This document shows positions 1-64,000 of a DNA stretch of 64,000 nt, piece by piece. Location of the stretch: positions 29,489 through 93,488 of the IMG/VR virus record IMGVR_UViG_3300028914_000001. One strand, written 5' to 3'. The DNA comes from a virus (taxonomy: Duplodnaviria > Heunggongvirae > Uroviricota > Caudoviricetes). The translations under genes and the position numbers were made by a program. Under the pieces are notes generated by a model. That model was not told the origin of the DNA, did no database searches, and saw nothing but the letters and a program-made list of their open reading frames with translations. Numbering within the stretch: position 1 is the stretch's first letter; every line of letters begins with the position of its first letter.

Positions 1-138
1 GCTTCTCTCGCAAAGGAACCTGCCAAGGAAGACATCTACAACTCCAAGTGCAAGTTCTCTTGCCCCGAGCCTGATGATGATGATGAACCCACAGAAGATT
101 GGCCCGAGGAACTCGAAGGCCGTGAACTCGATATGTAA
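1..138 (+). CDS. 3' end of an upstream CDS (partial), hypothetical protein
   Basis: Open frame from the window edge ending at TAA 136-138; acidic C-terminus. Confidence 0.35.
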   Translation, partial: ASLAKEPAKEDIYNSKCKFSCPEPDDDDEPTEDWPEELEGRELDM

Positions 139-152
139 AGGGGACCCAAACC

Positions 153-614
153 ATGTGCAAAAAAATTTCTATTTTTCTCAAAGAGTGGAACGAAGCCAAG
201 GGAAACGATGATGCCCGTAGGAAGATTGCCGAAGACCTGTGGTTTGATTGGTTCTGCTCCACCAAGTCCCTCTACGGCAAGACCAAGAAAATCATCAAGC
301 CGCTCAAGACCATTCTCGCCAAGTGCAAAGATACCGAGCGCCTCGAAGTGAGCATGAAGAATAACTGCCCATGCTCGGGTCCCCTCTACGATTGCATGCG
401 CATCTACAAGGATGACGAGTTCGCTGGCTGTCTCTGCATCAACCCCGGAGAGGATGAACCCTACGAGATTATGGATGCTGACGGCAAGTCCACTTTCTTC
501 GAGGATAAGGGCAAAGCGACCGATTTCCTTGTCGAAGTAATCAACTCCGTCAAAACCCCCGAAGAGGAAGTCAATCGCCTCTGTGAAATCGAAAAGGCAA
601 ACGGAGACATTTAA
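153..614 (+). CDS. hypothetical protein, Cys-rich (153 aa)
   Basis: ATG with AAAGGGGA RBS; antisense ORF 36-659 judged spurious. Confidence 0.55.
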   Translation: MCKKISIFLKEWNEAKGNDDARRKIAEDLWFDWFCSTKSLYGKTKKIIKPLKTILAKCKDTERLEVSMKNNCPCSGPLYDCMRIYKDDEFAGCLCINPGEDEPYEIMDADGKSTFFEDKGKATDFLVEVINSVKTPEEEVNRLCEIEKANGDI

Positions 615-626
615 CTGAATCAACTT

Positions 627-696
627 GGGGGAGGGGCGGATTAACGAAACACTTCCCAAACATCCAACACTTTCCGACCCCTCCCCTCTTTTTCAA
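627..696 (+). terminator. possible intrinsic terminator or attenuator hairpin with a large loop
   Basis: GGGGGAGGGGCGG pairs with CCGACCCCTCCCC, then TCTTTTTC. Confidence 0.35.
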
Positions 697-708
697 TAGG
701 TTATCAAC

Positions 709-1047
709 ATGATTGCAAACAAGGCAAAAACAGGGATTGAACCCATTGATTACAACCGAGTCTGCGAACAGGTGGCTTCAGACCTCGTGTCCAAATTCCC
801 CGATAAGGTCAAAAGCGTGGCCAAGCCGAAACACAAGGTCAACCACGCTGTCCTGACCATAACTGCCAAAATCAAAAGGCTCGGTCCCAAAAACCAATAC
901 CTGGATGCAGGAACCATCAACACGATGGTAGACTACATCACCGCTAACCTCAAAGCGAATCAACTTATACCCAACAACTTCCAATCAACTAAGTCAATCG
1001 TACAACACCAATTCACTTCAATCATAACCATCAACCTCAAAGCATAG
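709..1047 (+). CDS. hypothetical protein
   Basis: 112-aa ORF with ATG start on the plus-strand coding block. Confidence 0.5.
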   Translation: MIANKAKTGIEPIDYNRVCEQVASDLVSKFPDKVKSVAKPKHKVNHAVLTITAKIKRLGPKNQYLDAGTINTMVDYITANLKANQLIPNNFQSTKSIVQHQFTSIITINLKA

Positions 1048-1059
1048 GAGACCACAACA

Positions 1060-1266
1060 ATGTTCAGAGTATCTGACCTTACCGAACTCTTTATCGAAAC
1101 CAGTATCCAAACCGTCGCCATTTATGACTGCGGCAAAGAAAAGGAAGTCTTCCGTGGAACAATCGACGACATTCCCGAAGACATGCAGGGACTCGAAGTT
1201 ATGTCCATAGACAACCTCGAAAAGAACAGCGATGTCTTCACCATCAATGTCGATAGCGTAAACTAA
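1060..1266 (+). CDS. hypothetical protein
   Basis: AGGAGA RBS 8 nt upstream of the ATG. Confidence 0.55.
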   Translation: MFRVSDLTELFIETSIQTVAIYDCGKEKEVFRGTIDDIPEDMQGLEVMSIDNLEKNSDVFTINVDSVN

Positions 1267-1290
1267 CCTAATCCATTTGGAGGTAAACCT

Positions 1291-1830
1291 ATGGGATGCC
1301 TTGTAAACCTTGCCAAAATCATCCTCGGCCTAATCCTTATCGTGATTATGCTTTTCACAGCCTATAAGCTAGTACACGAGCCGTATAGACCCGAGGACTT
1401 CCAACAGACTTATACACAGGAGTACCAGACCCAAGAGTCCAAAACAGACATCATCTACGAGGTTCCCATACAATCGGGTGAAACCCACGATTACATTATG
1501 GAGAACACTTTTCAAAAGCCAGGGGTCGTTATGGAGCTTACCCCAAAGCTCGAAATCGGCCTCGTGTATGTAATCAAGGTGTTCAAGTCCGTCTTCGGCA
1601 AAGACTTCACGCCCACCATCATATCAGCGCATGACTCGTTCAATAGGCACGACCAATGGTCTCCCCATCGCACGGGCAGAGCTGTCGATATCAGACTCGA
1701 TGACCTGCCCCTCAAACAGAAAAGGAAAGTGGTCCGAATCTTGCAGAACACCATCCCCGACCACTACAAAGTCCGATGGGAAAACCAGTTCCTCTCCAAC
1801 GAATACCTCCACTTCGAATCGAAAAAGTAA
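1291..1830 (+). CDS. LAS/M15-family zinc peptidase (cell-wall peptidase) with an N-terminal transmembrane anchor; candidate SAR-type endolysin
   Basis: GGAGGT RBS; N-terminal hydrophobic helix; SPHRTGRAVDI matches SxHxxGxAxD and a C-terminal HFE supplies the third zinc ligand. Confidence 0.6.
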   Translation: MGCLVNLAKIILGLILIVIMLFTAYKLVHEPYRPEDFQQTYTQEYQTQESKTDIIYEVPIQSGETHDYIMENTFQKPGVVMELTPKLEIGLVYVIKVFKSVFGKDFTPTIISAHDSFNRHDQWSPHRTGRAVDIRLDDLPLKQKRKVVRILQNTIPDHYKVRWENQFLSNEYLHFESKK

Positions 1831-1839
1831 TCCACCAGC

Positions 1840-1872
1840 GCCCGACCAACACTCGGGCTTAACTTGTTTCAG
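1840..1872 (+). terminator. rho-independent terminator
   Basis: GCCCGA/TCGGGC stem followed by a T-rich tail after the stop at 1830. Confidence 0.5.
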
Positions 1873-1880
1873 TCAAATAA

Positions 1881-1908
1881 GTTCAACTTAGGTTATCACC
1901 CCTGGCCT
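1881..1908. repeat. 28-bp exact direct repeat, copy 1 (GTTCAACTTAGGTTATCACCCCTGGCCT)
   Basis: Identical to 3456-3483; both copies lie just after terminators. Confidence 0.8.
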
Positions 1909-1962
1909 TCTTCCCGGCTCGCAACCACCCTGCTCTGTAAACATTTCTTTACACAATCCCCG

Positions 1963-1991
1963 TTGCCATCCCCTATTTAATTAACTATATT
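1963..1991 (+). promoter_or_regulatory. sigma70-type promoter
   Basis: TTGCCA-N17-TATATT with TTAATTA in the spacer. Confidence 0.55.
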
Positions 1992-2059
1992 ATACTTAGC
2001 GAAACCAGGGCTTGACCCATAGCCCAAATCAACGGTTTGATACCGAAGGAGAATCCATC

Positions 2060-2404
2060 ATGAACAGAACTACTTCCCTCATCGTGGCTAAACTCGACGA
2101 TGCCGCCAACGAGATGGCAACCACGGGTTCATCCACCTACCTTGAACAGCTGGTCAAGAAGGCCGAGTACATCAAGACCTCCGACATAGGCCGCAGACGC
2201 CGCATAGTCCTCCCGCCGGAGACACCCAACGGTGAACGCATCGTCATCGACACGGGCATCCGTACCGTCGCCTTCCTCACTGGCAAGGGCATGAATGCCA
2301 CCATCAGGTTCTCGACCTCCGCCTTCCTCCCTATCAAGACGGCAGAGGCCATCAACCACTACCTCATCGACTTCATCGAGAAGGTGGCCGCCAAACTGAA
2401 ATAA
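2060..2404 (+). CDS. hypothetical protein (114 aa)
   Basis: Track ORF begins at a TTG at 2012; the ATG at 2060 has a GAAGGAGA RBS. Confidence 0.55.
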   Translation: MNRTTSLIVAKLDDAANEMATTGSSTYLEQLVKKAEYIKTSDIGRRRRIVLPPETPNGERIVIDTGIRTVAFLTGKGMNATIRFSTSAFLPIKTAEAINHYLIDFIEKVAAKLK

Positions 2405-2460
2405 ATTTTTATTTTTAATTTTTTTATTTTTTGTTTTTCTCAAAAAATTTTCCGTTTTTT

Positions 2461-2489
2461 CTCCGCACCTCTATTTAATTATGTATATT
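2461..2489 (+). promoter_or_regulatory. putative promoter with an upstream A/T-rich UP-like tract
   Basis: TTTAATTATGTATATT -10 block; weak -35; 60-bp A/T run at 2400-2460. Confidence 0.35.
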
Positions 2490-2509
2490 TACATAAGGAG
2501 GACATAACA

Positions 2510-3385
2510 ATGTTCACTCAACAGCCGAAAGCAAAACCCGAAGCACTCACAAAGAAAATGCTCCTCGATGACAGGGCAGATTCCTTGGATTATATCAGGG
2601 AGAAACTTACCCTGAACGATTTGCGTACCGCCACGCAGAACTTGCAGGCGGTCTGTAACATCGTTCACCAAATCCTGTCAGCCCCGGCCCCGAACATTGT
2701 TGATGCCTACAAGATTGCAAACTTCGTCTCTACGGGATTCCACGACAACCTGGACATATTCCAGGAAATCAAACGTGACTCCATCGAATACCATAAAGGC
2801 CATATCTCTATCCCTAGACTTGTCAACCTCGACGATGCATACTCCTCCGAAAAAATCAGGGGTAACAAGTCGGAGTATCTAGTCAAGGCTATAGCCAATA
2901 TGCTCGAAATACTAGACCTGACAGCCCATATCCTGTCTAGGGCTAACATCACGTACTCCAACCATGTCCTGCTCGCCAAATCCATTCTAGAGAAGGCTCT
3001 CTACACATTTGGCCGTGATATCGTAGCATCGACCGATATGAACGACATCTGGCACAATCTCGTGCTGCCGAATAAGGATGCCATTACGGGACCCTCGGAT
3101 GCCTCTATAACCATGGGGGAAACCAAGTTCCATAACGGCCATACAATCTGCTTTACCCACGATGCCGTCCTAGCCGATGATACTGACCCCGCCGCCAAGA
3201 GAAGACTCAGGTACAACGGGATGCCCTTCTGCGCCCTGTTCTTCATCCCTATCAACGCATGGCTGTACATCGAACAGTCAGGCTTCTTCTCTGTCAAACC
3301 CACCAACCCTGCTGATAAACCCTCCTACGGCAAACTCGATAACAAAGACTTCGCTATGTCCCTCTACCGAGAACTCGTAGGATAA
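2510..3385 (+). CDS. hypothetical protein (291 aa)
   Basis: AAGGAGGA RBS; long ORF. Confidence 0.65.
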   Translation: MFTQQPKAKPEALTKKMLLDDRADSLDYIREKLTLNDLRTATQNLQAVCNIVHQILSAPAPNIVDAYKIANFVSTGFHDNLDIFQEIKRDSIEYHKGHISIPRLVNLDDAYSSEKIRGNKSEYLVKAIANMLEILDLTAHILSRANITYSNHVLLAKSILEKALYTFGRDIVASTDMNDIWHNLVLPNKDAITGPSDASITMGETKFHNGHTICFTHDAVLADDTDPAAKRRLRYNGMPFCALFFIPINAWLYIEQSGFFSVKPTNPADKPSYGKLDNKDFAMSLYRELVG

Positions 3386-3409
3386 CATCATCGGAATCAT
3401 GACCTTACC

Positions 3410-3443
3410 AAAGGGGGCGCCTCTGGCGCTCCCTTTCTTGTCG
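3410..3443 (+). terminator. rho-independent terminator
   Basis: AAGGGGGCGCC/GGCGCTCCCTT hairpin followed by TTCTTGT. Confidence 0.55.
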
Positions 3444-3455
3444 TATCACCCATCT

Positions 3456-3483
3456 GTTCAACTTAGGTTATCACCCCTGGCCT
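3456..3483. repeat. 28-bp exact direct repeat, copy 2
   Basis: Identical to 1881-1908; the flanking about 20 bp are also similar. Confidence 0.8.
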
Positions 3484-3521
3484 GAACCCCCGCCGCAAAC
3501 CATACCACCCCCTCCAACCAA

Positions 3522-3586
3522 TCTATCAACACCTGTTGATATCTTGTTGATATCTTAGGCGCCCGTTATCAACACCTTATCAACAT
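3522..3586. repeat. cluster of DnaA-box-like TTATCAACA/TGTTGATA sites including the palindrome TATCAACACCTGTTGATA
   Basis: At least five copies within 65 bp, each an 8/9 match to the TTATCCACA DnaA box. Confidence 0.55.
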
Positions 3587-3720
3587 CGTTTCAACATGGG
3601 TTTCATCAAGGGTTTCAACAGGGGTTTCAACACCGTTTCAACTTCGTTTCAACCTGGCTCCAATCATACGGGTTTCATCTATGGGTTCAATCAGCCCGTT
3701 CCAATCACCAGTTCAAAACC
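3587..3720. repeat. iteron array of about 11 direct repeats of (G)GTTTCAAC at roughly 11-bp spacing
   Basis: Motif repeats with helical periodicity in a non-coding region. Confidence 0.6.
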
Positions 3721-3754
3721 CACGTCGCAAACCGTAGACGAGTGGTTAACATCC

Positions 3755-3847
3755 TGTTGATAACCCGATGAAATCCCGGTGTGTGAACCCGCTGTTGAAA
3801 GGGTGGTTGAAACCCCGTCGAAACCCTGTAGAAAACCTGTTGATAAC
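3755..3847. repeat. inverted iteron array (GTTGAAAC/GTTGATAAC), reverse complement of the 3587-3720 units
   Basis: Six copies facing the direct array. Confidence 0.55.
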
Positions 3848-3919
3848 TTGTGGAGATGAACGAGGGTTAGGTCAAACCCCATCTGTTTCAACCCCGGTTT
3901 CAAATATAGTTAATTAAAA

Positions 3920-4160
3920 CGGTTCCTAAAACTTCCATTTTCTGACAGCCTCGGGCCGCCGTTACGTCCTAAAAACGTGTCGTACCGGGTAAGAACCTAT
4001 GGCGAAATTGGCGATTTTAAGCCAATTTTAAAGCACGGGTTTGAAACGGCGGTCGAAAAAATTTTTGATTTTCTCAGGGTGTCAAAATATTTTTTAATTT
4101 TTCGTGAAAGCTTGGGGGGCAGCGGAGCTGCCCCCAGGGGCGGAAAATAATTTTTAATTT
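3920..4160 (+). ncRNA. candidate small non-coding transcript between a -10-like element and a GC hairpin
   Basis: TATAGT+TTAATTA at 3905-3918; no ORF longer than 10 aa; hairpin at 4114-4135; AAATTGGC/GCCAATTT inverted repeat at 4005-4028. Confidence 0.25.
4114..4160 (+). terminator. GC-rich hairpin GGGGGCAGC-GGA-GCTGCCCCC with a distal T-tract; weak terminator
   Basis: Stem of 9 bp; the U-tract is not adjacent to the stem. Confidence 0.3.
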
Positions 4161-4174
4161 TCTGTATTGTCCTA

Positions 4175-4203
4175 TTGACAGGCGGGGGGATATTTGTTAT
4201 ATT
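4175..4203 (+). promoter_or_regulatory. sigma70-type promoter
   Basis: TTGACA-N17-TATATT, then TTAATTA and an AGGAAGG RBS. Confidence 0.6.
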
Positions 4204-4235
4204 GGCAATACAGTTAATTAAAAGGAAGGTTTCCA

Positions 4236-4463
4236 ATGGTAGATTTGAGACAGAGTGTAATCGACAGCCTGAATGTCCTGGGGGTTAAATTCGACGAGTC
4301 CAAGATAACGGTTTCAAGCACGGGGAAGATAGTGAGTCTTCCCGATACCCATATCAAGCTGATACGTCAGGAGGACCACTGGGGGATGTTTGACTGTAAG
4401 GCGGGTTCCTATGTAGGGGGTGGCGACGGCATTGACGAATGTTTGGAGGCGTTGTATGGTTAA
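4236..4463 (+). CDS. hypothetical protein (75 aa)
   Basis: AGGAAGG RBS; the stop overlaps the next start (ATGGTTAA). Confidence 0.5.
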   Translation: MVDLRQSVIDSLNVLGVKFDESKITVSSTGKIVSLPDTHIKLIRQEDHWGMFDCKAGSYVGGGDGIDECLEALYG

Positions 4464-4818
4464 GCCAACTGATAAAGAGATTAGTTCTTTTCGCAAGTAT
4501 TTGAAGAAGCAGGGGTTTATCGAGGACGGTTTATGCAAGGGAGTTTTCTACCTGTATATGAAGTACGGTTACCTCTGTGTTTCGATAGAGTATACCAAGA
4601 AGGGTGAGTTCAAGGAGGTGAGGGGTTTTCTTTCCCTCGGGTGGGAGAACAGCAAGTGCAGCCGTTTTTACATTCCTAACTACTATGAGTTGGGGAAGGG
4701 GATGAAGAAGGTGGAGTGTTCCTATGTGGACAGGGCGATAAGGTGCAGCAACATGGTCATGAACCAGATTGGGGAGTTACTGGATAACATTCCCAAGGCA
4801 GTCGGGATGATGGGTTGA
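4456..4818 (+). CDS. hypothetical protein (120 aa)
   Basis: GGAGG RBS; the ATG is inside the track ORF 4420-4818. Confidence 0.55.
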   Translation: MVKPTDKEISSFRKYLKKQGFIEDGLCKGVFYLYMKYGYLCVSIEYTKKGEFKEVRGFLSLGWENSKCSRFYIPNYYELGKGMKKVECSYVDRAIRCSNMVMNQIGELLDNIPKAVGMMG

Positions 4819-4827
4819 TGAATGAAG

Positions 4828-4860
4828 AATCCCCTGAGAGTGAGTCTCGGGGGATTTTCT
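4828..4860. terminator. bidirectional rho-independent terminator between convergent genes
   Basis: AATCCCCTGAGA/TCTCGGGGGATT hairpin flanked by T-runs on both strands. Confidence 0.6.
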
Positions 4861-5075
4861 TATAGGGGTTTGGTGCCGCCTTCTTCTATGATGCATACAT
4901 CGACAAGGATAAACACCAATGAGAGGAATGCCGATACTGCACAGATGGTAGCCGGGAGTCCTGCCGAATCCTTCTGGTCAGTCATCATGAGATAGAGGCA
5001 GATGAGGAATGTACCCCAGTCTGTTATCATGAGAATCCAGGCTATTGTATTTACGACGAGTTTTTTCATGGTCAT
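4860..5075 (-). CDS. small membrane protein (71 aa, 2 TM)
   Basis: ATGA overlap with the upstream stop; two hydrophobic helices. Confidence 0.45.
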   Translation of the reverse strand: MTMKKLVVNTIAWILMITDWGTFLICLYLMMTDQKDSAGLPATICAVSAFLSLVFILVDVCIIEEGGTKPL

Positions 5076-5692
5076 GCGAAGAAGTAGTTTCCCTTGTGTT
5101 GTGTAAGGTAATCCAGTTGGGCCTGGGACTGGTCCATATACCTGCGGTTTAGATAGAGCCATTCGTAAGCCTTGTAGGAGAGCATCCAGTCGAGGTTGTC
5201 AATCTCTTCGATTGAATCCCATCTTACATGGAGGGCATCGACATTGAATACATCCGTGATGACATAGCGGAGTTTGCTTTCGAAGTGTGCGGAGATGTAT
5301 GTGCCCTGATGTTTGAACTGGAATCCGTTTTCGCCCCATCCGTCGCAGAACTGTTCGTCGATGTTGTCGACAATCTTCTTGAGGGCATCCTTGAAGGGTT
5401 CCGGGGAGGAGTCTCGGAGGATATCGTTCTTGAAGTAGTAGCCGACGCAGAGGAGGATTCCTTCCGTGGGGGAGTAGGCGAGGTAGTGCTGGGCTGGCTT
5501 GACGCCTTCCGGGAGGTCTTCCGTCTTATGGGGGAAGTGGTTGCCCATGTATGTCATCGAGAACGCCCAGAGCAGTTCGGGGAAGTAATCCCGTTGGAGC
5601 AGGTAGGGGTCATAATCGCAGTCGTCATCCTTGCGGGATGATGTCTTGACCTTGAAGTAGAGCTTTACGAGGGAATAATCTAGTTCGTTCAT
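5072..5692 (-). CDS. hypothetical protein, DGWGENGF-motif family (paralog of 12414-13130)
   Basis: Shares DGWGENGF and the flanking about 70 aa with the other paralog. Confidence 0.6.
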   Translation of the reverse strand: MNELDYSLVKLYFKVKTSSRKDDDCDYDPYLLQRDYFPELLWAFSMTYMGNHFPHKTEDLPEGVKPAQHYLAYSPTEGILLCVGYYFKNDILRDSSPEPFKDALKKIVDNIDEQFCDGWGENGFQFKHQGTYISAHFESKLRYVITDVFNVDALHVRWDSIEEIDNLDWMLSYKAYEWLYLNRRYMDQSQAQLDYLTQHKGNYFFA

Positions 5693-5716
5693 AGGGATTA
5701 TTTTTTGATTTTTTGG

Positions 5717-6382
5717 TTACTTGATGGTTTCGGAGGTGATGACGGCGATGTTCTTTTCCCTGGCAATGTTTTGGAGACCGAGGAGGGATTCCTTTTTTAT
5801 CATGTAGGGGGAGATGGTGGCTTCCAGGGCGTCAATGACGAGGACATCTATGTGGGGATGTTCCTTGGCTTCTTCGACGAGCTTGATTGCGTTTCTTATC
5901 TCGGCGGTCATGCACATGTTTGTCCATCCGTTCCTGAGATAGATTGGTTTCTTGTCCAGGGGGAAGTCTGCCATGTTCTTCAGGCGTTCGTACAGGGTTT
6001 CCACCTTGGTCTTGGAGGAGATGAAGAATACCTTGCTGTCGGACTTGGCTGCATCGAGGGCAATCTTGCAGAGGGATTCCAGGATATTTTGGAAGGATGT
6101 ATCGGTAATGATGTGTATCTGGCCTCTTTGGAGGGAGAGGGAATCCAAGTATTCGTTTTGGAGGATGGAGCCTTCCGGGAGCTTTGCACAGTACTTGTAG
6201 TTGGATTCCTTGGTGATTACCGGGTAATCCCTATTTGGGATGTAGGCTAGGACATTTGCTATGTCAAAGGCATCTTCAGAATCGCCTACGGCCATCTGTT
6301 CTCCCTTTTCGGGGAAGACGACTGGTTCCTTTGGATTGAATACAGGGAGGGCCTTGTTTTTGTAGCTTAGGGTTTTAATCAT
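5717..6382 (-). CDS. hypothetical protein (221 aa)
   Basis: ATG start with an AAAAGGAATTAAA RBS context. Confidence 0.55.
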   Translation of the reverse strand: MIKTLSYKNKALPVFNPKEPVVFPEKGEQMAVGDSEDAFDIANVLAYIPNRDYPVITKESNYKYCAKLPEGSILQNEYLDSLSLQRGQIHIITDTSFQNILESLCKIALDAAKSDSKVFFISSKTKVETLYERLKNMADFPLDKKPIYLRNGWTNMCMTAEIRNAIKLVEEAKEHPHIDVLVIDALEATISPYMIKKESLLGLQNIAREKNIAVITSETIK

Positions 6383-6388
6383 GGTGAT

Positions 6389-6685
6389 TTAATTCCTTTT
6401 TGGTATGGTGTGTTGCACGCACTTGTATTGGATGTTCAGGTTTTTAGCCATCCAGTCCTTTGCCGGGTCGTTACGGACATATTTGTAATGTCGGTCCATG
6501 CCCTCGATAAGGACCAACGATTCCCCGCCGTCCTTCTTATAGAAATCGGTGATTTCCTTTCCGATGGCCTCGCATTCTTCCTTGGTGGAGAAGTCGATGG
6601 TTTCCGACGTGAGGCCGCCAGCACCGCCGCTACGGAATCCTCCGCCTGTCGAGAATGCAAATACAATGATAAGGGTCCAAATCAT
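6389..6685 (-). CDS. small secreted or membrane protein (98 aa)
   Basis: AGAGGT RBS; N-terminal hydrophobic segment MIWTLIIVFAFS. Confidence 0.45.
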   Translation of the reverse strand: MIWTLIIVFAFSTGGGFRSGGAGGLTSETIDFSTKEECEAIGKEITDFYKKDGGESLVLIEGMDRHYKYVRNDPAKDWMAKNLNIQYKCVQHTIPKRN

Positions 6686-6689
6686 GGGT

Positions 6690-6983
6690 TTACCTCTTGG
6701 TTGAAATAATTGCGTTGTAATGCTTTTCGAACGTGGACATGCAGCTGCCAATCTTGGTTTGGATGCCGTCTACGGACATGGGCACATCGGTGGGGTCCGC
6801 CTCGCCGTATTCGGGGTCGTCGATAGAGCATACCTTGTAGGTGTTCGGGAACAGGAAGCCCTCGCCGATTTCGACATTGAACACCATGAGCAGGTTGTGC
6901 TTTTCGAGGGTTTCTTTGAGTTCCTTGATTTTCTGGTTTACTTCAATCGCCGCTTCGGGAGAGATTACGATTGGTTTGGACAT
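6690..6983 (-). CDS. hypothetical protein (97 aa)
   Basis: AAAAGGAATTAAAcc RBS followed by ATG. Confidence 0.55.
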   Translation of the reverse strand: MSKPIVISPEAAIEVNQKIKELKETLEKHNLLMVFNVEIGEGFLFPNTYKVCSIDDPEYGEADPTDVPMSVDGIQTKIGSCMSTFEKHYNAIISTKR

Positions 6984-7005
6984 AGGTTTAATTCCTTTTG
7001 GTTGT

Positions 7006-7162
7006 TATTCCCCGTATTCTTTTTTGAATTTTTCCATTTCCTGTTCCCTGAGTTCTTCTGGGCATAGATTCTGGATACGGTATAGTTTCTTTTCCTTCTC
7101 GGACATGGTGCATTCCCATGAGCCGAGAAAGTCATATAAATCTGTTGTTTCCCAGTCTTCCA
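7006..7162 (-). CDS. small hypothetical protein (about 52 aa), not in the ORF track
   Basis: AGGTAATTAACC RBS 3 nt after the upstream stop; MEDWETTDLYDF. Confidence 0.35.
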
Positions 7163-7165
7163 TGG

Positions 7166-7678
7166 TTAATTACCTGCCAATTTAGCAAGCGCTTCAAGAT
7201 TTTCCTTGTCCGTCATGCTGATGTAGGATTTTTCAACAATCAGGTCGCCCCTGAGAGCTGTCATGGCAGCTTGCCAATGACCCCTGATAGCCAAGTCGTG
7301 GAACTTGTCGATATTCTCTTGTGCGGACATTAGTCGGAGCAGACATCCTGCATCGTCGTCATTGGTATATACCGTCTGGGCTGTTCCGTCTTCAAGCTGG
7401 AACTTAATCCTGTATTCGTACGGGATGTCCACCTCGATTGGGTCGTAACTGAGCGGGTCCTTCGGGTTAATCCTGCGGTGGACAGTTCCTTTCTGGATGA
7501 ATTTTCCCCTTTCGGTGGAGAGGATTTTAACGCTGTTCTGGCCGTGTTTAGCTTCCGAGACATTGAACGAGGGGAAGAACGGGTAGATTGGGGCGAGCTT
7601 GTAGGCGCACCAGATGCCCATGACAGGAACAGATGAAACTTGATATACTTCTTCCATGGTTATTTCACCTCGATGCAC
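7166..7678 (-). CDS. hypothetical protein (170 aa)
   Basis: Track ORF; the start appears to be a GTG. Confidence 0.5.
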   Translation of the reverse strand: MHRGEITMEEVYQVSSVPVMGIWCAYKLAPIYPFFPSFNVSEAKHGQNSVKILSTERGKFIQKGTVHRRINPKDPLSYDPIEVDIPYEYRIKFQLEDGTAQTVYTNDDDAGCLLRLMSAQENIDKFHDLAIRGHWQAAMTALRGDLIVEKSYISMTDKENLEALAKLAGN

Positions 7679-7917
7679 TGGTAGCCGTACTTTACCAAGT
7701 CGGTATATACGGTTGAATAGAGCTGGGTGGTATCCTTTCCGAACAGGGGTCTATCCGTCTGCCTGAAGAAGTACCTTGTCTCGGGGGCATTGACAACGAG
7801 TTCATATCCTGCGTTTTCGCAGTTCCTGAGGGAAGTGTAGCCTGGGATTGATGTGGAGGACAGGCCTCCTGCATTGCTTCCGTGGTAGAGTACTGTAAAT
7901 ACGATGAGTGTCCACAT
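7660..7917 (-). CDS. small secreted protein (85 aa, signal peptide)
   Basis: N-terminal hydrophobic segment; overlaps the next gene by 19 nt. Confidence 0.5.
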   Translation of the reverse strand: MWTLIVFTVLYHGSNAGGLSSTSIPGYTSLRNCENAGYELVVNAPETRYFFRQTDRPLFGKDTTQLYSTVYTDLVKYGYQCIEVK

Positions 7918-7930
7918 GGTGTTGCTTCCT

Positions 7931-8521
7931 TTAATCAGATTCAGTTAAGCCTGTAACGATGGTCTTGGATTCTTCTTTTTTGGCGAAATAGGCCGCTTTC
8001 GCCTCATGGAGTCTCTTGGCAAAGTCGGGGAAGAGTTCCTTGTAGAGTTCTACATTGTCCTTATCCTTGGCTTCGACAAGTTCTTCGAGGATAGGTGGCA
8101 TGAAGCTTTTTCCGCCGCCGAAGACGATGGGCTTGTCGGTAAAGCCGTTCTTGTCTTCCCAGCATACGAGGTCTTCGCACCATGTCTTGAACTGGATGAA
8201 CTCTGGGTCCTTTCTCAGTTCTTCCCTGGACCTGGGTTCCTTCTTTTCGTGCAAGTCCTTGCGGGCCATCTCCAGGAGGAAGTCGTCGCACATCTGATTG
8301 ATGCGTTCCTCGGTCAGGTCGGCGAGGTATCCCACGATGACATTGACATAGGGTTCATGGACATAGGGGGTAAGCGAGACGACGATATGGGTCTTTGCGT
8401 ACTTGGTCAATTTTCTGTCCAAATCTTCTTTATAGCAGGCTCTTTCAGTGATGGTTTCGAACCGTTGCTCATAACGGTGGCCTTGAATCATCTGTGAGTT
8501 GATAAATGTGTTTTCTGCCAT
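7931..8521 (-). CDS. hypothetical protein (196 aa)
   Basis: AAAGGAACTAACCC RBS, first gene after the promoter at 8552-8580. Confidence 0.6.
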   Translation of the reverse strand: MAENTFINSQMIQGHRYEQRFETITERACYKEDLDRKLTKYAKTHIVVSLTPYVHEPYVNVIVGYLADLTEERINQMCDDFLLEMARKDLHEKKEPRSREELRKDPEFIQFKTWCEDLVCWEDKNGFTDKPIVFGGGKSFMPPILEELVEAKDKDNVELYKELFPDFAKRLHEAKAAYFAKKEESKTIVTGLTESD

Positions 8522-8551
8522 GGGTTAGTTCCTTTTGTGTTTGACATGGAT

Positions 8552-8580
8552 AATATACATAAATAAATCCCCTCTGTCAA
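8552..8580 (-). promoter_or_regulatory. sigma70-type promoter; the -35 forms the loop of the hairpin CCCCTC-TTGACA-GAGGGG
   Basis: TTGACA-N17-TATATT on the minus strand; stem at 8568-8587 followed by a U-rich tract. Confidence 0.6.
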
Positions 8581-8610
8581 GAGGGGGTTGGAAATTTTTT
8601 TGTATCGGGC

Positions 8611-8814
8611 CTATAAGATACCCCGTTTTTCCACCGTTTTGGCATCCAAGGAGAAAGTGGCACCGCAAACGGAGCAACGCTTGATATAGACGAGTTTTCC
8701 TGTTAGAGGGTCCCTTCGTGGTTCCACGTCGCCCGCCAAGTTGGAAATGACGGGCTTGACGGAATCTTCCCCGTTGCACAGGGGGCATCGTGACCAGGTG
8801 TGCGTAAGTGTCAT
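8611..8814 (-). CDS. zinc-ribbon protein (67 aa)
   Basis: CPLC...CSVC pair; GGAGAT RBS. Confidence 0.5.
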   Translation of the reverse strand: MTLTHTWSRCPLCNGEDSVKPVISNLAGDVEPRRDPLTGKLVYIKRCSVCGATFSLDAKTVEKRGIL

Positions 8815-8815
8815 T

Positions 8816-9001
8816 TCATCTCCTGTATCTTTCCTTGTATATCAAATCCAGCAGGGTCCAGAAGGAAGCGGTATTGACGATGACGAAGATGACGAGGCCG
8901 ACTATATGGAGAACGGAGAGTTCTGCCGTATATAGGAGGTAGATTCCTAGTACTACGGCGACCATATTGATGAAGCAGATGTAGTCTTTATTGTGGTTCA
9001 T
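8816..9001 (-). CDS. small membrane protein (61 aa, 2 TM)
   Basis: GGAG RBS; two hydrophobic helices. Confidence 0.5.
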   Translation of the reverse strand: MNHNKDYICFINMVAVVLGIYLLYTAELSVLHIVGLVIFVIVNTASFWTLLDLIYKERYRR

Positions 9002-9016
9002 GCGGCTACTCCGTGG

Positions 9017-9589
9017 TTAGAACGGGTCGTGCATCTTCTTTTCCATAGTCCAGTAGTACTTGTGGATTGCGTTAATGAACATGGTTTCAATCAACGACCA
9101 TATCCTTTCGTTCGTGTCCTTGGAATGTCCGTAGTGTTGGAATCCTTTACGGAGGTTGCCAAGCATTATGTCGGCTGCCTTCTTTCCGTTGATATACGTA
9201 CGAATCACGTAACAGGCATGTACGCATGCCTCCTCGGGATGTGTCATATCGTCGAGCCACCTGGTAATGTGCTTTCGGTCTGTAACTCGGTTGAACCCCA
9301 TGAAGCCAGGGAAGCAGTGCCTGTGGGACTGGTACAGGAAGCGGCATAGGCTGTTGACCAGCTCCACGGGTATCATCTGCCCGTTGGATACATAGGAGAA
9401 CATCTTCTCGGTGAAACGACGTTTTTCCTCATCGTAGCATTTCCTGACCTCACGGTTGTTATTTATCTCGTCTTCGAGCGTTGCTGCTTCGCTCTTATCG
9501 AGGGTATCACGAATCTTAGCCAACTCGGCCTGACATCCGTCGTGGTTCAGTGTTCGGATATACCTTGTTATCTCGGTTACTTTCTGCAT
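9017..9589 (-). CDS. hypothetical protein (190 aa)
   Basis: Track ORF with an ATG start. Confidence 0.55.
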   Translation of the reverse strand: MQKVTEITRYIRTLNHDGCQAELAKIRDTLDKSEAATLEDEINNNREVRKCYDEEKRRFTEKMFSYVSNGQMIPVELVNSLCRFLYQSHRHCFPGFMGFNRVTDRKHITRWLDDMTHPEEACVHACYVIRTYINGKKAADIMLGNLRKGFQHYGHSKDTNERIWSLIETMFINAIHKYYWTMEKKMHDPF

Positions 9590-9609
9590 GATGTTCCAAT
9601 TAGATTTAG

Positions 9610-9798
9610 TTAGGAAATTACTAGATAATACGGGCCGACCCTATTGTGGCATACAACTTTTTGTTCAGAGTCAACATCGAAAATCGGTTCGAAATCTGGG
9701 TATAGCCAACCCTCTTCCCTGACTGGTTTCATACATTCCATGTCGCCGTGTTTCTCGATTTCGGCTTGTATCAGTTCTATCAATTCGGATGCTTTCAT
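9610..9798 (-). CDS. hypothetical protein (62 aa)
   Basis: AGGAGC RBS. Confidence 0.5.
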   Translation of the reverse strand: MKASELIELIQAEIEKHGDMECMKPVREEGWLYPDFEPIFDVDSEQKVVCHNRVGPYYLVIS

Positions 9799-9874
9799 CA
9801 GTTCGCTCCTATGACCTCTTTACCATAATATAGGTAATTAAAGGCGTGTTGTAAAGGGAAGTTGTGTAAAATTT

Positions 9875-10144
9875 CTATTTTTTCTTTTCTGCGTAAATCA
9901 TCATGCCGAAGCCGTCGCTTACTTCGTCGAGGTAGACATCGTCTTTTAGGTACTCGCTGATGCGACCGAAGAACATGAGGTCAGTTGGGGTGTTCTTGCA
10001 CCTGACGTAGCTTGAACATGCCCCTGCGCTTCTCTGCCAGTGGTTGGCGTGGGTGGTCTTCCAAGTTGGAATATCCACCTCGTAGCCGAGTTCTTTCTTG
10101 ATGCGTTCGGCGAGTTTTTCACGGAGGGTCTTGCGTTTAGGCAT
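9875..10144 (-). CDS. hypothetical basic protein (89 aa)
   Basis: AGGAGAACAACC RBS followed by ATG (MPKRK...). Confidence 0.5.
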   Translation of the reverse strand: MPKRKTLREKLAERIKKELGYEVDIPTWKTTHANHWQRSAGACSSYVRCKNTPTDLMFFGRISEYLKDDVYLDEVSDGFGMMIYAEKKK

Positions 10145-10154
10145 GGTTGTTCTC

Positions 10155-10379
10155 CTAGCAATAGTCCAGTGTCCAAATCCAGTCGGCTGTTGCGGATATC
10201 CAATTAGATTCATTTATGTATTCATCCCTCTTGGGGAATTCCTCGTCGATGGCGTACTCGTTGTTGGAAATCATTTCCTCGGCTTCGTCATCGGTGAGGT
10301 AGCCGGGGCCGTCGTCGAGGGGGAGGAGCTGGGAGGTGAGGTTCTCCTTCACCTTTTTCCTGAATGTCGCTTTATCCAT
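10155..10379 (-). CDS. hypothetical acidic protein (74 aa)
   Basis: AAAGGATG RBS. Confidence 0.5.
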   Translation of the reverse strand: MDKATFRKKVKENLTSQLLPLDDGPGYLTDDEAEEMISNNEYAIDEEFPKRDEYINESNWISATADWIWTLDYC

Positions 10380-10389
10380 AGGGCATCCT

Positions 10390-10911
10390 TTAACCGAGGA
10401 GGATTTTCGTAAGGGCTTCGGTGAACTTCTTGTCGAGCTCTACTATGGCATCCGTCACGGTAAGCACAAGGTTCATCCTTGCACGGCAGACGCTGTTCAG
10501 GTCGTACGGGCTATTGTATCTACCGTCGGAATAGCGTTCGTATTGCTCGGCCTTGCAACGGAACGAGTCGGAGCCAGCGGCGAGCTTGTCGAGTGACTTT
10601 AATGTGGTCTTGATTGCTGCGACCTTCCTTATTTCCGTCGTGGTGACTAAGCCACTCTTGGCGAGGTCGATTAGTCTGTTCATGAAGTACAGCTTGATGT
10701 CACTCATGTCCTGCAGGTATGCGTTCTGCGCCTTCACGCCGATTTCCGCATCGAGGACCTCGAAGTCTTTCTCAGTCCATGTCTCGTCGAACTTAACCTG
10801 TCCGCACAGGGTTTCGAACTCGTATGCCTCATTCGGTGTCATCTTCTTGAGTTCAGGGTTCGTACGGAGGTATTTTTCGAGAAATTCACGGGTGTTCTTA
10901 AAGTAATCCAT
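10390..10911 (-). CDS. hypothetical protein (173 aa)
   Basis: TAAGGAAACC RBS. Confidence 0.6.
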   Translation of the reverse strand: MDYFKNTREFLEKYLRTNPELKKMTPNEAYEFETLCGQVKFDETWTEKDFEVLDAEIGVKAQNAYLQDMSDIKLYFMNRLIDLAKSGLVTTTEIRKVAAIKTTLKSLDKLAAGSDSFRCKAEQYERYSDGRYNSPYDLNSVCRARMNLVLTVTDAIVELDKKFTEALTKILLG

Positions 10912-10921
10912 TTTGGTTTCC

Positions 10922-11500
10922 TTATAGTTTCAATTTGCCTCTGATTGCCTCGCACCATTCCTTGCGAAGAACCTGGAGGAGGGTCTTCTGCATCTCTATG
11001 GTATCGGGGTCGTCGGCACAGAGGTATGTCGTTCCAGACCTGTCCTGGATGAAGATGCAGTCTTCAGCCTGCTTGATTGTGCTTTTCAGCAGAGTAGTCT
11101 TCCAAGCGTCGTCGAGAACGAGTGTCTTCTCGGTTTCCTTGGCTATTTTTCGAACAAAGTCGCTTCCTTCGGTTACGACGGTTTTCCAACCGAGGGTAGG
11201 GTAGTCAACCTTGGGCTTGAACACAGGCTGTTTCTTTTTGTAATAATCATGGAAGCAGCCCTTGTAGTTCTTCCTGCGGACACAATAGCGGTGGCAGTCC
11301 CACCTGTTGCCGTGAGTGTTTTCGCATCCCATGGCCTTGCATTCGTCGAAGGTATGCTTCGGGACGAAAGCGTAGGCTTCCTCTTTGAGTTCGTCTATCT
11401 GGGCAACCAGCTCGTCGATACGCTTGCTAATTGATTTCAGTTTAGCCCAGGTCTCGTCCGAGATGGGTTCCATCTGTGGCGGTTGCGGTTTCTTATCCAT
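10922..11500 (-). CDS. hypothetical protein, Cys/His-rich central region (192 aa)
   Basis: Track ORF with an ATG start. Confidence 0.55.
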   Translation of the reverse strand: MDKKPQPPQMEPISDETWAKLKSISKRIDELVAQIDELKEEAYAFVPKHTFDECKAMGCENTHGNRWDCHRYCVRRKNYKGCFHDYYKKKQPVFKPKVDYPTLGWKTVVTEGSDFVRKIAKETEKTLVLDDAWKTTLLKSTIKQAEDCIFIQDRSGTTYLCADDPDTIEMQKTLLQVLRKEWCEAIRGKLKL

Positions 11501-11517
11501 GGGGGGAAATCCTATTG

Positions 11518-11976
11518 CTACATGATTTTCATGCGTTCTTCGATTGAACCTTCGTCATTGTCGAAGGCTGACTTTTCGAGGAGGCCCACCAGATACTTTC
11601 GCTTGGCTTCTTCGTCCTTGCTGTCCCATGCGAGGTGGCGGAACAGGTCTTCGAGCTTGTAGAAGCGGAAATACTTCTTCCATTCCTCCGGGTTCTTGTC
11701 CTTGCTGTACACCTTCTTGATGTTGAAGAGGTTGAGGTAGAGTCGCTTGATAGCCTTTTCCACTTCACGGTGGATTTCGAGCTGCATGCAGTAGGAGTAG
11801 CCCTTCATGAAGCAGTCAATGGCGAGGTCTTTGTCCGCATCATTGACGCCTGCGATGTCGGCAAGGTCCTTAGCCTGTTCTTCGACATAGTTGAACACTT
11901 CTTCTGCTTCCTTCTTGGTCTTTGCGATGGGGAAGAGCCATTTGAGGTCGTTGTGGGTCTTTGTAAACTTTCTCAT
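11518..11976 (-). CDS. hypothetical protein (152 aa)
   Basis: AAAGGATAATCCC RBS. Confidence 0.6.
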   Translation of the reverse strand: MRKFTKTHNDLKWLFPIAKTKKEAEEVFNYVEEQAKDLADIAGVNDADKDLAIDCFMKGYSYCMQLEIHREVEKAIKRLYLNLFNIKKVYSKDKNPEEWKKYFRFYKLEDLFRHLAWDSKDEEAKRKYLVGLLEKSAFDNDEGSIEERMKIM

Positions 11977-11980
11977 GGGA

Positions 11981-12325
11981 TTATCCTTTCTTTTCGAAAC
12001 AAGTTTTGATATACGCTTCCCTCATGATTCTGAGGATGGGGTTGTCTTCAATCTGGCATTCGGCTTCAATCTTTTCGAGACGGCTCCTGAGGTAAGCCTC
12101 CTTTACCGCATCGTCGATGATGATACGCTTCCATGTGCCCGTGAGGTTGAGTCTTCTGTCGCCAACTTCGAGTACCCTTCTGTAGTCGTTGAACATAAGG
12201 GGCTGTCCGCATTCTACGCAGAACTTGTCTCTACTGTAAACGGTCTTTCCGCATACGGGGCAGCAGCAGCTAATCCACGGGGAACCGTTCTGAACATATA
12301 CATGGGCTTCTTTTGGGTTTGCCAT
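11981..12325 (-). CDS. zinc-ribbon protein (114 aa)
   Basis: CCCPVCGK...CVECGQ; first gene after the promoter at 12360-12388. Confidence 0.55.
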   Translation of the reverse strand: MANPKEAHVYVQNGSPWISCCCPVCGKTVYSRDKFCVECGQPLMFNDYRRVLEVGDRRLNLTGTWKRIIIDDAVKEAYLRSRLEKIEAECQIEDNPILRIMREAYIKTCFEKKG

Positions 12326-12350
12326 TGGTTGAATCCTTTCTTGATTGGTT

Positions 12351-12390
12351 ACAAAAAACAATATAGCTAATTAAAGCTATATTGTCAAGG
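12351..12390. repeat. 38-bp duplicated promoter element containing the palindrome ATATAGCTAATTAAAGCTATAT (copy 1)
   Basis: Near-identical to 18431-18470. Confidence 0.8.
12360..12388 (-). promoter_or_regulatory. sigma70-type promoter with a palindromic, operator-like spacer
   Basis: TTGACA-N17-TATATT on the minus strand. Confidence 0.6.
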
Positions 12391-12413
12391 ATTATTTTGA
12401 TTTTTTTGATATT

Positions 12414-13130
12414 TTATGTCTCGAAGAACATGTCGAGGTGTTCCTTGATGTAGTTGAACCGTTGCATCGTGTAGTCCTTTTCAGGGGGTATGCCGAACCT
12501 CTTGAGCATATCGAGATGGTCCTGAATTTCCGCCTTGCTCTCATCGGGCCTGTACAGCATGTTGAAGGCACCGTTGCCATGGTAGAGCATCCAGTTGATG
12601 TTCTCGATTGCCTCGGTATTCTTCCACCTTACGCTGAAGTTGGCACAGTGACCCTGCACGGATGCGACGATGCCTACAAGGTTGCTCGTACTGAACTTGC
12701 AGTAGTAAGGCTTGTCTCCGCTTTCGAAAAGGAATCCGTTTTCGCCCCATCCGTCGTTGAACTGGCCGTCGATTTCGTCTTCCAGCTTGTAGAGGACTTC
12801 CTTGGTCTTCTCGGTGTCGCTGAGGATGCGGGAGTCGATGTAGACACCCATACAGAGGACGATGCCGTGGTCCTTGTCGAAGGATATGAAGTGGCCTCCC
12901 GCCTTGGTTCCTTCGGGGAACTGGTCGTCGCACAGGGGGTATGTCTTGCCCATGAATGAGGACTGGAAGGCTGAGAGCAGGTCTGGGAGCAGCTGCTTCT
13001 TTTCCTGTTCGCTGAGTTCGGTTTCATCGCCGTTCTCGTCGTTCCCGGTGAGTTCGATGCGGTAGAAGAGCTGGATGTTGTTGCTGTAATCGCAGTAGAA
13101 TGGTTTTCCTGTATGTTCGTTCTTAGACAT
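12414..13130 (-). CDS. hypothetical protein, DGWGENGF-motif family (paralog of 5072-5692)
   Basis: Conserved DGWGENGF block; ATG at track residue 22 (MSKNEH...). Confidence 0.6.
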   Translation of the reverse strand: MSKNEHTGKPFYCDYSNNIQLFYRIELTGNDENGDETELSEQEKKQLLPDLLSAFQSSFMGKTYPLCDDQFPEGTKAGGHFISFDKDHGIVLCMGVYIDSRILSDTEKTKEVLYKLEDEIDGQFNDGWGENGFLFESGDKPYYCKFSTSNLVGIVASVQGHCANFSVRWKNTEAIENINWMLYHGNGAFNMLYRPDESKAEIQDHLDMLKRFGIPPEKDYTMQRFNYIKEHLDMFFET

Positions 13131-13686
13131 TGTCTTTACCCTTGTTAGCCTTTGGAAGATAAATTCCCGCAACTTTCCTGTTGTATGGCTCAACCCCGTT
13201 GCGCCTACGGTAGCTTTGCTTCATCTTGTCGAGCCACGCTTCTGCTTCCTGTCTGCTCATGGACTTGAGGTCACCTCTCTTGATAAGGTCGGCAACTACC
13301 TGGGGACAACCAGCGACCTGTGTGAAGGTAAACTGTGTTGCAATTTCACGGGCGCCTCGGGTACCTTTGTCCTTGTCGTACCAAATCATCAGGCATACGC
13401 CGTTCATGTAGAGATATTCGTGAGTACGGTTTTCACACGAGGGGTCGAACCCACGGTAGAACAGGGTGTAACAAATCTGGTACGAATTCTCTTTCGTGAG
13501 AAGCATGAACTCGTTCTTGTGGGCAAGGTTAACTAGCGTCTTGCATGCGGCAAGCCTTGCCTTGAGAGCGGCGATTTCCTTTCGGGCGCCGTCAATATTA
13601 TATGATAAATTCCCGATGGTCTTTTCCATCTCGCCAGGGATGCGCTTCTGGCCACGCTTTACATATTTGAAATCGTATTCACTCAT
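13123..13686 (-). CDS. hypothetical protein (187 aa)
   Basis: GGAAGATTAACC RBS followed by ATG. Confidence 0.55.
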   Translation of the reverse strand: MSEYDFKYVKRGQKRIPGEMEKTIGNLSYNIDGARKEIAALKARLAACKTLVNLAHKNEFMLLTKENSYQICYTLFYRGFDPSCENRTHEYLYMNGVCLMIWYDKDKGTRGAREIATQFTFTQVAGCPQVVADLIKRGDLKSMSRQEAEAWLDKMKQSYRRRNGVEPYNRKVAGIYLPKANKGKDNV

Positions 13687-13688
13687 GG

Positions 13689-13892
13689 TTAATCTTCCTT
13701 GATATGGAGTTTCGACCAATCATCCCATCGGTCTGCACCTACTTCACGGACGAGACATCCGTCGCATTCATTGTCGGGCTTGCGGAAACGAATCCCGTTT
13801 TGACAAACATACTGGGTCTTTGTTTCACGCACTACCGTGTAAACGCTCTCTCCGCCTTTAACGAACGGATTTCTTTTAACAATAGTCTTCAT
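13689..13892 (-). CDS. small hypothetical protein (67 aa)
   Basis: TAAGGAC RBS. Confidence 0.5.
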   Translation of the reverse strand: MKTIVKRNPFVKGGESVYTVVRETKTQYVCQNGIRFRKPDNECDGCLVREVGADRWDDWSKLHIKED

Positions 13893-13894
13893 GG

Positions 13895-14488
13895 TTAGTC
13901 CTTATAAAGCTGGTACTTCTTGCTGAGCTTATGGCTCTGTTCGTCGGGGAGGGGCTTGAACCAGATTCCGACACGGCAGAACTTCTTGCCCGTTTCCGGG
14001 TCTTCGGAGTCCGGGGTCAATTCGGTGAGGCAGGCATCGTCGATGAAGTCGTAGTCGACGCCCTTAACCAGACCGAGTTCCTTGGCGGTTTCCTCGACCT
14101 TCATTAAGTGGTTGAGGTTCCTGGCTTCACAGATGGTCTTTGTGAAGATGCCCTTGACATAGTCCTCCCAGATATCCTTTGGGATGTTAACCGTAACTGA
14201 AATAGATTTGTCTGGATTCTCCCTAGGATAGGTAAACTCCTTCAGGCCAGCCTTGTGAGCTTCCTCAGCCTTCTCGAAGATTGCGGGATTCCGATACCTT
14301 ATCCAGTAGTCGGGGTCGCTCGGGATTTCCGTAGGCAGGGTCATGAACTCGTTGTCCGTGACGCCAAACAGGAGGGCGAAGTGCTTTATGAGGCTTGTCC
14401 AGTAGCCTTCGGCGCAATGGGCGACCATGGCGGCCAGCTTGCCTGGGGAGAGGTGCAAATCCTTTCTGATGATGAACAGTCTACGCAT
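13895..14488 (-). CDS. PTH2-family peptidyl-tRNA hydrolase-like protein with an internal insertion
   Basis: IRKDLHLSPGKLAAMVAHCA matches the PTH2 pattern RxDLxMxxGKxxAQxxHA; C-terminal ELGL...IDDA...TEL block. Confidence 0.5.
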   Translation of the reverse strand: MRRLFIIRKDLHLSPGKLAAMVAHCAEGYWTSLIKHFALLFGVTDNEFMTLPTEIPSDPDYWIRYRNPAIFEKAEEAHKAGLKEFTYPRENPDKSISVTVNIPKDIWEDYVKGIFTKTICEARNLNHLMKVEETAKELGLVKGVDYDFIDDACLTELTPDSEDPETGKKFCRVGIWFKPLPDEQSHKLSKKYQLYKD

Positions 14489-14515
14489 TTTCAGTTTCCT
14501 TTGGTGTTAATTTAT

Positions 14516-15580
14516 TTAATGTCTCACTTCATAGATGGTTCCGTGGTATTTAACATTGAAATACCGCAAGAGGATTGCTTCGGTCTGGTGGTGGTCCAGA
14601 TATCCGCTTTCATCATACTTGTTTTTACCGAGGGCGGCTGCCCTATATTTATCGAACTCATCGTACTGCTTATAGACAACAAGGCTCCTGTTGGCTGGAA
14701 TCCATGCTGGTTTTGTCAGGTAGTGAGTAGGGTCGTCGGTCTTTTCCATGTTGTTCTCAATGAAATCGGAAAAGTCCTTCAGGTTCATGTCGATACGGCT
14801 GATGAAAGTAAGGTAGTTGCAAACATAGAGTGCGATGTTGTTGAGAACCTCGTTTCCGCACGGAGTTATTTTGGACACGCTTTGGATACGCTGCTGTCTT
14901 ATCGGATATCGCTCACAGCAACTATACTGATATTTTTCCAGCTTTGGCTTCCATGCTTTCGGGAGATATATGGAGTCAAAGTTAACCATAATGCACCAGC
15001 TAGGACTCTTCCCCGCCTTCTCACTGGTCGTATTGAAATTGTCGTTTTCCTTGAAGTATTCCTGCCCTACACTGAATACAGTCTCCCATCCATTATCACC
15101 ACAAGGAGCAATACTGAGGCGACGCCGTTGTACCCTATATAAGGTTGACTTTTCCTTCACGATGCGGAAGTACGTCATAAAGACATCCCTCAGGCGCACA
15201 TCTTTACTGTCAATCAATTCCCTAGGAGGTTGGCCCATTGCTGTTCTAATCTGGTCTTCAATAGTTGGTGAAACCCTTATGTCACGAGCACCGAGCAAGC
15301 CCTTGGAACCACCAGTAAGCGTCCAGTCTTTCTTGAAACCAACTTCAGGCAGGTCAATCCACATGCCCTTATTACGGAAATGTCTTTCGACCATTTTTTC
15401 AAGGCGCAGGAGAGCGTACATCAGGATTCTCGGACCGCTGTTCTGGAACAGTCGGGGAGCGACACGGAACTTTGTGATAACATCATGTTCATTAAACGGA
15501 ACCCATTTTCCGTCTGGCGTCATCATCTGGCACGGTTCGCCGTTTGCGGCATGTTTCTTGCATTCGTCAAGTGACAGCAT
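14516..15580 (-). CDS. hypothetical protein (354 aa)
   Basis: AAAAGGATAAAAT RBS; long ORF. Confidence 0.6.
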   Translation of the reverse strand: MLSLDECKKHAANGEPCQMMTPDGKWVPFNEHDVITKFRVAPRLFQNSGPRILMYALLRLEKMVERHFRNKGMWIDLPEVGFKKDWTLTGGSKGLLGARDIRVSPTIEDQIRTAMGQPPRELIDSKDVRLRDVFMTYFRIVKEKSTLYRVQRRRLSIAPCGDNGWETVFSVGQEYFKENDNFNTTSEKAGKSPSWCIMVNFDSIYLPKAWKPKLEKYQYSCCERYPIRQQRIQSVSKITPCGNEVLNNIALYVCNYLTFISRIDMNLKDFSDFIENNMEKTDDPTHYLTKPAWIPANRSLVVYKQYDEFDKYRAAALGKNKYDESGYLDHHQTEAILLRYFNVKYHGTIYEVRH

Positions 15581-15644
15581 ATTTTATCCTTTTAGTTGGA
15601 GCACAACTTTCAATATAGAAAATTAAATCGGTGTTGTCAAGGGG

Positions 15645-16025
15645 TTATCGAACTTCGTATCCTACACCCTTTGTTTCAAACAGGGGGATGCAGATGCTTT
15701 CGTAGTTATCCCAGTCAGGCAAGTCGGAGAAATCGACAATCCTTAACGAGAGTCGTTCCTTCATGTATTCGAAGATGTGGTCGAAGTTGTTAGGGGTTGC
15801 TGGCCACTGGCGGTCTTCAACCTTCTTCATGACATCGTTGAGGATAGTCAGCGATGCCCACAGACGGGCGATAGGTTCCTTCAACATTTCGAGGTCTTCG
15901 TCGTTCTTCGGGTAATCGTAGGAATAGAACATCGCCGTCAGTGCGTTGGCGACGGATTCCGCAAAGCTGGTGAAGTCGTTGTCGCCGATACGGATTACGA
16001 GATAAGGTGCATTTCCTGGTTTCAT
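15645..16025 (-). CDS. hypothetical protein (126 aa)
   Basis: Track ORF with an ATG start. Confidence 0.55.
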   Translation of the reverse strand: MKPGNAPYLVIRIGDNDFTSFAESVANALTAMFYSYDYPKNDEDLEMLKEPIARLWASLTILNDVMKKVEDRQWPATPNNFDHIFEYMKERLSLRIVDFSDLPDWDNYESICIPLFETKGVGYEVR

Positions 16026-16034
16026 AGGATACCC

Positions 16035-16445
16035 CTAGTTTGTTTCGGCATAGACTTCGTCTGGGTGCTTGCCGTACTCGTAAAATGGTTCAAACGAAAT
16101 GTTCTCTTCATTGATGGGTTTAGCCATTTCGGGCGGGATATAGTCCACATTGAAGATGTAGACCTTCGTCTTGCATTCGTAGAGCTGGTCGTCATGGGGG
16201 CCGACACCCCACATGAACCGAGTCATTCCTTCGGCCTGGAAGACGCAGCCAGGATGGTACTTCTGGTCCGGGTTCTTCACATGGACATGCCAGTTCGGGA
16301 GATTATCGTCGAGACTTGCCACATTGGATTTGGCACAGGCGATAAGATGGTTCAAGTCGGGGCTGAGGGACTGGTACAGCGTCACTGTGCCAATCCCTTT
16401 CTTGGTAAGGTTCTTTTCGTGGCTGATTCTTCTGAACAGATACAT
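16035..16445 (-). CDS. hypothetical protein (136 aa)
   Basis: AAAGGAGAAACAACC RBS; first gene after the promoter at 16477-16505. Confidence 0.55.
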   Translation of the reverse strand: MYLFRRISHEKNLTKKGIGTVTLYQSLSPDLNHLIACAKSNVASLDDNLPNWHVHVKNPDQKYHPGCVFQAEGMTRFMWGVGPHDDQLYECKTKVYIFNVDYIPPEMAKPINEENISFEPFYEYGKHPDEVYAETN

Positions 16446-16476
16446 GGTTGTTTCTCCTTTGATGGTTACATCAAAG

Positions 16477-16505
16477 AATATAGATAATTAAATATCAACT
16501 GTCAA
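16477..16505 (-). promoter_or_regulatory. sigma70-type promoter
   Basis: TTGACA-N17-TATATT with TTAATTA in the spacer. Confidence 0.6.
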
Positions 16506-16522
16506 GAGGATTCGCCAAAAAT

Positions 16523-16689
16523 TATTTTTTCTTTCGCCTCGGTTCAAGGAGCTTCACTTTGAACTGATTTCCACCTGGGTCGGCCACATCTTCCATCATA
16601 GCGTCCCGCAGCATGTTGAGCGCATCTTCGCTTGTGTGCCCATGGGCATCTATTTCTATGACTCGTGTATAACTTGCTCGATAAATCAT
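16523..16689 (-). CDS. small hypothetical protein (about 55 aa), not in the ORF track
   Basis: GGAG RBS; ATGA overlap with the stop of 16686-16949. Confidence 0.4.
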
Positions 16690-16949
16690 CTTGAACTCCT
16701 TATTTTTTCTATCCAGAATGTAGCCCCGCTGCCGTCATCGGCTATGACGAATCGGTTCAGCGAGAAGTTTGTATCCATGCACATTTCTTCGAGTGCAAAC
16801 CTGTTGTTGTCCGCTCGGGTATTACCCGTGTTCCTGAGATACGTATTGAACCTTTTGAGGGGAAACGAGAAATCTTTCAGTTCGTCGAAATCCGTTTCGG
16901 CTACGTCAAGTTCAATCTTACCTTTGGTGGTGACCTTAAAACAAATCAA
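16686..16949 (-). CDS. hypothetical protein (87 aa), probable TTG start
   Basis: Strong CCAAGGAGG RBS 7 nt before the TTG. Confidence 0.45.
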   Translation of the reverse strand: MICFKVTTKGKIELDVAETDFDELKDFSFPLKRFNTYLRNTGNTRADNNRFALEEMCMDTNFSLNRFVIADDGSGATFWIEKIRSSR

Positions 16950-16950
16950 G

Positions 16951-17241
16951 TTAGGCCTCCTTGGTTTCGCCCTTCATTTTACCCCAGTCACCGAACTCGA
17001 TTACATCCTTTACCGCCGAATCAATATCGGTCACAGGCTTTGTTGCAACCAGTTCATCATCTTCATTGTACCGTTCAAAACTTTGTTTTGTGTCATCGAA
17101 TACAAGAAGACCGTCTTCGCCATAGAAAACACATCTGGGCACGTCGTTGATTACGATGGTCTCTATTTCGATGTTAACTTCATCGGCAGCAAACTTAGGG
17201 TCATTCTTGACAGCGGATGCAAGTTCTTCTTTACTTACCAT
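16951..17241 (-). CDS. hypothetical protein (96 aa)
   Basis: AAAGGAAAGCGAACAAC followed by ATG (MVSKEEL...). Confidence 0.5.
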   Translation of the reverse strand: MVSKEELASAVKNDPKFAADEVNIEIETIVINDVPRCVFYGEDGLLVFDDTKQSFERYNEDDELVATKPVTDIDSAVKDVIEFGDWGKMKGETKEA

Positions 17242-17551
17242 GTTGTTCGCTTTCCTTTGACTTTTCGTCGCATGACTTGATGAATGCTTCAACAAATTCC
17301 TTGAATTGGGTCGGGTCGGTATTCCAGCCGTACTGGAACTGGGAAACCCATAAATGGTCCTTTGCTGTGTAGAACATGGCGTTGTGGAAGTACATTGTTC
17401 CGAACTTCACATCCTTCCATGACACAATCACGTTAGACCAGCCAGTAGAATGAGGCTCGTCCAGCGGGTCCAGCGGAACCGTCCTGTCCTCCTCGAAGTC
17501 CATCGTGAATCCACGAGATTCGAGGTATTTAAACATTTCAGTGTAGTTCAT
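17231..17551 (-). CDS. hypothetical protein (106 aa)
   Basis: AGGAACG RBS. Confidence 0.55.
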   Translation of the reverse strand: MNYTEMFKYLESRGFTMDFEEDRTVPLDPLDEPHSTGWSNVIVSWKDVKFGTMYFHNAMFYTAKDHLWVSQFQYGWNTDPTQFKEFVEAFIKSCDEKSKESEQHGK

Positions 17552-17556
17552 CGTTC

Positions 17557-17985
17557 CTACTTACGGTAGCGGATATCTCCAGAGAGTGTGTTCACACTCC
17601 CCTTGACCAACCCATTTACTTCAACATCACCCGACGTGGTGTTTATGCTGCCACCAACATCACCACCGATTTCGATGTTTCCAGATGTGGTTTCAACATC
17701 GCCATTGGTCATTCCCCCTACCTTGACATTCCCAGATACCGAACTGGCTCTCTTGACATCGCCAGTGACGCTTACATTGCCAGCTGCAGTATCGACGCTC
17801 TCAACATTGCCCGTGATTGTAATTTCAATCTTACGGTCGTTGATTTTGATATCCTTGCCGTCGATGATTACGGTGTCGTTGTCCACCTGAATGCTACGGC
17901 CACCGACATAATTGCCGTTTATTGTAATAGTTGAGCCACTAGCGATGTTCTTGATAGTAGCTAGAATAGATTTAAAATGTCCCAT
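17557..17985 (-). CDS. beta-helix repeat protein (bactofilin- or DUF4097-like Gx(V/I) repeats)
   Basis: Periodic G[ND]V.V.G repeats over 100 aa; TAAGGAGAT RBS. Confidence 0.5.
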   Translation of the reverse strand: MGHFKSILATIKNIASGSTITINGNYVGGRSIQVDNDTVIIDGKDIKINDRKIEITITGNVESVDTAAGNVSVTGDVKRASSVSGNVKVGGMTNGDVETTSGNIEIGGDVGGSINTTSGDVEVNGLVKGSVNTLSGDIRYRK

Positions 17986-17995
17986 GATAATCTCC

Positions 17996-18415
17996 TTATA
18001 CGACGAGAGTCTTTACAGAAACATCTCTCTTGATTTCGTCTGCGGACACATTCTCGATTCTCTGCACGAGTACATCGACCGAGAAGTATCCATGATAGAG
18101 TTGCGCCTTCCCGTTCTTCCACGCTTCAACGACATCCTTGCTAGGTGCATGCTCATTGTAGTCCACGAGCACGTCGATGGTCATGAGGAAGCGGCCATCC
18201 TCGATGTTGGAGACCTTCCACTTGTCGATGGGGTAGTAGGTGTCCGTGGGAGATATCGCAGCAAGCAACCCGCTAATGGAATCATACTTGCCCGGATACT
18301 TAATATCGTGGCCACCTCGGCACTGGGCCTTCGGCATCCAGCCTTCCTTCGGGTCGCCAGGATAGGCTTCGAACAGGGTTATCATCGCCGTGCGGACATA
18401 GAACAGTTTCTTCAT
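17996..18415 (-). CDS. hypothetical protein (139 aa)
   Basis: TAAGGAGTCAAC RBS; first gene after the promoter at 18440-18468. Confidence 0.55.
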   Translation of the reverse strand: MKKLFYVRTAMITLFEAYPGDPKEGWMPKAQCRGGHDIKYPGKYDSISGLLAAISPTDTYYPIDKWKVSNIEDGRFLMTIDVLVDYNEHAPSKDVVEAWKNGKAQLYHGYFSVDVLVQRIENVSADEIKRDVSVKTLVV

Positions 18416-18430
18416 GTTGACTCCTTATGT

Positions 18431-18470
18431 TACAAAAACAATATAGCTAATTAAAGCTATATTGTCAAGA
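18431..18470. repeat. 38-bp duplicated promoter element with the palindrome ATATAGCTAATTAAAGCTATAT (copy 2)
   Basis: Near-identical to 12351-12390. Confidence 0.8.
18440..18468 (-). promoter_or_regulatory. sigma70-type promoter with a palindromic spacer
   Basis: TTGACA-N17-TATATT. Confidence 0.6.
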
Positions 18471-18494
18471 GGTGTAACAACAAAAATTTAATAA

Positions 18495-19244
18495 TTAGTC
18501 TTTCCAGAAGCAGTAGAGGCATCCGTGTGGACAACGTCTGGGCTTCACATTCAGTATCTGCTTCTTGGCTAGGCACTTACACTCGGCCCTCTGTTTCTTT
18601 TCTGGCTGTCCATATTCCCGGTCATCCACACCGAGGATATTGAGGTCTTTGTAGCTTGCACAACCACATTCAAGAATGTTGTATGGCAACAGCTTTGGGT
18701 CGGCACAGGCTTCGAACGTGAAGGTATGGTAGTAGGGTGCCAACAGGGCGTCTACACGCCTGAAAACGGCGTCCGGGGCGGTGAAGGTATCGTAGAACAC
18801 ATTGTATCCTGCTGCATCGAGCCTCTGTTTCACATGGGGATAGAGGTCGACGACGGAGACACGGCAACGCATGAACGCCTTCCGTTCCTGCACGACCGTC
18901 GCCCACATGGATAGCACCTTCTGGATGTTAGCCTGAGTTTCAGCCGACCAGAGGATAATCGGGTCGAGACGGAGGACGTAATGACGATAGTCGAATCCAC
19001 GGTCGAGCAGCTTCTTGAACTGTTCAAACTCATGCTCGGGAGTCTGTACGTTCGGTTCGAGTATCGTTCCGCCCTGTCCCGTTACGGTATGGTGGAATAT
19101 AACCCTGTCCTGCACGACGAGGAGCTTTTCAATCATCTCGTCGTTCAGTTCCTTTGATATGACGATGTTGGCTTCGAGCAGTTTCGTTTCCCAGTCAGGT
19201 ACGAAACATGGGTCGAAAGTTTCCGTGATACCTATTTTCTTCAT
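18495..19244 (-). CDS. hypothetical protein with a C-terminal Cys cluster (249 aa)
   Basis: AAAGGAGTAAAAT RBS; CKC...CPHGCLYC at the C-terminus. Confidence 0.6.
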   Translation of the reverse strand: MKKIGITETFDPCFVPDWETKLLEANIVISKELNDEMIEKLLVVQDRVIFHHTVTGQGGTILEPNVQTPEHEFEQFKKLLDRGFDYRHYVLRLDPIILWSAETQANIQKVLSMWATVVQERKAFMRCRVSVVDLYPHVKQRLDAAGYNVFYDTFTAPDAVFRRVDALLAPYYHTFTFEACADPKLLPYNILECGCASYKDLNILGVDDREYGQPEKKQRAECKCLAKKQILNVKPRRCPHGCLYCFWKD

Positions 19245-19250
19245 GGCATT

Positions 19251-20126
19251 TTACTCCTTTGAGGCAGCCTTCTTATTGAGCTTTTGCGTTATTCCTTCCC
19301 AGAGGAATACGTGAATAGGTACTAAGCTGATGTATGTCGAGAGAAAGCCAAGCACAGCGCAATCAAATTTCTTACCAAGATTAAAGAATATGATGAACCA
19401 CATGACCAGGAACACTTCCAACGACAGCTTTCCGACATCTTTCCAAAGTCTACGCCAATTTACTTTAGACTTGTTCTCCGATTCGACAGCCTTGGCATCG
19501 GCTTCGTCAAGAACTTCTTCAAGCGGCTTGCCTACCATGTCTTCCGTGATTTTTACACTCAGGAAGCGGTTAGTCTTCGGGTGGGTGTAGTTGTAAGTGC
19601 GGCCTACATAGTCCTCGGTAATTATCTGGCGGTCCCTAGCTTCGGTATCTGTCGCTTCCGACTCGATTGCGGAGATAGTTTTCATATAGACTACTTCGTC
19701 ATTCGTTGAGCCGCATTCTTCAAACCCTCGCTTTTCAAAGAACAGTTGAGTTAATTTGTTCTGGTTCGACTTATGCAAGGTAAAGTAGACATACGGGAGA
19801 TGTTCAGCCGTTGCCACCTCGATTGCCTTATTCAGCAGCACAGAGCCAAGCCCTTCCCCTTCCTTGATTGAACGGAGCGAGCATATCTTCAAATGATTCT
19901 CTCTTGGAATAATTGGACATATCTCGCTGTTCACATCATACCAGGATTCCCGTTTGAGAATCATCAATGCGACGATGGTTTCCCCATCCTTGACGACATA
20001 AGCATCCCGATGGGAGACTTGTAACAACCACTGGTCGAACTTCGGATAGAGTTTACGGAAGTGGTCGAATATGCCATCTCTTGCATCAAGGTCTCCGACA
20101 CGGGTTTTATCAAGTAAATAAACCAT
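19251..20126 (-). CDS. GNAT-family acetyltransferase with C-terminal transmembrane helices
   Basis: KEGEGLGSVLLNKAIEVA and FFEKRGFEE GNAT motifs; GAGGT RBS before the ATG at 20126. Confidence 0.5.
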   Translation of the reverse strand: MVYLLDKTRVGDLDARDGIFDHFRKLYPKFDQWLLQVSHRDAYVVKDGETIVALMILKRESWYDVNSEICPIIPRENHLKICSLRSIKEGEGLGSVLLNKAIEVATAEHLPYVYFTLHKSNQNKLTQLFFEKRGFEECGSTNDEVVYMKTISAIESEATDTEARDRQIITEDYVGRTYNYTHPKTNRFLSVKITEDMVGKPLEEVLDEADAKAVESENKSKVNWRRLWKDVGKLSLEVFLVMWFIIFFNLGKKFDCAVLGFLSTYISLVPIHVFLWEGITQKLNKKAASKE

Positions 20127-20134
20127 GTTTAACC

Positions 20135-20770
20135 TCACTGTTTGTCTTTAGGAAGTTCGATATTTGCAAAGTCATCGATTGACGCTTTCATGTTATCGTA
20201 GCGTTCGACCCATGCCGTCTTGTTGTTCTCCACGGCATCAGTTATGTCGGACAGCTCGCATTCCTCGAACTGTGCCATCACCTGTTCGAATTCATGCTGA
20301 TGATTCCATCTGGATACTTGTTTAAGAGGTAAGATATTAAATTCGCTATCCCTATTGTCGAACCTAGTAATGTCCTTAGCCTCGTGTTCTTCGATAATTG
20401 TTGGGCCCTCTATATGCAGAGTATCATCTAATTTTACACTGAGTATACGAATGTAGTAATGGTGTCTGCGGTTGTATAGGTACTTCCCACGGAGCCACTT
20501 GGAAAATTCGTGACGGAATTTCTCGATAAGTACAGGTTCTTTCTTTTCCAGGGCCTCCCGCATGGCTTCGGCAGTTACATTCGCCACCGTCAATTTGTCA
20601 ATAAGGTTGGTTTCCTCCTCGGTAGGGTTCATCATCCTTTTCAGATTCTGGAGAATACTGTCCCTACGCTCGGAGTCTGCCGATGAATACTTACTGCATT
20701 CATCCCAGTTATCGAAAATTGCGTTAAAGGTGTCTATTACGGAGCGTGGTATTTCGAGTTTCTTTTTCAT
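20135..20770 (-). CDS. hypothetical protein (211 aa)
   Basis: AGAAAGGTG RBS. Confidence 0.55.
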   Translation of the reverse strand: MKKKLEIPRSVIDTFNAIFDNWDECSKYSSADSERRDSILQNLKRMMNPTEEETNLIDKLTVANVTAEAMREALEKKEPVLIEKFRHEFSKWLRGKYLYNRRHHYYIRILSVKLDDTLHIEGPTIIEEHEAKDITRFDNRDSEFNILPLKQVSRWNHQHEFEQVMAQFEECELSDITDAVENNKTAWVERYDNMKASIDDFANIELPKDKQ

Positions 20771-20781
20771 GGGGCACCTTT

Positions 20782-21879
20782 CTAATTCAATCCAATTAAA
20801 TCAGGATGAACAAACTTGCCGTCTTCCTGGATGAGCTGGTCGTCGAACCATACCTTACCGCCACCGTATTCCTTGGTCATGATGAGGACCAAATCCCAGT
20901 GGATAGCAGACTGGTTACCATTGAACGCATCCTGATATGCGTTGCCCGGTGTAAAGTGGATTGAGCCAGCAATCTTCTCGTCGAAGAGGATGTCGCACAT
21001 CGGACGGTTAACCATCTTGTTGAGACCCATGGCGAACTCGCCTACGAAACGGGCTCCCTCATCCGTGTTGAAGATTGCGTCGAGAGCTGCCTGGTCGCCA
21101 GAACCGCACTTGGCTTCGACAATCTTGCCATCTTTAAAGACAAGGCTGATGTTGCTGAACGGCTTCCCGAGATACACGGTAGGCGTGTTGTAGGTGATTG
21201 TTCCGTTTACGCTGTTCTTGACCGGGGCCGTATATACTTCGCCGTCAGGGATGTTCTTTTCGCCACAGCAAGGAATAGCGGGCAACCCCTCAATGCTGAA
21301 ACGCAGGTCGGTTCCCGGTGCGACGATACGGACATTACGGGTCTTGGTCATGAGGTCAGCAAGAGGCTTGGCTGATTTTGCCATCTGAGTGTAATCCACG
21401 AGACAGGCATCGAAGTAGAAGTCCTCGAACGCATCGGTGGACATCTTTGCTTCCTGTGCCATGGCAGCGTTCGGCCAACGGGTGATGCACCACTTGGTAT
21501 GGTCAACTCGATAGCGGAGAACGGGCTTCATAATCTGCTTGTACTCCGTGAGGATTTCACTAGGCACATCCGCCATTTCGAACGCATTTTCTGCGCCACG
21601 GACTGCGATGTACGCCTGCATTTCCTTCATGAGTGAAAGTTCGAAATTAGCACGGAATTGCTTGGCTTCCTTTGATGCGTACGTCACGAACTCCCTTTCC
21701 ACACTGCTGTCATGGGTACGAACAATGGGTTTAGCACCAAGACCCGTAGCGAGGAAAGTCAACGCCTTCGAAATGCTCGACGGAGTATCGGTACATTCAA
21801 TAAGAATGTGGTCCCCTTTTTTCAAATTAACTGATTCAATGAGACGGTCGGCAAGGTTGAGAACTCTCGTATCAAACAT
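20782..21879 (-). CDS. aminopeptidase, peptidase M29 (AmpS/aminopeptidase T) family
   Basis: TDEGAR, FDEKIAGSIHF and AIHWDLV blocks match M29 signatures; AAGGAGT RBS. Confidence 0.8.
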   Translation of the reverse strand: MFDTRVLNLADRLIESVNLKKGDHILIECTDTPSSISKALTFLATGLGAKPIVRTHDSSVEREFVTYASKEAKQFRANFELSLMKEMQAYIAVRGAENAFEMADVPSEILTEYKQIMKPVLRYRVDHTKWCITRWPNAAMAQEAKMSTDAFEDFYFDACLVDYTQMAKSAKPLADLMTKTRNVRIVAPGTDLRFSIEGLPAIPCCGEKNIPDGEVYTAPVKNSVNGTITYNTPTVYLGKPFSNISLVFKDGKIVEAKCGSGDQAALDAIFNTDEGARFVGEFAMGLNKMVNRPMCDILFDEKIAGSIHFTPGNAYQDAFNGNQSAIHWDLVLIMTKEYGGGKVWFDDQLIQEDGKFVHPDLIGLN

Positions 21880-21893
21880 AAATTACTCCTTGA

Positions 21894-22061
21894 TTATTTT
21901 CGTTTATTCTTGGGTTTCCACGACTTGACCATCGAGTTCCATTCGAAATTGTCGCAACAGTCGCTGATGCACGAGTTCTTCTTTTCCTCGCCGCACCACT
22001 TCACACGGTCCTTTTTGTGGAAATGCTTGCACCAATAACATGATTTTTCAAACTCTGACAT
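21894..22061 (-). CDS. small Cys-rich protein (about 55 aa), not in the ORF track
   Basis: AAGGT RBS; CYWCKH...CISDCC. Confidence 0.4.
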   Translation of the reverse strand: MSEFEKSCYWCKHFHKKDRVKWCGEEKKNSCISDCCDNFEWNSMVKSWKPKNKRK

Positions 22062-22070
22062 GACAATACC

Positions 22071-22280
22071 TTACATGAAGATGAGGATGCCGCCAGCAAT
22101 GGCAGCGATTGGATATAGGATGGAAATGCAGATACATCCGATATTGGACCAGTGATACCACTTTGCGTAGGGATAGCCCATTCCGATGCCTAACGCCCAT
22201 GCGAACAGGGCGACGACATAGATGATGAGTGCGACTATGGTATAAATTCCGATATACAGTGCTGTCATTTCAATACCCAT
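22071..22280 (-). CDS. small membrane protein (69 aa, 2 TM)
   Basis: First gene after the promoter at 22306-22334; hydrophobic helices. Confidence 0.5.
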   Translation of the reverse strand: MGIEMTALYIGIYTIVALIIYVVALFAWALGIGMGYPYAKWYHWSNIGCICISILYPIAAIAGGILIFM

Positions 22281-22305
22281 TGGTTATGTATTGTCTACAT
22301 GCAAT

Positions 22306-22334
22306 AATGTAGGCAATTAAATCGAAATTGTCAA
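22306..22334 (-). promoter_or_regulatory. sigma70-type promoter
   Basis: TTGACA-N17-TACATT with TTAATTG in the spacer. Confidence 0.5.
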
Positions 22335-22349
22335 GAGGTTTATGAAGTT

Positions 22350-22547
22350 TTATTCCATACATTTCAGGTACAGCTTGTATGAGCCATTCACGAAAGCTTT
22401 CAATTTCATCTGGATGAAATGGTAGATACGCTGCATGATTTTATGGTCGAAGATACGGGCCTCGTATTCACGACGCTTGAATGTGTAACGGAGGTCTGCG
22501 GCCTTATGGTTAAGCCACGAAAGGACGGATGCACTAAACTTCTTCAT
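22350..22547 (-). CDS. small hypothetical protein (65 aa)
   Basis: GGGGGATAACG RBS followed by ATG inside the track ORF. Confidence 0.4.
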   Translation of the reverse strand: MKKFSASVLSWLNHKAADLRYTFKRREYEARIFDHKIMQRIYHFIQMKLKAFVNGSYKLYLKCME

Positions 22548-22701
22548 CGTTATCCCCCTTGATTGCTTCGTCATAGATGTCCGAACAGATGTCTGCCAGG
22601 TCGTTAGAGAGTTCGTTGTATGTATCCCGTCCGACGGCATCAACAAGGAGTTCCTTCATACGCTGTGCGGCGCATGTCATTACAGAAATCTTGCTGGCCA
22701 T
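22534..22701 (-). CDS. small hypothetical acidic protein (55 aa)
   Basis: GGAGGTTCT RBS followed by ATG inside the track ORF. Confidence 0.4.
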   Translation of the reverse strand: MASKISVMTCAAQRMKELLVDAVGRDTYNELSNDLADICSDIYDEAIKGDNDEEV

Positions 22702-22711
22702 AGAACCTCCG

Positions 22712-23137
22712 TTATGCCTTTGCCTTCTTGCGTTCTTCAATCTGTCGGTTAAGGGCCTCGCCAGCCTTGATGAGAACATCGGCCAAGCACTCAATTTCTG
22801 CATCGCCCTCGACAACGATTGATACTGCGTTGTCGGTATCAATTTCTTCAACATTTTCTGCATCACGAAGCATTGACTCATACGACCTAATCCCAGCTAC
22901 GCTATCGAGCTTGCTAGTCCTTGTACCCATGCAGAACCCTTCATGTCCAAACAAAGTAAGGACTGCCCTTGCACCATGGCCTGCATCACCACCATGCAAG
23001 CCGTTGGTTCCAGCAACATAGGTAAGGTAAGCGACATCTATTGCGGTATCAGTCTCGCACGGGACGGCTTCCCCATCGACCATGAGATTCATCTGGCGTT
23101 TGCCTTCAAACTCTGTATTGAATTTATGCTTTGACAT
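22712..23137 (-). CDS. hypothetical protein (141 aa)
   Basis: AAAAGGATTTAATT RBS. Confidence 0.55.
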   Translation of the reverse strand: MSKHKFNTEFEGKRQMNLMVDGEAVPCETDTAIDVAYLTYVAGTNGLHGGDAGHGARAVLTLFGHEGFCMGTRTSKLDSVAGIRSYESMLRDAENVEEIDTDNAVSIVVEGDAEIECLADVLIKAGEALNRQIEERKKAKA

Positions 23138-23149
23138 AATTAAATCCTT

Positions 23150-23533
23150 TTAGAAATGTTCGTTGTTAATGACCTTGCTGAGTGCGCTCATGTTTTCAAT
23201 GGCAGCATCTATAAGGGATTTCTGTGCGGCAGTAATTCCTTCCATCTTCCGTGCGGCATAGAGCTTATTCTTAAATTCACTGGCAGCCCTACCGAAGGCG
23301 TGGCCGACATCAGTATCCTTGGCATTAAGCCTGTCTGCTGCCTGTTGAGCAAGCAGGTAGGTGGAATAATACTTCTCGTTGCGATACCGTTCGCTTTTGA
23401 GGTCGGATTTCTTCTTGAATTGAATTGCATCGACTTTATAGCAATATGTTGCCGAACTGAAATACACATAATAGTGCATATCAGAGCGTTCGTCATATTC
23501 CTTTACCTGTTCTTCAAATGTTTTTTCGGCCAT
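23150..23533 (-). CDS. hypothetical protein (127 aa)
   Basis: AAAGGAATACAACA RBS; an upstream in-frame ATG would lie before the promoter's transcription start. Confidence 0.5.
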   Translation of the reverse strand: MAEKTFEEQVKEYDERSDMHYYVYFSSATYCYKVDAIQFKKKSDLKSERYRNEKYYSTYLLAQQAADRLNAKDTDVGHAFGRAASEFKNKLYAARKMEGITAAQKSLIDAAIENMSALSKVINNEHF

Positions 23534-23571
23534 TGTTGTATTCCTTTGCCAATAATTGGTTGGCATTATGA

Positions 23572-23600
23572 AATATAACTAATTAAACCCACTCTGTCAA
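23572..23600 (-). promoter_or_regulatory. sigma70-type promoter embedded in a short hairpin
   Basis: TTGACA-N17-TATATT; CCACT/AGTGG stem around the -35. Confidence 0.55.
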
Positions 23601-23641
23601 GTGGTTTTTTTTTATTTTTTATTCGCCTTTCATTCAGGTCC

Positions 23642-23989
23642 TTAATCGTCCATGCCGAACACAGGCCCGTAAGCCCAAGGCAGCAAGTCATTATCATCCT
23701 CTGGGCTCATGTCTTCAACCATTTCCTTCCGTTCGGTCTTGTTCAAGATGCGTTCCTTTGTAATCTTGACATCGTGACGGTATGCCGACCTGCTGTTGTC
23801 GGACGGACCTGGCTTGGAACAAGTCATGCGGATTGCCGAATGCAAGTCCTCGATTGTCATGTTATACGACCTATCCAGGTCAGCCTGTGCCGCTTTTTCC
23901 TCTGGGGTCGGCAATTTATATGTTTCGTCGTGAGCTTTCAGATAGCGTCGGCGCTTCTTGTCTCGACGGTCCTTAACTGTATTGAACAT
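23642..23989 (-). CDS. hypothetical basic protein (115 aa)
   Basis: AAGGGAATTACCG RBS. Confidence 0.55.
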   Translation of the reverse strand: MFNTVKDRRDKKRRRYLKAHDETYKLPTPEEKAAQADLDRSYNMTIEDLHSAIRMTCSKPGPSDNSRSAYRHDVKITKERILNKTERKEMVEDMSPEDDNDLLPWAYGPVFGMDD

Positions 23990-24008
23990 CGGTAATTCCC
24001 TTGATTAA

Positions 24009-24320
24009 CTACACCTGATATCCGTGGAATTTTAGAATCTTTTCGAATGCCTCTTTCAGGTCGTTGACTGTGCCCATATCAATGTTCCTGTAGTTGTCCC
24101 ACAGGCCGCTTAGACCAACTTCTTCAACCATGTCGAACACAGGGTTGTCACATTCGATGTCGCCTTCTTCGAGGTTAGCAAGTTCGTTGCATGACTCATC
24201 AATTTCATCAAGCATATTGGCAATCGTAGGAAGCTCATATTCCGGCAATGCCTTTCGGATTTTTTTGACGGTTTCCCTGATATTGTCTACTGGCGGGTCA
24301 ATCTCATCTGTATGAATCAT
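24009..24320 (-). CDS. hypothetical acidic protein (103 aa)
   Basis: TAAGGAGAATCAA RBS. Confidence 0.55.
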   Translation of the reverse strand: MIHTDEIDPPVDNIRETVKKIRKALPEYELPTIANMLDEIDESCNELANLEEGDIECDNPVFDMVEEVGLSGLWDNYRNIDMGTVNDLKEAFEKILKFHGYQV

Positions 24321-24417
24321 TTGATTCTCCTTAATTAAACTTAATCTAGTTAGGTGTGATTTCGAACGTGGCCTTGGCTGAAAGAAATTCTTCGATGTAA
24401 TCCATATTCATATAAAT

Positions 24418-24816
24418 TTATTCCTTTACTTTTACGGTCGCTTTCTTTTTCAGGAAGTTAAGCATATATTCCTTGTCTTTGGTAATGGTGCAGTCACGCC
24501 ACTGGTCATATACTGCATATTCCCCACGAGGAAGCAAGGCGACGATTGCATTGTACGGTTCAGTACCTCCACGGAAGCATATCCAGCCACAGGTACCCTC
24601 GTCCTTCATGATACATTCAGGAATGTACTTTTTGCACAGTTCGATAAACGCTTGAACTTCCATAGGAGGTTCATATTCAGCCTTCTTGTCTTTCTTGCTG
24701 CCAATGGGTTTCGGACGGAGATATGCCTGAGCCCTCTCAATCACGACATCGATTTCTTTTCGCAGTTTGATTAGACGGTCAACCTCTTCCTGAGTAAATT
24801 CTTTCTGAGGTTCCAT
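24418..24816 (-). CDS. hypothetical protein (132 aa)
   Basis: AAGGAGATAGTT RBS. Confidence 0.55.
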   Translation of the reverse strand: MEPQKEFTQEEVDRLIKLRKEIDVVIERAQAYLRPKPIGSKKDKKAEYEPPMEVQAFIELCKKYIPECIMKDEGTCGWICFRGGTEPYNAIVALLPRGEYAVYDQWRDCTITKDKEYMLNFLKKKATVKVKE

Positions 24817-24818
24817 AA

Positions 24819-24962
24819 CTATCTCCTTACGTCGATGGTAACGTCGATATGGTCAACGGTCTTCGTTCCTGTGCAATAGGCATCTATAACGAGGGTTCCG
24901 TCTGGGGTCATTCCCCTCACTTCGCTCTTTACGAGTTTCAATTCATCAGGCCATTCAGACAT
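24819..24962 (-). CDS. small hypothetical protein (about 47 aa), not in the ORF track
   Basis: GGAGGATTGAT RBS; tight packing with neighbours. Confidence 0.4.
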   Translation of the reverse strand: MSEWPDELKLVKSEVRGMTPDGTLVIDAYCTGTKTVDHIDVTIDVRR

Positions 24963-24963
24963 A

Positions 24964-25131
24964 TCAATCCTCCGCACCTTCGTGCATTTCTTTCATTTCG
25001 TATTTGAGCTTCTGCTTTTGTTTATACTGGTCCAGAGCATGATGGTAGTCACGCTTGCTGAATAGGTAGCCGTAGCTACGCTTTCCAGTCTTGGCCCAGT
25101 ACAAAAATCCCCAGAAAAAATGTTGCGCCAT
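24964..25131 (-). CDS. small hypothetical protein (about 55 aa), not in the ORF track
   Basis: GGGGGCATT RBS; stop 1 nt before the next start. Confidence 0.4.
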   Translation of the reverse strand: MAQHFFWGFLYWAKTGKRSYGYLFSKRDYHHALDQYKQKQKLKYEMKEMHEGAED

Positions 25132-25145
25132 AATGCCCCCATTTA

Positions 25146-25619
25146 TTATTTCACTTTAAATTTCTTTATCTCGGCATCAATATCGTCCAGCTTACTGTCA
25201 TATTTGGCAAGGGCGGCGTTTTTCTGTGCAAGAATCCTTTTACGCTCGTCTTTCAGAGCATTGACCTTTTCTTCAGACAGTTCTGCCAATATATCCTCTT
25301 CACTCATGGACAGGTAACGAACAGGGACTTTCACCATGGTGAACCTACACCCTTGACACATTGCAGCACAGTAGCTCGGGCGGCAGTATATCGTCTCATG
25401 CCCTTCGTTGTACTGCCACTGATAGCTCGACACCCAGCTCATCTTCTTTGCTAAGTACGGCAAAGCACCCGGCTCAGACACATTTAAACTCTGAGTATTC
25501 ACAAGAACAGTGACAATGCTTTTCAGTTTTTCGACGAGTCTTTTCTTCGCATCAAGATACTCGTCGAACACATTCTTGTCAGTGCAAGTTATGCCGTTAT
25601 CTTCTTTTGTAGTTGTCAT
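25146..25619 (-). CDS. hypothetical protein with a C-terminal coiled coil (157 aa)
   Basis: AAAGGAATTAGGTT RBS. Confidence 0.55.
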   Translation of the reverse strand: MTTTKEDNGITCTDKNVFDEYLDAKKRLVEKLKSIVTVLVNTQSLNVSEPGALPYLAKKMSWVSSYQWQYNEGHETIYCRPSYCAAMCQGCRFTMVKVPVRYLSMSEEDILAELSEEKVNALKDERKRILAQKNAALAKYDSKLDDIDAEIKKFKVK

Positions 25620-26007
25620 AACCTAATTCCTTTGCATGATTATTCAACCAAATGCTGTCAGCGACATACTGATTGCGGAGGACCGAACACCCGATATCCC
25701 CAGTCTCGCATACCGATGCAATTCTTACACCTCGATGATACAATTCAGCCGCATCGTTAACGAACTGTCGTTCACCGTACGCACGGGAATTGAACCCCCA
25801 TGCGCATATCCCTAGTAGCAGAGCCAGGGAAGCACACACCGACCACCAAGGGCAAAATCCGTATGGGTCACTGTCGTCCTTGATATCGTATTCTCGATGC
25901 TTCGCAAAAAATACTGCCAAGCAAACAAATACGATAAAGCCAACAATGCATATACACATCAGCCATGTCTGGATGGTAAACCAAGTTTCTAAACAGAGTA
26001 CGTTCAT
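25597..26007 (-). CDS. membrane protein (136 aa)
   Basis: AGGAGGAAA RBS; N-terminal TM helices. Confidence 0.55.
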   Translation of the reverse strand: MNVLCLETWFTIQTWLMCICIVGFIVFVCLAVFFAKHREYDIKDDSDPYGFCPWWSVCASLALLLGICAWGFNSRAYGERQFVNDAAELYHRGVRIASVCETGDIGCSVLRNQYVADSIWLNNHAKELGYDNYKRR

Positions 26008-26016
26008 TTTTCCTCC

Positions 26017-26195
26017 TATTTACTGTGCAACGTGATATACAGATTGGCAAACTCAACGCCCGCTTCGAATCCTTGACGGAACCCCGCCTTAAACTCGAAT
26101 TCGTCGCATTCATCGTCAAACCTACAGGATTCCAGCGCACGGTCGAGAGCACTTTTGTAGCCCTTTTCTTGTTCTTTCTCAGGTATAAAATACAT
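26017..26195 (-). CDS. small hypothetical protein (59 aa), not in the ORF track
   Basis: GGGATAAAT RBS; the start abuts the upstream stop (TAAATATG). Confidence 0.4.
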
Positions 26196-26197
26196 AT

Positions 26198-26419
26198 TTA
26201 TCCCAACAAGGCAGAAGCTTTTACTTCAACGGAGAATTTGTTTTTGCAGTCCTCTTCCGGGCACTGAACTTCAATCCAGCGTTTGCCGTTAGGACAGCGT
26301 TCGGCACAGGTTGAATACTCGTCCGTATCGAACTCGCAGCCACATTTCGGGCAAGTAAATGTTTTGACAGCCTTAGCCTTCGGTTCCGGCTTGGTTCCAT
26401 GCTTCTTGATTTCGACCAT
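26198..26419 (-). CDS. zinc-ribbon protein (73 aa)
   Basis: CPKCGC...CAERC...C; AAAGAGGTATCAT RBS. Confidence 0.5.
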   Translation of the reverse strand: MVEIKKHGTKPEPKAKAVKTFTCPKCGCEFDTDEYSTCAERCPNGKRWIEVQCPEEDCKNKFSVEVKASALLG

Positions 26420-26448
26420 ATGATACCTCTTTTAAGAATACTTAATTA

Positions 26449-26476
26449 AATATAGCATATTGCCGTAACTTGTCAA
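26449..26476 (-). promoter_or_regulatory. sigma70-type promoter heading the long minus-strand block
   Basis: TTGACA-N16-TATATT followed by TAATTAAG. Confidence 0.55.
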
Positions 26477-26536
26477 GTCATTTTCCCGGAAAAGATGAAA
26501 AATATAGTTTAATTGCAAAACATCACAGGAAACCAA

Positions 26537-26680
26537 ATGGCAGCAAGAATCGTTGATACCGTATGTGCCACGCTCGTAATGCTGGCGGTCGCACTCGTCT
26601 CCCCACTCCTCATCGCAGCATACACGGAAGCAAAGAAGGCGGAACCCTGGCTAGACAAGAATCTTGACACGCAGAAGTAA
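26537..26680 (+). CDS. small membrane protein (47 aa)
   Basis: AGGAAACC RBS; single TM helix. Confidence 0.35.
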   Translation: MAARIVDTVCATLVMLAVALVSPLLIAAYTEAKKAEPWLDKNLDTQK

Positions 26681-26717
26681 ATTGTATATCTTTTACATCA
26701 AGCTAAAAGGAAATAAT

Positions 26718-27002
26718 ATGAAAACTTATTGCGACAAAAAGCATCGAATCAAGCACAGGAAGGACGGAACATTCGCCACTCCTCAATGGAAGGGGCTTTT
26801 CTTCTGGCACAGCTACACTTACTATCCGCTAGACATGGTGATGGGCAATTTGGTCCTGTACTGCGAACCTCGCCATCCAGAGTTCGACACATTTGACCGT
26901 GCCCTCAAATTCATCCACGCTGCGATGGAAAACGAAAAGAACGGGGGCGCCAAAATCGGCGTCGTGCTAGGCCGAGAAGACGGGACAGAAGACTGGAGGT
27001 AA
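26718..27002 (+). CDS. hypothetical protein (94 aa)
   Basis: AAAGGAAATAAT RBS followed by ATG inside the track ORF. Confidence 0.5.
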   Translation: MKTYCDKKHRIKHRKDGTFATPQWKGLFFWHSYTYYPLDMVMGNLVLYCEPRHPEFDTFDRALKFIHAAMENEKNGGAKIGVVLGREDGTEDWR

Positions 27003-27009
27003 CGGCAAT

Positions 27010-27369
27010 ATGATTAAATCTACTATACAGCAACAGCTATTCGACAAATATGCACCTGACCCATCGGGTGGCACATGGAACATCCAGCGTCTTGCCGATA
27101 CAATATCCGATAGGCCATCCCCTTCTGGAGACATACTGCGAAAGTGGTTGTTCCGTCTTGATGAAACCTGTATCAAGACACGTATACACAAGGAGGGAAT
27201 TTACGAATTTATCGTGGCTAACGACTGCTGGCTCTTTATCAATGACCCCAACGATTTAAAGAATGGCGTTACATGGCGTACAAATAGCGTCGCCTGGGCC
27301 AATGCTACCGACCAAGATGTCGAACAGTGCCTGAACAACTTAACCGAGTATTTTAAAACCTTAAACTAA
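27010..27369 (+). CDS. hypothetical protein (119 aa)
   Basis: GGAGGTAACGGCAAT RBS. Confidence 0.55.
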   Translation: MIKSTIQQQLFDKYAPDPSGGTWNIQRLADTISDRPSPSGDILRKWLFRLDETCIKTRIHKEGIYEFIVANDCWLFINDPNDLKNGVTWRTNSVAWANATDQDVEQCLNNLTEYFKTLN

Positions 27370-27381
27370 ATAAAGGATACT

Positions 27382-28254
27382 ATGCTTCTAGGAGAACTTG
27401 TCCCCCTATACAAAAAACACGGCGACTTGCCCATCTACTACCGTGATTTCGACGGAATGATGATAGAGGCGGGCTGCCATTACATACACTCATCAATCCA
27501 GGGCTTCCACAAGCTGATTATCCCGTGCGACGAGATGGAAACTGTAATGCGTCTCGGCACAGGGAAGGTAGTGACCCGGCAGAAAGCCCAACCATGTACA
27601 TTAAAGACGGTTGTCGATGAAGCATCAGAGGAGTGCGACATCCCAGTCTATGTCAAGTATTTCACCGACACAGACTTCAACCCGAACAGCGCACGATGTG
27701 AAGTCATGGACGGAAAGCTGGTGTTCTACAACGACAAGGATGTCTGGGATGAATGCGAGAACTACAAGAAAAAGCGTGACGAAGCCCAGCGTGAGCGCAT
27801 GAAACAGAGCGGAGGCGCCTTCGATGTCCAGCTCCCAATCATTCGCAATGCTCAGCCTCAACTTCTCTCAACCCTACTCGTCGGGGTTGAACCGATTGAA
27901 GGCCCGCTTCCACGAGTAGACGTTACGGCAGGCGAGAAAAAAGAATCCAAAATGGAGGCCGCACACAGGCTGTACAACAGTTTCTGCGGCCCGTACAAGG
28001 AGAAACTGGATGCTGCACACAGGCTGTACAAGTCCACCGCATCTACTATAATGACCGAGCTCGAATTCTGGCAGGAGATGGCATACCGACTCGCCGAGAG
28101 CGCCGATACAGCAAGCCGAGCATCCAGAAGGGAACACGAGCATTTCCTTGCGTACCTGTCTGAACTGGATGCAAAGGAAAAGGAATTCAAGTTTCCACAC
28201 AAGTCCCCTACCGAAATCTTCAAGCAGTGGGAAGAAAAGAAGCCGTCGAAGTAA
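27382..28254 (+). CDS. hypothetical protein with an internal AAHRLY repeat (290 aa)
   Basis: AAGGATACT RBS. Confidence 0.6.
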   Translation: MLLGELVPLYKKHGDLPIYYRDFDGMMIEAGCHYIHSSIQGFHKLIIPCDEMETVMRLGTGKVVTRQKAQPCTLKTVVDEASEECDIPVYVKYFTDTDFNPNSARCEVMDGKLVFYNDKDVWDECENYKKKRDEAQRERMKQSGGAFDVQLPIIRNAQPQLLSTLLVGVEPIEGPLPRVDVTAGEKKESKMEAAHRLYNSFCGPYKEKLDAAHRLYKSTASTIMTELEFWQEMAYRLAESADTASRASRREHEHFLAYLSELDAKEKEFKFPHKSPTEIFKQWEEKKPSK

Positions 28255-28291
28255 AAATTCTGTTTACATTCATTATTTTTTCGCTCGTGTA

Positions 28292-28320
28292 TTGACACGG
28301 GCGATTTTATTATGTATATT
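28292..28320 (+). promoter_or_regulatory. sigma70-type promoter
   Basis: TTGACA-N17-TATATT followed by TAATTACGTAATTAA. Confidence 0.6.
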
Positions 28321-28349
28321 TAATTACGTAATTAAAACAAAGGAGGCCA

Positions 28350-28484
28350 CATGGCTGAGAACAATAACGAACAGGTTCAAGAAACCACACAGACCGCTTT
28401 CGAACGCAGTCTGAGTGGCGAATCCATTCAGGAAAGCATCATGGCTATGGCCCACCTCAACGACATGTCCAAGTGGGACGAATA
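28350..28484 (+). CDS. small hypothetical protein (44 aa), not in the ORF track
   Basis: GGAGG RBS 6 nt upstream of the ATG. Confidence 0.4.
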
Positions 28485-28501
28485 AATAAAAAGGAGACAT
28501 T

Positions 28502-28870
28502 ATGCCTACAATCACATCATCAGATATCATTTCCTATTACGCATCCTTGTCTGAATTCGGTCGTCACCGTCTCTTTGAAGGCATCCGATTCGATAGCGGA
28601 AAGGGAAAGTTCGTCAAACTGCCTTACCCCACTGGCAGCCACTTCGATAGCCGCATCGGTCAATTCGTCAAGGGAGAACCCGAAGCCATCGAAATTCCCG
28701 AACCCGATTGGGAAAATCGACATGGCCAGTACAGCATGGTCCTCAAAGTTGTCGACCCGTGCCATGATTTACCCGTGGAAAAAATCAGTGACAGGAATTC
28801 CAAGTTGATGTGCAACGACGATTACTACAAGGAGTCCTTGCACAAACTCTTGGCAGAACACGGCTATTAG
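28502..28870 (+). CDS. hypothetical protein (122 aa)
   Basis: AAAAGGAGACATT RBS. Confidence 0.55.
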   Translation: MPTITSSDIISYYASLSEFGRHRLFEGIRFDSGKGKFVKLPYPTGSHFDSRIGQFVKGEPEAIEIPEPDWENRHGQYSMVLKVVDPCHDLPVEKISDRNSKLMCNDDYYKESLHKLLAEHGY

Positions 28871-28880
28871 GAGACATCGT

Positions 28881-29096
28881 ATGCCCGTATATATTGGTGA
28901 AGGTCCGAGAGAGAAGTATTGGCAGGACAGTCAAGGCAAATGGCATCACGCTCTCGGGAACGGCAATTCATTCGACACAAAGGAAGCTGCCGAAGATGAT
29001 TACAAGAGCCAGGGTCATGTAGGGTGGGTAGAAACCCCGCAAGGCTTCATCTGCATGGTGGCACTATTCCTGATTCTACTATTCCTTTGTCACTAA
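28881..29096 (+). CDS. small protein with a C-terminal TM helix (71 aa)
   Basis: TAGGAGACATCGT RBS. Confidence 0.5.
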   Translation: MPVYIGEGPREKYWQDSQGKWHHALGNGNSFDTKEAAEDDYKSQGHVGWVETPQGFICMVALFLILLFLCH

Positions 29097-29106
29097 AGGA
29101 GGAACA

Positions 29107-29346
29107 ATGTATAATGAACAATTAGCAAAGATGCTGGCCGAATATCTTAAAAAAGACCTTGTTTCGGTCAGGATTAGCGGAACCAATAAGCATCTGAAAA
29201 TCATCAATGTCGAGGACAGCTGCGATGTGGGGATGCTTGATATCGTGGTAAAACCCTTTACGGATGAAATCAATTATTACTCGGAAACCCATGACTACGC
29301 AAACATAATTGAGAAGTCCGAGAAAGACGAAAACAGGATGGCTTAG
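29107..29346 (+). CDS. hypothetical protein (79 aa)
   Basis: AAAGGAGGAACA RBS. Confidence 0.5.
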   Translation: MYNEQLAKMLAEYLKKDLVSVRISGTNKHLKIINVEDSCDVGMLDIVVKPFTDEINYYSETHDYANIIEKSEKDENRMA

Positions 29347-29361
29347 CCATCCTTTATTTTA
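29335..29361. terminator. bidirectional rho-independent terminator
   Basis: AGGATGGC-TTA-GCCATCCT hairpin followed by TTATTTTAT; both stop codons lie inside the hairpin. Confidence 0.7.
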
Positions 29362-29543
29362 TCCCATCTTTTTGATAGTTCATTAACCTTGTCAGCCATC
29401 TTCTGCTCATAATAGGCGGTAGATGACACACAGGCGTCAGGATACTTGTCCACCAGAGGCTGCAGGTCAGCTTCGTCGTAGACAGGGATAGAATCCTTCG
29501 TTCCGTAACCGTTAGGATATACGATGAATACTGGACTGGACAT
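29343..29543 (-). CDS. hypothetical protein (66 aa)
   Basis: GTAGGAGGAAT RBS followed by ATG inside the track ORF. Confidence 0.45.
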   Translation of the reverse strand: MSSPVFIVYPNGYGTKDSIPVYDEADLQPLVDKYPDACVSSTAYYEQKMADKVNELSKRWDKIKDG

Positions 29544-29550
29544 ATTCCTC

Positions 29551-29871
29551 CTACGACCAGGTGATGACGTAGTACACCTTGTCCTTCTCGGCTCCCCACG
29601 CCGGGTTTCCCGTCCGCATTTCAATCTTTGGGTTCTTGAACACCATGCGGCGAGACATGTCGTCAGCCTTTGGATAACCCAGGGTAAACACAAGGGTATC
29701 AAACTCCCTCGGAACATCGGGAATGGATATGCGCCCATCGGCATAGTCAATAACTGGTCGCATCAACCGCTTGGTCCAGAACGGCTTGATTTCACGGTAC
29801 TCTTCCGTTTTCACCCCGCTCTTAATCAAGTCGAACCATTTCTTTTTCAAAGTAAGGGTAAGCGTAGCCAT
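29551..29871 (-). CDS. ASCH-domain protein (PUA-like fold)
   Basis: LKKKWFDLIKSGVKTEEYRE is a typical ASCH N-terminus; GAGAGGAAGG RBS. Confidence 0.45.
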   Translation of the reverse strand: MATLTLTLKKKWFDLIKSGVKTEEYREIKPFWTKRLMRPVIDYADGRISIPDVPREFDTLVFTLGYPKADDMSRRMVFKNPKIEMRTGNPAWGAEKDKVYYVITWS

Positions 29872-29872
29872 A

Positions 29873-30181
29873 TCAATAATCCTTCCTCTCGCTCATGTAC
29901 TTATGATAGCTGTTGATATACTTCTTGGCATATTCCAGCAAATCAAATCTAATTTCATTGACATTACATACGTGATAATTGCCACGACCCCCATATGTGT
30001 CGCCACAACCCATTTCGCCCGTATTTTTATCAAGGACGATAAAATATTCCAGCAAGGGAACATCCGGGAGCTTGAAGAGATAACTGCGGGGTTCTTTCTC
30101 CATCACCCATGTATGTTCCGTACAAATAAACCCGAGCGGTTCAAGGATTTCTTTAAGCTTATCTACATTCCACTCAGCCAT
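29873..30181 (-). CDS. hypothetical protein (102 aa)
   Basis: AAAGAAGGTCTGAT RBS. Confidence 0.55.
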   Translation of the reverse strand: MAEWNVDKLKEILEPLGFICTEHTWVMEKEPRSYLFKLPDVPLLEYFIVLDKNTGEMGCGDTYGGRGNYHVCNVNEIRFDLLEYAKKYINSYHKYMSERKDY

Positions 30182-30182
30182 A

Positions 30183-30455
30183 TCAGACCTTCTTTACCCC
30201 GAAACGCAGCATATTGTATTCCTTCAACGCCTGTCTCTCCATGCGGTTCTTACGCATTTGGAGTTCGGCGTTCTTGCCATGCCCGAGAGCGCTGATGATA
30301 AAACTGAGGTCTGTGGTGGACTTGCGGTTCCTGCTCAGCACTCGCTTGGCAAGATATATAGCATAGTCGTATTCCGTATCGAATACAAGGTTCTTCTTCT
30401 CGTCGACAAAATACGGGTTGCCGACAAGGTCCAACTGATGTTTGGCTTTTTTCAT
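30183..30455 (-). CDS. hypothetical protein (90 aa)
   Basis: AAGGATTTCAC RBS followed by ATG (MKKAKHQL...). Confidence 0.5.
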   Translation of the reverse strand: MKKAKHQLDLVGNPYFVDEKKNLVFDTEYDYAIYLAKRVLSRNRKSTTDLSFIISALGHGKNAELQMRKNRMERQALKEYNMLRFGVKKV

Positions 30456-30480
30456 GTGAAATCCTTTTATGTTTCCATTA

Positions 30481-30509
30481 AATATAGAAAATAAAAAGAC
30501 GGTTGTCAA
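30481..30509 (-). promoter_or_regulatory. sigma70-type promoter
   Basis: TTGACA-N17-TATATT. Confidence 0.55.
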
Positions 30510-30513
30510 CTTA

Positions 30514-30705
30514 TTAGATTGAACCTACGGAATCGTTCTTAAATACAGAGTATTCTCCGTGCAGCCCGTCGAGTTTCCATGATGTGACAATGGCCTTTAC
30601 ATCCTTTGTCGTATCAGCCAGTCCGAACTTAGCACCACGCTTTGTTGTGGCCCCAAGAATAACGAAATATTTAGACCCAGTATCTAGCAAATGCCCTTTG
30701 CTCAT
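30514..30705 (-). CDS. hypothetical protein (63 aa)
   Basis: TAAGGAGGTTGAC RBS. Confidence 0.5.
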   Translation of the reverse strand: MSKGHLLDTGSKYFVILGATTKRGAKFGLADTTKDVKAIVTSWKLDGLHGEYSVFKNDSVGSI

Positions 30706-30726
30706 GTCAACCTCCTTATATTAATA

Positions 30727-31320
30727 TTATATATTTTCCCTTATCTGTTTCAGGCACTCGTCGATACTCTTCATATGCTTTCGTATATTCGCAACCGACA
30801 TGCTTTTTCTTGCCATAGGGTTCCTAGCTATAAACGCATAATTAGGGTCGACTCGACAGAAGCCTTCATCCCGTTTAGCTTTTCTCAACTGGATTACGGC
30901 ATCGTCCATCAACCTCATCGCCGTACACAGGTCATATACTTCAGCCCCAAGTCCTATACCTTGCAGCATTTCCTTAAGCTCTGTCATCAGATATGTTCCG
31001 TTAGGACTATTCGACAAATTAGAATCCTCGGTTGCCATTCTGAACGGGTTAAGCATGGAGTCCACCTTATCCAGCATCCTCTTGATTCTCTGTATCTTCA
31101 GGTCTTCTTCCTTGGGTGCTTCGGTGAAGGCAGAACCCTCTGTATTAGGCTCATCAGGGCTCTCAGGAACATCCTGGATATCAGCATGGGTTTCATCATT
31201 TTCTGGGTCAAGCGTGGACTCGAACAGGGAAATGACAGTGTCTTCCTTATCTTTCGACATGCCAAGTTTATGAACGCTTTCCAAGAACAACTTTTTGCGG
31301 AATTGATTGTCGCAGAACAT
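30727..31320 (-). CDS. hypothetical acidic protein (about 197 aa)
   Basis: Track ORF; GTG at 31338 or ATG at 31320 as start. Confidence 0.5.
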   Translation of the reverse strand: MFCDNQFRKKLFLESVHKLGMSKDKEDTVISLFESTLDPENDETHADIQDVPESPDEPNTEGSAFTEAPKEEDLKIQRIKRMLDKVDSMLNPFRMATEDSNLSNSPNGTYLMTELKEMLQGIGLGAEVYDLCTAMRLMDDAVIQLRKAKRDEGFCRVDPNYAFIARNPMARKSMSVANIRKHMKSIDECLKQIRENI

Positions 31321-31347
31321 AGTATAAACCAAATTCACTTGACTATA

Positions 31348-31387
31348 GTTTATATAATAAAAACCCGCACGGAAGTTCCGTACGGGC
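31348..31387 (-). terminator. rho-independent terminator
   Basis: CCCGTACGGAA/TTCCGTGCGGG hairpin followed by TTTTTATTAT on the minus strand. Confidence 0.65.
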
Positions 31388-31401
31388 CATTTAAATTGGA
31401 T

Positions 31402-31515
31402 TTACTTGGAGTTCTTTTCCTTTCTCAGCTCATGGTTCTCTTTCAAGATGTCAATAAGCTTGCAGGTCAGGATTCCCATTAAAAATCCTACACAAACACC
31501 AATCAGTACAATCAT
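31402..31515 (-). CDS. tiny membrane protein (37 aa), coupled to the SPFH gene
   Basis: ATGA overlap with the SPFH stop; single TM helix. Confidence 0.4.
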   Translation of the reverse strand: MIVLIGVCVGFLMGILTCKLIDILKENHELRKEKNSK

Positions 31516-32459
31516 TCTTCCAACCTGCTCATGTTGATTCCCGAGAAGTTCGGCGTGATTGTGTTGGCTTCTGCGCCAGGGAACTTTCCGTTCCACCTTT
31601 CGAGACGGGCCATTGTTTCTTCATGCTTCCATGCGCTCTGTTGGATTGCATAGTTGGCTGCAATAGCCTTGTTCTTGGCAATCATAGCCTTAGCTTCGGC
31701 TTCGGCTTCCACGATGGTCGCCTGGGCGTTACGCTTAGCGATTTCGAGTTCGTTTTCGGCCTTGTTAAGAGCGTTACGGTAGGTGGCAGAGTCGGCCTGC
31801 AACTGGGCACGGGCGGTAACAACCTTCTTTTCGTTGATAGCCTTTTCGATTTCCACATCAGCCTTTGCAGTCTTTTCCTTCTGCGTCTTAATCATGGTCT
31901 CCTTAATCTGATTATCGAAGTCATCCGTCCAATCCCAGTTGGAAATGTTCACGTCCTGAATCGTAATCGGCATCTTGGCGCACTTGACTTCCATCATCCT
32001 CTTCAACTCGTCGGAAATCTTGTCGGTTTCCTTGGTCAAGTCGTAGATGGAGTACTTGCCGATGACAACCTTCAATGTGGCCTTCATGTTGGACTTGAAG
32101 AAGCTTTCCAATGAAGACTTTGTGTAGTTGCGGACGAAGTTTTCGGCTTCGTCTTCGTTGAACGCATAGATGATTGACATGGAAACGCCCACCGTCTGCA
32201 TGTCCTTAGTGATTGCACCGTCATCGCCCACGGCATAGGTGAAGTCATCCTTCTGCGGGGAGAGTTCGATTGTGGTTACACTCTGGACGACCGGAATCTT
32301 GAAGGTAACGCCGTTTCCACGGGGAATAGTGCCAGAAATCTTACCCAAGGTCTTGACGACGGCAACTTCGTTCGGTTCCACGTTCGTGAAAGAGAAGAGG
32401 GCGCCAACACCAAGTACGGCGATAACGGCGACGATGATGAATACTTTGAGCTTACTCAT
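31512..32459 (-). CDS. SPFH/band-7 (prohibitin/HflK/C-like) membrane protein
   Basis: N-terminal TM, PHB-like core and a long Ala/Glu/Lys coiled coil; AAAGGAAAACACA RBS. Confidence 0.75.
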   Translation of the reverse strand: MSKLKVFIIVAVIAVLGVGALFSFTNVEPNEVAVVKTLGKISGTIPRGNGVTFKIPVVQSVTTIELSPQKDDFTYAVGDDGAITKDMQTVGVSMSIIYAFNEDEAENFVRNYTKSSLESFFKSNMKATLKVVIGKYSIYDLTKETDKISDELKRMMEVKCAKMPITIQDVNISNWDWTDDFDNQIKETMIKTQKEKTAKADVEIEKAINEKKVVTARAQLQADSATYRNALNKAENELEIAKRNAQATIVEAEAEAKAMIAKNKAIAANYAIQQSAWKHEETMARLERWNGKFPGAEANTITPNFSGINMSRLEE

Positions 32460-32484
32460 TGTGTTTTCCTTTGTTGAGGTGATT

Positions 32485-32504
32485 GATTAGATTAGATTAG
32501 ATTA
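32485..32504. repeat. (GATTA)4 microsatellite
   Basis: gattagattagattagatta between the SPFH RBS and the upstream stop. Confidence 0.8.
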
Positions 32505-32751
32505 AACCATCGAAGGCACCTAGCCCCGCATACAAACTGATTATGCGTCTAGCATTGTTGCTTTCGGCACGCTCCAACCGGGCTGCAGCCTCTGGGTAAA
32601 TCAGTTGGTGCTCAACATTTTTCAACCCGAAGATGGCATCCCTTGTGCGGTCAAAGTGTTCCTCGTCAGATGCAAAGAATCGTTTGCACCAGCCGATATG
32701 AATCCATTTGCCACGATATTCGTATTGGAGGTAGGTGTGCTTCATGTACAA
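32497..32751 (-). CDS. hypothetical protein (84 aa)
   Basis: First gene after the promoter at 32753-32781. Confidence 0.5.
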   Translation of the reverse strand: MYMKHTYLQYEYRGKWIHIGWCKRFFASDEEHFDRTRDAIFGLKNVEHQLIYPEAAARLERAESNNARRIISLYAGLGAFDGLI

Positions 32752-32752
32752 A

Positions 32753-32781
32753 AATATAGCACATTAAAAGTCGGCTGTCAA
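32753..32781 (-). promoter_or_regulatory. sigma70-type promoter
   Basis: TTGACA-N17-TATATT. Confidence 0.55.
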
Positions 32782-32784
32782 GGG

Positions 32785-33102
32785 TTATCCCTCCTTTTCT
32801 TTAAAATCTTCTGAAGAAAATTCAGTCGACTTCGTTGGAGGATTGTCTTTCCGATTCCTTCTCTCAACAAGAAGGACATTCTCTCGGACAATGTCCACGG
32901 CATCTTCCTTAGTGTAGTAGATAGTAGTTCCACCATAGATTTCACGCTTCTTGTATTTATGTACACAGTCATAAAAGCTATAATCGACAGGAAACCACCA
33001 GAACAGGCCTTTCTCCTTGATATAGTACATCAGACGGTCGTACTCGGGACAATAAAATTCAACAACCTTGTACTTCTTAGGTTTCTTTTTAAACCATTCC
33101 AT
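32785..33102 (-). CDS. hypothetical protein (105 aa)
   Basis: AAGGGGTATGAC RBS. Confidence 0.55.
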   Translation of the reverse strand: MEWFKKKPKKYKVVEFYCPEYDRLMYYIKEKGLFWWFPVDYSFYDCVHKYKKREIYGGTTIYYTKEDAVDIVRENVLLVERRNRKDNPPTKSTEFSSEDFKEKEG

Positions 33103-33122
33103 GTCATACCCCTTGCACTTTG

Positions 33123-33491
33123 TTATCCCTTATCAGCCTCTGGTTTGAAACTGTATATAAGGGCGATATTGCCGATACGTTTCTTGAACTCGTCAAGCCC
33201 AACCCCGAGCTGCAATCTCGTGCGGTACGTGTTGAAACGGATGCTGCCGTCTTGCTCGGCAAACACGTCATCTGCCGGGATTGAAACCCATTTGCCGAAC
33301 GCCAGGTAAATCTGGCGGTGCATCATGTCGATAAATACGTCCCGACGGAAAAGGCTTTCGTGCCTCATCCTCTTGGCGACATCGACCATCGCACCGACAA
33401 TATTGTCGAACTTGCAGTTGGAGGTGTCCATCTTGGCACCAGCCCTCAGGTCTTTAAGTATTTCTTCATCAACCGCTTCTGAACTGCTCAT
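33123..33491 (-). CDS. hypothetical protein (122 aa)
   Basis: CGGAGTAAAT RBS. Confidence 0.55.
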   Translation of the reverse strand: MSSSEAVDEEILKDLRAGAKMDTSNCKFDNIVGAMVDVAKRMRHESLFRRDVFIDMMHRQIYLAFGKWVSIPADDVFAEQDGSIRFNTYRTRLQLGVGLDEFKKRIGNIALIYSFKPEADKG

Positions 33492-33493
33492 AT

Positions 33494-34687
33494 TTACTCC
33501 GATGCCTTGAAGTTATATACAGGCTTGATTGTTTCGACAATATCGCAACTGTCCTTGATGTTCTCGATGATTTCCTTTGCTGGCTTGTAAGCCATCGGGG
33601 ATTCATCCAAAGTGGATTTATTTACACATGTACTGTAAATGCCACGCATGGACTTCTGGTACGCTTCGAGCGAGATGCTTTCCTTCGCATGAGAGCGTGA
33701 CATCTTTCTTCCTGCTCCATGCGGTGCAGAGAAGTTCCAATCAGAGTTTCCCTTGCCCGTGCAAATAAGAGCCCCGTCCCTCATGTTCATAGGAATAATC
33801 AGGCGTTCGCCTTCCTGTGCGGATACAGCTCCCTTACGGAGAATCATGTGCTTCATGTCGATGTAATTATGCAAGGTGCAGAACTTGTCCACGACATGCA
33901 GACGGAGCGCCCTGACAATCTCTTCAAGCATCGCTTCACGGTTACGTGTTGCAAAGTCCTGTGCCAACGCCATGTCATGCAGATATCCGTCGAACGACTT
34001 GCCAGTGAGGTAAGACAGTTCCTTCGGGGGAGGGAAATGAGGGATGCTTGCCAACGCTGCGGGAAGCTCGTCTTCACGACCCTCACTCTTATACTTGGCT
34101 ATTATGGCACCACGCTGCTGAGTCAGGTCGTTGCATTCGTCGATTGCAACTCCCTGCCAGTAATCACAGGTTGCCAACCCAAGATGTCGGGAACCTGAGT
34201 GGATTACGATGTACAGGTTACCATGAGAATCCTTGTCGCATTCGCAGAAGTGATTGCCTCCGCCCAAACTTCCAAGCGACAACAACTCGGTATATTCCAT
34301 CTTCCCTTCCTTGTAGACAATCATATCCTCGATAGGAAAGTCCTTTGCCATCGAGTGCTTGCTTTCACGATGGGACTTCCCAGACGGAATCCTTTCACGG
34401 ATAACCTTGTCCAATTTATCAAAATCAACCGAACGGTCTTTCAACTTGGCAACAAGCATACCACACCCAATGTCCACCCCGACGAGATTAGGCACAATCT
34501 TGTCCTTAATCGTCATGGTAGTGCCAACGGTGCAGCCCTTCCCAGCATGCACATCGGGCATGATTCTAACCTGCATGTCCTTAGCCCAGCACTGACACAT
34601 CATGTTCAACAACTGTGTATATGCATCTGGGTCGATATTGTCGCTGAATACCTTGGCGGTATTAAACCTACCCTGTATATCAATCAT
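33494..34687 (-). CDS. rtcB: RtcB-family RNA 3'-phosphate/5'-OH ligase
   Basis: MPDVHAGKGCTVG, GGGNHFCE, HSGSRHLG and SAPHGAGR signature blocks; ATG at track residue 7. Confidence 0.9.
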   Translation of the reverse strand: MIDIQGRFNTAKVFSDNIDPDAYTQLLNMMCQCWAKDMQVRIMPDVHAGKGCTVGTTMTIKDKIVPNLVGVDIGCGMLVAKLKDRSVDFDKLDKVIRERIPSGKSHRESKHSMAKDFPIEDMIVYKEGKMEYTELLSLGSLGGGNHFCECDKDSHGNLYIVIHSGSRHLGLATCDYWQGVAIDECNDLTQQRGAIIAKYKSEGREDELPAALASIPHFPPPKELSYLTGKSFDGYLHDMALAQDFATRNREAMLEEIVRALRLHVVDKFCTLHNYIDMKHMILRKGAVSAQEGERLIIPMNMRDGALICTGKGNSDWNFSAPHGAGRKMSRSHAKESISLEAYQKSMRGIYSTCVNKSTLDESPMAYKPAKEIIENIKDSCDIVETIKPVYNFKASE

Positions 34688-34694
34688 AATAAAC

Positions 34695-35051
34695 CTATCT
34701 ACCAATCAATTCTTTTTTATAACCATAGGCAATATCAAATGCCTTACCCATCTCAATCGCCGCTCGGATAGCCTTCTTGATGTCATTATCCTTCACAACG
34801 CAGTCGTACAGATTTCCGAACGCAACTGGACTCGAATACTCCCGGTCACGAGTACGTATTTCACTCCACATGAGTGTATTGCCGTCATTAGTATCCTTGT
34901 CCTTGTAGAAAGACATGTTCAAAACGGTGTTATTGAACGTGATATTCAACATGCTACCGTCAGCAACTACTCCACAGTCAGGCAGATAGTGCATAGCGAA
35001 ATCAAGGTCATCCTTCTTGATTCGCAAATATTGAAGATTCCGTCGTGCCAT
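34695..35051 (-). CDS. hypothetical protein (118 aa) immediately upstream of rtcB
   Basis: GAAAAGGAATACT RBS; the track ORF N-terminus runs over the tRNA-like sequence. Confidence 0.5.
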   Translation of the reverse strand: MARRNLQYLRIKKDDLDFAMHYLPDCGVVADGSMLNITFNNTVLNMSFYKDKDTNDGNTLMWSEIRTRDREYSSPVAFGNLYDCVVKDNDIKKAIRAAIEMGKAFDIAYGYKKELIGR

Positions 35052-35071
35052 AGTATTCCTTTTCAAAAAGT

Positions 35072-35145
35072 TAATCGGGCAGGTGGGATTCGAACCCACA
35101 CTGAAGGGGGTTTAAACCCCATTCCTCTACCAGTTGGGTTACTAC
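35072..35145 (-). tRNA. tRNA-like gene (74 nt, anticodon UAA, Leu-type reading) with a weak D-arm
   Basis: 7-bp acceptor stem with one G-U; canonical GTGGG-TTCGAAT-CCCAC T-arm; anticodon loop TTTAAAC; D-stem pairs poorly. Confidence 0.45.
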
Positions 35146-35160
35146 CCGAACCAATTCAAT

Positions 35161-36309
35161 TTAGTCAGAAAGCAGACGCTTGATTCTGTCACGAGCCCGC
35201 ATGAAGTTTTCATGGTAGGTTCCGTTCAGATAAACAACATCTTCTGTGCAGTAGTGCTTACCGAGAATGCTCATCAAGACCTGATACTGCTTCTTCCTAT
35301 CTTCGAAGCTGTTCGTGAGGCAATCCCTGCTTCCGTCCTGCACCCAGCTATCTTTTTTCGGAGGCATAACGAAGATGAGGTCGTATTTCAGGAACTTCGC
35401 ATTGGCTTCGATAAGCTTATAGTCGTCTTCGGTGATGGCATACCTGTCATCCATCGAGTAATACTTAGCGTACATGAGCGTTGTCATTGCGTCACTGTCA
35501 CAGATGTTGACCTTATGCCAACTTGCCGAGTTGACTCTGTACTGCTCGTTAAGAAAACGAAGGTAGTCATTAAAGGTCAGCTTGGTATCATCAGGCTGCG
35601 GTTCCTTTCCGTTTTGAGCGGCGATGTAAGTGTGACCGTATTCCTCGGTGTACCCAACATCGAAGTATCTGGCAAGGTCTTTCGTGAGCGTGGACTTGCC
35701 TTCCGATGCCGTACCGATAATCAGGACACGCTTGGCGAACTGAGCCTTGAACTCATGCCCAATGATTTCGTCCCAATACTTCATCGGTTCCTTGCGTATC
35801 TTTGTTGCAGAAATCTGATTGAGCTCTCTCGGCAACAGATACACATTGGGGCCTTTACTGACCAACGACATGATTGCCTGTCTGTACGACGGTTCGCCAG
35901 TAAAGACAGTCGTTTTCTGAAGCAATTTCGTACACTTTCGCTTGCTGACATCAGCATTGCCGTACACGATTTCAGCGAGCTTATCGCTGAGAGCTTCCAA
36001 CCATTCAGACCATTTGTCCATGTAACCTGCAATGCCGATATCGTTATCCTTCATCATGACGACGTGAACAAGCGGGTCGCCTTCAAACATCTTCTTGATG
36101 ATTTCATAGCGACGTTCAATCGGAAGACCGATTCTCGTACCACGGTCGCCATCAAGCCCGCAAACGGCAATGATTGCACCCTTAGAGCAGAGCTTCTTCG
36201 CTGCCATTACGAGGTCAAGATGACCTGTATGCATCGGGCTGAAAGACCCGAGGACAACCCCGTATTCACGAGGGCCACCGCTGATTTGGTTAATCACGTC
36301 GTCAAGCAT
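35161..36309 (-). CDS. nadR: NadR-like bifunctional NMN adenylyltransferase/ribosylnicotinamide kinase (no HTH)
   Basis: N-terminal GSFSPMHTGHLDLV (HxGH nucleotidyltransferase motif); C-terminal Walker A GTASEGKST; GGAGG RBS. Confidence 0.75.
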   Translation of the reverse strand: MLDDVINQISGGPREYGVVLGSFSPMHTGHLDLVMAAKKLCSKGAIIAVCGLDGDRGTRIGLPIERRYEIIKKMFEGDPLVHVVMMKDNDIGIAGYMDKWSEWLEALSDKLAEIVYGNADVSKRKCTKLLQKTTVFTGEPSYRQAIMSLVSKGPNVYLLPRELNQISATKIRKEPMKYWDEIIGHEFKAQFAKRVLIIGTASEGKSTLTKDLARYFDVGYTEEYGHTYIAAQNGKEPQPDDTKLTFNDYLRFLNEQYRVNSASWHKVNICDSDAMTTLMYAKYYSMDDRYAITEDDYKLIEANAKFLKYDLIFVMPPKKDSWVQDGSRDCLTNSFEDRKKQYQVLMSILGKHYCTEDVVYLNGTYHENFMRARDRIKRLLSD

Positions 36310-36990
36310 TTAAGCCTCCACAGTGTCTGTTTCAAGCTTCTTCTCGGTATGAGACCATTCGACCCAACCGTAGATGGTGTTGATAAACCAGCAAACATAC
36401 ATCGCCACCATTGCCCATTCGCCAATGAGTGCGAAAGTCACGATGGAAATGCCATCAAGCACAAACCAGAAGAACCACTGTTCACGGTAGCAAGTGATAA
36501 TGAGAATCTGAGCAATGACCGTGAAGCTTATGCTCAACGCATCCATGTACGGAACTGCACCGTCAAGAACAAACTTGTCGAACGTACCGAAGCCAACGGT
36601 AAGAACGATTGTCGCAATAATCGAAATAACCCATGCCTTAGGAGAGAGTCGCTTCGGAATAACGTGCGTTCTGTCCTTTTCGAGCTGCTTGTACCATGCG
36701 TACAAACCATACACCATCGTCACGTTGTAGAAGATATATTCGCCAAATTCAAGCCACAGGCGGCTTTCCCAACAGATGTACATATACATGAAGTTGAAAA
36801 CGAAACTCGGTGCGTAAGCCCAGATGTTCTTCTGTGCAAACATCACGGTTGAAATCGTTCCCAGGAGTGCCGTCAGCATGGCAAACCACATTGCGGTATG
36901 GCCATCAGGCATCATGATGGTGAAGATGATGGTGAAGATGATGAACGCTGTCATGTACAGCGCACGGAATTTATTTTTGATAAAAGACAT
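36310..36990 (-). CDS. pnuC: PnuC nicotinamide riboside transporter
   Basis: Seven predicted TM helices, aromatic-rich, PnuC-like size; abuts nadR; AAAGAAGGCAAT RBS. Confidence 0.7.
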   Translation of the reverse strand: MSFIKNKFRALYMTAFIIFTIIFTIMMPDGHTAMWFAMLTALLGTISTVMFAQKNIWAYAPSFVFNFMYMYICWESRLWLEFGEYIFYNVTMVYGLYAWYKQLEKDRTHVIPKRLSPKAWVISIIATIVLTVGFGTFDKFVLDGAVPYMDALSISFTVIAQILIITCYREQWFFWFVLDGISIVTFALIGEWAMVAMYVCWFINTIYGWVEWSHTEKKLETDTVEA

Positions 36991-37028
36991 ATTGCCTTCT
37001 TTGTTGATGGTTTTTGTTGTTTGTGAAA

Positions 37029-37057
37029 AATATACTAACTTCATTCCCCTCTGTCAA
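37029..37057 (-). promoter_or_regulatory. sigma70-type promoter with the -35 in a CCCC/GGGG hairpin
   Basis: TTGACA-N17-TATATT. Confidence 0.55.
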
Positions 37058-37073
37058 GGGGGTTGCTCGATTT

Positions 37074-37802
37074 TTAACCACCTGCGGGCCAGTCAACGTA
37101 GCACTTACCCTTATTTTTCTTCACATAGGAAATAATCATGCGCTGCATCTGCTTGTACTCCTTGTCACTGCACTCGTCGGTGTTCTGAATAATGACAGCA
37201 TCATTGTCAAGGATAAAGGACGCAAGGTCGCAGAAGTCCAAGTAAGAATTGCAGCTGTCATCTACGCTCAGAATAGACAAGTCTGCATTGGGCTCGGTAA
37301 TCTTGTCAATCGTCCTGAGCATGTAGCTCATAATGATAGACTGGAAGGATTCATGCCCATAGCATCCGTTCGAAGCCCAATATTTCGGCCCAATGTATGC
37401 ACCGTTTTTCTTGGACTCTACTTTTGTATTCTTGATGGTAAGAGTGATATTCCAGTGCTTCTTGAAGCTCTTCTTCATGTAAGCAATGAACTTGCGATAT
37501 GCAGCAACAATTTCATCATTGCGCTTGATTTCCTTAGCGGTAATGTTCAGGTAGCCCTTCTTTTTCTCAGACCACTTGCCACAAGTCAACTTGTCGCACC
37601 AGTATTTCATGATGATTAGGAAGCAGTAGCTAGCCTTTTCTTCAGGCAGCTTCCTTTCGATAAGCGTTCTCTCGCTAAAATCCATCTCACCGTCAATACA
37701 GACCTTGACGGGTTCCTTGTTGAATACGCTACCCCTCGGGATGACGATTGCGTGCATCGAGGAAGAGTTCGTCTCGAATGTTGATTCTCGTATCGTTTTC
37801 AT
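37074..37802 (-). CDS. FETNSSS-motif family protein A (242 aa), unknown function
   Basis: N-terminus MKTIRESTFETNSSSMHA is shared with three paralogs; AGGAGAATGGAA RBS. Confidence 0.6.
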   Translation of the reverse strand: MKTIRESTFETNSSSMHAIVIPRGSVFNKEPVKVCIDGEMDFSERTLIERKLPEEKASYCFLIIMKYWCDKLTCGKWSEKKKGYLNITAKEIKRNDEIVAAYRKFIAYMKKSFKKHWNITLTIKNTKVESKKNGAYIGPKYWASNGCYGHESFQSIIMSYMLRTIDKITEPNADLSILSVDDSCNSYLDFCDLASFILDNDAVIIQNTDECSDKEYKQMQRMIISYVKKNKGKCYVDWPAGG

Positions 37803-37811
37803 TCCATTCTC

Positions 37812-38321
37812 CTATCTGATAATCGTGATATTACCGAAATCCTTAGCGGGATTGAGTAAAAGTATGTTGTGGTGAGGACGGGTATTGTGTTCCTCGTCCT
37901 TGACAAGGTCGTCTATGATGACATAGTCGTAACCGTCGTACCTGCTCAGGTCGTTGTTGGCAAGCTGTTCCGCCACCAGATGAATCTTACCGAGTCCGTA
38001 TGCGGCCATCATGCCTGGGTGGAGGACTTCCTCCCTGTCGGATTCCTTCAACCATTCCCGGCTGATTGCGTAATCAACCGAGTCATTCTTAGTAAAGACA
38101 CAGCCACGGGGGAACCCGTACAATCCAAACCTGTCGAAGATGCTATCGACGACATCATCACGGATATCATCCTTGGTCTTCCATCCCCATGTGAACAAAT
38201 GCACGAACAGGGGTTTGTAACGGTCGATGAACCCCTTAATCTTCTCGCAGTTTTCCTGCATGAAGTTGAGCGATGTCAGGTCATCTACGACTGTATTTTC
38301 AATATCTAATACCAGCTGCAT
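37812..38321 (-). CDS. hypothetical protein, possibly HAD-like (169 aa)
   Basis: N-terminal LVLDIENTVVDD resembles a DxDxT motif; ACAAGGAATAAAG RBS. Confidence 0.45.
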   Translation of the reverse strand: MQLVLDIENTVVDDLTSLNFMQENCEKIKGFIDRYKPLFVHLFTWGWKTKDDIRDDVVDSIFDRFGLYGFPRGCVFTKNDSVDYAISREWLKESDREEVLHPGMMAAYGLGKIHLVAEQLANNDLSRYDGYDYVIIDDLVKDEEHNTRPHHNILLLNPAKDFGNITIIR

Positions 38322-38323
38322 CT

Positions 38324-38896
38324 TTATTCCTTGTTGTAATCTCTAACTTTCTTTACATAACTGGAAATGTCGAGTTCCTCGGGGTGGAGCTTGCCTTGAC
38401 TGAAATACTCGAACTTCAGTAGCGTGGCGATTTCCCTTGGTGCGTCCTTAACGACCTCGTCGTACGCTTCGGCACTATCAATCAATTTATTCATGGCACA
38501 CTCACGGCAGTACGGGCTAACCCATCCAGTCCTCACCATGGGCACATCAAGCTTTCCACAGACGATGCAGACATTCCGTGATATCGCACAGTAGGCTTCG
38601 AGGATTTCGAAGAGTTTGTCGCTCATGGCTGACGGGTAGATACGGAGTTCGCCGAACTTCTCCTTGATGTCGCAGAAGTAGAACTCATCTCTGGCTTCCT
38701 TCTTCCAGGTGTTTACCTCGTTCTGGATATCCTCGAACATCAGGATGCCAAACGCCTTCGCCCATCCTTCAGGTAGATGGTCCATACAGGTATAGCTGTA
38801 ATCGTATCCGTCAATTACCTTTCCCGTGAACGCATTCTTCGGGAGAAGTATCGGGTACTTCTCGATGAGAGCCTTATTTTCTTCCACCGTTCGCAT
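38324..38896 (-). CDS. hypothetical protein (190 aa)
   Basis: AAAGGGAAAGAAAG RBS. Confidence 0.55.
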   Translation of the reverse strand: MRTVEENKALIEKYPILLPKNAFTGKVIDGYDYSYTCMDHLPEGWAKAFGILMFEDIQNEVNTWKKEARDEFYFCDIKEKFGELRIYPSAMSDKLFEILEAYCAISRNVCIVCGKLDVPMVRTGWVSPYCRECAMNKLIDSAEAYDEVVKDAPREIATLLKFEYFSQGKLHPEELDISSYVKKVRDYNKE

Positions 38897-39251
38897 CTTT
38901 CTTTCCCTTTATGTTGACTTCGATACACATCTTCACATAGTCCTCAATAGAACGTATCTCGTACTTCTTGCCGTTGGTTTCAACGAGGGTGGAACCACCG
39001 TGGGAAATAGTGTCCAGAGCCTCGTACATGAACCATTCGGCGCCTTCCTTGCTTTCGTAGAGGAATGCCATTAGCCAGTCGATAATGCGGTTATCAACAA
39101 GTTGAACCGGGCCAAGATACATCGAGCGGGAATCCCCTCCAAGAGCCTTGTCCATATTCGAGTTAAACTGTTCAAGTTCCTTTTCCATGCTGTCACGGAG
39201 TTCTACCAGCCGTTTAAGCAAGTCAATGAGCAATTCTTCTGTGTTTGCCAT
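38874..39251 (-). CDS. hypothetical protein (125 aa)
   Basis: AAAGAGGTTTAT RBS followed by ATG (MANTEELL...). Confidence 0.5.
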   Translation of the reverse strand: MANTEELLIDLLKRLVELRDSMEKELEQFNSNMDKALGGDSRSMYLGPVQLVDNRIIDWLMAFLYESKEGAEWFMYEALDTISHGGSTLVETNGKKYEIRSIEDYVKMCIEVNIKGKKDANGGRK

Positions 39252-39270
39252 ATAAACCTCTTTTTTCCAA

Positions 39271-39299
39271 AATATACATACTTCTTTTGAGATTGTCAA
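39271..39299 (-). promoter_or_regulatory. sigma70-type promoter (divergent from the clpX promoter)
   Basis: TTGACA-N17-TATATT. Confidence 0.55.
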
Positions 39300-39332
39300 G
39301 GGAAATACCTAATTATTTTTTCCACCAACCCC

Positions 39333-39361
39333 TTGCCACCCTATAAAAAATATACTATATT
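39333..39361 (+). promoter_or_regulatory. sigma70-type promoter for clpX
   Basis: TTGCCA-N17-TATATT, then TAATTCAAAGC and an AAAGGAA RBS. Confidence 0.55.
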
Positions 39362-39384
39362 AATTCAAAGCAAAAGGAATTACC

Positions 39385-40644
39385 ATGCCAAGCAACAAAA
39401 GACCTACACAAAACGACACCCCGGTCTGCAGCTTCTGCGGACGCCCGATTGAAGAAAACACCCTTGCCGTACGTGGCATGTCCCCGATAGGAGCATTCAT
39501 CTGCTCTGATTGCGCCAAGCTCGCCAGCAACATTATGGATGCAAGAGCAGCACAGCAACAGCAGAATGGTCGCAAGAAAGAGATGCACCTCCCGTCTCCT
39601 CATAAAATTAAAGAACACCTTGACACGTTCGTCATCGGACAGGACAAGGCCAAGGAAGCCCTTTCCATTGCGGTGTACAACCATTACAAGAGACTGGAAT
39701 ACAACGAAATCCGCTCCGACGATGATGTGGAAATCGAGAAGTCCAATGTCCTCCTCGTAGGCCCGACGGGCTGTGGAAAGACGATGCTTGCAAGGGCTAT
39801 CGCAAAGATGCTCAATGTCCCGTTCGCAATCGCCGATGCGACCGTCCTGACCGAAGCTGGCTATGTGGGCGAAGATGTGGACAGCATCATTTCCCGCCTC
39901 CTCCAAGCGGCAAACATGGACGAGAAGGAAGCCGAGCACGGCATCATCTTCCTCGACGAAATCGACAAGATTGCAAGGAAGAGTGCCAACCCGTCCATTA
40001 CCAGGGACGTATCGGGCGAAGGAGTACAGCAGGGCCTGTTGAAGCTCCTCGAAGGAACTGAGGCCAAAATCAATCCGCAGGGTGGCAGAAAGCATCCCGA
40101 ACAGAAACTGATTACCATTGACACCAGGAACATCCTCTTCATCTGCGGGGGAGCTTTCGAGGGCCTTGACGAAATCATCTCCGAACGTACTGAAAAAGGC
40201 GGCATGGGATTCGGTGCAGCCATCCACACGAGGGAAAAGAAAAGCCTCAGCGAACTGTTCGATAAGTGCGAACCTGATGACCTCGTGAGGTTCGGACTCA
40301 TGCCGGAACTCGTCGGCAGACTTCCCGTCACCGTCGCTCTTGACGAACTCGACGAGGACGCCCTCCGCAGAATCCTGACCGAACCGAAGAATGCCATCAT
40401 CAAGCAGTACACCAAGCTGCTCGAACTCGACGGAATCAAACTTTCGTTCGACGAGGAAGCGCTCGGGGAAATCGCCCGCCTGACCATCGAACGCCATACT
40501 GGTGCCCGTGGTCTCCGTTCCATCGTCGAAGAGTTGCTCCACGACGCAATGTTCATGGGTCCCGACAGCAAGGACAAGGAACTCCGCATCACGCAGGATA
40601 TGGTCATGGAACACTTCCATATTCAGGAAAGAAAGGCTTCCTAG
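39385..40644 (+). CDS. clpX: ClpX ATP-dependent Clp protease ATP-binding subunit
   Basis: N-terminal C4 zinc finger (CSFCGR...CSDCAK), Walker A GPTGCGKT, Walker [10 protein letters not shown], full-length ClpX homology. Confidence 0.95.
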
Positions 40645-40668
40645 CCATCTTTCCAACTGAATTGAAAT

Positions 40669-40700
40669 AGCCAGCGAGAACATCGCTGGCTTTCTTGTTA
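40669..40700. terminator. bidirectional rho-independent terminator
   Basis: AGCCAGCGA-gaaca-TCGCTGGCT hairpin followed by TTCTTGTTATTTCTT. Confidence 0.7.
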
Positions 40701-41135
40701 TTTCTTGTCCTTCTTATCTTCGATAATCCGAAGTACATTCCGTACCGACCGTATGACGGTATCGTCATTAACCATCTTCCTGATTATCTTCCGCAAGTCT
40801 TTCTCGTTATTGCACTTTACCACGTCGCAGTTTTCCAGTTTGAGCGGCTTGACATACGCTGGATAAAATTCGGTGTAGCTTATTGCGGCAAATTTATTAC
40901 GAACCGTAGAATTGGTCTTCGGGTTCTGATATTTGAGCAAGATATAATAGGATTCATCCTGCTCATCGCCATCAAAGAATAGTCTGGCCTCGTCCTCCGA
41001 AATAGGTTGAAGCATGACCGATGCAGTCCCTTCGGTAATACGGCAAACCTCGTTATTGAGACGGTCCAGTTCATCGTCCACCTTTTGGCTCGTCGGGGAC
41101 ATAATTTTTTCTAGGTCGAAATAATCGTTAGACAT
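40698..41135 (-). CDS. hypothetical protein (145 aa)
   Basis: GGGAGGGATAG RBS. Confidence 0.55.
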   Translation of the reverse strand: MSNDYFDLEKIMSPTSQKVDDELDRLNNEVCRITEGTASVMLQPISEDEARLFFDGDEQDESYYILLKYQNPKTNSTVRNKFAAISYTEFYPAYVKPLKLENCDVVKCNNEKDLRKIIRKMVNDDTVIRSVRNVLRIIEDKKDKK

Positions 41136-41504
41136 CTATCCCTCCCTGCGTATCACATCCTCGTAAGTCAAACATGGCTTGACCTTAGGGAGTAACGCCT
41201 TTTCCTTCATGCGGATAGTTTCCGACTTGTTCAGCTTGTTACGGAGGCGAACACACGACTGTCTCAGAGTCTTTATAGTCTTAGCATCCTTTTTTGCCTG
41301 GGCTTTGTTTCCTTTGGCCTCGTTCTGCAGCTTCGCAAGAGCAGCGGCATACTCCTCGTTCGTCATAGGACGGGCGTTCTGCTTCGTAAGCTGTTTGAGA
41401 ACCTTCTTGACATCGTCGTAACGGCACCAACGGCCATCGGAGTCATCTACGGCACGGATACCCATGTCGGTAATCTTCATCGAAAATCGTCTCAATTCAT
41501 TCAT
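41136..41504 (-). CDS. hypothetical basic protein (122 aa)
   Basis: TTGAGGTGCAAG RBS followed by ATG. Confidence 0.5.
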   Translation of the reverse strand: MNELRRFSMKITDMGIRAVDDSDGRWCRYDDVKKVLKQLTKQNARPMTNEEYAAALAKLQNEAKGNKAQAKKDAKTIKTLRQSCVRLRNKLNKSETIRMKEKALLPKVKPCLTYEDVIRREG

Positions 41505-41715
41505 CTTGCACCTCAATTTTATGGAGTTCGGCGTCGTATTCGTCCACGGTCAACTCTTTTGGTTTCAAGTGTTTAGCCTTCGCCAGCAAGGAAACGTGTA
41601 CCAGCATATTTCCATCTTTACACAGTACATAAGCCCAACTCGATTTCACTTTTCGAGTTTTCGCAACCGCCTGTCGTGCAAGCAATTTACCCAGTTCTGG
41701 AATGGAAGTCTTCAT
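41497..41715 (-). CDS. small hypothetical protein (72 aa)
   Basis: AGGAGGGAGT RBS. Confidence 0.5.
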   Translation of the reverse strand: MKTSIPELGKLLARQAVAKTRKVKSSWAYVLCKDGNMLVHVSLLAKAKHLKPKELTVDEYDAELHKIEVQDE

Positions 41716-41728
41716 ACTCCCTCCTAAG

Positions 41729-42139
41729 TTAATCCAAGTTAATTAAGTTAATGCAATCCACGATGAACTGACCGAAGTCGTCCTGAATCGCAGCAGCAAT
41801 GTTAGAGTCTAACCTTTTGGTTCCTGTGAGATATCCCCATCCACGCACGTCGAGGTCAATCTCGTCGCCGTCAGCCTTGAACCTAACCACGGCGGCACTC
41901 TGGGAGCCCAAGTACTCGGGATGCCCGAAAGACTTCTTCATAGGGGGTTCCTTACCCTCTAGGACTGCATTCATGGCATCTACAATAGCCTTGAAATGCT
42001 CATCGGCAGTACCCGTGAAGGCAGCGTCAGACATTGAACTGGTTGTACGGTTTCCGGCAGAATCCCAGATAGTATCTAGGCAAATCTGGTCGTTTTTAAA
42101 CGGGGATATAAAGTATTTTTTCCATTTGTATTCGTTCAT
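41729..42139 (-). CDS. hypothetical protein (136 aa), possibly translated from a leaderless mRNA
   Basis: The ATG lies about 7 nt after the -10 of promoter 42146-42174, with no SD. Confidence 0.5.
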   Translation of the reverse strand: MNEYKWKKYFISPFKNDQICLDTIWDSAGNRTTSSMSDAAFTGTADEHFKAIVDAMNAVLEGKEPPMKKSFGHPEYLGSQSAAVVRFKADGDEIDLDVRGWGYLTGTKRLDSNIAAAIQDDFGQFIVDCINLINLD

Positions 42140-42145
42140 AGTTAA

Positions 42146-42174
42146 AATATAGTTAAATTGTCCTGATTTGTCAA
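42146..42174 (-). promoter_or_regulatory. sigma70-type promoter
   Basis: TTGACA-N17-TATATT. Confidence 0.55.
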
Positions 42175-42175
42175 T

Positions 42176-42209
42176 TAAATAAAAGAATCGGGACTAAAAT
42201 GTCCCGATT
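42176..42209 (-). terminator. rho-independent terminator
   Basis: AATCGGGAC-taaaat-GTCCCGATT hairpin followed by TTTTATTTAA on the minus strand. Confidence 0.55.
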
Positions 42210-42229
42210 GTGTCCCGATTGTGTCCCGC
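42200..42229. repeat. tandem direct repeats TGTCCCGATTG x2 plus a partial third copy
   Basis: Overlaps the 3' arm of the terminator hairpin. Confidence 0.7.
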
Positions 42230-42365
42230 ATCACGGCGTCGGTGCGTACGTCACCGCCTTTGTTTTCAGCTTGTCCATAGGGTTTCAAGGCTTTGGGCCG
42301 CCACCTGCCGTTACGCATCCGTTCATTTAACTCCGCAAGTCCATCGTGCGGAGACGAGACAATCG

Positions 42366-42890
42366 TTATGGCTTCTCCTTGGAAGGAGGAGCGAAGATTT
42401 CATCTGATTTCTTCTCAAATTCACGAATCATGTAAGCAACGATGTTCCAGTCAGGTTCCAACAGGGATGATTCCAGTTCCTTAAACTTCGTTTTAATCCA
42501 CAGTCGCCAAGTAGCCAGTCGGCCATAGCCTTTAAACATATCATCAATCCACTTGTCGATATAAGCATCGTCCCATTCCTTGTAGTCACCAAGCAAGGAC
42601 GTACCCATCATTCCAACCGCAGACTGGGTATGGATGAACTCATACTTGTCCTTCGGAGGATACTTCTGGGTCACACAAGGAGAGTGTTCCGGGTCGTTAA
42701 CAACGCTTCTGAAAACGACGCCGAAAGCTTCCTTGTCATTTCCAGAGTAGATTTTCAATGCAATATCGGTTGGCGACGTACGTTTAAGTACGTAGCTCAA
42801 ATTACCAATAACGCATTCCTTGTAATCGCCAGCATGAGAAATTTCATCCTTGCTAGTAATTCGTTCCCACAATCTATCAATAAGGCTCAT
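42366..42890 (-). CDS. hypothetical protein (174 aa)
   Basis: ACGGAGATTGAAA RBS followed by ATG (MSLIDRL...). Confidence 0.55.
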   Translation of the reverse strand: MSLIDRLWERITSKDEISHAGDYKECVIGNLSYVLKRTSPTDIALKIYSGNDKEAFGVVFRSVVNDPEHSPCVTQKYPPKDKYEFIHTQSAVGMMGTSLLGDYKEWDDAYIDKWIDDMFKGYGRLATWRLWIKTKFKELESSLLEPDWNIVAYMIREFEKKSDEIFAPPSKEKP

Positions 42891-42908
42891 TTTCAATCTC
42901 CGTTGATT

Positions 42909-43388
42909 TTAACCATCGAACCACACAGCGTTTGCCTTCACATATATCTGACCATTCTCTTCAACCTCAGTAATGCCCGATTTATCGTAATCATAATCAC
43001 CTTCAGAGGTGAAATTGTCGGAAAGCTCCTTCATTTTAAGGTAACTGCAAGCAACATGTGATGTATTCAGATGATACATAAGAGATTCGAGCGGACCGTA
43101 ACCCTCTCCATACTTCACAGAAAGCTTGATAAATTCCACGACAAAGTCCTTAGGCAACTTGCCAATGCTTTCCGGCTCGTTCTTCATGAGGTAATCAGCA
43201 TAGTCATGTACGTCGACTATGTCATCCCTCTTATCCCACGGTCCGCTGCCACCCATCGGGTTACACAGAAGCCAAACCAAGTTCGGGTCACCTGCGACAA
43301 ACCTGTCCCATTTTTCCTTCGGCGTATACGTCAAGGCGTGTGCCGAAGACGAATTAGTTTCAAATACTGAATATCGTACTGTTTTCAT
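42909..43388 (-). CDS. FETNSSS-motif family protein B (159 aa)
   Basis: MKTVRYSVFETNSSSAHAL; TAGAGGAACTT RBS. Confidence 0.6.
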   Translation of the reverse strand: MKTVRYSVFETNSSSAHALTYTPKEKWDRFVAGDPNLVWLLCNPMGGSGPWDKRDDIVDVHDYADYLMKNEPESIGKLPKDFVVEFIKLSVKYGEGYGPLESLMYHLNTSHVACSYLKMKELSDNFTSEGDYDYDKSGITEVEENGQIYVKANAVWFDG

Positions 43389-43407
43389 AAGTTCCTCTAA
43401 TATACCA

Positions 43408-43445
43408 CAATATAACAAAAAAGCGGATGGCTGTCAACCATCCGC
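43408..43445 (-). terminator. terminator hairpin GCGGATGG-TTGACAG-CCATCCGC plus U-tract, with the -35 of the next promoter in its loop
   Basis: 8-bp stem followed by TTTTTTGTTATATT on the minus strand. Confidence 0.55.
43409..43437 (-). promoter_or_regulatory. sigma70-type promoter overlapping the terminator hairpin
   Basis: TTGACA-N17-TATATT. Confidence 0.5.
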
Positions 43446-43466
43446 AAGGCACGTAAAGAAAATTTA

Positions 43467-44063
43467 TTAGAACTTTACCGTCGGGGCCACATCAGCGCCA
43501 GTAACAGCGGAGAACGGCACCTTCGGGGTCACTCCGGCGAATCCCGCCACGAAGACACCGGGGAATGTTCTGACCTTGTTGTTAAGGTTGTTGACTGCCA
43601 CATTGAACTGGCGTCTGGACTCGGCGATACGGTTTTCGCATCCTTCAAGCTGAACACGCAGGTCACGGAAAGCGGCGTTAGCCTTCAAGTTCGGATAGTT
43701 TTCTGTAACCATCATGAGACGCTGCAATGCTCCACCGAGGCTGTTCTGTGCTTCCTGGAACTTCTTCATTGCACGTTCGTCACTGAGCATGCTTTCATCC
43801 ATCTTAATCACGCCACCCATACGGCTACGAGCCTCGATGACTTCGGTGAGCGTACTCTTCTCGAAGTTGGCTTCGCCCTTCACCGTTTCGACGATGTTCG
43901 GAATAAGGTCGTAACGACGCTGGTACTGGTTTTCGACGTTAGCCCAGCTCATCTGCACACCGTTTTCAAGAGTGCGAAGGGAGTTGAACTGGCCGATGAA
44001 AGCGCATCCGCTGATAAAGGCGAGCACGACAATGACGATAAGTACGAGTTTACCCGTAGACAT
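43467..44063 (-). CDS. lemA: LemA-family membrane protein
   Basis: N-terminal TM, then NSLRTLENGVQMSWANVENQYQRRYDLIPN, YPNLKAN and LEGCENRIAESRR blocks typical of LemA. Confidence 0.8.
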   Translation of the reverse strand: MSTGKLVLIVIVVLAFISGCAFIGQFNSLRTLENGVQMSWANVENQYQRRYDLIPNIVETVKGEANFEKSTLTEVIEARSRMGGVIKMDESMLSDERAMKKFQEAQNSLGGALQRLMMVTENYPNLKANAAFRDLRVQLEGCENRIAESRRQFNVAVNNLNNKVRTFPGVFVAGFAGVTPKVPFSAVTGADVAPTVKF

Positions 44064-44101
44064 TTTATACCTCTTTGGTTTAGATTGTTGGTTTTGTTGA
44101 A

Positions 44102-44130
44102 AATATAGCATTTAACTTGGTGCTTGTCAA
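44102..44130 (-). promoter_or_regulatory. sigma70-type promoter
   Basis: TTGACA-N17-TATATT. Confidence 0.55.
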
Positions 44131-44133
44131 GGG

Positions 44134-44874
44134 CTACCATCCGCCATGACTTCCGCCACCGCCGAAACTGCCTCCGCCGAATCCGCTGCTGCCTCCGCCA
44201 CCCTTGCCTCCGCCAAGACATGACAGTATAACGAGAACGGTACTCAACACGGGAATATCAGTGAGCGCCTCGATGATACCAAGTAGGATTAGGACGACGA
44301 TTACTATGGCTACCACGATGGCTACCGTGGTTCCGCTCACCTTCTTTTCATCGGCAGGGGCGAGCTGAGCCGTATCAAGGGTTGCCGTGAGCGTAATCTT
44401 CTTCTCTTCTTGGACCTTCGTGGCAATCATGCTTGCAAGCTTGATGATGCCCTGACCACCCTCTCCACTCTGCAATGCGGGGATAAGGGAGGTCTGCTGC
44501 ATATGTTCCACGAGGACATCAGGCAAATACCCCTCGGAACCGTAACCCACATGTACGCCTCGGTAGTGCGGGTCCATCACGACATAGATGAATACACCCT
44601 CGTTCGAATCCTTGCTGCAGATTGCCCACTTCTGGGCTACACGCAAACTGAATTGAACCGGGTCTTCACCGTCAATCGTCTTGAATGTCGCCACGGCAAG
44701 GCCGAAACGAGCGTTCTTGGCAAGGTCGGACGCAATCGAATTTAATTGGTAGACCTGGTTTGCCGACATGATTCCCGCCCCGTCGTAAACGAACGAGTTG
44801 GTTGGAATCGGTGGGACCTCGATGGCCGAAACCAACGAGACAAGTAGCACTAATATGGCTAGGATTTTCTTCAT
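44134..44874 (-). CDS. TPM-domain (YgcG-like) protein with signal peptide, TM segment and Gly-rich tail
   Basis: Signal peptide, TPM-like core, TM helix, C-terminal GGGSFGGGGSHGGW; canonical LemA partner. Confidence 0.7.
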   Translation of the reverse strand: MKKILAILVLLVSLVSAIEVPPIPTNSFVYDGAGIMSANQVYQLNSIASDLAKNARFGLAVATFKTIDGEDPVQFSLRVAQKWAICSKDSNEGVFIYVVMDPHYRGVHVGYGSEGYLPDVLVEHMQQTSLIPALQSGEGGQGIIKLASMIATKVQEEKKITLTATLDTAQLAPADEKKVSGTTVAIVVAIVIVVLILLGIIEALTDIPVLSTVLVILSCLGGGKGGGGSSGFGGGSFGGGGSHGGW

Positions 44875-44883
44875 GTTTCCCTC

Positions 44884-45597
44884 TTAGCTGTGATAGAATG
44901 TTAGGCTGATGCGTTTTCTGAGAAGGTCTCTCGGCATGTCATGCTTCTTCTCGTACAGGTCTTCTCGCCAATCCTCGGGACCGAAGAAAGTCATAGCACC
45001 TCTAAAGGAGTCACTTGTCAGACAATTACCTGTAATGCCGACGTAATGAGCAAGCTTCGGACAGTTCGGATAATCGCTGTTCTCGTTGAACCGTTTTAGC
45101 ATGTCATCGTATTCATCACGGGGCATGTCAGCAGGGTCATACTCGCAGTTCCGATAATCCTGTGGCTCATTGCCGTCGATGACAACCTTGTCGCCATCCA
45201 CGGTCAGTGCATAGCAACGATAGTCCTTGACCTCGGGAAGACCGAACTCTTTATACACATCATTGATGATGTCAAGGAAATCCTTTCGGTTCCTTTCCAT
45301 GATATCCTGACGCACGACATAGCTAACCTTCCCGTCCTTATCGACCTTTCTATCGATAAGGCAGGAGAATACAGACTGGGCGGCGAGATACTGGATAATC
45401 CTCTTGACATCGTCAGTGTCGCACTTGGAGTTGCTGGACTGCCAGAACGTATCCAGCTCGATTTCAAGCAATCCGTTCTCGTCGGGCAGCGGGAACTCCG
45501 ACTTGTCTCGAAGGGCAGGTTCAGTACCCTGTGGATAAGTGAAGGCGTGTTCAGACGAGGAGTTCGTCTCGAAAACATTCATTCTGATGGTTCTCAT
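44884..45597 (-). CDS. FETNSSS-motif family protein C (237 aa)
   Basis: MRTIRMNVFETNSSSEHAF. Confidence 0.6.
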   Translation of the reverse strand: MRTIRMNVFETNSSSEHAFTYPQGTEPALRDKSEFPLPDENGLLEIELDTFWQSSNSKCDTDDVKRIIQYLAAQSVFSCLIDRKVDKDGKVSYVVRQDIMERNRKDFLDIINDVYKEFGLPEVKDYRCYALTVDGDKVVIDGNEPQDYRNCEYDPADMPRDEYDDMLKRFNENSDYPNCPKLAHYVGITGNCLTSDSFRGAMTFFGPEDWREDLYEKKHDMPRDLLRKRISLTFYHS

Positions 45598-45606
45598 AGA
45601 GTTACC

Positions 45607-46041
45607 CTAATCGTTGTCGTTTCCCATGGAGATTACAGAGCCGCTGAACACAAAGGTGAACAGTTCCTCTGGGTCATCAAGCATGTTGCCAATGCGACGG
45701 CTATCTTCGTCTTGGGCAGGTGCGCTCTGGTGGTCGATGTAACCAGACGGTTCATCATTGAAGTCGAAATCGACGATAACGCCACGCTCTTCGAAGTATT
45801 CCTGGATTGCAGGGAGCTTTTCACGGAGGCCTTCGTGGAAGATATACTTGCCAGCCACGAGAGCATAGTCGAGGTGGTCATCAGGTGTTTCCACATCTGG
45901 GCCATACCAACCATACTCACCGCTGCCAAATACCCTGATGCGGGGATAACGCTTCGGGTCGAACTTTTGTTCAGTGACTATGCAGAACGTATGGGCACTC
46001 GAACTGTTTGTTTCAAAAACAGAATCTCTAATTGTCTTCAT
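45607..46041 (-). CDS. FETNSSS-motif family protein D (144 aa)
   Basis: MKTIRDSVFETNSSSAHTF; AAGGATGGTAAA RBS; ATG at track residue 13. Confidence 0.6.
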   Translation of the reverse strand: MKTIRDSVFETNSSSAHTFCIVTEQKFDPKRYPRIRVFGSGEYGWYGPDVETPDDHLDYALVAGKYIFHEGLREKLPAIQEYFEERGVIVDFDFNDEPSGYIDHQSAPAQDEDSRRIGNMLDDPEELFTFVFSGSVISMGNDND

Positions 46042-46042
46042 T

Positions 46043-46993
46043 TTACCATCCTTGGGTTGTAACCTGAAGCAGGTCATGAATGTTTTCCTTACCCGTGAAC
46101 GAGTAACGCTTGTCCAGAGCTGCGGTGCTCATGCGGGCTACCTGCATGTTCGGAACGTCGATGTACATCGTGGCACAGGTGATGTTCCCGTCAGCATCCT
46201 TCACATCCGTGTCGGAACCCTGGAACAGCGTATTGAAATCCTTGTCAGAGATATTGAGAGCCGTCTTCGGGTCCAACTGTTCTATGCCGAGGCAGTCGAA
46301 CGACATCACCTTAAAGGGAAGAATCGAGCGCATCATCATGAATTTCAGCCAGTTGATATTAGCCTTGATTTCATCACTGTGCTTTTCAAGCATGGCATGA
46401 CCACGACGCAAATCCTTGTAACCAAGGATAAGCACCTTCCTGTCGCTCAATGCAGGGAGGTCCTTCGCAGTCAAGATGCCCGCAATGGTATGGATTACAA
46501 CATTGTCGCCGAGCGTGTCGATGAAGTCGAAGTCTTCCTTGTTGCTGGAATCCGTAAGCGAGATGCCGATACCGTGAACGAGACCGTCGCCCACAATCTT
46601 GCAGATGATGTCCTTGTACGGTTTCAGGTGACGCTGGTTGATTGTGATGTTTGCGATTACACCCTGTTCCTTCAAGCGTTCGAGGAACCAGACGAGGTCA
46701 GGATGGGCCAAGGCGTTGCCACCACCGATAGCGCACTCGGTTCCTGAATGAAGGGTAGCAATCATCGGTTCCAATGCCCTGAGGTCGCCATGCTTGCCAT
46801 TTACCGTAGAGTTTTCATGGCAGTAAACGCATCCACCGTCGCACTGGTCGGTAATCTTGATGTCAAAGTTCTCGGGAAAATCATATGTGAAATGGTCGGC
46901 CATCGGGTCGAGCGTTTCCTTGATTTTGGTGCCATCCGAGTAGATGGTCACCATATGGTTGCCGTTTGTATATGTGTTAAGTATCGTTCGCAT
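46043..46993 (-). CDS. radical SAM enzyme (QueE-like?)
   Basis: CDGGCVYC (CxxxCxxC) cluster at residues 50-57 and GGGNALAHPDL glycine motif. Confidence 0.65.
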   Translation of the reverse strand: MRTILNTYTNGNHMVTIYSDGTKIKETLDPMADHFTYDFPENFDIKITDQCDGGCVYCHENSTVNGKHGDLRALEPMIATLHSGTECAIGGGNALAHPDLVWFLERLKEQGVIANITINQRHLKPYKDIICKIVGDGLVHGIGISLTDSSNKEDFDFIDTLGDNVVIHTIAGILTAKDLPALSDRKVLILGYKDLRRGHAMLEKHSDEIKANINWLKFMMMRSILPFKVMSFDCLGIEQLDPKTALNISDKDFNTLFQGSDTDVKDADGNITCATMYIDVPNMQVARMSTAALDKRYSFTGKENIHDLLQVTTQGW

Positions 46994-46994
46994 C

Positions 46995-47972
46995 TTAGTC
47001 TCGCCAACGGTTTCTCTTCATTTCTTCAATGAATCCTTCGGGGTAGTACAATTCGTTAGACATTCCATTGTACGTTCCCGACATGTGAATGATTTCCGAC
47101 GTAGCCTTGTCGTAAGTCTGGCATGCAACGCAATGTCCGCAACGACCCTTGTATGTCGGGCTATAACAGAAGCTGCACAGTTCGATAGGGAAATGACGGT
47201 AGTTCAAGTTACGGATAATATCCGCCTTTGTCAGGAACTGAAGGGGATAGCTGAACATGATATTCTTCTGCCCAACCACCGTCAACAGATGCTCCTGTGC
47301 GGCAAGGATATTGTGCGACCAGTTCCAGAAGTCGTCACCCTTGTGATATCCGAAGTGGTAGCAGGTCTTATTCCTGCCACACAGAGATACCATCGAGGCC
47401 ATAAAGGGTTGTTGGAAAAGAGACGGTTCCGAACCGTTCCAGTTATCCATATTCCCTTCAAGCTTAATGAAATCTCGTTTAGGTTCATAGTCGTACTTCT
47501 TAGCGAGATATTCGAGAATCTTTTCCTGAGAAGCAACTTCAGACAAATAGTGATGGGATGTGCCAAACTGTTCACACCGGAAGCTGAGCAAGCGTGGCTT
47601 GATACCCTTTTCGAGCAAATCAACGAGAATAAGCGTACTGTCAAGACCACCACTGAATACTACCGCATTGTTGATAATATCTTCAAACTTCTTTGTAATA
47701 GGCTTTACTTCATGGAGCCTATCGAAGACCTTCTCTGCGGCAGATTTGAATTGGTGGGTTTCCTCAGGCGATTCGACATCGCACAAAACTTCTTCGGGAG
47801 CGGCGTCGCACAATTCCGCTTCATCTTTCTTTTCATCCTCAGCGTCCACCTTCAATTCAGCCTTATACGGCTTCTTTTTGGCCACGAGAGCTCGCTTCAA
47901 CAGGGTGCCGTATTTCGGTTTAGACTTTGTTTCTGGACGAATCTTTTCGTTTGATTGTTTCTTTTTAGTCAT
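46995..47972 (-). CDS. queC: QueC-like PP-loop ATPase (7-cyano-7-deazaguanine synthase family) with a Lys-rich N-terminal extension of about 100 aa
   Basis: VVFSGGLDST PP-loop; C-terminal C-x8-C-x2-C-x2-C zinc motif (CYSPTYKGRCGHCVAC) as in QueC. Confidence 0.65.
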   Translation of the reverse strand: MTKKKQSNEKIRPETKSKPKYGTLLKRALVAKKKPYKAELKVDAEDEKKDEAELCDAAPEEVLCDVESPEETHQFKSAAEKVFDRLHEVKPITKKFEDIINNAVVFSGGLDSTLILVDLLEKGIKPRLLSFRCEQFGTSHHYLSEVASQEKILEYLAKKYDYEPKRDFIKLEGNMDNWNGSEPSLFQQPFMASMVSLCGRNKTCYHFGYHKGDDFWNWSHNILAAQEHLLTVVGQKNIMFSYPLQFLTKADIIRNLNYRHFPIELCSFCYSPTYKGRCGHCVACQTYDKATSEIIHMSGTYNGMSNELYYPEGFIEEMKRNRWRD

Positions 47973-48005
47973 GTGATGCCTTTTGTTGAGTTTTGTTTAA
48001 AAAAA

Positions 48006-48034
48006 AATATAGTCTTTTAAATCCTTTTTGTCAA
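48006..48034 (-). promoter_or_regulatory. sigma70-type promoter of the QueC/radical-SAM/FETNSSS operon
   Basis: TTGACA-N17-TATATT. Confidence 0.55.
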
Positions 48035-48053
48035 GCCAAACCACCGAAAGTCA

Positions 48054-48082
48054 TTGACAATTTACAAAATAATAACTATTTT
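48054..48082 (+). promoter_or_regulatory. sigma70-type promoter (divergent)
   Basis: TTGACA-N17-TATTTT. Confidence 0.5.
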
Positions 48083-48119
48083 CTACTCAAACTAAACCAG
48101 ACAACCAAAGGAGTCCACT

Positions 48120-48308
48120 ATGTATACAATTACAATAGACCAGTTCGCACTCATGGCTTATCTGGCAGCAGTCACTATGTTGCTTGTAGTCATGTCGATA
48201 CAGCTTATCAAGATAAAGAAAAAACTGAACTCAATCGAATCAAGTTGGCATTCTTTTATCCTGGGACCACACAAGCGCAAGCACAAATATCCACTGGACC
48301 ATGTATAA
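48120..48308 (+). CDS. small membrane protein (62 aa)
   Basis: CAAAGGAGTCCACT RBS; TM helix. Confidence 0.45.
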   Translation: MYTITIDQFALMAYLAAVTMLLVVMSIQLIKIKKKLNSIESSWHSFILGPHKRKHKYPLDHV

Positions 48309-48311
48309 GAT

Positions 48312-48581
48312 ATGTCTAAGCATTCCGACTTTTACGATGAGATACTAGGCCACAGCGATACCCCAGATACAAGCAGCGAGTACGACCCTTACGACCCGCT
48401 CGGGTTATCTAGCGGACGAACGTCCTGCACAATGCGACCAGTTGCCAGCCCTCTGGCGGAGGAAATGGCCGATGTGTTCATACAGGACTCCAAAGGCAAC
48501 TGGGTGGAGGACAAAGAATCCGAGGAGAAACGGGAGATTCTCATGAGACGCCTCCAGCACATGAACTATTTTAGTGACTAA
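48312..48581 (+). CDS. hypothetical acidic protein (89 aa)
   Basis: Track ORF with an ATG start. Confidence 0.5.
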   Translation: MSKHSDFYDEILGHSDTPDTSSEYDPYDPLGLSSGRTSCTMRPVASPLAEEMADVFIQDSKGNWVEDKESEEKREILMRRLQHMNYFSD

Positions 48582-48586
48582 CCATA

Positions 48587-48620
48587 TAAAAAAGACCGCC
48601 AATTAAGGCGGCCTTTTTAA
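48587..48620. terminator. bidirectional rho-independent terminator
   Basis: AAAAAGACCGCC-aattaa-GGCGGCCTTTTT. Confidence 0.7.
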
Positions 48621-48886
48621 ATCCAAGCCCAATCGTTATCCCAAATGTATTCAATAACTTCTTTTGGAGTGCATAGAATTTCCTGTTCACCATTGCCATC
48701 TATGCAGATATAGTTCTTAGCATCCTCATCGTATATGATTTGACCATCCCCAAATCGAACCACATTACATGCTCGATGAATTGCAATGCCGTATCGCCTA
48801 TATTTGCCTAATACATTCATCAAGGAATCTACACCACGAGCATATCGTGGTGCATTGATTCCATATGTCTTTCTCTGACTACGCAT
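48617..48886 (-). CDS. hypothetical protein (89 aa)
   Basis: Track ORF immediately downstream of glf. Confidence 0.5.
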   Translation of the reverse strand: MRSQRKTYGINAPRYARGVDSLMNVLGKYRRYGIAIHRACNVVRFGDGQIIYDEDAKNYICIDGNGEQEILCTPKEVIEYIWDNDWAWI

Positions 48887-50142
48887 TAGACTAAACCAAA
48901 GATGCAGCCGGGTTCGGCAGGGTGTTCCGTAATCAATCTGTCATCGACCAATGCAGCCTTAATCACGTCGTCCATGTCCATGTACTTGTACAGACCGAGA
49001 CGGCCAGTAGGGACATACTTTTTCGGCAAGTAACCAATTATCTTCTGGTACTTTTCATTCTCGCTTGCAAGAGGATAGTATCGCTCGCACTTGCCACGTT
49101 CGTACTTCACAGGGTACTCATAAGTAACAAGGGTCTTTTGTTCGTCAAGTTGTTCATTGTTGAAGAACTTGTGCTCAATGCTCCTCGTGTACGCTACTTC
49201 TGGCGAAGTGTAGTTCACAACAGCATTTCCCTGCCAGTTGTCAGTAGGAAGCAGCTTCTCTTCAAACTTCAATGAACGCCAGTCAAGCCAGTAATCTTCA
49301 AACCCGTCCTCGTGAACAAGTCCAGCAAACAATTTGCTGTCGTTCATCAAAGAGTTCAACAGGTCTGATACATCACCAGAATAGAACACCTGGTCAAACT
49401 TGTTCTTGCTCATTCCATGTACACTGTGGTTGAATATATCTTCGCAGAAATCTTCACCATAGTGAATAGGATGCCCTTCGAACATGTTCTCAATCCATGT
49501 GGTATATCCTTCCTCGGGAATACCCTGATAGATGTCATTGAAGTAGTTGTTGTCGTAGGTGAACCTAAGCGGCAAACGCTTGATTATCCACGGTTCCAAC
49601 TCTGTGCATGGCTTTCCCCACTGCTTTTCAGTGTAGTGCTTAATCAACTTTTCATACACGGTAGTTCCAACAAGGGAGATTGCCTGTTCTTCAAGGTTCC
49701 TTGGGGATTCAAACGGATGTTCCTCCTTGTACCGTTTGATTTCGGCTTGAATAATACCTTTCACAATGCTAGGAGACACAATATTCACACCAAGATTCCG
49801 TTCGAACAAGCGAACAAATGTATTCATGTTGAACGGGAGATTGTAGGTCTCCGATTCCTTACTAGCCTGATTGTAATACACGGCAATCGGACTGTTCACA
49901 AAGTTGTTGAACTTAGCGAACTTGTTCGCAAACTTCCATACAGCAGGGTCAGACGTATGGAAGATATGTGCGCCATACTTGTGAACGGTGATACCTTCTA
50001 CCTTTTCAGTATAGCAGTTACCGCCAAGGTGTTTACGCTTCTCGATAATCGTGATGTCTGCCGGATTGACACCAAACTCATTAACGAGTCGCTGATAGAT
50101 TACTGCATTGTAAAGGCCCGCACCTACGAACAGATACTTCAT
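48886..50142 (-). CDS. glf: UDP-galactopyranose mutase
   Basis: N-terminal FAD-binding GxGxxG, HKYGAHIFHT, NLEEQAISLVG and YTEKQWG blocks near-identical to E. coli Glf; GGAGG RBS. Confidence 0.95.
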   Translation of the reverse strand: MKYLFVGAGLYNAVIYQRLVNEFGVNPADITIIEKRKHLGGNCYTEKVEGITVHKYGAHIFHTSDPAVWKFANKFAKFNNFVNSPIAVYYNQASKESETYNLPFNMNTFVRLFERNLGVNIVSPSIVKGIIQAEIKRYKEEHPFESPRNLEEQAISLVGTTVYEKLIKHYTEKQWGKPCTELEPWIIKRLPLRFTYDNNYFNDIYQGIPEEGYTTWIENMFEGHPIHYGEDFCEDIFNHSVHGMSKNKFDQVFYSGDVSDLLNSLMNDSKLFAGLVHEDGFEDYWLDWRSLKFEEKLLPTDNWQGNAVVNYTSPEVAYTRSIEHKFFNNEQLDEQKTLVTYEYPVKYERGKCERYYPLASENEKYQKIIGYLPKKYVPTGRLGLYKYMDMDDVIKAALVDDRLITEHPAEPGCIFGLV

Positions 50143-51041
50143 TCTGCGGCCTCCGCATAAAGTATTGTCGGCTGGTCCTTGTGGACGCCCGCACTGAACT
50201 CACCGACCGTCATGTTGAATCCAGTTACGTCAATCTTTTCATTAACCTTTCTGTAATTCTTCTCGATACGGTCGATATCCTCTTCCGTCAAATAAAGATG
50301 GTCAGAGGTTTCTTCAAGCTGTTCCTCGGGTCGAAGGAGTTCATTCAATGTTCTGATATCAACCTTGTTCTGCATAGCCCAGACCAGCACCGCATGCAAC
50401 ATACGATACTCTTCTGTCGGCTTCACAACGGTCGTCTGGTCGATATACTTCGAAGCATTGAACGGACGGACAATCAGGTGAATGCCAGTCCTTGACGGAA
50501 CACGAGCCACAATCATGTCCTTGGGGTCAACCTTCACGTTCATACCAGGCTGCATAATCTCCGCCTCGAACGCCTTTACAATAGGGCTGTCAACCGTGCA
50601 GTCGTCAAGGTCGATAAGCCATGTGGTGGTAGCTCTCGGTTCGGAACTTACCTTTCCACATGCCGTACTCATTGCACGGAACGGGTTGCGTTGCGGGTCA
50701 AGCTGATGATGTTCGAACTGCTTGGTGTCGTTCTCCTTGGCACGGTAGATGAACTCCCGGACATAGTGCCATCCGATGGCCGTGTAGTTACGACGGTTCA
50801 AACGGATATACGCACGGGCGTTGAACTCATGGCAGAGCTTGATGATTTCGTCACGGAGCTCTTCGAGGTGGCCTTCGTGGTTCAAGAGAATCTCTCGAAT
50901 CGTGCGGTCGCCATTGTTATGCTTTCCCTGGACATTGTTTCCATCCTTGGCACGAAGCAAGATTTCAAGGTAGTAGCAGTCGCCGACTCGTTCGAATTTA
51001 AGCAGACTGCTGATTAGTTTAAAGTTGTCTATAATTTTCAT
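50139..51041 (-). CDS. hypothetical protein (300 aa), translationally coupled to glf
   Basis: ATGA overlap with the glf start; GAGGCGAAC RBS. Confidence 0.6.
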   Translation of the reverse strand: MKIIDNFKLISSLLKFERVGDCYYLEILLRAKDGNNVQGKHNNGDRTIREILLNHEGHLEELRDEIIKLCHEFNARAYIRLNRRNYTAIGWHYVREFIYRAKENDTKQFEHHQLDPQRNPFRAMSTACGKVSSEPRATTTWLIDLDDCTVDSPIVKAFEAEIMQPGMNVKVDPKDMIVARVPSRTGIHLIVRPFNASKYIDQTTVVKPTEEYRMLHAVLVWAMQNKVDIRTLNELLRPEEQLEETSDHLYLTEEDIDRIEKNYRKVNEKIDVTGFNMTVGEFSAGVHKDQPTILYAEAAE

Positions 51042-51421
51042 GTTCGCCTCACGTATTCGGTTGATAATGTAAGGTAATGGTCTGTTATGTTATACCCCGT
51101 TATGGGGAGGATGTCACAAATCCTGACCTCCTCGGTATCCCTTCTTATATAAACAAATCTTCTTTGCCCGTTCAGAGGGATGTCATACGGATGTTCATAC
51201 GGGCGTGGCGGAAGCACCAGACGATAGCCGAGAGCAGTATCCGGGTCGCTAACCTGTTCACGAACCCTTGTCGGAACATAGTTCTCGTCGGAAAGGGTTA
51301 TGTATTCAGGTTCAACGACCTCTTCCTCTTCGACAAGAGGATAGTCGTCTTCATAGCCTTCTGGGGCCTCGATGACGACGAACTCGTCATCGTCCGATGA
51401 AACTACCGTTAGTTCCCCCAT
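51038..51421 (-). CDS. hypothetical acidic protein (127 aa)
   Basis: ATGA coupling to the downstream gene. Confidence 0.5.
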   Translation of the reverse strand: MGELTVVSSDDDEFVVIEAPEGYEDDYPLVEEEEVVEPEYITLSDENYVPTRVREQVSDPDTALGYRLVLPPRPYEHPYDIPLNGQRRFVYIRRDTEEVRICDILPITGYNITDHYLTLSTEYVRRT

Positions 51422-51705
51422 GTTCGAATTTCCTGTACCTTCGGTTCACGGGGAGCTGGCACCACCGTACCATCCTTCTCGACCCTGTCGCCCTGTCCAT
51501 ACAGGATGTGGTTGACAAAATCATACCGCACATGGCTGATAGCATGGCGAGGGAAACGGATGGTCAACGTAGTGTCGTTGAACTGGTATGTACCAATGTA
51601 TCCTTCGTCCGTCTTTACACTGGATGTGCGAACACCGTACTGGATATTCGGCTCACCAGCAAAGGCAAGAGCCACTCCCAAAAGGAGTGCTGCAATCGTT
51701 TTCAT
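51409..51705 (-). CDS. secreted or lipoprotein-like small protein (98 aa)
   Basis: Signal peptide MKTIAALLLGVALAFA. Confidence 0.5.
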   Translation of the reverse strand: MKTIAALLLGVALAFAGEPNIQYGVRTSSVKTDEGYIGTYQFNDTTLTIRFPRHAISHVRYDFVNHILYGQGDRVEKDGTVVPAPREPKVQEIRTWGN

Positions 51706-51884
51706 TACGCCCCCTTCTTCTTTGAACGGGATTCCGCCCTTTCCTTGGCCATCTTGGCTAGGCCCTTGTTCAATGCCTTCATGGAACGGTCGATACGACC
51801 AACGCTTGCGGCAGACTTCTTTTCACGGAATGTCTGGGTGGGTGCGAACTTTCCTGCTGTCTTTATATCATAGATGCTTTTCAT
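51705..51884 (-). CDS. small basic protein (about 59 aa), not in the ORF track
   Basis: AAGAGGAAAAT RBS; TAATG overlap with the next gene; follows the promoter at 51911-51939. Confidence 0.4.
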   Translation of the reverse strand: MKSIYDIKTAGKFAPTQTFREKKSAASVGRIDRSMKALNKGLAKMAKERAESRSKKKGA

Positions 51885-51910
51885 ATTTTCCTCTTATTTT
51901 ATCGCCCCAA

Positions 51911-51939
51911 AATATAGTACATTATTAACTACTTGGCAA
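51911..51939 (-). promoter_or_regulatory. sigma70-type promoter
   Basis: TTGCCA-N17-TATATT. Confidence 0.5.
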
Positions 51940-52396
51940 GAGGGGCGTCCATAAAATATAATTTTGTGCGGTCTTCTTTCATTTCATCGAACTGGGTAAA
52001 CAGGATTCGTTTAACCTCGTCTGGAGAGACTTTCCTAATACCTGGCCCGCTCACTTTCTCCATTTCCCCAGGATGACGGTTGCTTCTCCGATAAGTCTGC
52101 ATCGTCCACGGATTGTTTCCATCATGATTGGCGTCCTCGGCAATCTTCATGTACAGTTCCCATCGCAACGGATATGACGTACGGTAGAGCACACGGCCAT
52201 CCACGACCAGCGTGTAGTGGACATTCACCATGTCGTTCATGGGCTCTATACGGACATCCATCACCCGGATAACATGGTCAATCATGCTTGACGCACCTTC
52301 CTTATGCTCAATGTACTCGGCGACCGCATCGACGCCTTGATACTGATTGAAGAGTTCGTTACTCATCTTTCTTATAAATGCTTCATCCATACGCAT
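51929..52396 (-). CDS. hypothetical protein (155 aa)
   Basis: ATG (MRMDEAF...) 3 nt after the upstream stop. Confidence 0.5.
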   Translation of the reverse strand: MRMDEAFIRKMSNELFNQYQGVDAVAEYIEHKEGASSMIDHVIRVMDVRIEPMNDMVNVHYTLVVDGRVLYRTSYPLRWELYMKIAEDANHDGNNPWTMQTYRRSNRHPGEMEKVSGPGIRKVSPDEVKRILFTQFDEMKEDRTKLYFMDAPLAK

Positions 52397-52398
52397 CC

Positions 52399-52860
52399 CT
52401 AATGAATAAAATCGCAACTGTCAACAACGGCTTCCATAATCTTGGCCTTTTCTTCGTCGCTCAGCTTGGGCAAGTCATGATACGCATTGTCGATTTTCCA
52501 TTTGGCCTTCAACATCCAGTAGAAATCCCTCATGCGGTAGTCCATGTCTTCGAGGAGTTCTTTATCCTTTCCATCTTCGAAGAAAGCCAGCATTTCGGAA
52601 TTCAGGCTACCCTTTGAGGCAGTGTATCCTTCCTTCAACTGATTGCACTTCTGGGCGTGAACATACGCATCCTCTCGGTTGAGAAACACGATTTTACCAT
52701 CGACATTTGCGGCAAATCCATCCGTACCCAGATTATACACCCCATACACCTGCAGCAGGTGCTTGAAAGCCTCGCCATGGTCGTGACCATGTCCGAACGG
52801 GCACATTATCGGCTTTCCCGATTGAGTGAACTTGGATAGAGAAACGGCAGCGATAATCAT
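52399..52860 (-). CDS. hypothetical protein with a CxxxHGH motif (weak QueD/PTPS-like hint)
   Basis: CPFGHGHDHGE; TGGAGGAAATA RBS before the ATG at 52860. Confidence 0.45.
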   Translation of the reverse strand: MIIAAVSLSKFTQSGKPIMCPFGHGHDHGEAFKHLLQVYGVYNLGTDGFAANVDGKIVFLNREDAYVHAQKCNQLKEGYTASKGSLNSEMLAFFEDGKDKELLEDMDYRMRDFYWMLKAKWKIDNAYHDLPKLSDEEKAKIMEAVVDSCDFIH

Positions 52861-52872
52861 TATTTCCTCCAA

Positions 52873-53712
52873 TTAAATCGGCTTAGAACCGCACGCTCTG
52901 TATTGTTCGCTTCTGCACTTGTCGAAACAATTACCATTCATCATGAGTTCATCCCAAAGCTTAGTGAAGAATCCAGTTTCCTCTTCACAGGTCATCGCAC
53001 ACAGGCCGACACTATGTTTGGAAGCACACTTATGCCATACCGCAAGCTTCGGGGCGATTTCTTTCATGTGCCTTTTACGCTCCTCTTCCCGTTGCAGTTC
53101 AGCTGCGAGGAGGTCGTTACGGCCACTCATCCAACAGGTCACATTACCTTCCTCGTCGAAACATTTGGTCACGTCATCGACTTTCCAACGCTGCACCTCA
53201 CCCGTCGGATAGTACCATGTTTCTCGCCAAGTCTTCTCGTAAGGTTCCTTGACATAGACGGTCTTACCTTCAAGGTTATACACGAACTCCACATTGTCCT
53301 TGAACTCGTGTACCTTGGTTCCGTTAATGTACTCGCTATGGTCGTTATAGTTTCGCCAGTACACGATACCTTTACGGCGTTCGGCAATGATACGGCGACC
53401 AAGGTCGATAAGGGTAGTATCCTTCTTTTCGATGACTCGGTAGATATCGTTCCCGATATACTTTCCGCCTTTCATCTGCATGGTTTGAAGAACTGCAACC
53501 CATTCGGTCATCTTGTAGATTTCAAGATGCTGAGCTTCCAGGTCGTCAATACGGGAGTTCAACTCGTTGTTCATCTGAATGATGGTCGCTCTCGTCTGTT
53601 CTATCTTGTAATAGTTATCCAGAGCCTGACCCTTGAGGGCCGACACATCACCACGAATACCCGTTGTTGCGACATAGGCGCCAAAGGCACCAAGGAAAAG
53701 TTCAAAAAGCAT
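52873..53712 (-). CDS. membrane-anchored coiled-coil protein (279 aa)
   Basis: N-terminal TM; GGAGGCAGATAAAT RBS. Confidence 0.55.
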   Translation of the reverse strand: MLFELFLGAFGAYVATTGIRGDVSALKGQALDNYYKIEQTRATIIQMNNELNSRIDDLEAQHLEIYKMTEWVAVLQTMQMKGGKYIGNDIYRVIEKKDTTLIDLGRRIIAERRKGIVYWRNYNDHSEYINGTKVHEFKDNVEFVYNLEGKTVYVKEPYEKTWRETWYYPTGEVQRWKVDDVTKCFDEEGNVTCWMSGRNDLLAAELQREEERKRHMKEIAPKLAVWHKCASKHSVGLCAMTCEEETGFFTKLWDELMMNGNCFDKCRSEQYRACGSKPI

Positions 53713-53750
53713 ATTTATCTGCCTCCATGCAGTTGATTGTTACATGGATA

Positions 53751-53779
53751 AATATACATAATTAAATAACGCCTGTCAA
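53751..53779 (-). promoter_or_regulatory. sigma70-type promoter
   Basis: TTGACA-N17-TATATT with TTTAATTA in the spacer. Confidence 0.55.
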
Positions 53780-53790
53780 GGGGGTCATTC

Positions 53791-53959
53791 AAATTTAATG
53801 CAATTTTCTTTTAAACTTTCTGGATATTTCTAAATGAGCCAAGGGGTTGACGCCCTTTATGTGGGTAGACAGCAGCATATCGTCGTTGGAAACGGCATTC
53901 TCTTTCTTGAACCGTTCCTCAGCGGCAATAGCCTTTGCCCAGGTGTTCTTTCTTTTCAT
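53791..53959 (-). CDS. small basic protein (about 56 aa), not in the ORF track
   Basis: Open frame with ATG; weak RBS. Confidence 0.3.
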
Positions 53960-53965
53960 AACAAC

Positions 53966-54190
53966 TCATTTCAGTTTGAACCCAGTATGCTTAAACCTGT
54001 ATCCGAACGCCTTTCCGTCGTTAGCACATCCGACATCGCCAGACATGATATACATGCGCTCCTGTATCGAATGCTCTAAATCCTTCTCGACCGCTTTAAC
54101 GAGGGCATCGTCAGCAAGACCGAAGCTGCTGTAAGTTTCGACTTCCAGGTCTATTACCAGTTTTTTCTTAATCAAAATCTTGTTAGGCAT
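53966..54190 (-). CDS. hypothetical protein (74 aa)
   Basis: Track ORF with an ATG start. Confidence 0.45.
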   Translation of the reverse strand: MPNKILIKKKLVIDLEVETYSSFGLADDALVKAVEKDLEHSIQERMYIMSGDVGCANDGKAFGYRFKHTGFKLK

Positions 54191-54346
54191 CTTCTTCCTT
54201 TAAGATATGGATAGTTTCAATGTTTTCACCGAACTTGCTGTAAATCCAGTCAAGGAGTGACTTGCGGTCCTCGGCTTCATGCTCCATGTTGTGAACGAAC
54301 TTCTCGTTCTTGAAGTTCTCTATAACCACGAAAAAGTACGCTTTCA
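54185..54346 (-). CDS. small hypothetical protein (about 54 aa), not in the ORF track
   Basis: GAGGTAGAAG RBS; the stop overlaps the next start codon. Confidence 0.35.
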
Positions 54347-54350
54347 TCTT

Positions 54351-54722
54351 CTACCTCGAATTAGGTTTAATTTTACACTTGTTCTTCTTGACTGAATAGA
54401 TTGCACCCGATTCAAGAGGGATTGTCGTAACCTCGTCCTCCTGCATAAACCTGCATACCATCGAATAGTGTACCGTCATCACAGTGCCCGTATAATCAGT
54501 AGTCGTACTCACGCATGCCCCGCATGGCGTAGTCACGATTACCTCATTGTTCTTGAATATCTTAATGGAATGTCCATCCTCCCAGAACTCCTCGGGATGT
54601 TCCTTGCGGTATTTTTCACGAGACTCGTGATATTTTTGTAAACAAGTAAGTACGAACCCGGCAATAAATACCAGCCCAATAACAAACAAGATTAACCAAT
54701 AATAACGCTTTATGAAACTCAT
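54351..54722 (-). CDS. membrane protein (123 aa)
   Basis: N-terminal TM; ATGA overlap upstream. Confidence 0.5.
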   Translation of the reverse strand: MSFIKRYYWLILFVIGLVFIAGFVLTCLQKYHESREKYRKEHPEEFWEDGHSIKIFKNNEVIVTTPCGACVSTTTDYTGTVMTVHYSMVCRFMQEDEVTTIPLESGAIYSVKKNKCKIKPNSR

Positions 54723-55201
54723 GCCAACCTCATGTTATAGTCGATAATTTTATCCTTCAAGCGTTCTATCATGCGATTTCGCACGATTTCCAGTTCGAAC
54801 GGGCTTCTCGACTTATCTTCGTATCCAGCAAGAAGATTGTCGATATCCTTGATTGTATGGACATCGTTCAACATATTGTCAAAATACCCAAGGTTCAGCA
54901 TATCGGTAAGGCTAGGGCTTGCCATCTTGCTCAGCCTAATCGCATTATCGGTATCGGAAAGCCACTTCCACCCCTGAGGCGTAAGGTAGCCTTTTACCAC
55001 ATCACATGACGCAACTATCAGATGGCTGCCCCTTTCCCAAATCAATTCAATCAGCTCTTCACGATTCATCGAAGTGGCCACCATCCACATATTTTCAATA
55101 TAATGGGACCAGTGTTCGCAAACCCGCTTTATGATTCCGTGAATTTTATCTGTATTTTGTGCATCGGTAACGATGATGTAGAAGTTAAGTTCCTTAGTCA
55201 T
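54719..55201 (-). CDS. hypothetical protein (160 aa)
   Basis: CCGAGGCTAAGCAAA RBS. Confidence 0.55.
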   Translation of the reverse strand: MTKELNFYIIVTDAQNTDKIHGIIKRVCEHWSHYIENMWMVATSMNREELIELIWERGSHLIVASCDVVKGYLTPQGWKWLSDTDNAIRLSKMASPSLTDMLNLGYFDNMLNDVHTIKDIDNLLAGYEDKSRSPFELEIVRNRMIERLKDKIIDYNMRLA

Positions 55202-55511
55202 TTTGCTTAGCCTCGGGACTTTTATTCATGATTAAGTGCGGATAGAGACGTTCCTTGTTCTCATCAATCCACTCCAACAGTTCTGCAATCGCAGAAACCT
55301 CGGTTTCCGTAAATTCCTTTATGGGTTTCTTTTTGAATTTGTCGAGAAACACATAGGTGATATGGTTGTCAGGATGAAACTTCTGGATAATGCGTATCCT
55401 GGAACCAGAAAGTTCGTACTCCCTGATTTTGCAACCAGTTGATACTTCGCCATGCCAGAAACTCTTCTTGGTTTCGCTATACCATGAACTCATATAAGAA
55501 AAACTAATCAT
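55194..55511 (-). CDS. hypothetical protein (105 aa)
   Basis: GAAGGAATAATG RBS. Confidence 0.5.
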   Translation of the reverse strand: MISFSYMSSWYSETKKSFWHGEVSTGCKIREYELSGSRIRIIQKFHPDNHITYVFLDKFKKKPIKEFTETEVSAIAELLEWIDENKERLYPHLIMNKSPEAKQND

Positions 55512-55517
55512 GCTGCA

Positions 55518-56063
55518 TTATTCCTTCGGTGATGGTTTCAGTTTTTCCAACTCCATGATAATGGAATCAGTGGTCCTGAAATCCGTCCCATCGTAAATAT
55601 CGCACAAGAGACCCGCTCTACTTGGCGACCAATATTCTTTGTAAACCTCTTCCCAGAATGACTCACGAAGCTCCCAGTCAGGCAAGTCAAACCCATCATC
55701 AGTCTGGTTTTGATACCAGAACTCTCGAAGTTCAACATTTTCCTTCAAGAACTTAGCCGTCGCATTGCTCGGAAAGAACTGCAAGGCGATGTAGTTAACC
55801 CCGTTCACTTCCCGTGCGAACAAGGTACACTGAAGTTGATAATCCCAGAGCCCACCTTTTTCTGGACACTTGGTATCATCTTCCAACTGTTTTAGACGCC
55901 CAAAATTGTCCAGCTCCAACAGCTTAGGCCATTTCAACATGTCGTTCGGGACCCACTTGATGAACTTCTGGCGCAATTCGTTGACATATTTAGTCGCTTC
56001 GTAAATGTCCTTAAACTCTGCATTTTCCTTGAAGAGATATGCGTAAAACACTCTCATGCTCAT
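55518..56063 (-). CDS. hypothetical protein (181 aa)
   Basis: AAAGAGGAAACCAT RBS. Confidence 0.55.
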   Translation of the reverse strand: MSMRVFYAYLFKENAEFKDIYEATKYVNELRQKFIKWVPNDMLKWPKLLELDNFGRLKQLEDDTKCPEKGGLWDYQLQCTLFAREVNGVNYIALQFFPSNATAKFLKENVELREFWYQNQTDDGFDLPDWELRESFWEEVYKEYWSPSRAGLLCDIYDGTDFRTTDSIIMELEKLKPSPKE

Positions 56064-56353
56064 ATGGTTTCCTCTTTGTTAAATAAGTTTGCGATTTCAG
56101 GAAAGTCCTCTAATTTCACACTCCTCTTAGGGAACATGTGGTCTAACAACATTGTCACGCATTCACGTCTGTCAGACGGCAACGAATCAGTCAAGATGTC
56201 GTACGTCGGCGCATTTTTTCCAGTGAAGTGTATGGCTGCACCTACCGTATAATGCTCAACAGAAACATCCATCTGGTTTAGTCCGGCAACTGCAACAAAC
56301 GCACAGGCAATGCGATGCCCAAGCAATCCTTCTAATACTTTAAGTGCATCCAT
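56060..56353 (-). CDS. hypothetical protein (97 aa)
   Basis: AAAGGGGTCCCG RBS. Confidence 0.5.
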   Translation of the reverse strand: MDALKVLEGLLGHRIACAFVAVAGLNQMDVSVEHYTVGAAIHFTGKNAPTYDILTDSLPSDRRECVTMLLDHMFPKRSVKLEDFPEIANLFNKEETI

Positions 56354-56355
56354 AT

Positions 56356-56474
56356 TACGGGACCCCTTTTACGATATAGGTTACAATAGCAATGAGTATA
56401 CCCCAGGACACCACACACGCCGACATGATGCTCACCAGGCATACCGCAGGACTGTATCTTTCTTTGGCTTTCAT
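56356..56474 (-). CDS. tiny membrane protein (about 39 aa), not in the ORF track
   Basis: GGAGGTTTAGCG RBS; single TM helix. Confidence 0.35.
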
Positions 56475-56476
56475 CG

Positions 56477-57250
56477 CTAAACCTCCACGGTAAAATCGTC
56501 TGCGGTCAAATTGTGCAAAGCGAACGGAGTTTCCCGGTCGCTGCCATAGCCAAGCGGATTCAACATGACCTGTGTATCGCCAATCATCAGCTTATGAGCA
56601 TCGTGAGTATGACCACAGCCCCAGTATTTGATTCCCGCATAGTCGAACTGTCCAATGTTGAAATAGAAAAACTTATTCTTATCAGAACCACGGTATTTCG
56701 GATTAATGTTACATTGCCACGGTGCAAAATGGCTCAACACAATAGTCGGCTTAGCACCCGTGACAATTTCAAGCTTACGCCTTTCGTTATAGGCAACGTC
56801 CTCAATATCGGCATCCTTTCCCCAATATTTACCGTCATACCATGTAGTCTCCCATTCATATTCAGTGTGAAGGTCATACTTTACGTAATCCCAAATTCCC
56901 ATCGTACCACCAATGAGAATATTGTCAACCATGGTAAGGTTCTGACTGGTTCCCAACAGGGTAGCATTGTTTAACTTAGACGCAAAGTCTTCAATACGCT
57001 TTATCTTTTCCGCAGTAGTCTTAATATCGGGGTCCCATTCCACAGTCAAGTCGTGGTTGCCAAGGACAAAGACGAACTGCTTGCATGAGTTCGATATAAA
57101 CGACAGGCATTGCTGGATTGTCGCTAGGTTGTCCCCATAGTCCCCAGAAAGCACAAGTAAGTCAGCGCCCTTACCATACGCCTCAATCTGTTTTCTTTTT
57201 TCCTCAGTAGCATATTCATAATGAATGTCTGACAGAAACTTCACTTTCAT
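56477..57250 (-). CDS. calcineurin-like metallophosphoesterase
   Basis: DxH (LSDIHYE), GDxxD (LSGDYGD), GNHD (VLGNHD) and GHxH (CGHTHD) motifs; CTGGAGATAAAT RBS. Confidence 0.8.
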   Translation of the reverse strand: MKVKFLSDIHYEYATEEKRKQIEAYGKGADLLVLSGDYGDNLATIQQCLSFISNSCKQFVFVLGNHDLTVEWDPDIKTTAEKIKRIEDFASKLNNATLLGTSQNLTMVDNILIGGTMGIWDYVKYDLHTEYEWETTWYDGKYWGKDADIEDVAYNERRKLEIVTGAKPTIVLSHFAPWQCNINPKYRGSDKNKFFYFNIGQFDYAGIKYWGCGHTHDAHKLMIGDTQVMLNPLGYGSDRETPFALHNLTADDFTVEV

Positions 57251-57598
57251 ATTTATCTCCAGGTGGATGTCTATAATAAAAAATATAAATAAATAAACAA
57301 TTTGTCAATAGGCGCTTCAATATTTTTAATTAAATTGATTGTAAATACTTTTTTACATAAATCATCCACAATAACCTTATAGACTTAGTACAATAAACTA
57401 TATGTATGGACCATGGAAAGACTATCATGAAAATTCAGATGTTGGTTATAGGAGCCCACATACTGAGAAAACGAGAAGAAGGCGTAGATGAATCATCTAA
57501 CGTCCTCGCTAGGCAGTGGATTGACGAACACGGCCTAGAATTCAGGAAGCTTTTCCAAACCGTCAGCAGCATAGTGAAATAATTATTTATATTGCCCC

Positions 57599-57627
57599 TT
57601 GACAACCCGTTTTTAATTTTGTATATT
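57599..57627 (+). promoter_or_regulatory. sigma70-type promoter
   Basis: TTGACA-N17-TATATT with TTTTAATTTTG in the spacer. Confidence 0.6.
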
Positions 57628-57657
57628 AGAGGGTAAACGTATAAAATGAGGTACACT

Positions 57658-58221
57658 ATGCAAACTGAACCTAATATCAAAGATACAGATATGGCTGGTA
57701 CCGCTGATGTATCAAGCGGAGCAGAAAATATGGTCAATCAATCTGCTGCACCAGCCCAAGAAACAACTACAACACCCAAAAAGCGTGGACGCAAGAAAGG
57801 ATACCACCATTCAGAAGCGACCAAAGCCCAAATGAGACGAGCACGCATTGGTGTACATCCATCGGAAGAAACGAAGGAAAAGATTTCCAAATCCAAGGAA
57901 GGCAAGACTCAGTCGGAAACGGCGAAGCTCAAAATGAGCGACACCCGTCGTTACAACTTCCTCCGAAAGAAGATTGAATCCGCCTTACACGGAACGTCAA
58001 CAATAGTTGATGTCGTTGCGCTTTTCAACCGAAAGGACGCAATCACTGTAACCATGTCAGAGTTCGCAGAGAACATATACAAAATCGCACACGACAAGGT
58101 CGATGGACTCATTAACACAAAGGCTGACCGAAAGGCACAAAATGCCGCCTATAAGGAAATCCTCAGACAAATCAAGGAGCTTTACAATGAGCGAATCAAA
58201 GAACTCTCAAACGCAAACTAA
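57658..58221 (+). CDS. NUMOD3-repeat DNA-binding protein (no nuclease domain detected)
   Basis: Two G..H(S)E(E/A)TK..(I/M)...G NUMOD3 motifs; GAGGT RBS. Confidence 0.5.
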   Translation: MQTEPNIKDTDMAGTADVSSGAENMVNQSAAPAQETTTTPKKRGRKKGYHHSEATKAQMRRARIGVHPSEETKEKISKSKEGKTQSETAKLKMSDTRRYNFLRKKIESALHGTSTIVDVVALFNRKDAITVTMSEFAENIYKIAHDKVDGLINTKADRKAQNAAYKEILRQIKELYNERIKELSNAN

Positions 58222-58855
58222 CGAAGAAGAGGCCGAACACGAAAAGGTTGTATTCGACGAAATGGGGTTCCCGGAGCGTGAACGCCCGAAATCGTTGAGC
58301 GACCTGATACGGTTCTGCAAGAACCGCCTAGGGAAGAATGCCGAGTTCGGGTATTGGGACGATAAAGGGTTTCCTGCATGCACTTACTACAAGGCGTTCC
58401 TTGGCCTCCTAGGGAATGGTATTCTTGCATACGATAGCGAGGAAATGATTGCACAATGCGCAGAAGATTGCGACATGTCGTATGAAGAGGCGATGGAGGC
58501 TCTCGACTACAACACATTCTGCTGCTACATGGGCCCCCAGACTCCTAAGCACATCACTCCTGTCAAGTTCCCCGAGAATCCCGAAGAGGAATTCAAAGAG
58601 ATGGAAGGAGACATGCTCACGTACATTCCTGACTGCGACAACGCCCTTGTCGGATTCATGGAAACACCTACCGGGCTTTGCTGCGTTTACAACATGAAGC
58701 TTCTTCCTGACTCTGTGAAGAACTGCAAGTACATGAGACGAGACCTACTGCTCGACCCGTACGAAAAGATTCCGTTCGACCGACAGGCCTTGAAAAAGAA
58801 GCTCGAAGCCGCAAAGGCAAAAAAGGCTAAGAAGAAGGCTAAGCATAGACGCTGA
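58187..58855 (+). CDS. hypothetical protein with a Lys-rich tail (222 aa)
   Basis: AAGGAG RBS; overlaps the previous gene by 35 nt. Confidence 0.5.
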   Translation: MSESKNSQTQTNEEEAEHEKVVFDEMGFPERERPKSLSDLIRFCKNRLGKNAEFGYWDDKGFPACTYYKAFLGLLGNGILAYDSEEMIAQCAEDCDMSYEEAMEALDYNTFCCYMGPQTPKHITPVKFPENPEEEFKEMEGDMLTYIPDCDNALVGFMETPTGLCCVYNMKLLPDSVKNCKYMRRDLLLDPYEKIPFDRQALKKKLEAAKAKKAKKKAKHRR

Positions 58856-58905
58856 CGCCTCTTCCTACCTTGATAAACTTTATGCGAATTGGGCAGGTAA
58901 CTAAA

Positions 58906-59301
58906 ATGACTTACGAGAAATTTTGCAACATAATGAGAAAGAGCAGACTGCTTTCAAAGGTCAGCGTAATCAATTCTGACAGGCAGTATTGCATCATCGA
59001 CAGAAAATGCCCCGAGCGGAAAGTAATCATCGCCCCGTCGGACAACGGAGGCGTTACGGTTGCTTTCAACAAGGTCGGCATTGGCAGCTACCCGTTCAAG
59101 TCACTTCACCTGACCCTATCCGCAAATGCGGTTTTCGACATCCCGCCTCAGGAGATGCAAACGAGCATTGACGTAAATATTCTTTTACATTGGGCAATAT
59201 CCGAATGTTTCCTCGGAAAGCCAGAACGTCCGTTACTGAAACGGATGTGGATAAAGATGATAAGGACGTGGCAGCACTTCCTTATCAGGTTCAGACATTA
59301 A
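58906..59301 (+). CDS. hypothetical protein (131 aa)
   Basis: ATG inside the track ORF. Confidence 0.45.
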   Translation: MTYEKFCNIMRKSRLLSKVSVINSDRQYCIIDRKCPERKVIIAPSDNGGVTVAFNKVGIGSYPFKSLHLTLSANAVFDIPPQEMQTSIDVNILLHWAISECFLGKPERPLLKRMWIKMIRTWQHFLIRFRH

Positions 59302-59966
59302 GCCCAGCTGGGCAGTTTATCCGTCAATGTCTTGTCGAAGACGGTACGCTTTGCGTCATATATCCTGAATCCATTGTATCTAAACCACGGTTCCATGAAG
59401 TATTCGCAAATATACCCATCAATTCGTGGGCTTTTAAACTTATGGATTTCATCAAAGTCTTTAAGAACCCCATTGAATATAAAATCAAAGAACATATTGG
59501 CAAGTCCCTTACGGCAAATAAACATGTTTCCAAGGTAAATATGGTCACCAATAAAGTTCGTTTTAAAATAGTTCGCCATATCTTTGCCGAAATTCACCTG
59601 GACGACGGCCAAGCCTAGTGCAAGTTCATTGCGCTTCCCGGTCATAGTCATGTGTTCCATGGCGTTCTGTTTCAATTCACTCCTGAACATGATGACATCA
59701 TTCTTTTTAAGGATGCCACGTATTTCGAAATCAGAAAGCAGGGTTCCGTTATCGTTGGTGAAGTACCTTCTATAATGTTCAAGGCCTACGATATCGTCAT
59801 TACAATGCTTCCATAGGTAATACATGCCCGTAAGCTCACTATACCAAGGGTTGAGCGAATCTATATTATCGCCATCATGGTCAACATCGACCAAGAACTT
59901 CTCCCTAATATCATCAAGAGGTCGAAACTTGGTTTTGCTGCTTCCTACAACATATATCTTAGTCAT
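59298..59966 (-). CDS. DUF4422-family protein (putative glycosyltransferase of polysaccharide loci)
   Basis: MTKIYVVGSSK...NPWYSELTGMYYLWKH matches the DUF4422 signature; start overlaps the GT2 stop. Confidence 0.6.
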   Translation of the reverse strand: MTKIYVVGSSKTKFRPLDDIREKFLVDVDHDGDNIDSLNPWYSELTGMYYLWKHCNDDIVGLEHYRRYFTNDNGTLLSDFEIRGILKKNDVIMFRSELKQNAMEHMTMTGKRNELALGLAVVQVNFGKDMANYFKTNFIGDHIYLGNMFICRKGLANMFFDFIFNGVLKDFDEIHKFKSPRIDGYICEYFMEPWFRYNGFRIYDAKRTVFDKTLTDKLPSWA

Positions 59967-61104
59967 GGGCCAACCCAGCCTTCTTTTCTTCCAGTTTCTT
60001 GACAAATCTCTGAACATCGGCGTCAAATGAATTTAATTCAGGTACATCACCGACATCCCCAAAGAACGCCTCATTGTTCTGTACCGTCCGAGAATCTGGA
60101 TGTATAGCCTTCGCCATCTCATGATACCGCTTTCCAGTCAGCTTGTCTCCAGTGTACCAGTAGCAGCAGCTGAGCCAAATCAGGCTCAAGAAATTGAATT
60201 CGGTATCCTCCTTGAAATACTCGCTAGTGTGGCCAAGACCGTTCACGATGGCAAGGAAATACATAGCCGCCTCCTTGTACTTCTTCGTGTTGTACAAGGC
60301 CAATGCGCAGTTGTATAGAAGACGGTTGCTCATCCCGTACTTGACGATGGACCGGGCCAGGAAGGAAATCATGTCCTCAGTCATTCCGGCATTGCCGATG
60401 ATTTCTGCGGACATCCGTGTAGCCTCGATACAGTCCTCAACCCAAGAATCATTCTGCTTGAAGAACTTGGAAAACCATTCGAGAGCCTCCTCGTTTTCTC
60501 CATTCCAATACAGCTCCTTAGCAAAGTAGAGCATATCCCTCGTGTTGAACTTTACATTCTCCTTCAACTTTTCTTTGAAGATTGCCAGGTTCCTTCCCGA
60601 ATCACGAGCAATGCTGTTTGCGGGCTTGCTATGAGTAACAGTGAAGTCCAAAGTTATTCTGGGTGTAGTCGATGCCAGATACTCATGAACGAATCCTGCC
60701 CATCGGCATGAACCTCTCTTAATGATACGTGTTACCGTAGTCGTCAGGTCATTACCTACATAGTACTTCGCCATGAAGGCGTCGCACACAAATGAGGACA
60801 AGGTATGTTTATACTCATTGATAGCTCTCTGGTTAGCCTCGTCAATGACATCGTCACAATCCAGCCACATCACATAGTCCTGTGTAGCTTTGTCGAAACT
60901 AAAATTCCTTGCTGCGGAAAAATCATTTATCCACTTGAAGTCGAATACCTTGTCAGTATACTTGGATGCGATTTCCTTTGTGTTGTCGGTCGAACCCGTA
61001 TCAACAACGACAATCTCGTCAGCGAACGACTTTACACATTCAAGACACCTTCCTATAACCTCGGATTCATTCTTAGCAATGATGCAAACGCTCAATGTAC
61101 TCAT
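59959..61104 (-). CDS. family-2 glycosyltransferase with C-terminal TPR-like repeats
   Basis: CIIAKNESEVIGRCL...DEIVVVDTGSTD...DDFSAARN...DCDD GT-A fold motifs. Confidence 0.85.
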   Translation of the reverse strand: MSTLSVCIIAKNESEVIGRCLECVKSFADEIVVVDTGSTDNTKEIASKYTDKVFDFKWINDFSAARNFSFDKATQDYVMWLDCDDVIDEANQRAINEYKHTLSSFVCDAFMAKYYVGNDLTTTVTRIIKRGSCRWAGFVHEYLASTTPRITLDFTVTHSKPANSIARDSGRNLAIFKEKLKENVKFNTRDMLYFAKELYWNGENEEALEWFSKFFKQNDSWVEDCIEATRMSAEIIGNAGMTEDMISFLARSIVKYGMSNRLLYNCALALYNTKKYKEAAMYFLAIVNGLGHTSEYFKEDTEFNFLSLIWLSCCYWYTGDKLTGKRYHEMAKAIHPDSRTVQNNEAFFGDVGDVPELNSFDADVQRFVKKLEEKKAGLAHD

Positions 61105-61186
61105 GTTAATCTAATTAGTTTCAATCTATCAGTAAAATACATTTTTTAACTTTTTACATTTTTTGTACTTTTTTTCAAAACCCTCT

Positions 61187-61214
61187 TGACAATCATGTTT
61201 TAATTATGTATATT
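61187..61214 (+). promoter_or_regulatory. sigma70-type promoter
   Basis: TTGACA-N16-TATATT with TTTTAATTATG in the spacer. Confidence 0.6.
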
Positions 61215-61242
61215 AGTATCGTAAACCAAAAGGAGTATAACC

Positions 61243-61905
61243 ATGAAAAAAACAATCATCCTCATCATCTGCATCTTGGCGACCGCCCTGTTCGCTAACC
61301 AAGAAAAGCATAACATCACAAAACTATACGGAACAGGCATTGCATTCAACGAACACTACATCGTCACCACAGGCGATATTGCTCGCCATACAAAGAAACT
61401 GGATTCCATCGTCGTTATGGTAAACGACGAGCCAATTATCGCCAGAGTAGAACATTCGGCAGACACCCTGCTCGATAGTACAAAGAATGAATATGTCAAT
61501 TTGGCTATTATCCAAGTTGACAACAAGGTATGGCTCAACTCGTGCAAAATCGAAGACCGAGCAATTCGAACAGGTGAGCCCGTCACCGTAACTGGATATC
61601 TCGAAACAAATCCAAAAGTTCAGCCAAATGCGTTCCCTGCGAAGGTTATTACCGACACGAATTTCCCGGAGTATGTCGCCCGTGCGATTGACACCCGATT
61701 GCCAGGTGGGTTCAGCGGTTCCGCAATATCTAGTCACGGAAAGGTAATCGGATTGGGTTTCCGAAACGGCACGAACAACCAAGGCAAGTCATTCTTCTAT
61801 GACGGAATGCTATTATCAAGATACATCTTGAACCAAAACAGGCCGTCAACGACCGATGTATCAAAATGCACATACCAAGTGCGAAGCTACGTTACCGTGA
61901 AGTAA
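61243..61905 (+). CDS. secreted trypsin-like (S1-family) serine protease
   Basis: Signal peptide; IVTTGDIARH (His region) and PGGFSGSAI (GxSGS catalytic Ser motif); AAAGGAG RBS. Confidence 0.55.
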   Translation: MKKTIILIICILATALFANQEKHNITKLYGTGIAFNEHYIVTTGDIARHTKKLDSIVVMVNDEPIIARVEHSADTLLDSTKNEYVNLAIIQVDNKVWLNSCKIEDRAIRTGEPVTVTGYLETNPKVQPNAFPAKVITDTNFPEYVARAIDTRLPGGFSGSAISSHGKVIGLGFRNGTNNQGKSFFYDGMLLSRYILNQNRPSTTDVSKCTYQVRSYVTVK

Positions 61906-61908
61906 CTC

Positions 61909-61940
61909 AAAAAGCCCCTCGCATTGAGGGGCTTTTATAT
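61909..61940. terminator. bidirectional rho-independent terminator
   Basis: AAAAAGCCCCTC-gcatt-GAGGGGCTTTTAT. Confidence 0.75.
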
Positions 61941-61956
61941 ATGGATAATTTCTTGG

Positions 61957-62460
61957 TTAAGCCTGTTTCTTGCTTGCCAGGTACTGTTGATATGCTGCAG
62001 CGGTTTTCGGGCCCCACTTGCCATCCACATCAAGATTTGCGCCAAGCTGCTTGTTCAGGAACGTCTGCCAACGCTGGATGCGCCCCCTCTGCTCTTCATT
62101 GTAAACAACATTGTGGTAATTACCACCAGCGACAGACTTTCCGGCATCGGTCATCGCTTTTAAATCGCCACGAGTCGCTTTGCCTGCACTGTTCTTTGTG
62201 TTCATCATCTTTTGAAGCATCTTATCATCCGTCTTCATGAGGTCCTTCATGCTCTGTTCTGCGAACATGTTGTTATCCTGGAAAGATGCGTTCTGCGTCC
62301 TATCTTGCGATGGAGCAGTTTGCTCAGGCTGTTCGTTACCGACAGGTTCTCCTTCGTCAGCTTCAAGGCAAGCCTTGAAACAATTCGTAACCGCTTCCAG
62401 CTGAGGTTTGCTCAAATTCAGTTGGGACGCATAATAATTAAACATATCTACATTGGACAT
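61957..62460 (-). CDS. protein with a C-terminal peptidoglycan-binding domain (PG_binding_1-like)
   Basis: LDVDGKWGPKTAAAYQQYL; GAAGGATACAACA RBS before the ATG at 62460. Confidence 0.55.
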   Translation of the reverse strand: MSNVDMFNYYASQLNLSKPQLEAVTNCFKACLEADEGEPVGNEQPEQTAPSQDRTQNASFQDNNMFAEQSMKDLMKTDDKMLQKMMNTKNSAGKATRGDLKAMTDAGKSVAGGNYHNVVYNEEQRGRIQRWQTFLNKQLGANLDVDGKWGPKTAAAYQQYLASKKQA

Positions 62461-62567
62461 TGTTGTATCCTTCAAGTGTAATTCTGCATATAGTTTATAT
62501 CATCGAAACATTCACCCAATATGCAAAAAAGGTTATAAACTATTGGTGAATATCACAATGGTATATT

Positions 62568-63401
62568 ATGGATTTCATTGAAGATTACAAAAATATGTTC
62601 GACCTGGTAGCAGACCTCCCAGAAGACGACCCTTGCGGCAGTTATACGAGCCTCATGAGGCCCGTCGAACTGAAAGAGACAGCGGAAGCAAAGAAGTTTA
62701 CTGGTGGGAAGGATGACGACAATCCAGCCAGCGCATCGTTCGTTGAAACCGAAGAAAAGAAGGATTTCAAGGAAGTGAAACCCAGCAAGGACACCGCCCT
62801 TAAACCAAAGGTGTCTGGTGCAGCTGAGGTCATGAAGAAGAACGGCGTTGTCACCGAAGTCGATATGCCCGAGGCTACAAAAGAAACTGTCAAAGAAGAA
62901 CTCACCAAAATCCGCAATGGCAATTCAGACGAAGCTTCGTGGGACAAGAAGGCAAATCAAGTCAAGAACATGTTCAACAACAATGTTGCAAAGATAGCAA
63001 AGCCTAGACAAACAAGAAACATCATCAACGCAGTCGCTGACCCCACTACCGACGACAAAAAGTTTCCGAAAATAAAGAACAACCCAGAATTCCTGAAAGT
63101 CAAGGACATACAGCCAGTAACCAAGGTGAAGGTTGAAAAGGTGAAGGCCGTGAACAACAATACGGTGGGCTATGACGAGCTTGATATCCCAGTCAACACT
63201 AAGTTCGTCTGCGACGACTGGGACGAGAACGCCGACGAGGCACTCCAGAAGTTCAGGGACATGGTGGACAAGATGAAGGGCATGGGAAAGTACACGGACG
63301 AATACAAAAACCGTTGTGCATCGCTCCTCCGCAAGTACAAGGACCTCCCGAAGCCTCAGTTCGAATCCCTCTGCAAGATGATGGAAAACGTAAACCGATA
63401 A
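62568..63401 (+). CDS. hypothetical Lys-rich protein (277 aa)
   Basis: Track ORF; TATATT lies immediately before the ATG. Confidence 0.5.
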   Translation: MDFIEDYKNMFDLVADLPEDDPCGSYTSLMRPVELKETAEAKKFTGGKDDDNPASASFVETEEKKDFKEVKPSKDTALKPKVSGAAEVMKKNGVVTEVDMPEATKETVKEELTKIRNGNSDEASWDKKANQVKNMFNNNVAKIAKPRQTRNIINAVADPTTDDKKFPKIKNNPEFLKVKDIQPVTKVKVEKVKAVNNNTVGYDELDIPVNTKFVCDDWDENADEALQKFRDMVDKMKGMGKYTDEYKNRCASLLRKYKDLPKPQFESLCKMMENVNR

Positions 63402-63421
63402 TCTAATTTACATTGGATAAA

Positions 63422-63455
63422 ACAAAAGCAATCGGATTTCCGATTGCTTTTTCAT
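63422..63455. terminator. bidirectional rho-independent terminator
   Basis: AAAAGCAATCGGA-tt-TCCGATTGCTTTTT. Confidence 0.7.
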
Positions 63456-63872
63456 TTAGGTTTGACTTGAACTCGTGTCGGCACAGATGTTTTCGTTTGA
63501 CAGCGCCGAACTCTTTCCGAGGACTGTACGTCCGGGTCCGCCCCAAGTTCCCACACGATATCCCATCTGGCTTTCCTTCGATGACGCAATCAAGTTCTTG
63601 ACCGTGGGGTCACCCGAAGCGATTTTGCTTTCTGGGAACCACTCTGAGTCGAAGTTGCCGTATCCAACTTCCTTCTTGCCCATAAGGCTAGGAAGGCGGT
63701 TTATCTGGCCCGTATGACGCCAGGGAATAGGAGACTCCGGGTTAGGCTTTGCGTTTACGTCGAAAGCAACCTGTTCAAAGCACGCCTTGTGTAGGCCAGC
63801 AATGCACTCGAACACGGCTGAATCCAGTCCTAGCGACTGTATTGTGTTGACGAATAATGAATGCCTACTCAT
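63456..63872 (-). CDS. hypothetical protein (138 aa)
   Basis: GGGGAAACCAA RBS followed by ATG (MSRHSLF...). Confidence 0.45.
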   Translation of the reverse strand: MSRHSLFVNTIQSLGLDSAVFECIAGLHKACFEQVAFDVNAKPNPESPIPWRHTGQINRLPSLMGKKEVGYGNFDSEWFPESKIASGDPTVKNLIASSKESQMGYRVGTWGGPGRTVLGKSSALSNENICADTSSSQT

Positions 63873-64000
63873 TTGGTTTCCCCTAGAAGCTGGAACCAGC
63901 ATCAGAAGTGTTAAACTGGAAGTTAACCGTGTCAAGACCTTCCGAATCAGATATGTTTCCACGGATATCGTGTATATGGCCGCACTTAGGGCCGTTGTTC

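What the first reader, a model, noticed from the sequence alone, without database searches (positions are those of the whole stretch)
3520..3910. Origin-like region: DnaA-box-like palindromes followed by opposed arrays of GTTTCAAC iterons
A non-coding stretch of about 400 bp contains TATCAACACCTGTTGATA and at least four more TTATCAACA/TGTTGATA copies, each an 8/9 match to the DnaA box. Next come about 11 direct (G)GTTTCAAC units at roughly 11-bp, helical-repeat spacing, and then about 6 copies in inverted orientation at 3755-3847. This is the classic architecture of an iteron-type replication origin or a partition/regulator binding array. No initiator (Rep) gene is recognisable nearby, so one of the adjacent unknown ORFs at 2510-3385 or 4236-4818 may be the iteron-binding protein. 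The same core unit GTTCAAC sits inside the 28-bp exact repeat at 1881-1908 and 3456-3483.
Basis: seen in the sequence. Interest (0 to 1): 0.7.

Follow-up and report, generated by a model that had tools for sequence, protein, structure and literature searches.

The report
Origin-like repeat array in giant phage
A conserved non-coding array of about 25 short protein-binding repeats in a roughly 419-kb rumen or gut phage sits exactly where the DNA strand-composition bias flips sign as it does at replication origins, which makes it a testable origin candidate for a group of giant phages whose replication start sites are unknown.

Summary
Window 3523-3905 holds about 25 copies of one 9-bp unit family (TTATCAACA / GTTTCAACA), spaced 11-12 bp. 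The order is (> < <) GGCGCC (>> plus about 11 >) | (about 10 <) (>>).

The same layout is kept in all 13 relatives mapped unit by unit. The flanking protein is only about 50% identical in these relatives. The outer boxes are more conserved than the neighbouring gene, and the inner units turn over.

Bulk GC skew is confounded by codon bias. At four-fold degenerate sites, however, the + strand skew jumps from -0.54 to +0.22 in + strand genes and +0.60 in - strand genes across the array. It then decays over about 20 kb.

In relatives a second, related array (U) lies 38 kb upstream. It shows the same jump among co-oriented genes, with a monotonic decline in between, giving a sawtooth.

The best reading, at about 0.5, is a replication origin, one of at least two. 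No unit meets the strict DnaA-box consensus, and no initiator gene is nearby. Host DnaA remains possible, because other phages mix TGTTGATA with canonical boxes.

The main rival is a T5-like terminal-repeat boundary or injection-stop element. Contig ends cluster at the right edges of both arrays, and the 38-kb block is a dense early-gene cassette.

The parts
1881..1908 (+). Second window copy of the 28-bp repeat. Its core is the 18-mer CAACTTAGGTTATCACCC, which holds two iteron-like units 11 bp apart. It lies about 80 nt upstream of the promoter TTGCCA-N17-TATATT (1963-1991) of gene 2060-2404.
3410..3439 (+). Intrinsic-terminator-type GC hairpin with a T run, closing gene 2510-3385.
   Evidence: Seen in sequence. 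Conserved in relatives.
3456..3483 (+). Array-adjacent copy of the 28-bp repeat and 18-mer. It is the last of about 33 co-oriented copies in the 38-kb block in relatives.
3484..3520 (+). C-rich, G-poor spacer. The same kind of spacer follows every 18-mer copy.
3523..3553 (.). Box triplet CTATCAACA(+), TGTTGATAT(-), TGTTGATAT(-) at 11-bp spacing. The first two form the palindrome. Nearly invariant in relatives.
3558..3563 (.). GGCGCC element between the box groups. The same element follows the tandem TGTTGATA pair in array U.
3566..3585 (+). Two tandem TTATCAACA boxes, 2 nt apart, forming the outer anchor of the left arm.
3588..3716 (+). Left arm of about 11 forward GTTTCAAC(A)-type units at 11-13 bp, degenerating towards the centre. 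Copy number and sequence vary among relatives.
3717..3744 (.). Central spacer between the opposed arms. The composition switch is centred here.
3745..3857 (-). Right arm of about 10 reverse units. It includes TGTTGATAA at 3755 and 3838 and the terminal pair TGTTGATAAct TGTGGAGAT (3838-3857).
3813..3880 (.). Most conserved non-coding block, CCGTCGAAACCCTGTAGAAAACCTGTTGATAACyTGTGGAGA..ACGAGGGTTAGGT. It is 82-100% identical to all relatives. Independent contigs tend to end at or just after it.
3885..3905 (+). Two forward units abutting the AT-rich block.
3903..3945 (.). Conserved AT-rich block ATATAGTTAATTAAAA.... It is a local low-stability segment (-44.5 kcal per 40-mer, against a window mean of -53.6) and a candidate unwinding site or weak promoter.
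4055..4161 (.). Three AT-rich 18-mers AAAATAATTTTTRATTTT, at 4055, 4084 and 4144. The last one doubles as an UP-element-like tract of the 4175 promoter.
4114..4135 (.). GC hairpin with no T run. In relatives it is kept by compensatory replacement with a different hairpin.
4175..4203 (+). Consensus promoter TTGACA-N17-TATATT (with TG) driving genes 4236-4463 and 4456-4818. These are the only two + strand genes right of the array, and both have a G-rich coding strand.

Best explanation
The element is most likely a replication origin of a roughly 419-kb jumbo phage.

**Proposed mechanism.** An initiator binds the well-conserved outer 9-mers, TTATCAACA / TGTTGATAA. The initiator could be host DnaA reading a variant box, or an unidentified phage protein. 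It then oligomerises inward along the weaker GTTTCAAC-type units. These are spaced one helical turn apart and so lie on one face of the DNA. Two opposed protein filaments form on the two arms. An adjacent AT-rich segment opens, and forks leave in both directions.

**Context.** In relatives a related array (U) lies 38 kb upstream and behaves the same way. The phage would therefore have at least two fixed origins bracketing a dense early-gene block.

**What is shown and what is inferred.**
- Shown: the array, its helical phasing, its conservation with turnover of the inner units, and the orientation-independent strand-composition jump at both arrays.
- Inferred: the identity of the binding protein, the unwinding site, and bidirectional firing.
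For: 1. **Phased units.** There are about 25 units of one family at 11-12 bp, far above chance.
2. **Conservation.** The same layout occurs in all 13 relatives mapped unit by unit, although the flanking protein is only 46-64% identical in all but the two closest. The box blocks are 72-100% identical and the right block 82-100%, against 65% mean column identity for the neighbouring gene's DNA. The inner units are only 27-79% identical, which is the pattern expected of a binding array.
3. **Skew jump at D.**
   - In the window, + strand GC skew at four-fold sites is -0.54 in + genes left of the array.
   - It is +0.22 in the two + genes right of it (Fisher p = 3e-6).
   - It is +0.60 in the - genes right of it, decaying to about 0 (Spearman rho -0.63, p = 1e-9).
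   - AT skew also switches. One coding offset of about -0.2 plus a strand term jumping from -0.34 to +0.4 fits both gene orientations.
4. **Skew jump at U.**
   - In three relatives the jump at U occurs among purely co-oriented genes. GC4 goes from about -0.45 to between -0.15 and +0.02, and AT4 from +0.18 to -0.38 (p down to 2e-8).
   - In the two relatives that span both arrays, third-position GC skew declines monotonically from U to D (rho -0.68 and -0.75, p = 2e-9 and 7e-11). The result is a sawtooth like the skew N-domains between human origins, PMC2764438.
5. **Architecture.** Two opposed arrays of 9-mers 2-3 bp apart, anchored by better boxes, resemble the Left and Right DnaA-oligomerisation regions of E. 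coli oriC (PMC9198467).
6. **Other phages.** TGTTGATA pairs sit in phase with canonical TGTGGATAA/TGTGAATAA boxes, for example in L096 and L073. In two cases they sit next to replication genes: a Toprim-AAA_25 primase-helicase in L075 and a Rep in L074.
7. **AT-rich blocks.** Such blocks flank both arrays.
8. **Neighbouring gene.** An SSB gene abuts U.
Against: - No unit in 14 arrays meets TT(A/T)TNCACA. All carry A at position 6.
- No initiator was recognised within the window or next to U. The AAA+ gene beside U is MoxR/CbbQ-type.
- The AT-rich blocks are not the least stable DNA in the window, and the largest is about 200 bp from the last box.
- Transcription converges on the array, so forks leaving it would run head-on into genes.
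- The strand bias decays within about 20 kb instead of holding over a replichore.
- Short contigs from independent samples end at the right edge of D and start at the right edge of U. The U-to-D block is about 9% of the genome and is packed with consensus host-type promoters. Both features recall the T5 terminal repeat.
- Forks primed from fixed DNA ends could also give the sawtooth.
Confidence: 0.5

Rival explanations
1. T5-like terminal-repeat boundary. The 38-kb U-to-D block would be a long direct terminal repeat, or first-step-transfer segment, carrying pre-early genes. Array D would mark its distal end. There it would be bound by host DnaA or by terminase, to pause DNA entry or to direct end formation. 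Forks primed from the fixed ends would produce the skew jumps.
For: - T5 Repeat Region 3 is an untranslated region more conserved than its ORFs. It lies at the right end of the LTR and carries tandem DnaA/DnaA* box pairs that include TTATCAACA (10.1101/866236).
- T5 has TGTTGATAAgtcTGTGGATAA. The window has TGTTGATAActTGTGGAGAT, invariant in relatives.
- The block is about 9% of 419 kb, compared with 8% in T5.
- The block holds 33 modules of terminator, 18-mer and consensus promoter, all co-oriented.
- U and D share a TGTTGATA pair plus GGCGCC in the same orientation.
- Five of 7 short contigs end 474-527 nt after the 291-aa gene, and three more end at +492 to +545. Three contigs start 121-241 nt before the first block gene.
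Against: - The contig ends scatter over about 55 nt rather than falling on one nucleotide.
- Large contigs run straight through both arrays.
- The 419-kb contig is circular by a 107-bp overlap located elsewhere.
- Long 11-bp-phased opposed arms are not a T5 feature.
- Single-strand exposure by end resection predicts the opposite skew sign (inference).
- The near-symmetric jump needs forks leaving D in both directions.
- The T5 iss function is itself only a hypothesis.
Confidence: 0.2
2. Regulatory hub. A phage-encoded or host DNA-binding protein recognises the TCAAC-type units, including the two inside each 18-mer upstream of every promoter of the early block. Arrays U and D would be nucleation, boundary or titration sites that switch the whole 38-kb block on or off.
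For: - The 18-mer holds two iteron-like units 11 bp apart. It lies about 95 nt upstream of the -35 of each block promoter, and all of its roughly 33 copies are on one strand and only inside the block.
- 18-mer-like copies replace iterons inside the array in L003.
- Array D lies between a terminator and a strong promoter.
Against: - Regulation alone does not explain strand-composition jumps that hold for both gene orientations.
- About 25 sites in two opposed arms is far more than known operators need.
- No regulator gene was identified nearby.
- This role could coexist with an origin role, since DnaA itself does both.
Confidence: 0.15
3. Partition centromere of a plasmid-like prophage state, in which phased repeats are wrapped by a ParR/TubR-type adaptor.
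For: The 11-12-bp phased direct repeats in two clusters resemble R1 parC and pBtoxis tubC (own knowledge).
Against: - No ParA, ParM, TubZ or adaptor gene was found among the neighbours or in the window ORFs scanned.
- A centromere predicts no skew jump.
- There are two arrays 38 kb apart.
Confidence: 0.04
4. Not a DNA site at all, but a structured non-coding RNA or chance low-complexity sequence.
For: A promoter-like TATAGT at 3906 and a conserved 230-nt stretch follow the array.
Against: - There is no Rfam match.
- No covarying structure exists apart from one hairpin.
- Unit enrichment is far above shuffles.
- Unit orientation and phasing are conserved while the sequence turns over.
Confidence: 0.01

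Closest known systems
E. coli oriC DnaA-oligomerisation region (Left and Right DOR), PMC9198467
   Same: Both have two oppositely oriented arrays of 9-mers separated by 2-3 bp. Both are anchored by better-matching outer boxes, with weaker boxes inward. Both have AT-rich repeats nearby and a strand-composition switch.
   Different: - No unit here meets TT(A/T)TNCACA.
- The arms converge (>>> <<<), whereas in oriC they diverge.
- There are 10-15 units per arm instead of about 5.
- The AT-rich repeats are not directly next to the anchor box.
- It lies in a phage, and there are at least two copies per genome.
Phage T5 Repeat Region 3 / injection stop signal (10.1101/866236; AY587007 9194-10409)
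   Same: Both are large untranslated regions, more conserved than the neighbouring ORFs, at the end of a block of early genes with strong host-type promoters. Both carry tandem pairs of DnaA-like boxes that include TGTTGATAA followed by TGTGGA-type boxes.
   Different: - T5 has 8 boxes in 4 pairs with 3-nt gaps and mixes in canonical boxes.
- T5 has no long 11-bp-phased arms.
- Its other repeats (DRC, DRD) are unrelated.
- The terminal-repeat status of the block here is unknown.
Iteron-type origins of phages and plasmids (lambda ori, P1 oriR, P4 ori/crr; own knowledge)
   Same: Short repeated binding sites lie in helical phase, in direct and inverted orientation, beside AT-rich DNA. P4 has two separated clusters (ori and crr) of one octamer, as U and D do here.
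   Different: No cognate initiator gene lies next to either array. The units are shorter and far more numerous than in most iteron origins. The two clusters are 38 kb apart.
Skew N-domains between mammalian replication origins (PMC2764438, PMC3320577)
   Same: The strand skew jumps upward at fixed sites and declines roughly linearly between them.
   Different: The scale is tens of kb rather than about a megabase. The genome is a phage genome. The pattern was inferred from four-fold sites in three genomes, not genome-wide.
Type II and III partition centromeres (R1 parC, pBtoxis tubC; own knowledge)
   Same: Both have clusters of 11-12-bp phased repeats.
   Different: No partition genes were found, and a centromere does not predict a skew jump.

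Membership tests
DnaA-box cluster (oriC-type) | 9-mers matching the DnaA-box consensus TT(A/T)TNCACA | tested here: not met
   There are 0 matches in the D arrays of the window and 13 relatives. All boxes carry A at position 6, and 2-4 per array are TTATCAACA.
DnaA-box cluster (oriC-type) | Arrays of 9-mers 2-3 bp apart, in two oppositely oriented groups | tested here: met
   Unit spacing is 11 bp in 90 cases and 12 bp in 30. The > arm followed by the < arm is present in all 13 relatives.
DnaA-box cluster (oriC-type) | Adjacent AT-rich unwinding element | tested here: inconclusive
   AT-rich blocks at 3903-3945 and 4055-4161 are about 2.5 sd less stable than average. They are not extreme, and the second is about 200 bp away.
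DnaA-box cluster (oriC-type) | Bound by DnaA | not testable with these tools
   The only evidence is indirect. In other phage contigs TGTTGATA sits in phase with canonical DnaA boxes.
Replication origin (any type) | Strand-composition switch with origin polarity, independent of gene orientation | tested here: met
   Four-fold-site GC and AT skew jump at D and at U. Co-oriented genes were tested by Fisher tests, and - strand genes agree after a single coding offset.
Iteron-type origin | Three or more repeats of one unit in helical phase | tested here: met
Iteron-type origin | Cognate initiator (Rep) gene next to the iterons | tested here: not met
   - The neighbouring ORFs have no Pfam or PHROG Rep or HTH hit.
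- The AAA+ gene next to U is MoxR-type.
Iteron-type origin | Supports autonomous replication | not testable with these tools
   This needs cloning and replication assays.
T5-type iss / Repeat Region 3 | Untranslated repeat region more conserved than the surrounding ORFs, beside early genes | tested here: met
T5-type iss / Repeat Region 3 | Tandem pairs of DnaA or variant boxes 2-3 nt apart | tested here: met
   Pairs lie at 3534/3545, 3566/3577 and 3838/3849, each with a 2-nt gap. T5 has a 3-nt gap.
T5-type iss / Repeat Region 3 | Lies inside a long terminal repeat, near its inner boundary | not testable with these tools
   There are only hints. Contig ends cluster at the right edges of D and U. 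Read coverage is needed.
T5-type iss / Repeat Region 3 | A1/A2-type second-step-transfer genes in the block | not tested
   The block genes of the relatives were not compared with T5 A1, A2 or dmp.
Partition centromere | Adjacent partition NTPase and adaptor genes | tested here: not met
   None was found among the neighbours or the 40 window ORFs scanned.
pac/cos packaging site | Next to terminase genes, or at mapped DNA ends | tested here: inconclusive
   No terminase was found among the window ORFs scanned. The contig-end clustering is suggestive but not precise.

The most novel reading that the evidence does not exclude
A roughly 419-kb phage genome is replicated from several fixed origins, so that it carries a eukaryote-like sawtooth (N-domain) strand bias. 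Two of these origins are arrays of variant DnaA boxes that bracket a 38-kb cassette of about 75 early genes. They may double as T5-like boundaries of a first-entering or terminally repeated segment. One host-DnaA-binding element would then couple DNA entry, early-gene control and replication start.
Probability: 0.2. Interest if true: 0.85.

Novelty: new variant of a known kind. Interest (0 to 1): 0.68.

Why it matters
To my knowledge, replication start sites of jumbo phages are essentially unmapped, and one literature search here found no report tying a jumbo phage to an origin defined by DnaA boxes and skew.

This work gives two precisely delimited, conserved candidate origins. It also gives a sequence-only signal, four-fold-site skew jumps that hold for both gene orientations, which can be checked at once with read-depth data.

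If the arrays are origins, a phage would show multi-origin, sawtooth skew of the kind so far described for eukaryotic chromosomes.

If they are instead terminal-repeat or injection-stop boundaries, T5's unusual two-step entry strategy would extend to an unrelated giant phage.

Either way, the TGTTGATA variant box appears in more than 119 stretches of viral contigs, part of them one conserved coding sequence. It is often in phase with canonical DnaA boxes. That points to a widespread and little-studied use of DnaA-like sites by phages.

Tried and rejected
1. **Known-phage identity.** Megablast and tblastn against GenBank phages found nothing.
2. **Neighbouring ORFs as initiator.**
   - Pfam and PHROGs gave nothing for the six flanking ORFs.
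   - A PDB sequence profile search gave nothing.
3. **AAA+ gene beside array U as a DnaA/Orc-like initiator.** It is MoxR/CbbQ/NorQ-type.
4. **Replication module left of U.** Only SSB was found.
5. **Bulk GC skew as evidence.**
   - The switch is conserved.
   - Per-gene analysis showed that nearly all genes prefer C3 over G3 on their coding strand, so the bulk signal is mostly a strand-of-gene effect.
   - It was replaced by four-fold-site tests within one gene orientation.
6. **ncRNA in 3905-4140.** There is no Rfam hit and no covariation except one hairpin. The 10-codon micro-ORF at 4000 is not conserved as coding, by inspection.
7. **DUE.** The AT-rich blocks are only moderately unstable.
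8. **Host identity.** The only genome hit is a contig binned in a Bacteroidaceae MAG. That conflicts with the TTGACA/TATATT promoters and strong Shine-Dalgarno sites, so the host is left open.
9. **End-resection model for the skew.** It predicts the wrong sign (inference).
10. **Literature searches for the motifs.** These gave only the T5 paper and primer lists.

Full report
**What is there**

All the repeats belong to one 9-bp family with the core TCAAC: TTATCAACA-type boxes and GTTTCAAC(A)-type units.

A position-weight scan gives the following order:
- CTATCAACA(+) at 3523
- TGTTGATAT(-) at 3534 and 3545
- GGCGCC at 3558
- TTATCAACA(+) at 3566 and 3577
- six strong forward units from 3588 to 3646, then five degenerate ones to 3716
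- a 28-nt spacer
- about ten reverse units from 3745 to 3857, including TGTTGATAA at 3755 and 3838 and a terminal TGTGGAGAT
- two forward units at 3885 and 3897

Enrichment:
- Seven of the 11 exact GTTTCAAC in the 64-kb window are in the array, against 3.2 expected in the whole window.
- Seven of the 14 TATCAACA are in the array.
- Tandem Repeats Finder reports periods of 11-12.
- The 28-bp repeat at 1881 and 3456 is exact and unique in the window.

**Genome context**

The window has no close relative among GenBank phages. It carries RtcB, NadR with PnuC, QueC-like, radical-SAM, ClpX, glycosyltransferase and other auxiliary genes typical of very large phages.

The 291-aa gene left of the array has 64 homologues, on contigs of up to about 419 kb from rumen and gut metagenomes. 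One 419,423-bp contig closes on itself with a 107-bp overlap.

The window contains 20 perfect TTGACA-N16-18-TATATT promoters, against 0.02 expected. Each lies 30-45 nt upstream of a Shine-Dalgarno site and a start codon.

**Conservation**

Exact copies of both motifs lie in the intergenic stretch downstream of the homologous gene in all 22 relatives scanned. The 11 aligned show the full ~900-bp region in the same order.

Across 13 relatives mapped unit by unit the grammar (>) < < gap > > > ... < < < ... (>) is kept. Each array has 13-26 units, against about 2 expected.

Identity to the window, by segment:

| Segment | Identity to window |
|---|---|
| Left box block | 72-100% |
| Right block 3813-3880 | 82-100% |
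| Inner arms | 27-79% |
| DNA of the neighbouring gene | 65% mean column identity |

Fixed anchors with turning-over inner repeats are what a cooperative protein-binding array looks like.

**Skew**

The bulk GC skew flips at the array in the window and in all relatives. I do not count this as evidence. Nearly every gene prefers C over G at third positions of its own coding strand, and the genes left of the array are on the + strand while those right of 5 kb are on the - strand.

The informative test uses four-fold degenerate sites and compares genes of the same orientation. Window results:
- The + strand genes left of the array have GC4 skew -0.54 (252 sites).
- The two + strand genes right of it have +0.22 (Fisher p = 3e-6).
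- The - strand genes of the next 6 kb give +0.60 on the + strand. This falls to +0.38, +0.21, +0.12 and about 0 with distance (rho -0.63, p = 1e-9).
- AT4 skew moves the opposite way.

One coding-strand offset of about -0.2, plus a strand term that jumps from about -0.34 to +0.4 at the array, reproduces both gene orientations. A transcription-driven bias cannot do this, because the - strand genes right of the array show the opposite of the transcription signature on their own coding strand.

**A second array, and a sawtooth**

The 18-mer core of the 28-bp repeat, CAACTTRGGTTATCACCC, occurs 33 times in the 419-kb relative. All copies are on one strand, and all lie within a 38-kb block of co-oriented small genes that ends at this array.

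Each copy sits in a fixed module:
1. terminator
2. 18-mer
3. C-rich spacer
4. TGTAAA-N-TTTACA palindrome
5. A-tract
6. consensus promoter

At the upstream end of the block lies a second conserved non-coding element, U. It consists of AT-rich tracts, TGTTGATAWCC TGTTGATAWCT TGTGTGTTTCA TGTTGAAAC at 11-bp spacing, a GGCGCC element, GTCCCGA repeats, and 3-9 GGTTGGAAACCCCT iterons.

The skew behaves as follows:
- Among co-oriented + strand genes, GC4 jumps at U from about -0.45 to between -0.15 and +0.02.
- AT4 jumps there from +0.18 to about -0.38, in three relatives (p down to 2e-8).
- Between U and D, third-position GC skew falls monotonically from about 0 to -0.42 or -0.45 (rho -0.68 and -0.75, p = 2e-9 and 7e-11).
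- It then jumps again at D.

This sawtooth has the polarity of replication origins at both arrays. It is the shape described for skew N-domains between human origins (PMC2764438).

**How it most likely works**

The architecture parallels the DnaA-oligomerisation region of E. coli oriC (PMC9198467). It has better-conserved outer boxes, weaker units one helical turn apart extending inward, two opposed arms, and AT-rich blocks nearby.

I therefore favour an origin at which an initiator nucleates on the outer boxes, spreads along one face of the helix on both arms, and opens flanking AT-rich DNA.

The binder is unknown:
- *Against canonical DnaA.* None of the boxes in 14 arrays meets TT(A/T)TNCACA.
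- *For DnaA.* The tandem pair TGTTGATAWCYTGTTGATA occurs in more than 119 stretches of viral contigs, far above a rough chance estimate of a few, though part of this is one conserved coding sequence. In non-coding cases it sits in 11-bp phase with canonical TGTGGATAA, TGTGAATAA or TTATCCACA boxes. Twenty-seven of 121 hits have a canonical box within 150 nt. In two of the nine loci whose neighbouring ORFs I listed, it lies beside a primase-helicase or a Rep gene.
- *No local candidate.* The flanking ORFs have no family hits. The 291-aa protein has a confident model with no structural relative. The AAA+ gene beside U is MoxR-type.

**Why I am not more confident**

- Genes converge on the array.
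- The AT-rich blocks are only moderately unstable.
- The strand bias decays over about 20 kb rather than holding.
- There is a coherent rival, set out below.

Phage T5 has a conserved untranslated repeat region at the inner end of its 10-kb terminal repeat. It follows pre-early genes with strong host promoters, and it carries tandem DnaA and variant box pairs, including TGTTGATAAgtcTGTGGATAA (10.1101/866236). Here TGTTGATAAc(t/c)TGTGGAGA is invariant, and the U-to-D block is 9% of the genome.

Contig ends also cluster:
- Five of 7 short contigs carrying one homologue end 474-527 nt after the gene.
- Three others end at +492 to +545, in the 3' part of array D or just past it.
- Three short contigs start 121-241 nt before the first gene of the block, at the right edge of U.

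This could reflect physical ends, a nick, or two-fold coverage of a terminal repeat. It could equally reflect strain polymorphism next to an invariant block. The ends scatter over about 55 nt, and large contigs read straight through.

Forks primed from fixed ends could give similar jumps. The near-symmetric amplitude at D argues for forks leaving in both directions, and simple end resection predicts the wrong sign. A regulatory role through the 18-mers may coexist with either reading.

**Verdict**

- That this is a functional, conserved protein-binding array is close to certain.
- A replication origin is the best-supported function, at about 0.5.
- A T5-like boundary element is next, at about 0.2.
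- A regulatory hub stands at about 0.15.

It is a new variant of a known kind. Its value lies in being directly testable with read-depth data, and in pointing to multi-origin replication, or to T5-like staged entry, in a giant phage.

Noticed in passing
window, 20 sites (e.g. 4175-4203, 8552-8580, 12360-12388, 61186-61214): There are twenty perfect TTGACA-N16-18-TATATT promoters, against 0.02 expected. They share a spacer motif TTTAATTA and a C-rich run before the -35. Each lies 30-45 nt upstream of a strong Shine-Dalgarno site and ATG. The whole 64 kb looks transcribed by a sigma-70-type polymerase from one very strict promoter class.
   Followed up: partly
window 1884-1901 and 3459-3476; relatives L025, L014, L005, L004; contig IMGVR_UViG_3300021400_000141 at 385.7-419.4 kb and 0.5-4.5 kb: The invariant 18-mer CAACTTRGGTTATCACCC occurs about 33 times. 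All copies are on one strand and only within a 38-kb block. Each copy sits in the same module: terminator, 18-mer, C-rich spacer, TGTAAA-N-TTTACA palindrome, A-tract, promoter. Its role is open. It could be an operator, a second promoter class or a polar signal.
   Followed up: partly
relatives: L048 ~10,560-11,000; L049, L050, L064, L067 (array U): A second conserved non-coding array lies 38 kb upstream of the finding. It has tandem TGTTGATA boxes, GGCGCC, GTCCCGA repeats and 3-9 GGTTGGAAACCCCT iterons. In one clade it sits between an SSB gene and a MoxR-type AAA+ gene. In another it sits in a divergent intergenic region.
   Followed up: yes
L057-L063, L011, L015, L017 (ends); L066, L068, L069 (starts): Short contigs from independent samples end within about 55-70 nt in the 3' part of array D or just past it, and start within about 120 nt at the right edge of array U. 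Their other ends scatter. This may indicate physical DNA ends, a nick or a coverage step.
   Followed up: partly
window 4236-4818: The two small + strand genes right of the array are the only adjacent genes with a G-rich coding strand (GC3 skew +0.17 and +0.26). L003 lacks the second and L004 the first. In L016 and L019 the promoter and the start of the first gene are replaced by unrelated sequence after the GC hairpin.
   Followed up: partly
window 4114-4135: A GC hairpin without a T run is conserved. In L006 and in L016/L019 it is replaced by a different hairpin of the same shape. The structure rather than the sequence is therefore selected. Its function is unknown.
   Followed up: partly
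L003 5140-5200: Two partial copies of the 18-mer module (GGATTTCCAACTTGGGTTATTG...) are inserted inside the forward iteron arm. This suggests that the two repeat kinds recombine or are interchangeable.
   Followed up: no
window 42200-42228; array U in relatives: The exact tandem repeat TGTCCCGATTG (2.6 copies) lies just upstream of the promoter at 42146-42174. The same GTCCCGA motif is repeated inside array U. It may be a second operator family.
   Followed up: no
[not shown]
   Followed up: yes
L025 (JAFXNA010000009.1): The only hit in the species-genome collection is a 101-kb contig binned in a Bacteroidaceae MAG from sheep reticulum. That label sits badly with the TTGACA/TATATT promoters and the strong Shine-Dalgarno sites, so the host is unresolved.
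   Followed up: no
viral contigs L073, L090, L094, L096, L098 and others: Many unrelated viral contigs carry 11-bp-phased runs that mix TGTTGATA with canonical DnaA boxes. An example is L096, with nine boxes in a row. Some lie next to primase-helicase or Rep genes and some next to terminase genes. This looks like a widespread phage use of DnaA-like sites.
   Followed up: partly
window 35074-35149: tRNA-Leu(TAA) lies on the - strand between the RtcB region and the NadR/PnuC genes.
   Followed up: no

Follow-up and report, generated by a model that had tools for sequence, protein, structure and literature searches.

About 28 near-identical, strong promoters of bacterial type appear to head short blocks of genes in an uncultured giant phage of the rumen. 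Here 'the window' refers to the whole 64,000-nt stretch of its DNA that was analyzed. The sequence supports that a subset of these promoters doubles as intrinsic-terminator-like elements, with putative terminator activity, so that one transcript could stop and another begin within about 40 bp. The initial annotation of this DNA had observed the promoter set and several hairpins within it; the observation is confirmed, and its interpretation appears supported in part.

A stereotyped set of probable promoters

Exact matches to TTG[AC]CA-N16/17-TATATT were searched with a regular expression. There are 24 in the window, 7 on the plus strand and 17 on the minus strand, in line with the at least 24 noted initially. 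The number expected is about 0.04-0.1 (0.04 by second-order Markov simulations and 0.05-0.11 by an independence estimate). TTGACA-N17-TATATT alone occurs 19 times in the window vs 0.00 times in 100 dinucleotide shuffles. When five one-mismatch variants (9827, 22306, 26664, 48054, and 57280) are included, the likely promoter total is about 28. The set had been confined to 8552-53779, but further sites lie outside, at 1963, 4175, 57599, 59476, and 61186.

Putative promoter sites in the window (coordinates, strand, description):
1963-1991, plus: TTGCCA-N17-TATATT, TTAATTA in the spacer
4175-4203, plus: TTGACA-N17-TATATT
8552-8580, minus: TTGACA-N17-TATATT; gene 7931-8521 begins 30 nt downstream
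9827-9855, minus: variant TTTACA-N17-TATATT, TTTAATTA in the spacer
12360-12388, minus: TTGACA-N17-TATATT, in a 36-nt stretch repeated exactly at the 18440 site
15612-15640, minus: promoter
16477-16505, minus: promoter
18440-18468, minus: promoter, duplicate of the 12360 cassette
22306-22334, minus: variant TTGACA-N17-TACATT
23572-23600, minus: promoter
26449-26476, minus: promoter with N16 spacer; TTAATTA overlaps the -10 3′ end
26664-26692, plus: variant TTGACA-N17-TATCTT
28292-28320, plus: promoter
30481-30509, minus: promoter
32753-32781, minus: promoter; ATG 8 nt past the -10, candidate leaderless 82-aa ORF 32497-32745
37029-37057, minus: promoter
39271-39299, minus: promoter, back-to-back with 39333 (plus)
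39333-39361, plus: TTGCCA-N17-TATATT, ahead of a ClpX-like gene
42146-42174, minus: promoter; ATG 7 nt past the -10, candidate leaderless ORF 41729-42139
43409-43437, minus: promoter
44102-44130, minus: promoter
48006-48034, minus: promoter, divergent pair with 48054 (plus)
48054-48082, plus: variant TTGACA-N17-TATTTT
51911-51939, minus: TTGCCA-N17-TATATT
53751-53779, minus: promoter; enclosing hairpin weak, bulged only (-8.3 kcal/mol)
57280-57308, minus: variant TTGACA-N17-TATTTT
57599-57627, plus: promoter
59476-59503, minus: TTGCCA-N16-TATATT, intragenic and doubtful (chance, or an internal or antisense promoter)
61186-61214, plus: promoter; in relatives, [promoter+ORF] insertions of 0.5-1.5 kb lie ~40 nt upstream

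The sites recur ahead of gene blocks on both strands, as had been claimed. In a window that is ~90% coding, 23 of the 24 exact sites are intergenic, and promoter spacing has a median of 2.2 kb and ranges from 48 nt to 4.4 kb. All 23 are followed by a same-strand start codon 6-68 nt downstream; 21 of them end 19-38 nt ahead of such a codon with a Shine-Dalgarno sequence, and two further sites (32753 and 42146) have an ATG 7-8 nt past the -10. Of the 40 intergenic gaps that are 40 nt or longer, 24 contain a promoter site, and the rest are mostly convergent junctions.

The extended consensus reads as an A/T-rich UP-like region, CCyC, TTGACA, seven free bases, TTTAATTw, two bases, and TATATT. TTAATTA had been described as a usual component, which is overstated, as it is exact in 10 of the 24 sites (TTAATT in 13). 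Only one pair of sites is alike outside the motif (12360/18440, the 36-nt duplicate), so the stereotypy would be kept by selection rather than by recent copying.

A perfect -35, a 17-nt spacer, a -10 with five of six positions, an A/T-rich upstream region, and correct orientation, together with the Shine-Dalgarno placement, all fit the earlier assignment to the sigma70 type, and identification as promoters of the housekeeping-sigma (sigma70/sigmaA) type is supported at the sequence level. We infer use by the host polymerase and early or middle timing. The promoter and terminator rules applied are assumed ones and may not be those of the phage's host.

Alternatively, the phage could encode a sigma factor, an RNA polymerase, or an accessory factor that reads these promoters, with TATATT, CCyC, and TTTAATTw as its recognition or operator sites. 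Among the 29 TTGMCA-N16-18-TAnnnT matches in the window, the -10 is TATATT in 24 and TATAAT in none. When the 24 exact and five one-mismatch sites are taken together, TTAATT keeps a fixed register, 9 nt ahead of the -10, at 11 of 29 and overlaps the -10 3′ end in 4 others, an operator-like placement. CCyC is conserved directly 5′ of the -35, and the sites hold far more information than typical sigma70 sites do. On the other hand, the hexamers at 17-nt spacing agree with the universal housekeeping consensus in 11 of their 12 positions, a scan of about 50 window proteins turned up no sigma or polymerase gene, and TTGACA-N17-TATATT with TTTAATTA also stands at the head of an AbiE-like operon on the chromosome in Fibrobacter MAGs. 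Moreover, stimulation of sigma70 by AT-rich spacers via R451 is already known (PMC3130263). Recognition by a phage factor in place of housekeeping sigma is therefore unlikely in our judgment. Still, the strict TATATT, CCyC, and TTTAATTw exceed the known needs of housekeeping sigma, which counts against recognition by housekeeping sigma, and a phage factor could be involved at these promoters.

Hairpins around the -35 hexamer

Hairpins at the promoters fall into two geometries, with the -35 enclosed or with the -10 in the 3′ arm, and one hairpin stands alone. The z value of each is its folding energy relative to shuffled sequence.

43423-43445, minus: 10-bp hairpin GCGGAUGGUU/AGCCAUCCGC enclosing the -35, then U6; -16.4 kcal/mol, z -4.0
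28281-28304, plus: 10-bp hairpin enclosing the -35, tail UUUUAUUAU; -15.9 kcal/mol, z -5.0
8568-8587, minus: 7-bp hairpin CCCCTCT/AGAGGGG enclosing the -35, tail AUUUAUUUAU; -12.5 kcal/mol, z -2.2
about 37046-37062, minus: hairpin CCCCUU/GAGGGG around the -35; -10.2 kcal/mol, z -1.7
23591-23606, minus: 6-bp hairpin CCACUU/GAGUGG with G-U pairs around the -35; -7.9 kcal/mol, z -1.9
12357-12386, minus: 12-bp hairpin GACAAUAUAGCU/AGCUAUAUUGUU, -10 in the 3′ arm, then U6; -14.4 kcal/mol, z -5.9
18437-18466, minus: 12-bp hairpin, -10 in the 3′ arm, then U5; -14.4 kcal/mol, z -5.6
42186-42209, minus: stand-alone hairpin resembling an intrinsic terminator, its end 10 nt 5′ of the -35; -14.2 kcal/mol, z -3.9

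All four hairpins that had been placed around a -35 (8568, 23591, 37046, and 43423) are present, but they differ as putative terminators. The one at 43423-43445 is an excellent candidate, apparently the best composite terminator-promoter of the window, and that at 8568-8587 is a moderate one. The 23591-23606 hairpin is weak, with A9 upstream and GUUUAAUUA downstream, and 37046-37062 is followed by AAUGAAG rather than a U-tract. Two of the four are individually no better than shuffled sequence. Because the loop in the minimum-energy folds of the hairpins is only 3-4 nt (TGAC, GACA, or GAC), part of the -35 hexamer lies within the stem. Overlooked initially were 28281-28304, an excellent candidate for a strong terminator, the second geometry at 12357-12386 and 18437-18466, and the stand-alone hairpin at 42186-42209, which has the form of a classic terminator. 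In an independent scan of 28-48 kb, 28281-28304 and 43423-43445 rank second and third among terminator-like sites, and the top sites include bidirectional terminators at convergent junctions.

4828-4856, 29335-29353, 40669-40691, 48591-48616, 61912-61934, and 63423-63452: bidirectional intrinsic terminators of the window, at convergent junctions

Like canonical intrinsic (Rho-independent) terminators, the embedded hairpins combine a GC-rich stem of 7-12 bp with a loop of 3-6 nt and a T-rich tail, and they lie 20-40 nt past a stop codon, with similar folding energies (-12 to -20 kcal/mol). Unlike them, they must encode the -35 and the spacer too, which fixes the sequence of the loop and often leaves the U-tract interrupted, as in the usual tail UUUAAUUA; several are weaker than stand-alone ones. 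The suggestion that hairpin formation could occlude the -35 is unsupported, since RNA polymerase recognizes the -35 as duplex DNA and the RNA hairpin would form only in upstream read-through transcripts.

The hairpins could be a functionless by-product of a C-rich element preceding the -35 and a spacer whose early part is purine-rich, as three of the five -35-enclosing hairpins in the window are just 1.7-2.2 sd better than shuffled sequence and CCyC is found at most sites with or without a hairpin. However, when 173 promoter sites from the window and related phage contigs were pooled, strong hairpins (dG ≤ -10 kcal/mol) enclose the -35 at 17 sites, compared with 2.1 ± 1.4 (maximum 5) in 60 flank-swap controls that preserve the composition of each column, an enrichment of about 8-fold. 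The -35-enclosing hairpins are not chance. They are also associated with T-tracts, the distal spacer having 5.7 T per 9 nt with a hairpin vs 4.0 without (p = 0.002), and with short gaps, the upstream stop codon being 23-41 nt from hairpin-bearing promoters vs a median of 127 nt from hairpin-less ones. As homologues conserve the pairing and unrelated phages repeat the design with the -10 at exactly 17 nt (see below), the by-product reading is already disfavored and hardly to be expected.

Among terminator-like stems, 15 of 33 3′ ends fall at +10 to +19 from the -35 start. Hairpin-less sites in relatives have a separate terminator upstream instead. Hairpin-bearing promoters follow co-directional genes in 8 of 8 cases, and 0 of 8 divergent promoters have a hairpin, a bias that is marginal (p = 0.04; with the six strong hairpins only, p = 0.10) and not significant in the pooled-site test. 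Because about 20 of 28 promoters have no hairpin, extensive read-through is expected anyway.

Relatives and unrelated phages

The relatives of the phage are rumen contigs of 175-419 kb, in which the hairpins are both conserved and toggled. The orthologue of 28281-28304 in L057 carries a compensatory change from G-C to A-U, and the 8568-8587 pairing is kept in the homologues L139, L133, L132, L140, and L057. A C.A mismatch in homologues of the 8552 cassette is repaired in two ways, to U-A or to C-G, while the positional orthologue in L077 keeps the promoter and has lost the hairpin 3′ arm. Orthologous hairpins show register shifts as well.

These changes bear on whether the inverted repeats act as DNA, either as palindromic operators for a dimeric regulator or as extruded cruciforms that hide the -35. 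The repeats are indeed centered on the -35, and many share a CCCC...GGGG half-site pattern. But stems vary in sequence from site to site with pairing maintained (GCGGATGG, CGCTCGTGT, CCCGC, ATCCC, and AGTCC); such divergence, with the compensatory changes and register shifts, argues for selection on structure rather than on protein-recognized sequence. T-rich tails and a position just past stop codons are a terminator signature, and 6-10 bp stems with 3-4 nt loops extrude poorly. Action at the DNA level is thus very unlikely.

The design also recurs elsewhere. CCCC-TTGACA-N1-3-GGGG-TTT was found in 16 independent viral families, 12 of which have TAnnnT at exactly 17 nt, vs 15% of control TTGACA occurrences. 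Unrelated phages with the -35 in the loop include T4-like cyanophages such as Syn19. This recurrence, and cassettes beside unrelated genes in relatives, fit the earlier description of a reusable building block.

[quoted passage not shown] Cassettes with unrelated flanking genes share 83-94% identity with the 8552 cassette, three different upstream neighbors occur among the orthologues of gene 7931-8521, [promoter+ORF] modules are inserted beside the cassettes at 61146/61151 and 57560/57574 in relatives as compared with the window, and a ~240-nt intergenic cassette exists in more than 150 copies in relatives. Yet only one cassette pair in the window shares >30 nt of identity, which leaves little substrate for homologous exchange, and breakpoints at gene boundaries are expected in any case. 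We regard this role as possible but doubtful. It is compatible with, not exclusive of, promoters fused to terminators.

Probable promoter-terminator fusions

Probably, the sites are early promoters for housekeeping sigma and host polymerase, a subset of which is fused to intrinsic terminators. The claim that the same 40 bp terminate and start transcripts gains support for this subset from the enrichment, T-rich tails, and conservation, but not for the 37046 example. As early promoters fused to intrinsic terminators, they would be a variant of the PeSL cassettes of the T4-type phages RB49/phi1, T4/PST, and KVP40/nt-1 (Arbiol et al. 2010, PMC2839356; Comeau et al. 2014, PMC4122927). PeSL promoters are active, and in reporter assays the PeSL stem-loops match rrnB T1 in termination (PMC2839356).

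Both are repeated intergenic cassettes in which a near-perfect promoter of sigma70 type, with AT-rich sequence upstream, is combined with a stable GC stem-loop (a terminator or attenuator in PeSLs), followed by a Shine-Dalgarno sequence and start codon. Both are concentrated in ORFan-rich plastic regions and tied to gene indels between related genomes. Here, however, the preferred geometry has the -35 hexamer in the loop and the spacer as U-tract, and only the 12357 and 18437 hairpins are similar to the RB49 type. The -10 is TATATT, with conserved CCyC and TTTAATTw, the stem-loop is on only about a quarter of promoters, and the phage, larger than 400 kb, represents a novel lineage whose window shows no T4 core gene.

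The strong T4 early and T5 early promoters (such as PN25), which host sigma70 reads, likewise have many near-consensus copies with UP-like A/T-rich upstream and AT-rich distal spacer sequences, and head short early units of small genes. They use TATAAT, in contrast to TATATT in the window, and we know of no fused terminator described in them. Promoters of the coliphage N4 virion RNA polymerase also have a short hairpin within a phage early promoter. In N4, every early promoter is recognized through its hairpin, by a polymerase that the phage encodes, whereas here 75-90% of promoters are without a hairpin and the conserved elements are the duplex -35 and -10 hexamers. The concept of a promoter-terminator cassette is already known (PMC2839356, PMC4122927); the hairpin around the -35 is a new geometry.

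The window, an accessory, ORFan-rich region of the phage, would be split into short transcription units, each with a near-consensus housekeeping-sigma-type promoter at its head. Transcription would start about 7 nt past TATATT, giving a leader of 20-35 nt that bears a strong Shine-Dalgarno sequence. For roughly a quarter of the units after a co-directional gene, the promoter would also encode the intrinsic terminator of the upstream unit. Usually, the bases just 5′ of the -35 would pair with the first 6-10 spacer bases, the -35 hexamer forming the loop and stem top, and the T-rich distal spacer the U-tract. With the hairpin so placed, read-through transcripts would end within the spacer, about 15-20 nt short of the next start site, and RNAs initiated at the promoter itself would be without the hairpin. 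The 3′ arm occupies the one stretch of the spacer that is free of constraint, so the terminator could be toggled by a few substitutions that leave the promoter unharmed.

Promoters and their extended consensus

The motif TTG[AC]CA-N16/17-TATATT has exactly 24 matches in the window by regular expression (7 on the + strand, 17 on the - strand), in keeping with the at least 24 sites of the initial annotation. TTGACA-N17-TATATT occurs 19 times vs 0.00 in 100 dinucleotide-preserving shuffles, and the expected number is 0.04 from second-order Markov simulations or 0.05-0.11 when estimated from hexamer counts. These 19 sites match the housekeeping-sigma consensus at 11 of 12 positions, and 9-10 more have one further mismatch. 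When the -10 is relaxed to TAnnnT, TATATT makes up 24 of the 29 hits and TATAAT none (0/29). A search that tolerates at most two mismatches contributes another five convincing sites, all intergenic (9827, 22306, 26664, 48054 and 57280), which brings the window to ~28 promoters, spaced 2.2 kb apart at the median. The sites span 1963 to 61214; the interval 8552-53779 first given for the set is a part of it rather than its limits.

Although ~90% of the window is coding in a simple gene call from codon usage, all but one of the 24 sites (23/24) lie entirely between genes, and 21 end 19-38 nt 5′ of a same-strand start codon with an AAAGGAG-like Shine-Dalgarno sequence. A site is present in 24 of the 40 intergenic gaps that measure 40 nt or more, the remainder being mostly convergent junctions with bidirectional terminators. 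Two sites on the - strand, 42146 and 32753, are followed by an ATG without Shine-Dalgarno sequence 7 nt (42139) and 8 nt (32745) after the -10. These ATGs coincide with the expected transcription start, and the mRNAs are candidate leaderless ones.

Candidate leaderless ORFs
41729-42139, - strand, 136 aa
32497-32745, - strand, 82 aa

The intragenic site 59476-59503 (- strand, TTGCCA-N16-TATATT) lies inside a DUF4422 gene, facing convergent + strand genes; it may be a chance match (expected number ~0.05) or else a promoter of internal or antisense type. At 2472-2489 (+ strand), upstream of gene 2510-3385 and after a T-rich tract of ~60 nt, TATTTAATTATGTATATT joins the spacer motif to the -10 with CTCCGC in place of the -35, and this may be a -35-independent variant of the window promoter.

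Conservation among the aligned sites extends far outside both hexamers, with an A/T-rich stretch at -30 to -12 relative to the -35, CCyC directly 5′ of the -35, and a spacer running from seven unconstrained bases through TTTAATTw, one free base and C/G to TATATT. TTAATTA, described as usual in the initial annotation, proved about half so: among 29 sites (24 exact and 5 with one mismatch), TTAATT sits in a single fixed register at 11 and overlaps the 3′ end of the -10 at 4 further sites. Flanking sequence beyond the motif is common to only one pair of sites (12354-12389 and 18434-18469), which rules out recent duplication as the source of the stereotypy and argues that it is kept by selection on the elements. 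At hairpin-less sites, TTTAATTw and CCyC could reflect spacer sensing by sigma, as sigma senses the promoter spacer (PMC3130263), or could be an operator for a phage regulator.

The pair with common flanks is a 36-nt exact duplicate spanning two promoters, in which spacer and -10 form a near-perfect palindrome, ACAATATAGCT-TTAATT-AGCTATATTGT. A 43-nt repeat with 91% identity (12731-12773 and 5320-5362) lies inside two different genes.

Hairpins enclosing the -35 hexamer

All four hairpins cited in the initial annotation as having the -35 in the loop are present, and further ones were found.

Hairpins at window promoters (z, fold energy vs shuffled sequence)
43423-43445, cited hairpin, 10 bp, -16.4 kcal/mol, z -4.0, tail U6
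8568-8587, cited hairpin, 7 bp, -12.5 kcal/mol, z -2.2, tail AUUUAUUUAU
23591-23606, cited hairpin, 6 bp with G-U, -7.9 kcal/mol, z -1.9, tail GUUUAAUUA
37046-37061, cited hairpin, 6 bp, -10.2 kcal/mol, z -1.7, tail AAUGAAG, no U-tract
28281-28304, + strand, additional hairpin, 10 bp, -15.9 kcal/mol, z -5.0, tail UUUUAUUAU
12357-12386, additional hairpin of a second geometry, 12 bp, z -5.9, tail U5-6
18437-18466, additional hairpin of a second geometry, 12 bp, z -5.6, tail U5-6
42186-42209, additional classic terminator, ends 10 nt before the -35

The second geometry has the -10 paired with the last bases of the -35 and the first part of the spacer. The U-tract claimed after the cited hairpins is found at 43423, partly at 8568 and 23591, and not at 37046; the additional hairpins at 28281, 12357, 18437 and 42186 also have U-rich tracts. 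As GC-rich stems (at least 5-7 bp, loop of 3-8 nt), 43423-43445, 28281-28304, 12357-12386, 18437-18466 and 42186-42209 are strong, 8568-8587 is moderate, and 23591-23606 and 37046-37061 are weak. In a separate terminator scan of 28-48 kb, 28281-28304 ranked second and 43445-43423 third, beside the bidirectional terminators of convergent junctions. Strong bidirectional intrinsic-terminator-like hairpins, each flanked by an A-tract and a T-tract on opposite sides, occur at every convergent gene junction.

Bidirectional terminator-like hairpins at convergent junctions
4828-4856
29335-29353
40669-40691
48591-48616
61912-61934
63423-63452

RNase III processing sites were rejected, as the stems are too short.

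A stem-loop lies within or adjacent to 8 of the ~28 window promoters. All eight follow co-directional genes (8/8), and none of the divergent promoters has a hairpin (0/8; p = 0.04, marginal). The same test in relatives, comparing co-directional vs divergent upstream genes from crude ORF calls, did not reach significance (0/14 vs 8/82, p = 0.6).

Megablast of 20 kb of the window against 50,697 phage records gave no match and window protein searches gave distant hits only (<60% identity), leaving no annotated relative for comparison. An IMG/VR scan for the extended motif found many copies in a few very large viral contigs (419, 279, 277, 178 and 175 kb), with patches 67-94% identical to the window. 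Window and relatives together gave 173 unique N17 sites, on which enclosing hairpins were compared with flank-swap controls, chimeras that carry the 3′ flank of another site and keep the composition of each column. Hairpins with dG ≤ -10 kcal/mol enclose the -35 at 17 of 173 sites vs 2.1 ± 1.4 (maximum 5) in the controls, and at dG ≤ -12 kcal/mol the numbers are 13 vs 0.85. Unlike the N4-type hairpin promoter, the hairpin is not at every promoter here, being found at ~10% of the clade sites (17/173) and at 5/22 N17 sites in the window.

One hairpin form, A-rich aaCCCC-TTGACA-a-GGGG-TTTAATTA-nn-TATATT, is recurrent, and the remaining stems (GCGGATGG, CGCTCGTGT, CCCGC, ATCCC and AGTCC) are unrelated in sequence. 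Since the relatives were retrieved with a seed containing TTTAATTA, spacer statistics are biased, leaving the flank-swap test unaffected, and the T-tract test was made on non-seed sites only; there the distal spacer has 5.7 T per 9 nt at hairpin-bearing vs 4.0 at other promoters (p = 0.002). Of the 3′ ends of terminator-like stems mapped around the 169 sites examined for this, 15/33 fall in a peak +10 to +19 from the -35 start, and a minor cluster lies at -25 to -21. Hairpin-bearing sites lie 23-41 nt from the upstream stop codon, vs a median of 127 nt at hairpin-less sites, and in relatives the longer gap contains a separate CCCC...GGGG-T-tract terminator. Thus, the embedded hairpin appears where a stand-alone terminator is absent.

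Individual cassettes could be followed in relatives. The orthologue of the 28292 cassette (hairpin 28281-28304) in locus L057 retains the stem, in which a double change has replaced G-C by A-U; locus L053 is not collinear with the window there. Five homologues of the 8552 cassette (hairpin 8568-8587; L139, L133, L132, L140 and L057) retain the hairpin at -10 to -17.5 kcal/mol. The C.A mismatch at the stem base of the window copy is U-A in L133 and C-G in L132, and in L057 the hairpin register is shifted by one base. L077, the positional orthologue of 8552, has the same downstream gene and retains CCCCCC-TTGACA with the promoter, and its 3′ arm is GGTTCC, giving no hairpin (-1.5 kcal/mol). Compared with the other homologues, L077 argues that the terminator half is gained or lost by changes in the sole unconstrained section of the spacer. 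For the best hairpin, 43423, there is no orthologue to compare, as the search for relatives of gene 42909-43388 gave none.

The arrangement was also sought across IMG/VR as CCCC-TTGACA-N1-3-GGGG-TTT, with no -10 specified. The pattern occurs in 16 independent sequence families, and TAnnnT follows at exactly 17 nt in 12 of the 16 vs 15% of the other TTGACA occurrences at the same loci. One family is that of T4-like cyanomyoviruses, where the composite lies upstream of a helicase gene; cultured Synechococcus phage Syn19 (L144, GU071106.1 ~44050-44110) has GCACCC-TTGACA-GGGTGC-TTTTTT, and the T4-like cyanophages (L144, L131, L103-L125) combine a terminator hairpin, whose loop contains TTGACA or TACACA, with a T-tract and a -10-like hexamer. 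The design is therefore recurrent and present in the group where PeSLs, the promoter-early stem-loop cassettes, were defined. In metaG-MbCM1, the start of the annotated 'UvsW' CDS overlaps the terminator-promoter element.

Cassette neighbourhoods, a second repeat and the host

Compared with the window, relatives have insertions of 0.36-1.5 kb immediately before the 57599 and 61186 promoters, and every insertion contributes ORFs together with a TTGACA-N17-TATATT promoter. In twelve metagenomic orthologues of gene 7931-8521, the upstream neighbour is of three different kinds and the cassette is directly upstream in 0/12, and a cassette 83% identical to 8529-8598 was found between genes without homologue in the window.

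Relatives contain dense arrays in which an intergenic unit of ~240 nt is repeated, in the order stop codon, terminator, 20-nt TTCAACTTGGGTTATCACCC, ~50 variable GC-rich bases, TTTACACAAAAA and CCTA-TTGACA-N17-TATATT. The TTCAACTTGGGTTATCACCC motif has 153 copies in relatives, 116 of which have a promoter 70-136 nt downstream (to the -35). Its full form, (G/T)TTCAACTTGGGTTATCACCC(C/A)TG.CCT, constitutes a second repeat that is always in the same orientation as the promoters and, in relatives, lies ~20 nt 3′ of a stand-alone terminator; copies occur in L034, L037, L094, L049, L089, L021, L007 and other loci.

Window copies of the second repeat
1881-1908, + strand
3456-3483, + strand

The repeat includes a mini-hairpin, GGGT-TATC-ACCC, and a GTTGRAA close before the promoter is often complementary to its 5′ part (e.g. 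TCTTCAAC with GTTGAAGA). Individual folds suggest a closing stem for the region from repeat to promoter, and RNAalifold on 50 copies of this region gave no consensus structure. Rfam gave no hit to the repeat and nothing on the related locus L034. Its role may be that of a binding site for a factor, a structured element, a recombination site or a second class of promoter.

A stretch of 850 nt without an ORF of at least 80 aa (3386-4235), between terminator 3412-3434 and promoter 4175, starts with the second repeat. The block tTGTAwa..AAA..TTTACACAAAAA is conserved ~10-20 nt upstream of CCTA-TTGACA in relatives (alignment A1 columns ~103-128; e.g. L050:508-615) and weakly visible in window promoters; it could be an UP-element-like region or a half-palindromic site.

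For most window proteins, neither Pfam nor PHROG gives a family match. The Pfam matches are to accessory functions only: RtcB, NadR-like, PnuC-like, ClpX, UDP-galactopyranose mutase, glycosyltransferases, M29 peptidase, PTH2, LemA, TPM, radical SAM, QueC-like and SPFH proteins. No structural, replication, sigma or polymerase genes were found in the window, and PHROG and Pfam identified no structural gene, sigma factor or polymerase among the large ORFs of the relatives. Rfam found one tRNA in the window and nothing else. RtcB ligase, tRNA-Leu(UAA) (35074-35149), the NadR-like protein and the PnuC-like transporter form an RNA-repair and NAD-salvage cluster at 33494-36990; PTH2 peptidyl-tRNA hydrolase is encoded apart from it at 13895-14488.

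Two contigs of the phage clade, of 101 kb and 317 kb, are in the GTDB-listed sheep-reticulum MAG 'Bacteroidaceae bacterium RGIG6563' (JAFXNA010000009.1 and JAFXNA010000004.1; L057-L059, L073, L075, L077, L079, L086, L094), and their identity to the window reaches 94%. Both appear to be phage DNA that was binned with a bacterium. Seed matches number 30 in the 101-kb contig and 4 in the 317-kb contig, which fits a promoter class restricted to one part of the genome. A 10-kb contig of 'Alistipes sp. HGM05544' (L083, L089) has the same promoters and the second repeat. The phage nature of the element rests on the IMG/VR classification of the relatives. Bacteroidota are a poor fit to strong Shine-Dalgarno use and TTGACA-type promoters. 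Three Fibrobacter MAGs (L069 3814-3842, L092, L096) have one homologous chromosomal promoter, TTGACA-N7-TTTAATTA-NN-TATATT, and a covarying palindrome spans its -10; judging from translations, the promoter appears to head an AbiEi/AbiEii-like gene pair. This is a weak hint that Fibrobacter-type hosts, of similar GC (about 45-48%), use such promoters.

Known systems and a proposed mechanism

PeSLs, which lie in plastic regions of T4-type phages, are composite cassettes of a sigma70 promoter and a stem-loop; experiments have shown that they act as promoters and as terminators, and a role in modular shuffling was implicated (PMC2839356, PMC4122927). The window cassettes resemble them in the near-consensus sigma70-type promoter, AT-rich upstream sequence, Shine-Dalgarno sequence with start codon, and a stable stem-loop within or adjacent to promoters. 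They differ in that the loop holds the -35 and the spacer serves as U-tract, the -10 is TATATT, extra elements are conserved, only part of the promoters have a stem-loop, and the phage lineage is apparently another. By analogy, the best reading is that the window cassettes work like PeSLs. The new part would be the -35-in-loop geometry, as the composite promoter-terminator cassette is already known from PeSLs; literature searches found no description of the geometry, which does not prove its absence.

The set reads best as strong early promoters recognised by the housekeeping sigma of the host, some of which would also contain an intrinsic terminator; early timing is suggested by analogy with T4, T5 and PeSL-bearing regions. 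In read-through RNA, the 5′ arm, the UUGACA loop and the 3′ arm with the U-rich spacer would form a terminator with its release point upstream of the -10. Transcripts from the promoter itself would start after the -10 and thus lack the hairpin. The terminator would insulate neighbouring units of a long co-directional array, and upstream mRNAs may gain a protective 3′ hairpin.

Post-termination one-dimensional diffusion and reinitiation of polymerase occur in vitro (PMC6978380), and the cassette could be a dedicated stop-and-restart module, where the terminating polymerase would be released, or kept on DNA, right at the next promoter and recycled into a hairpin-free transcript. Transcript identity and stoichiometry would then be reset at each gene, an evolvable on/off switch would lie in the 6-7 free nt of the spacer, and the module would have arisen convergently in several lineages (the rumen giant-phage clade, T4-like cyanophages and others). 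We consider this module unlikely.

Host-sigma promoters with a terminator folded into some of them give a testable transcription map for a giant uncultured phage with almost no recognisable genes, comprising ~28 units with defined starts, and defined ends at several junctions. A ~45-bp element could provide a strong promoter and a terminator together, a compact part suggested for synthetic biology, and a few free-spacer bases appear to toggle the terminator with the promoter untouched. The PeSL concept, beyond coliphages and vibriophages of the T4-like kind, is widened to an apparently new lineage and to another geometry, and recurrence in unrelated phages, including cultured cyanophages, suggests a general way to insulate tightly packed phage genes.
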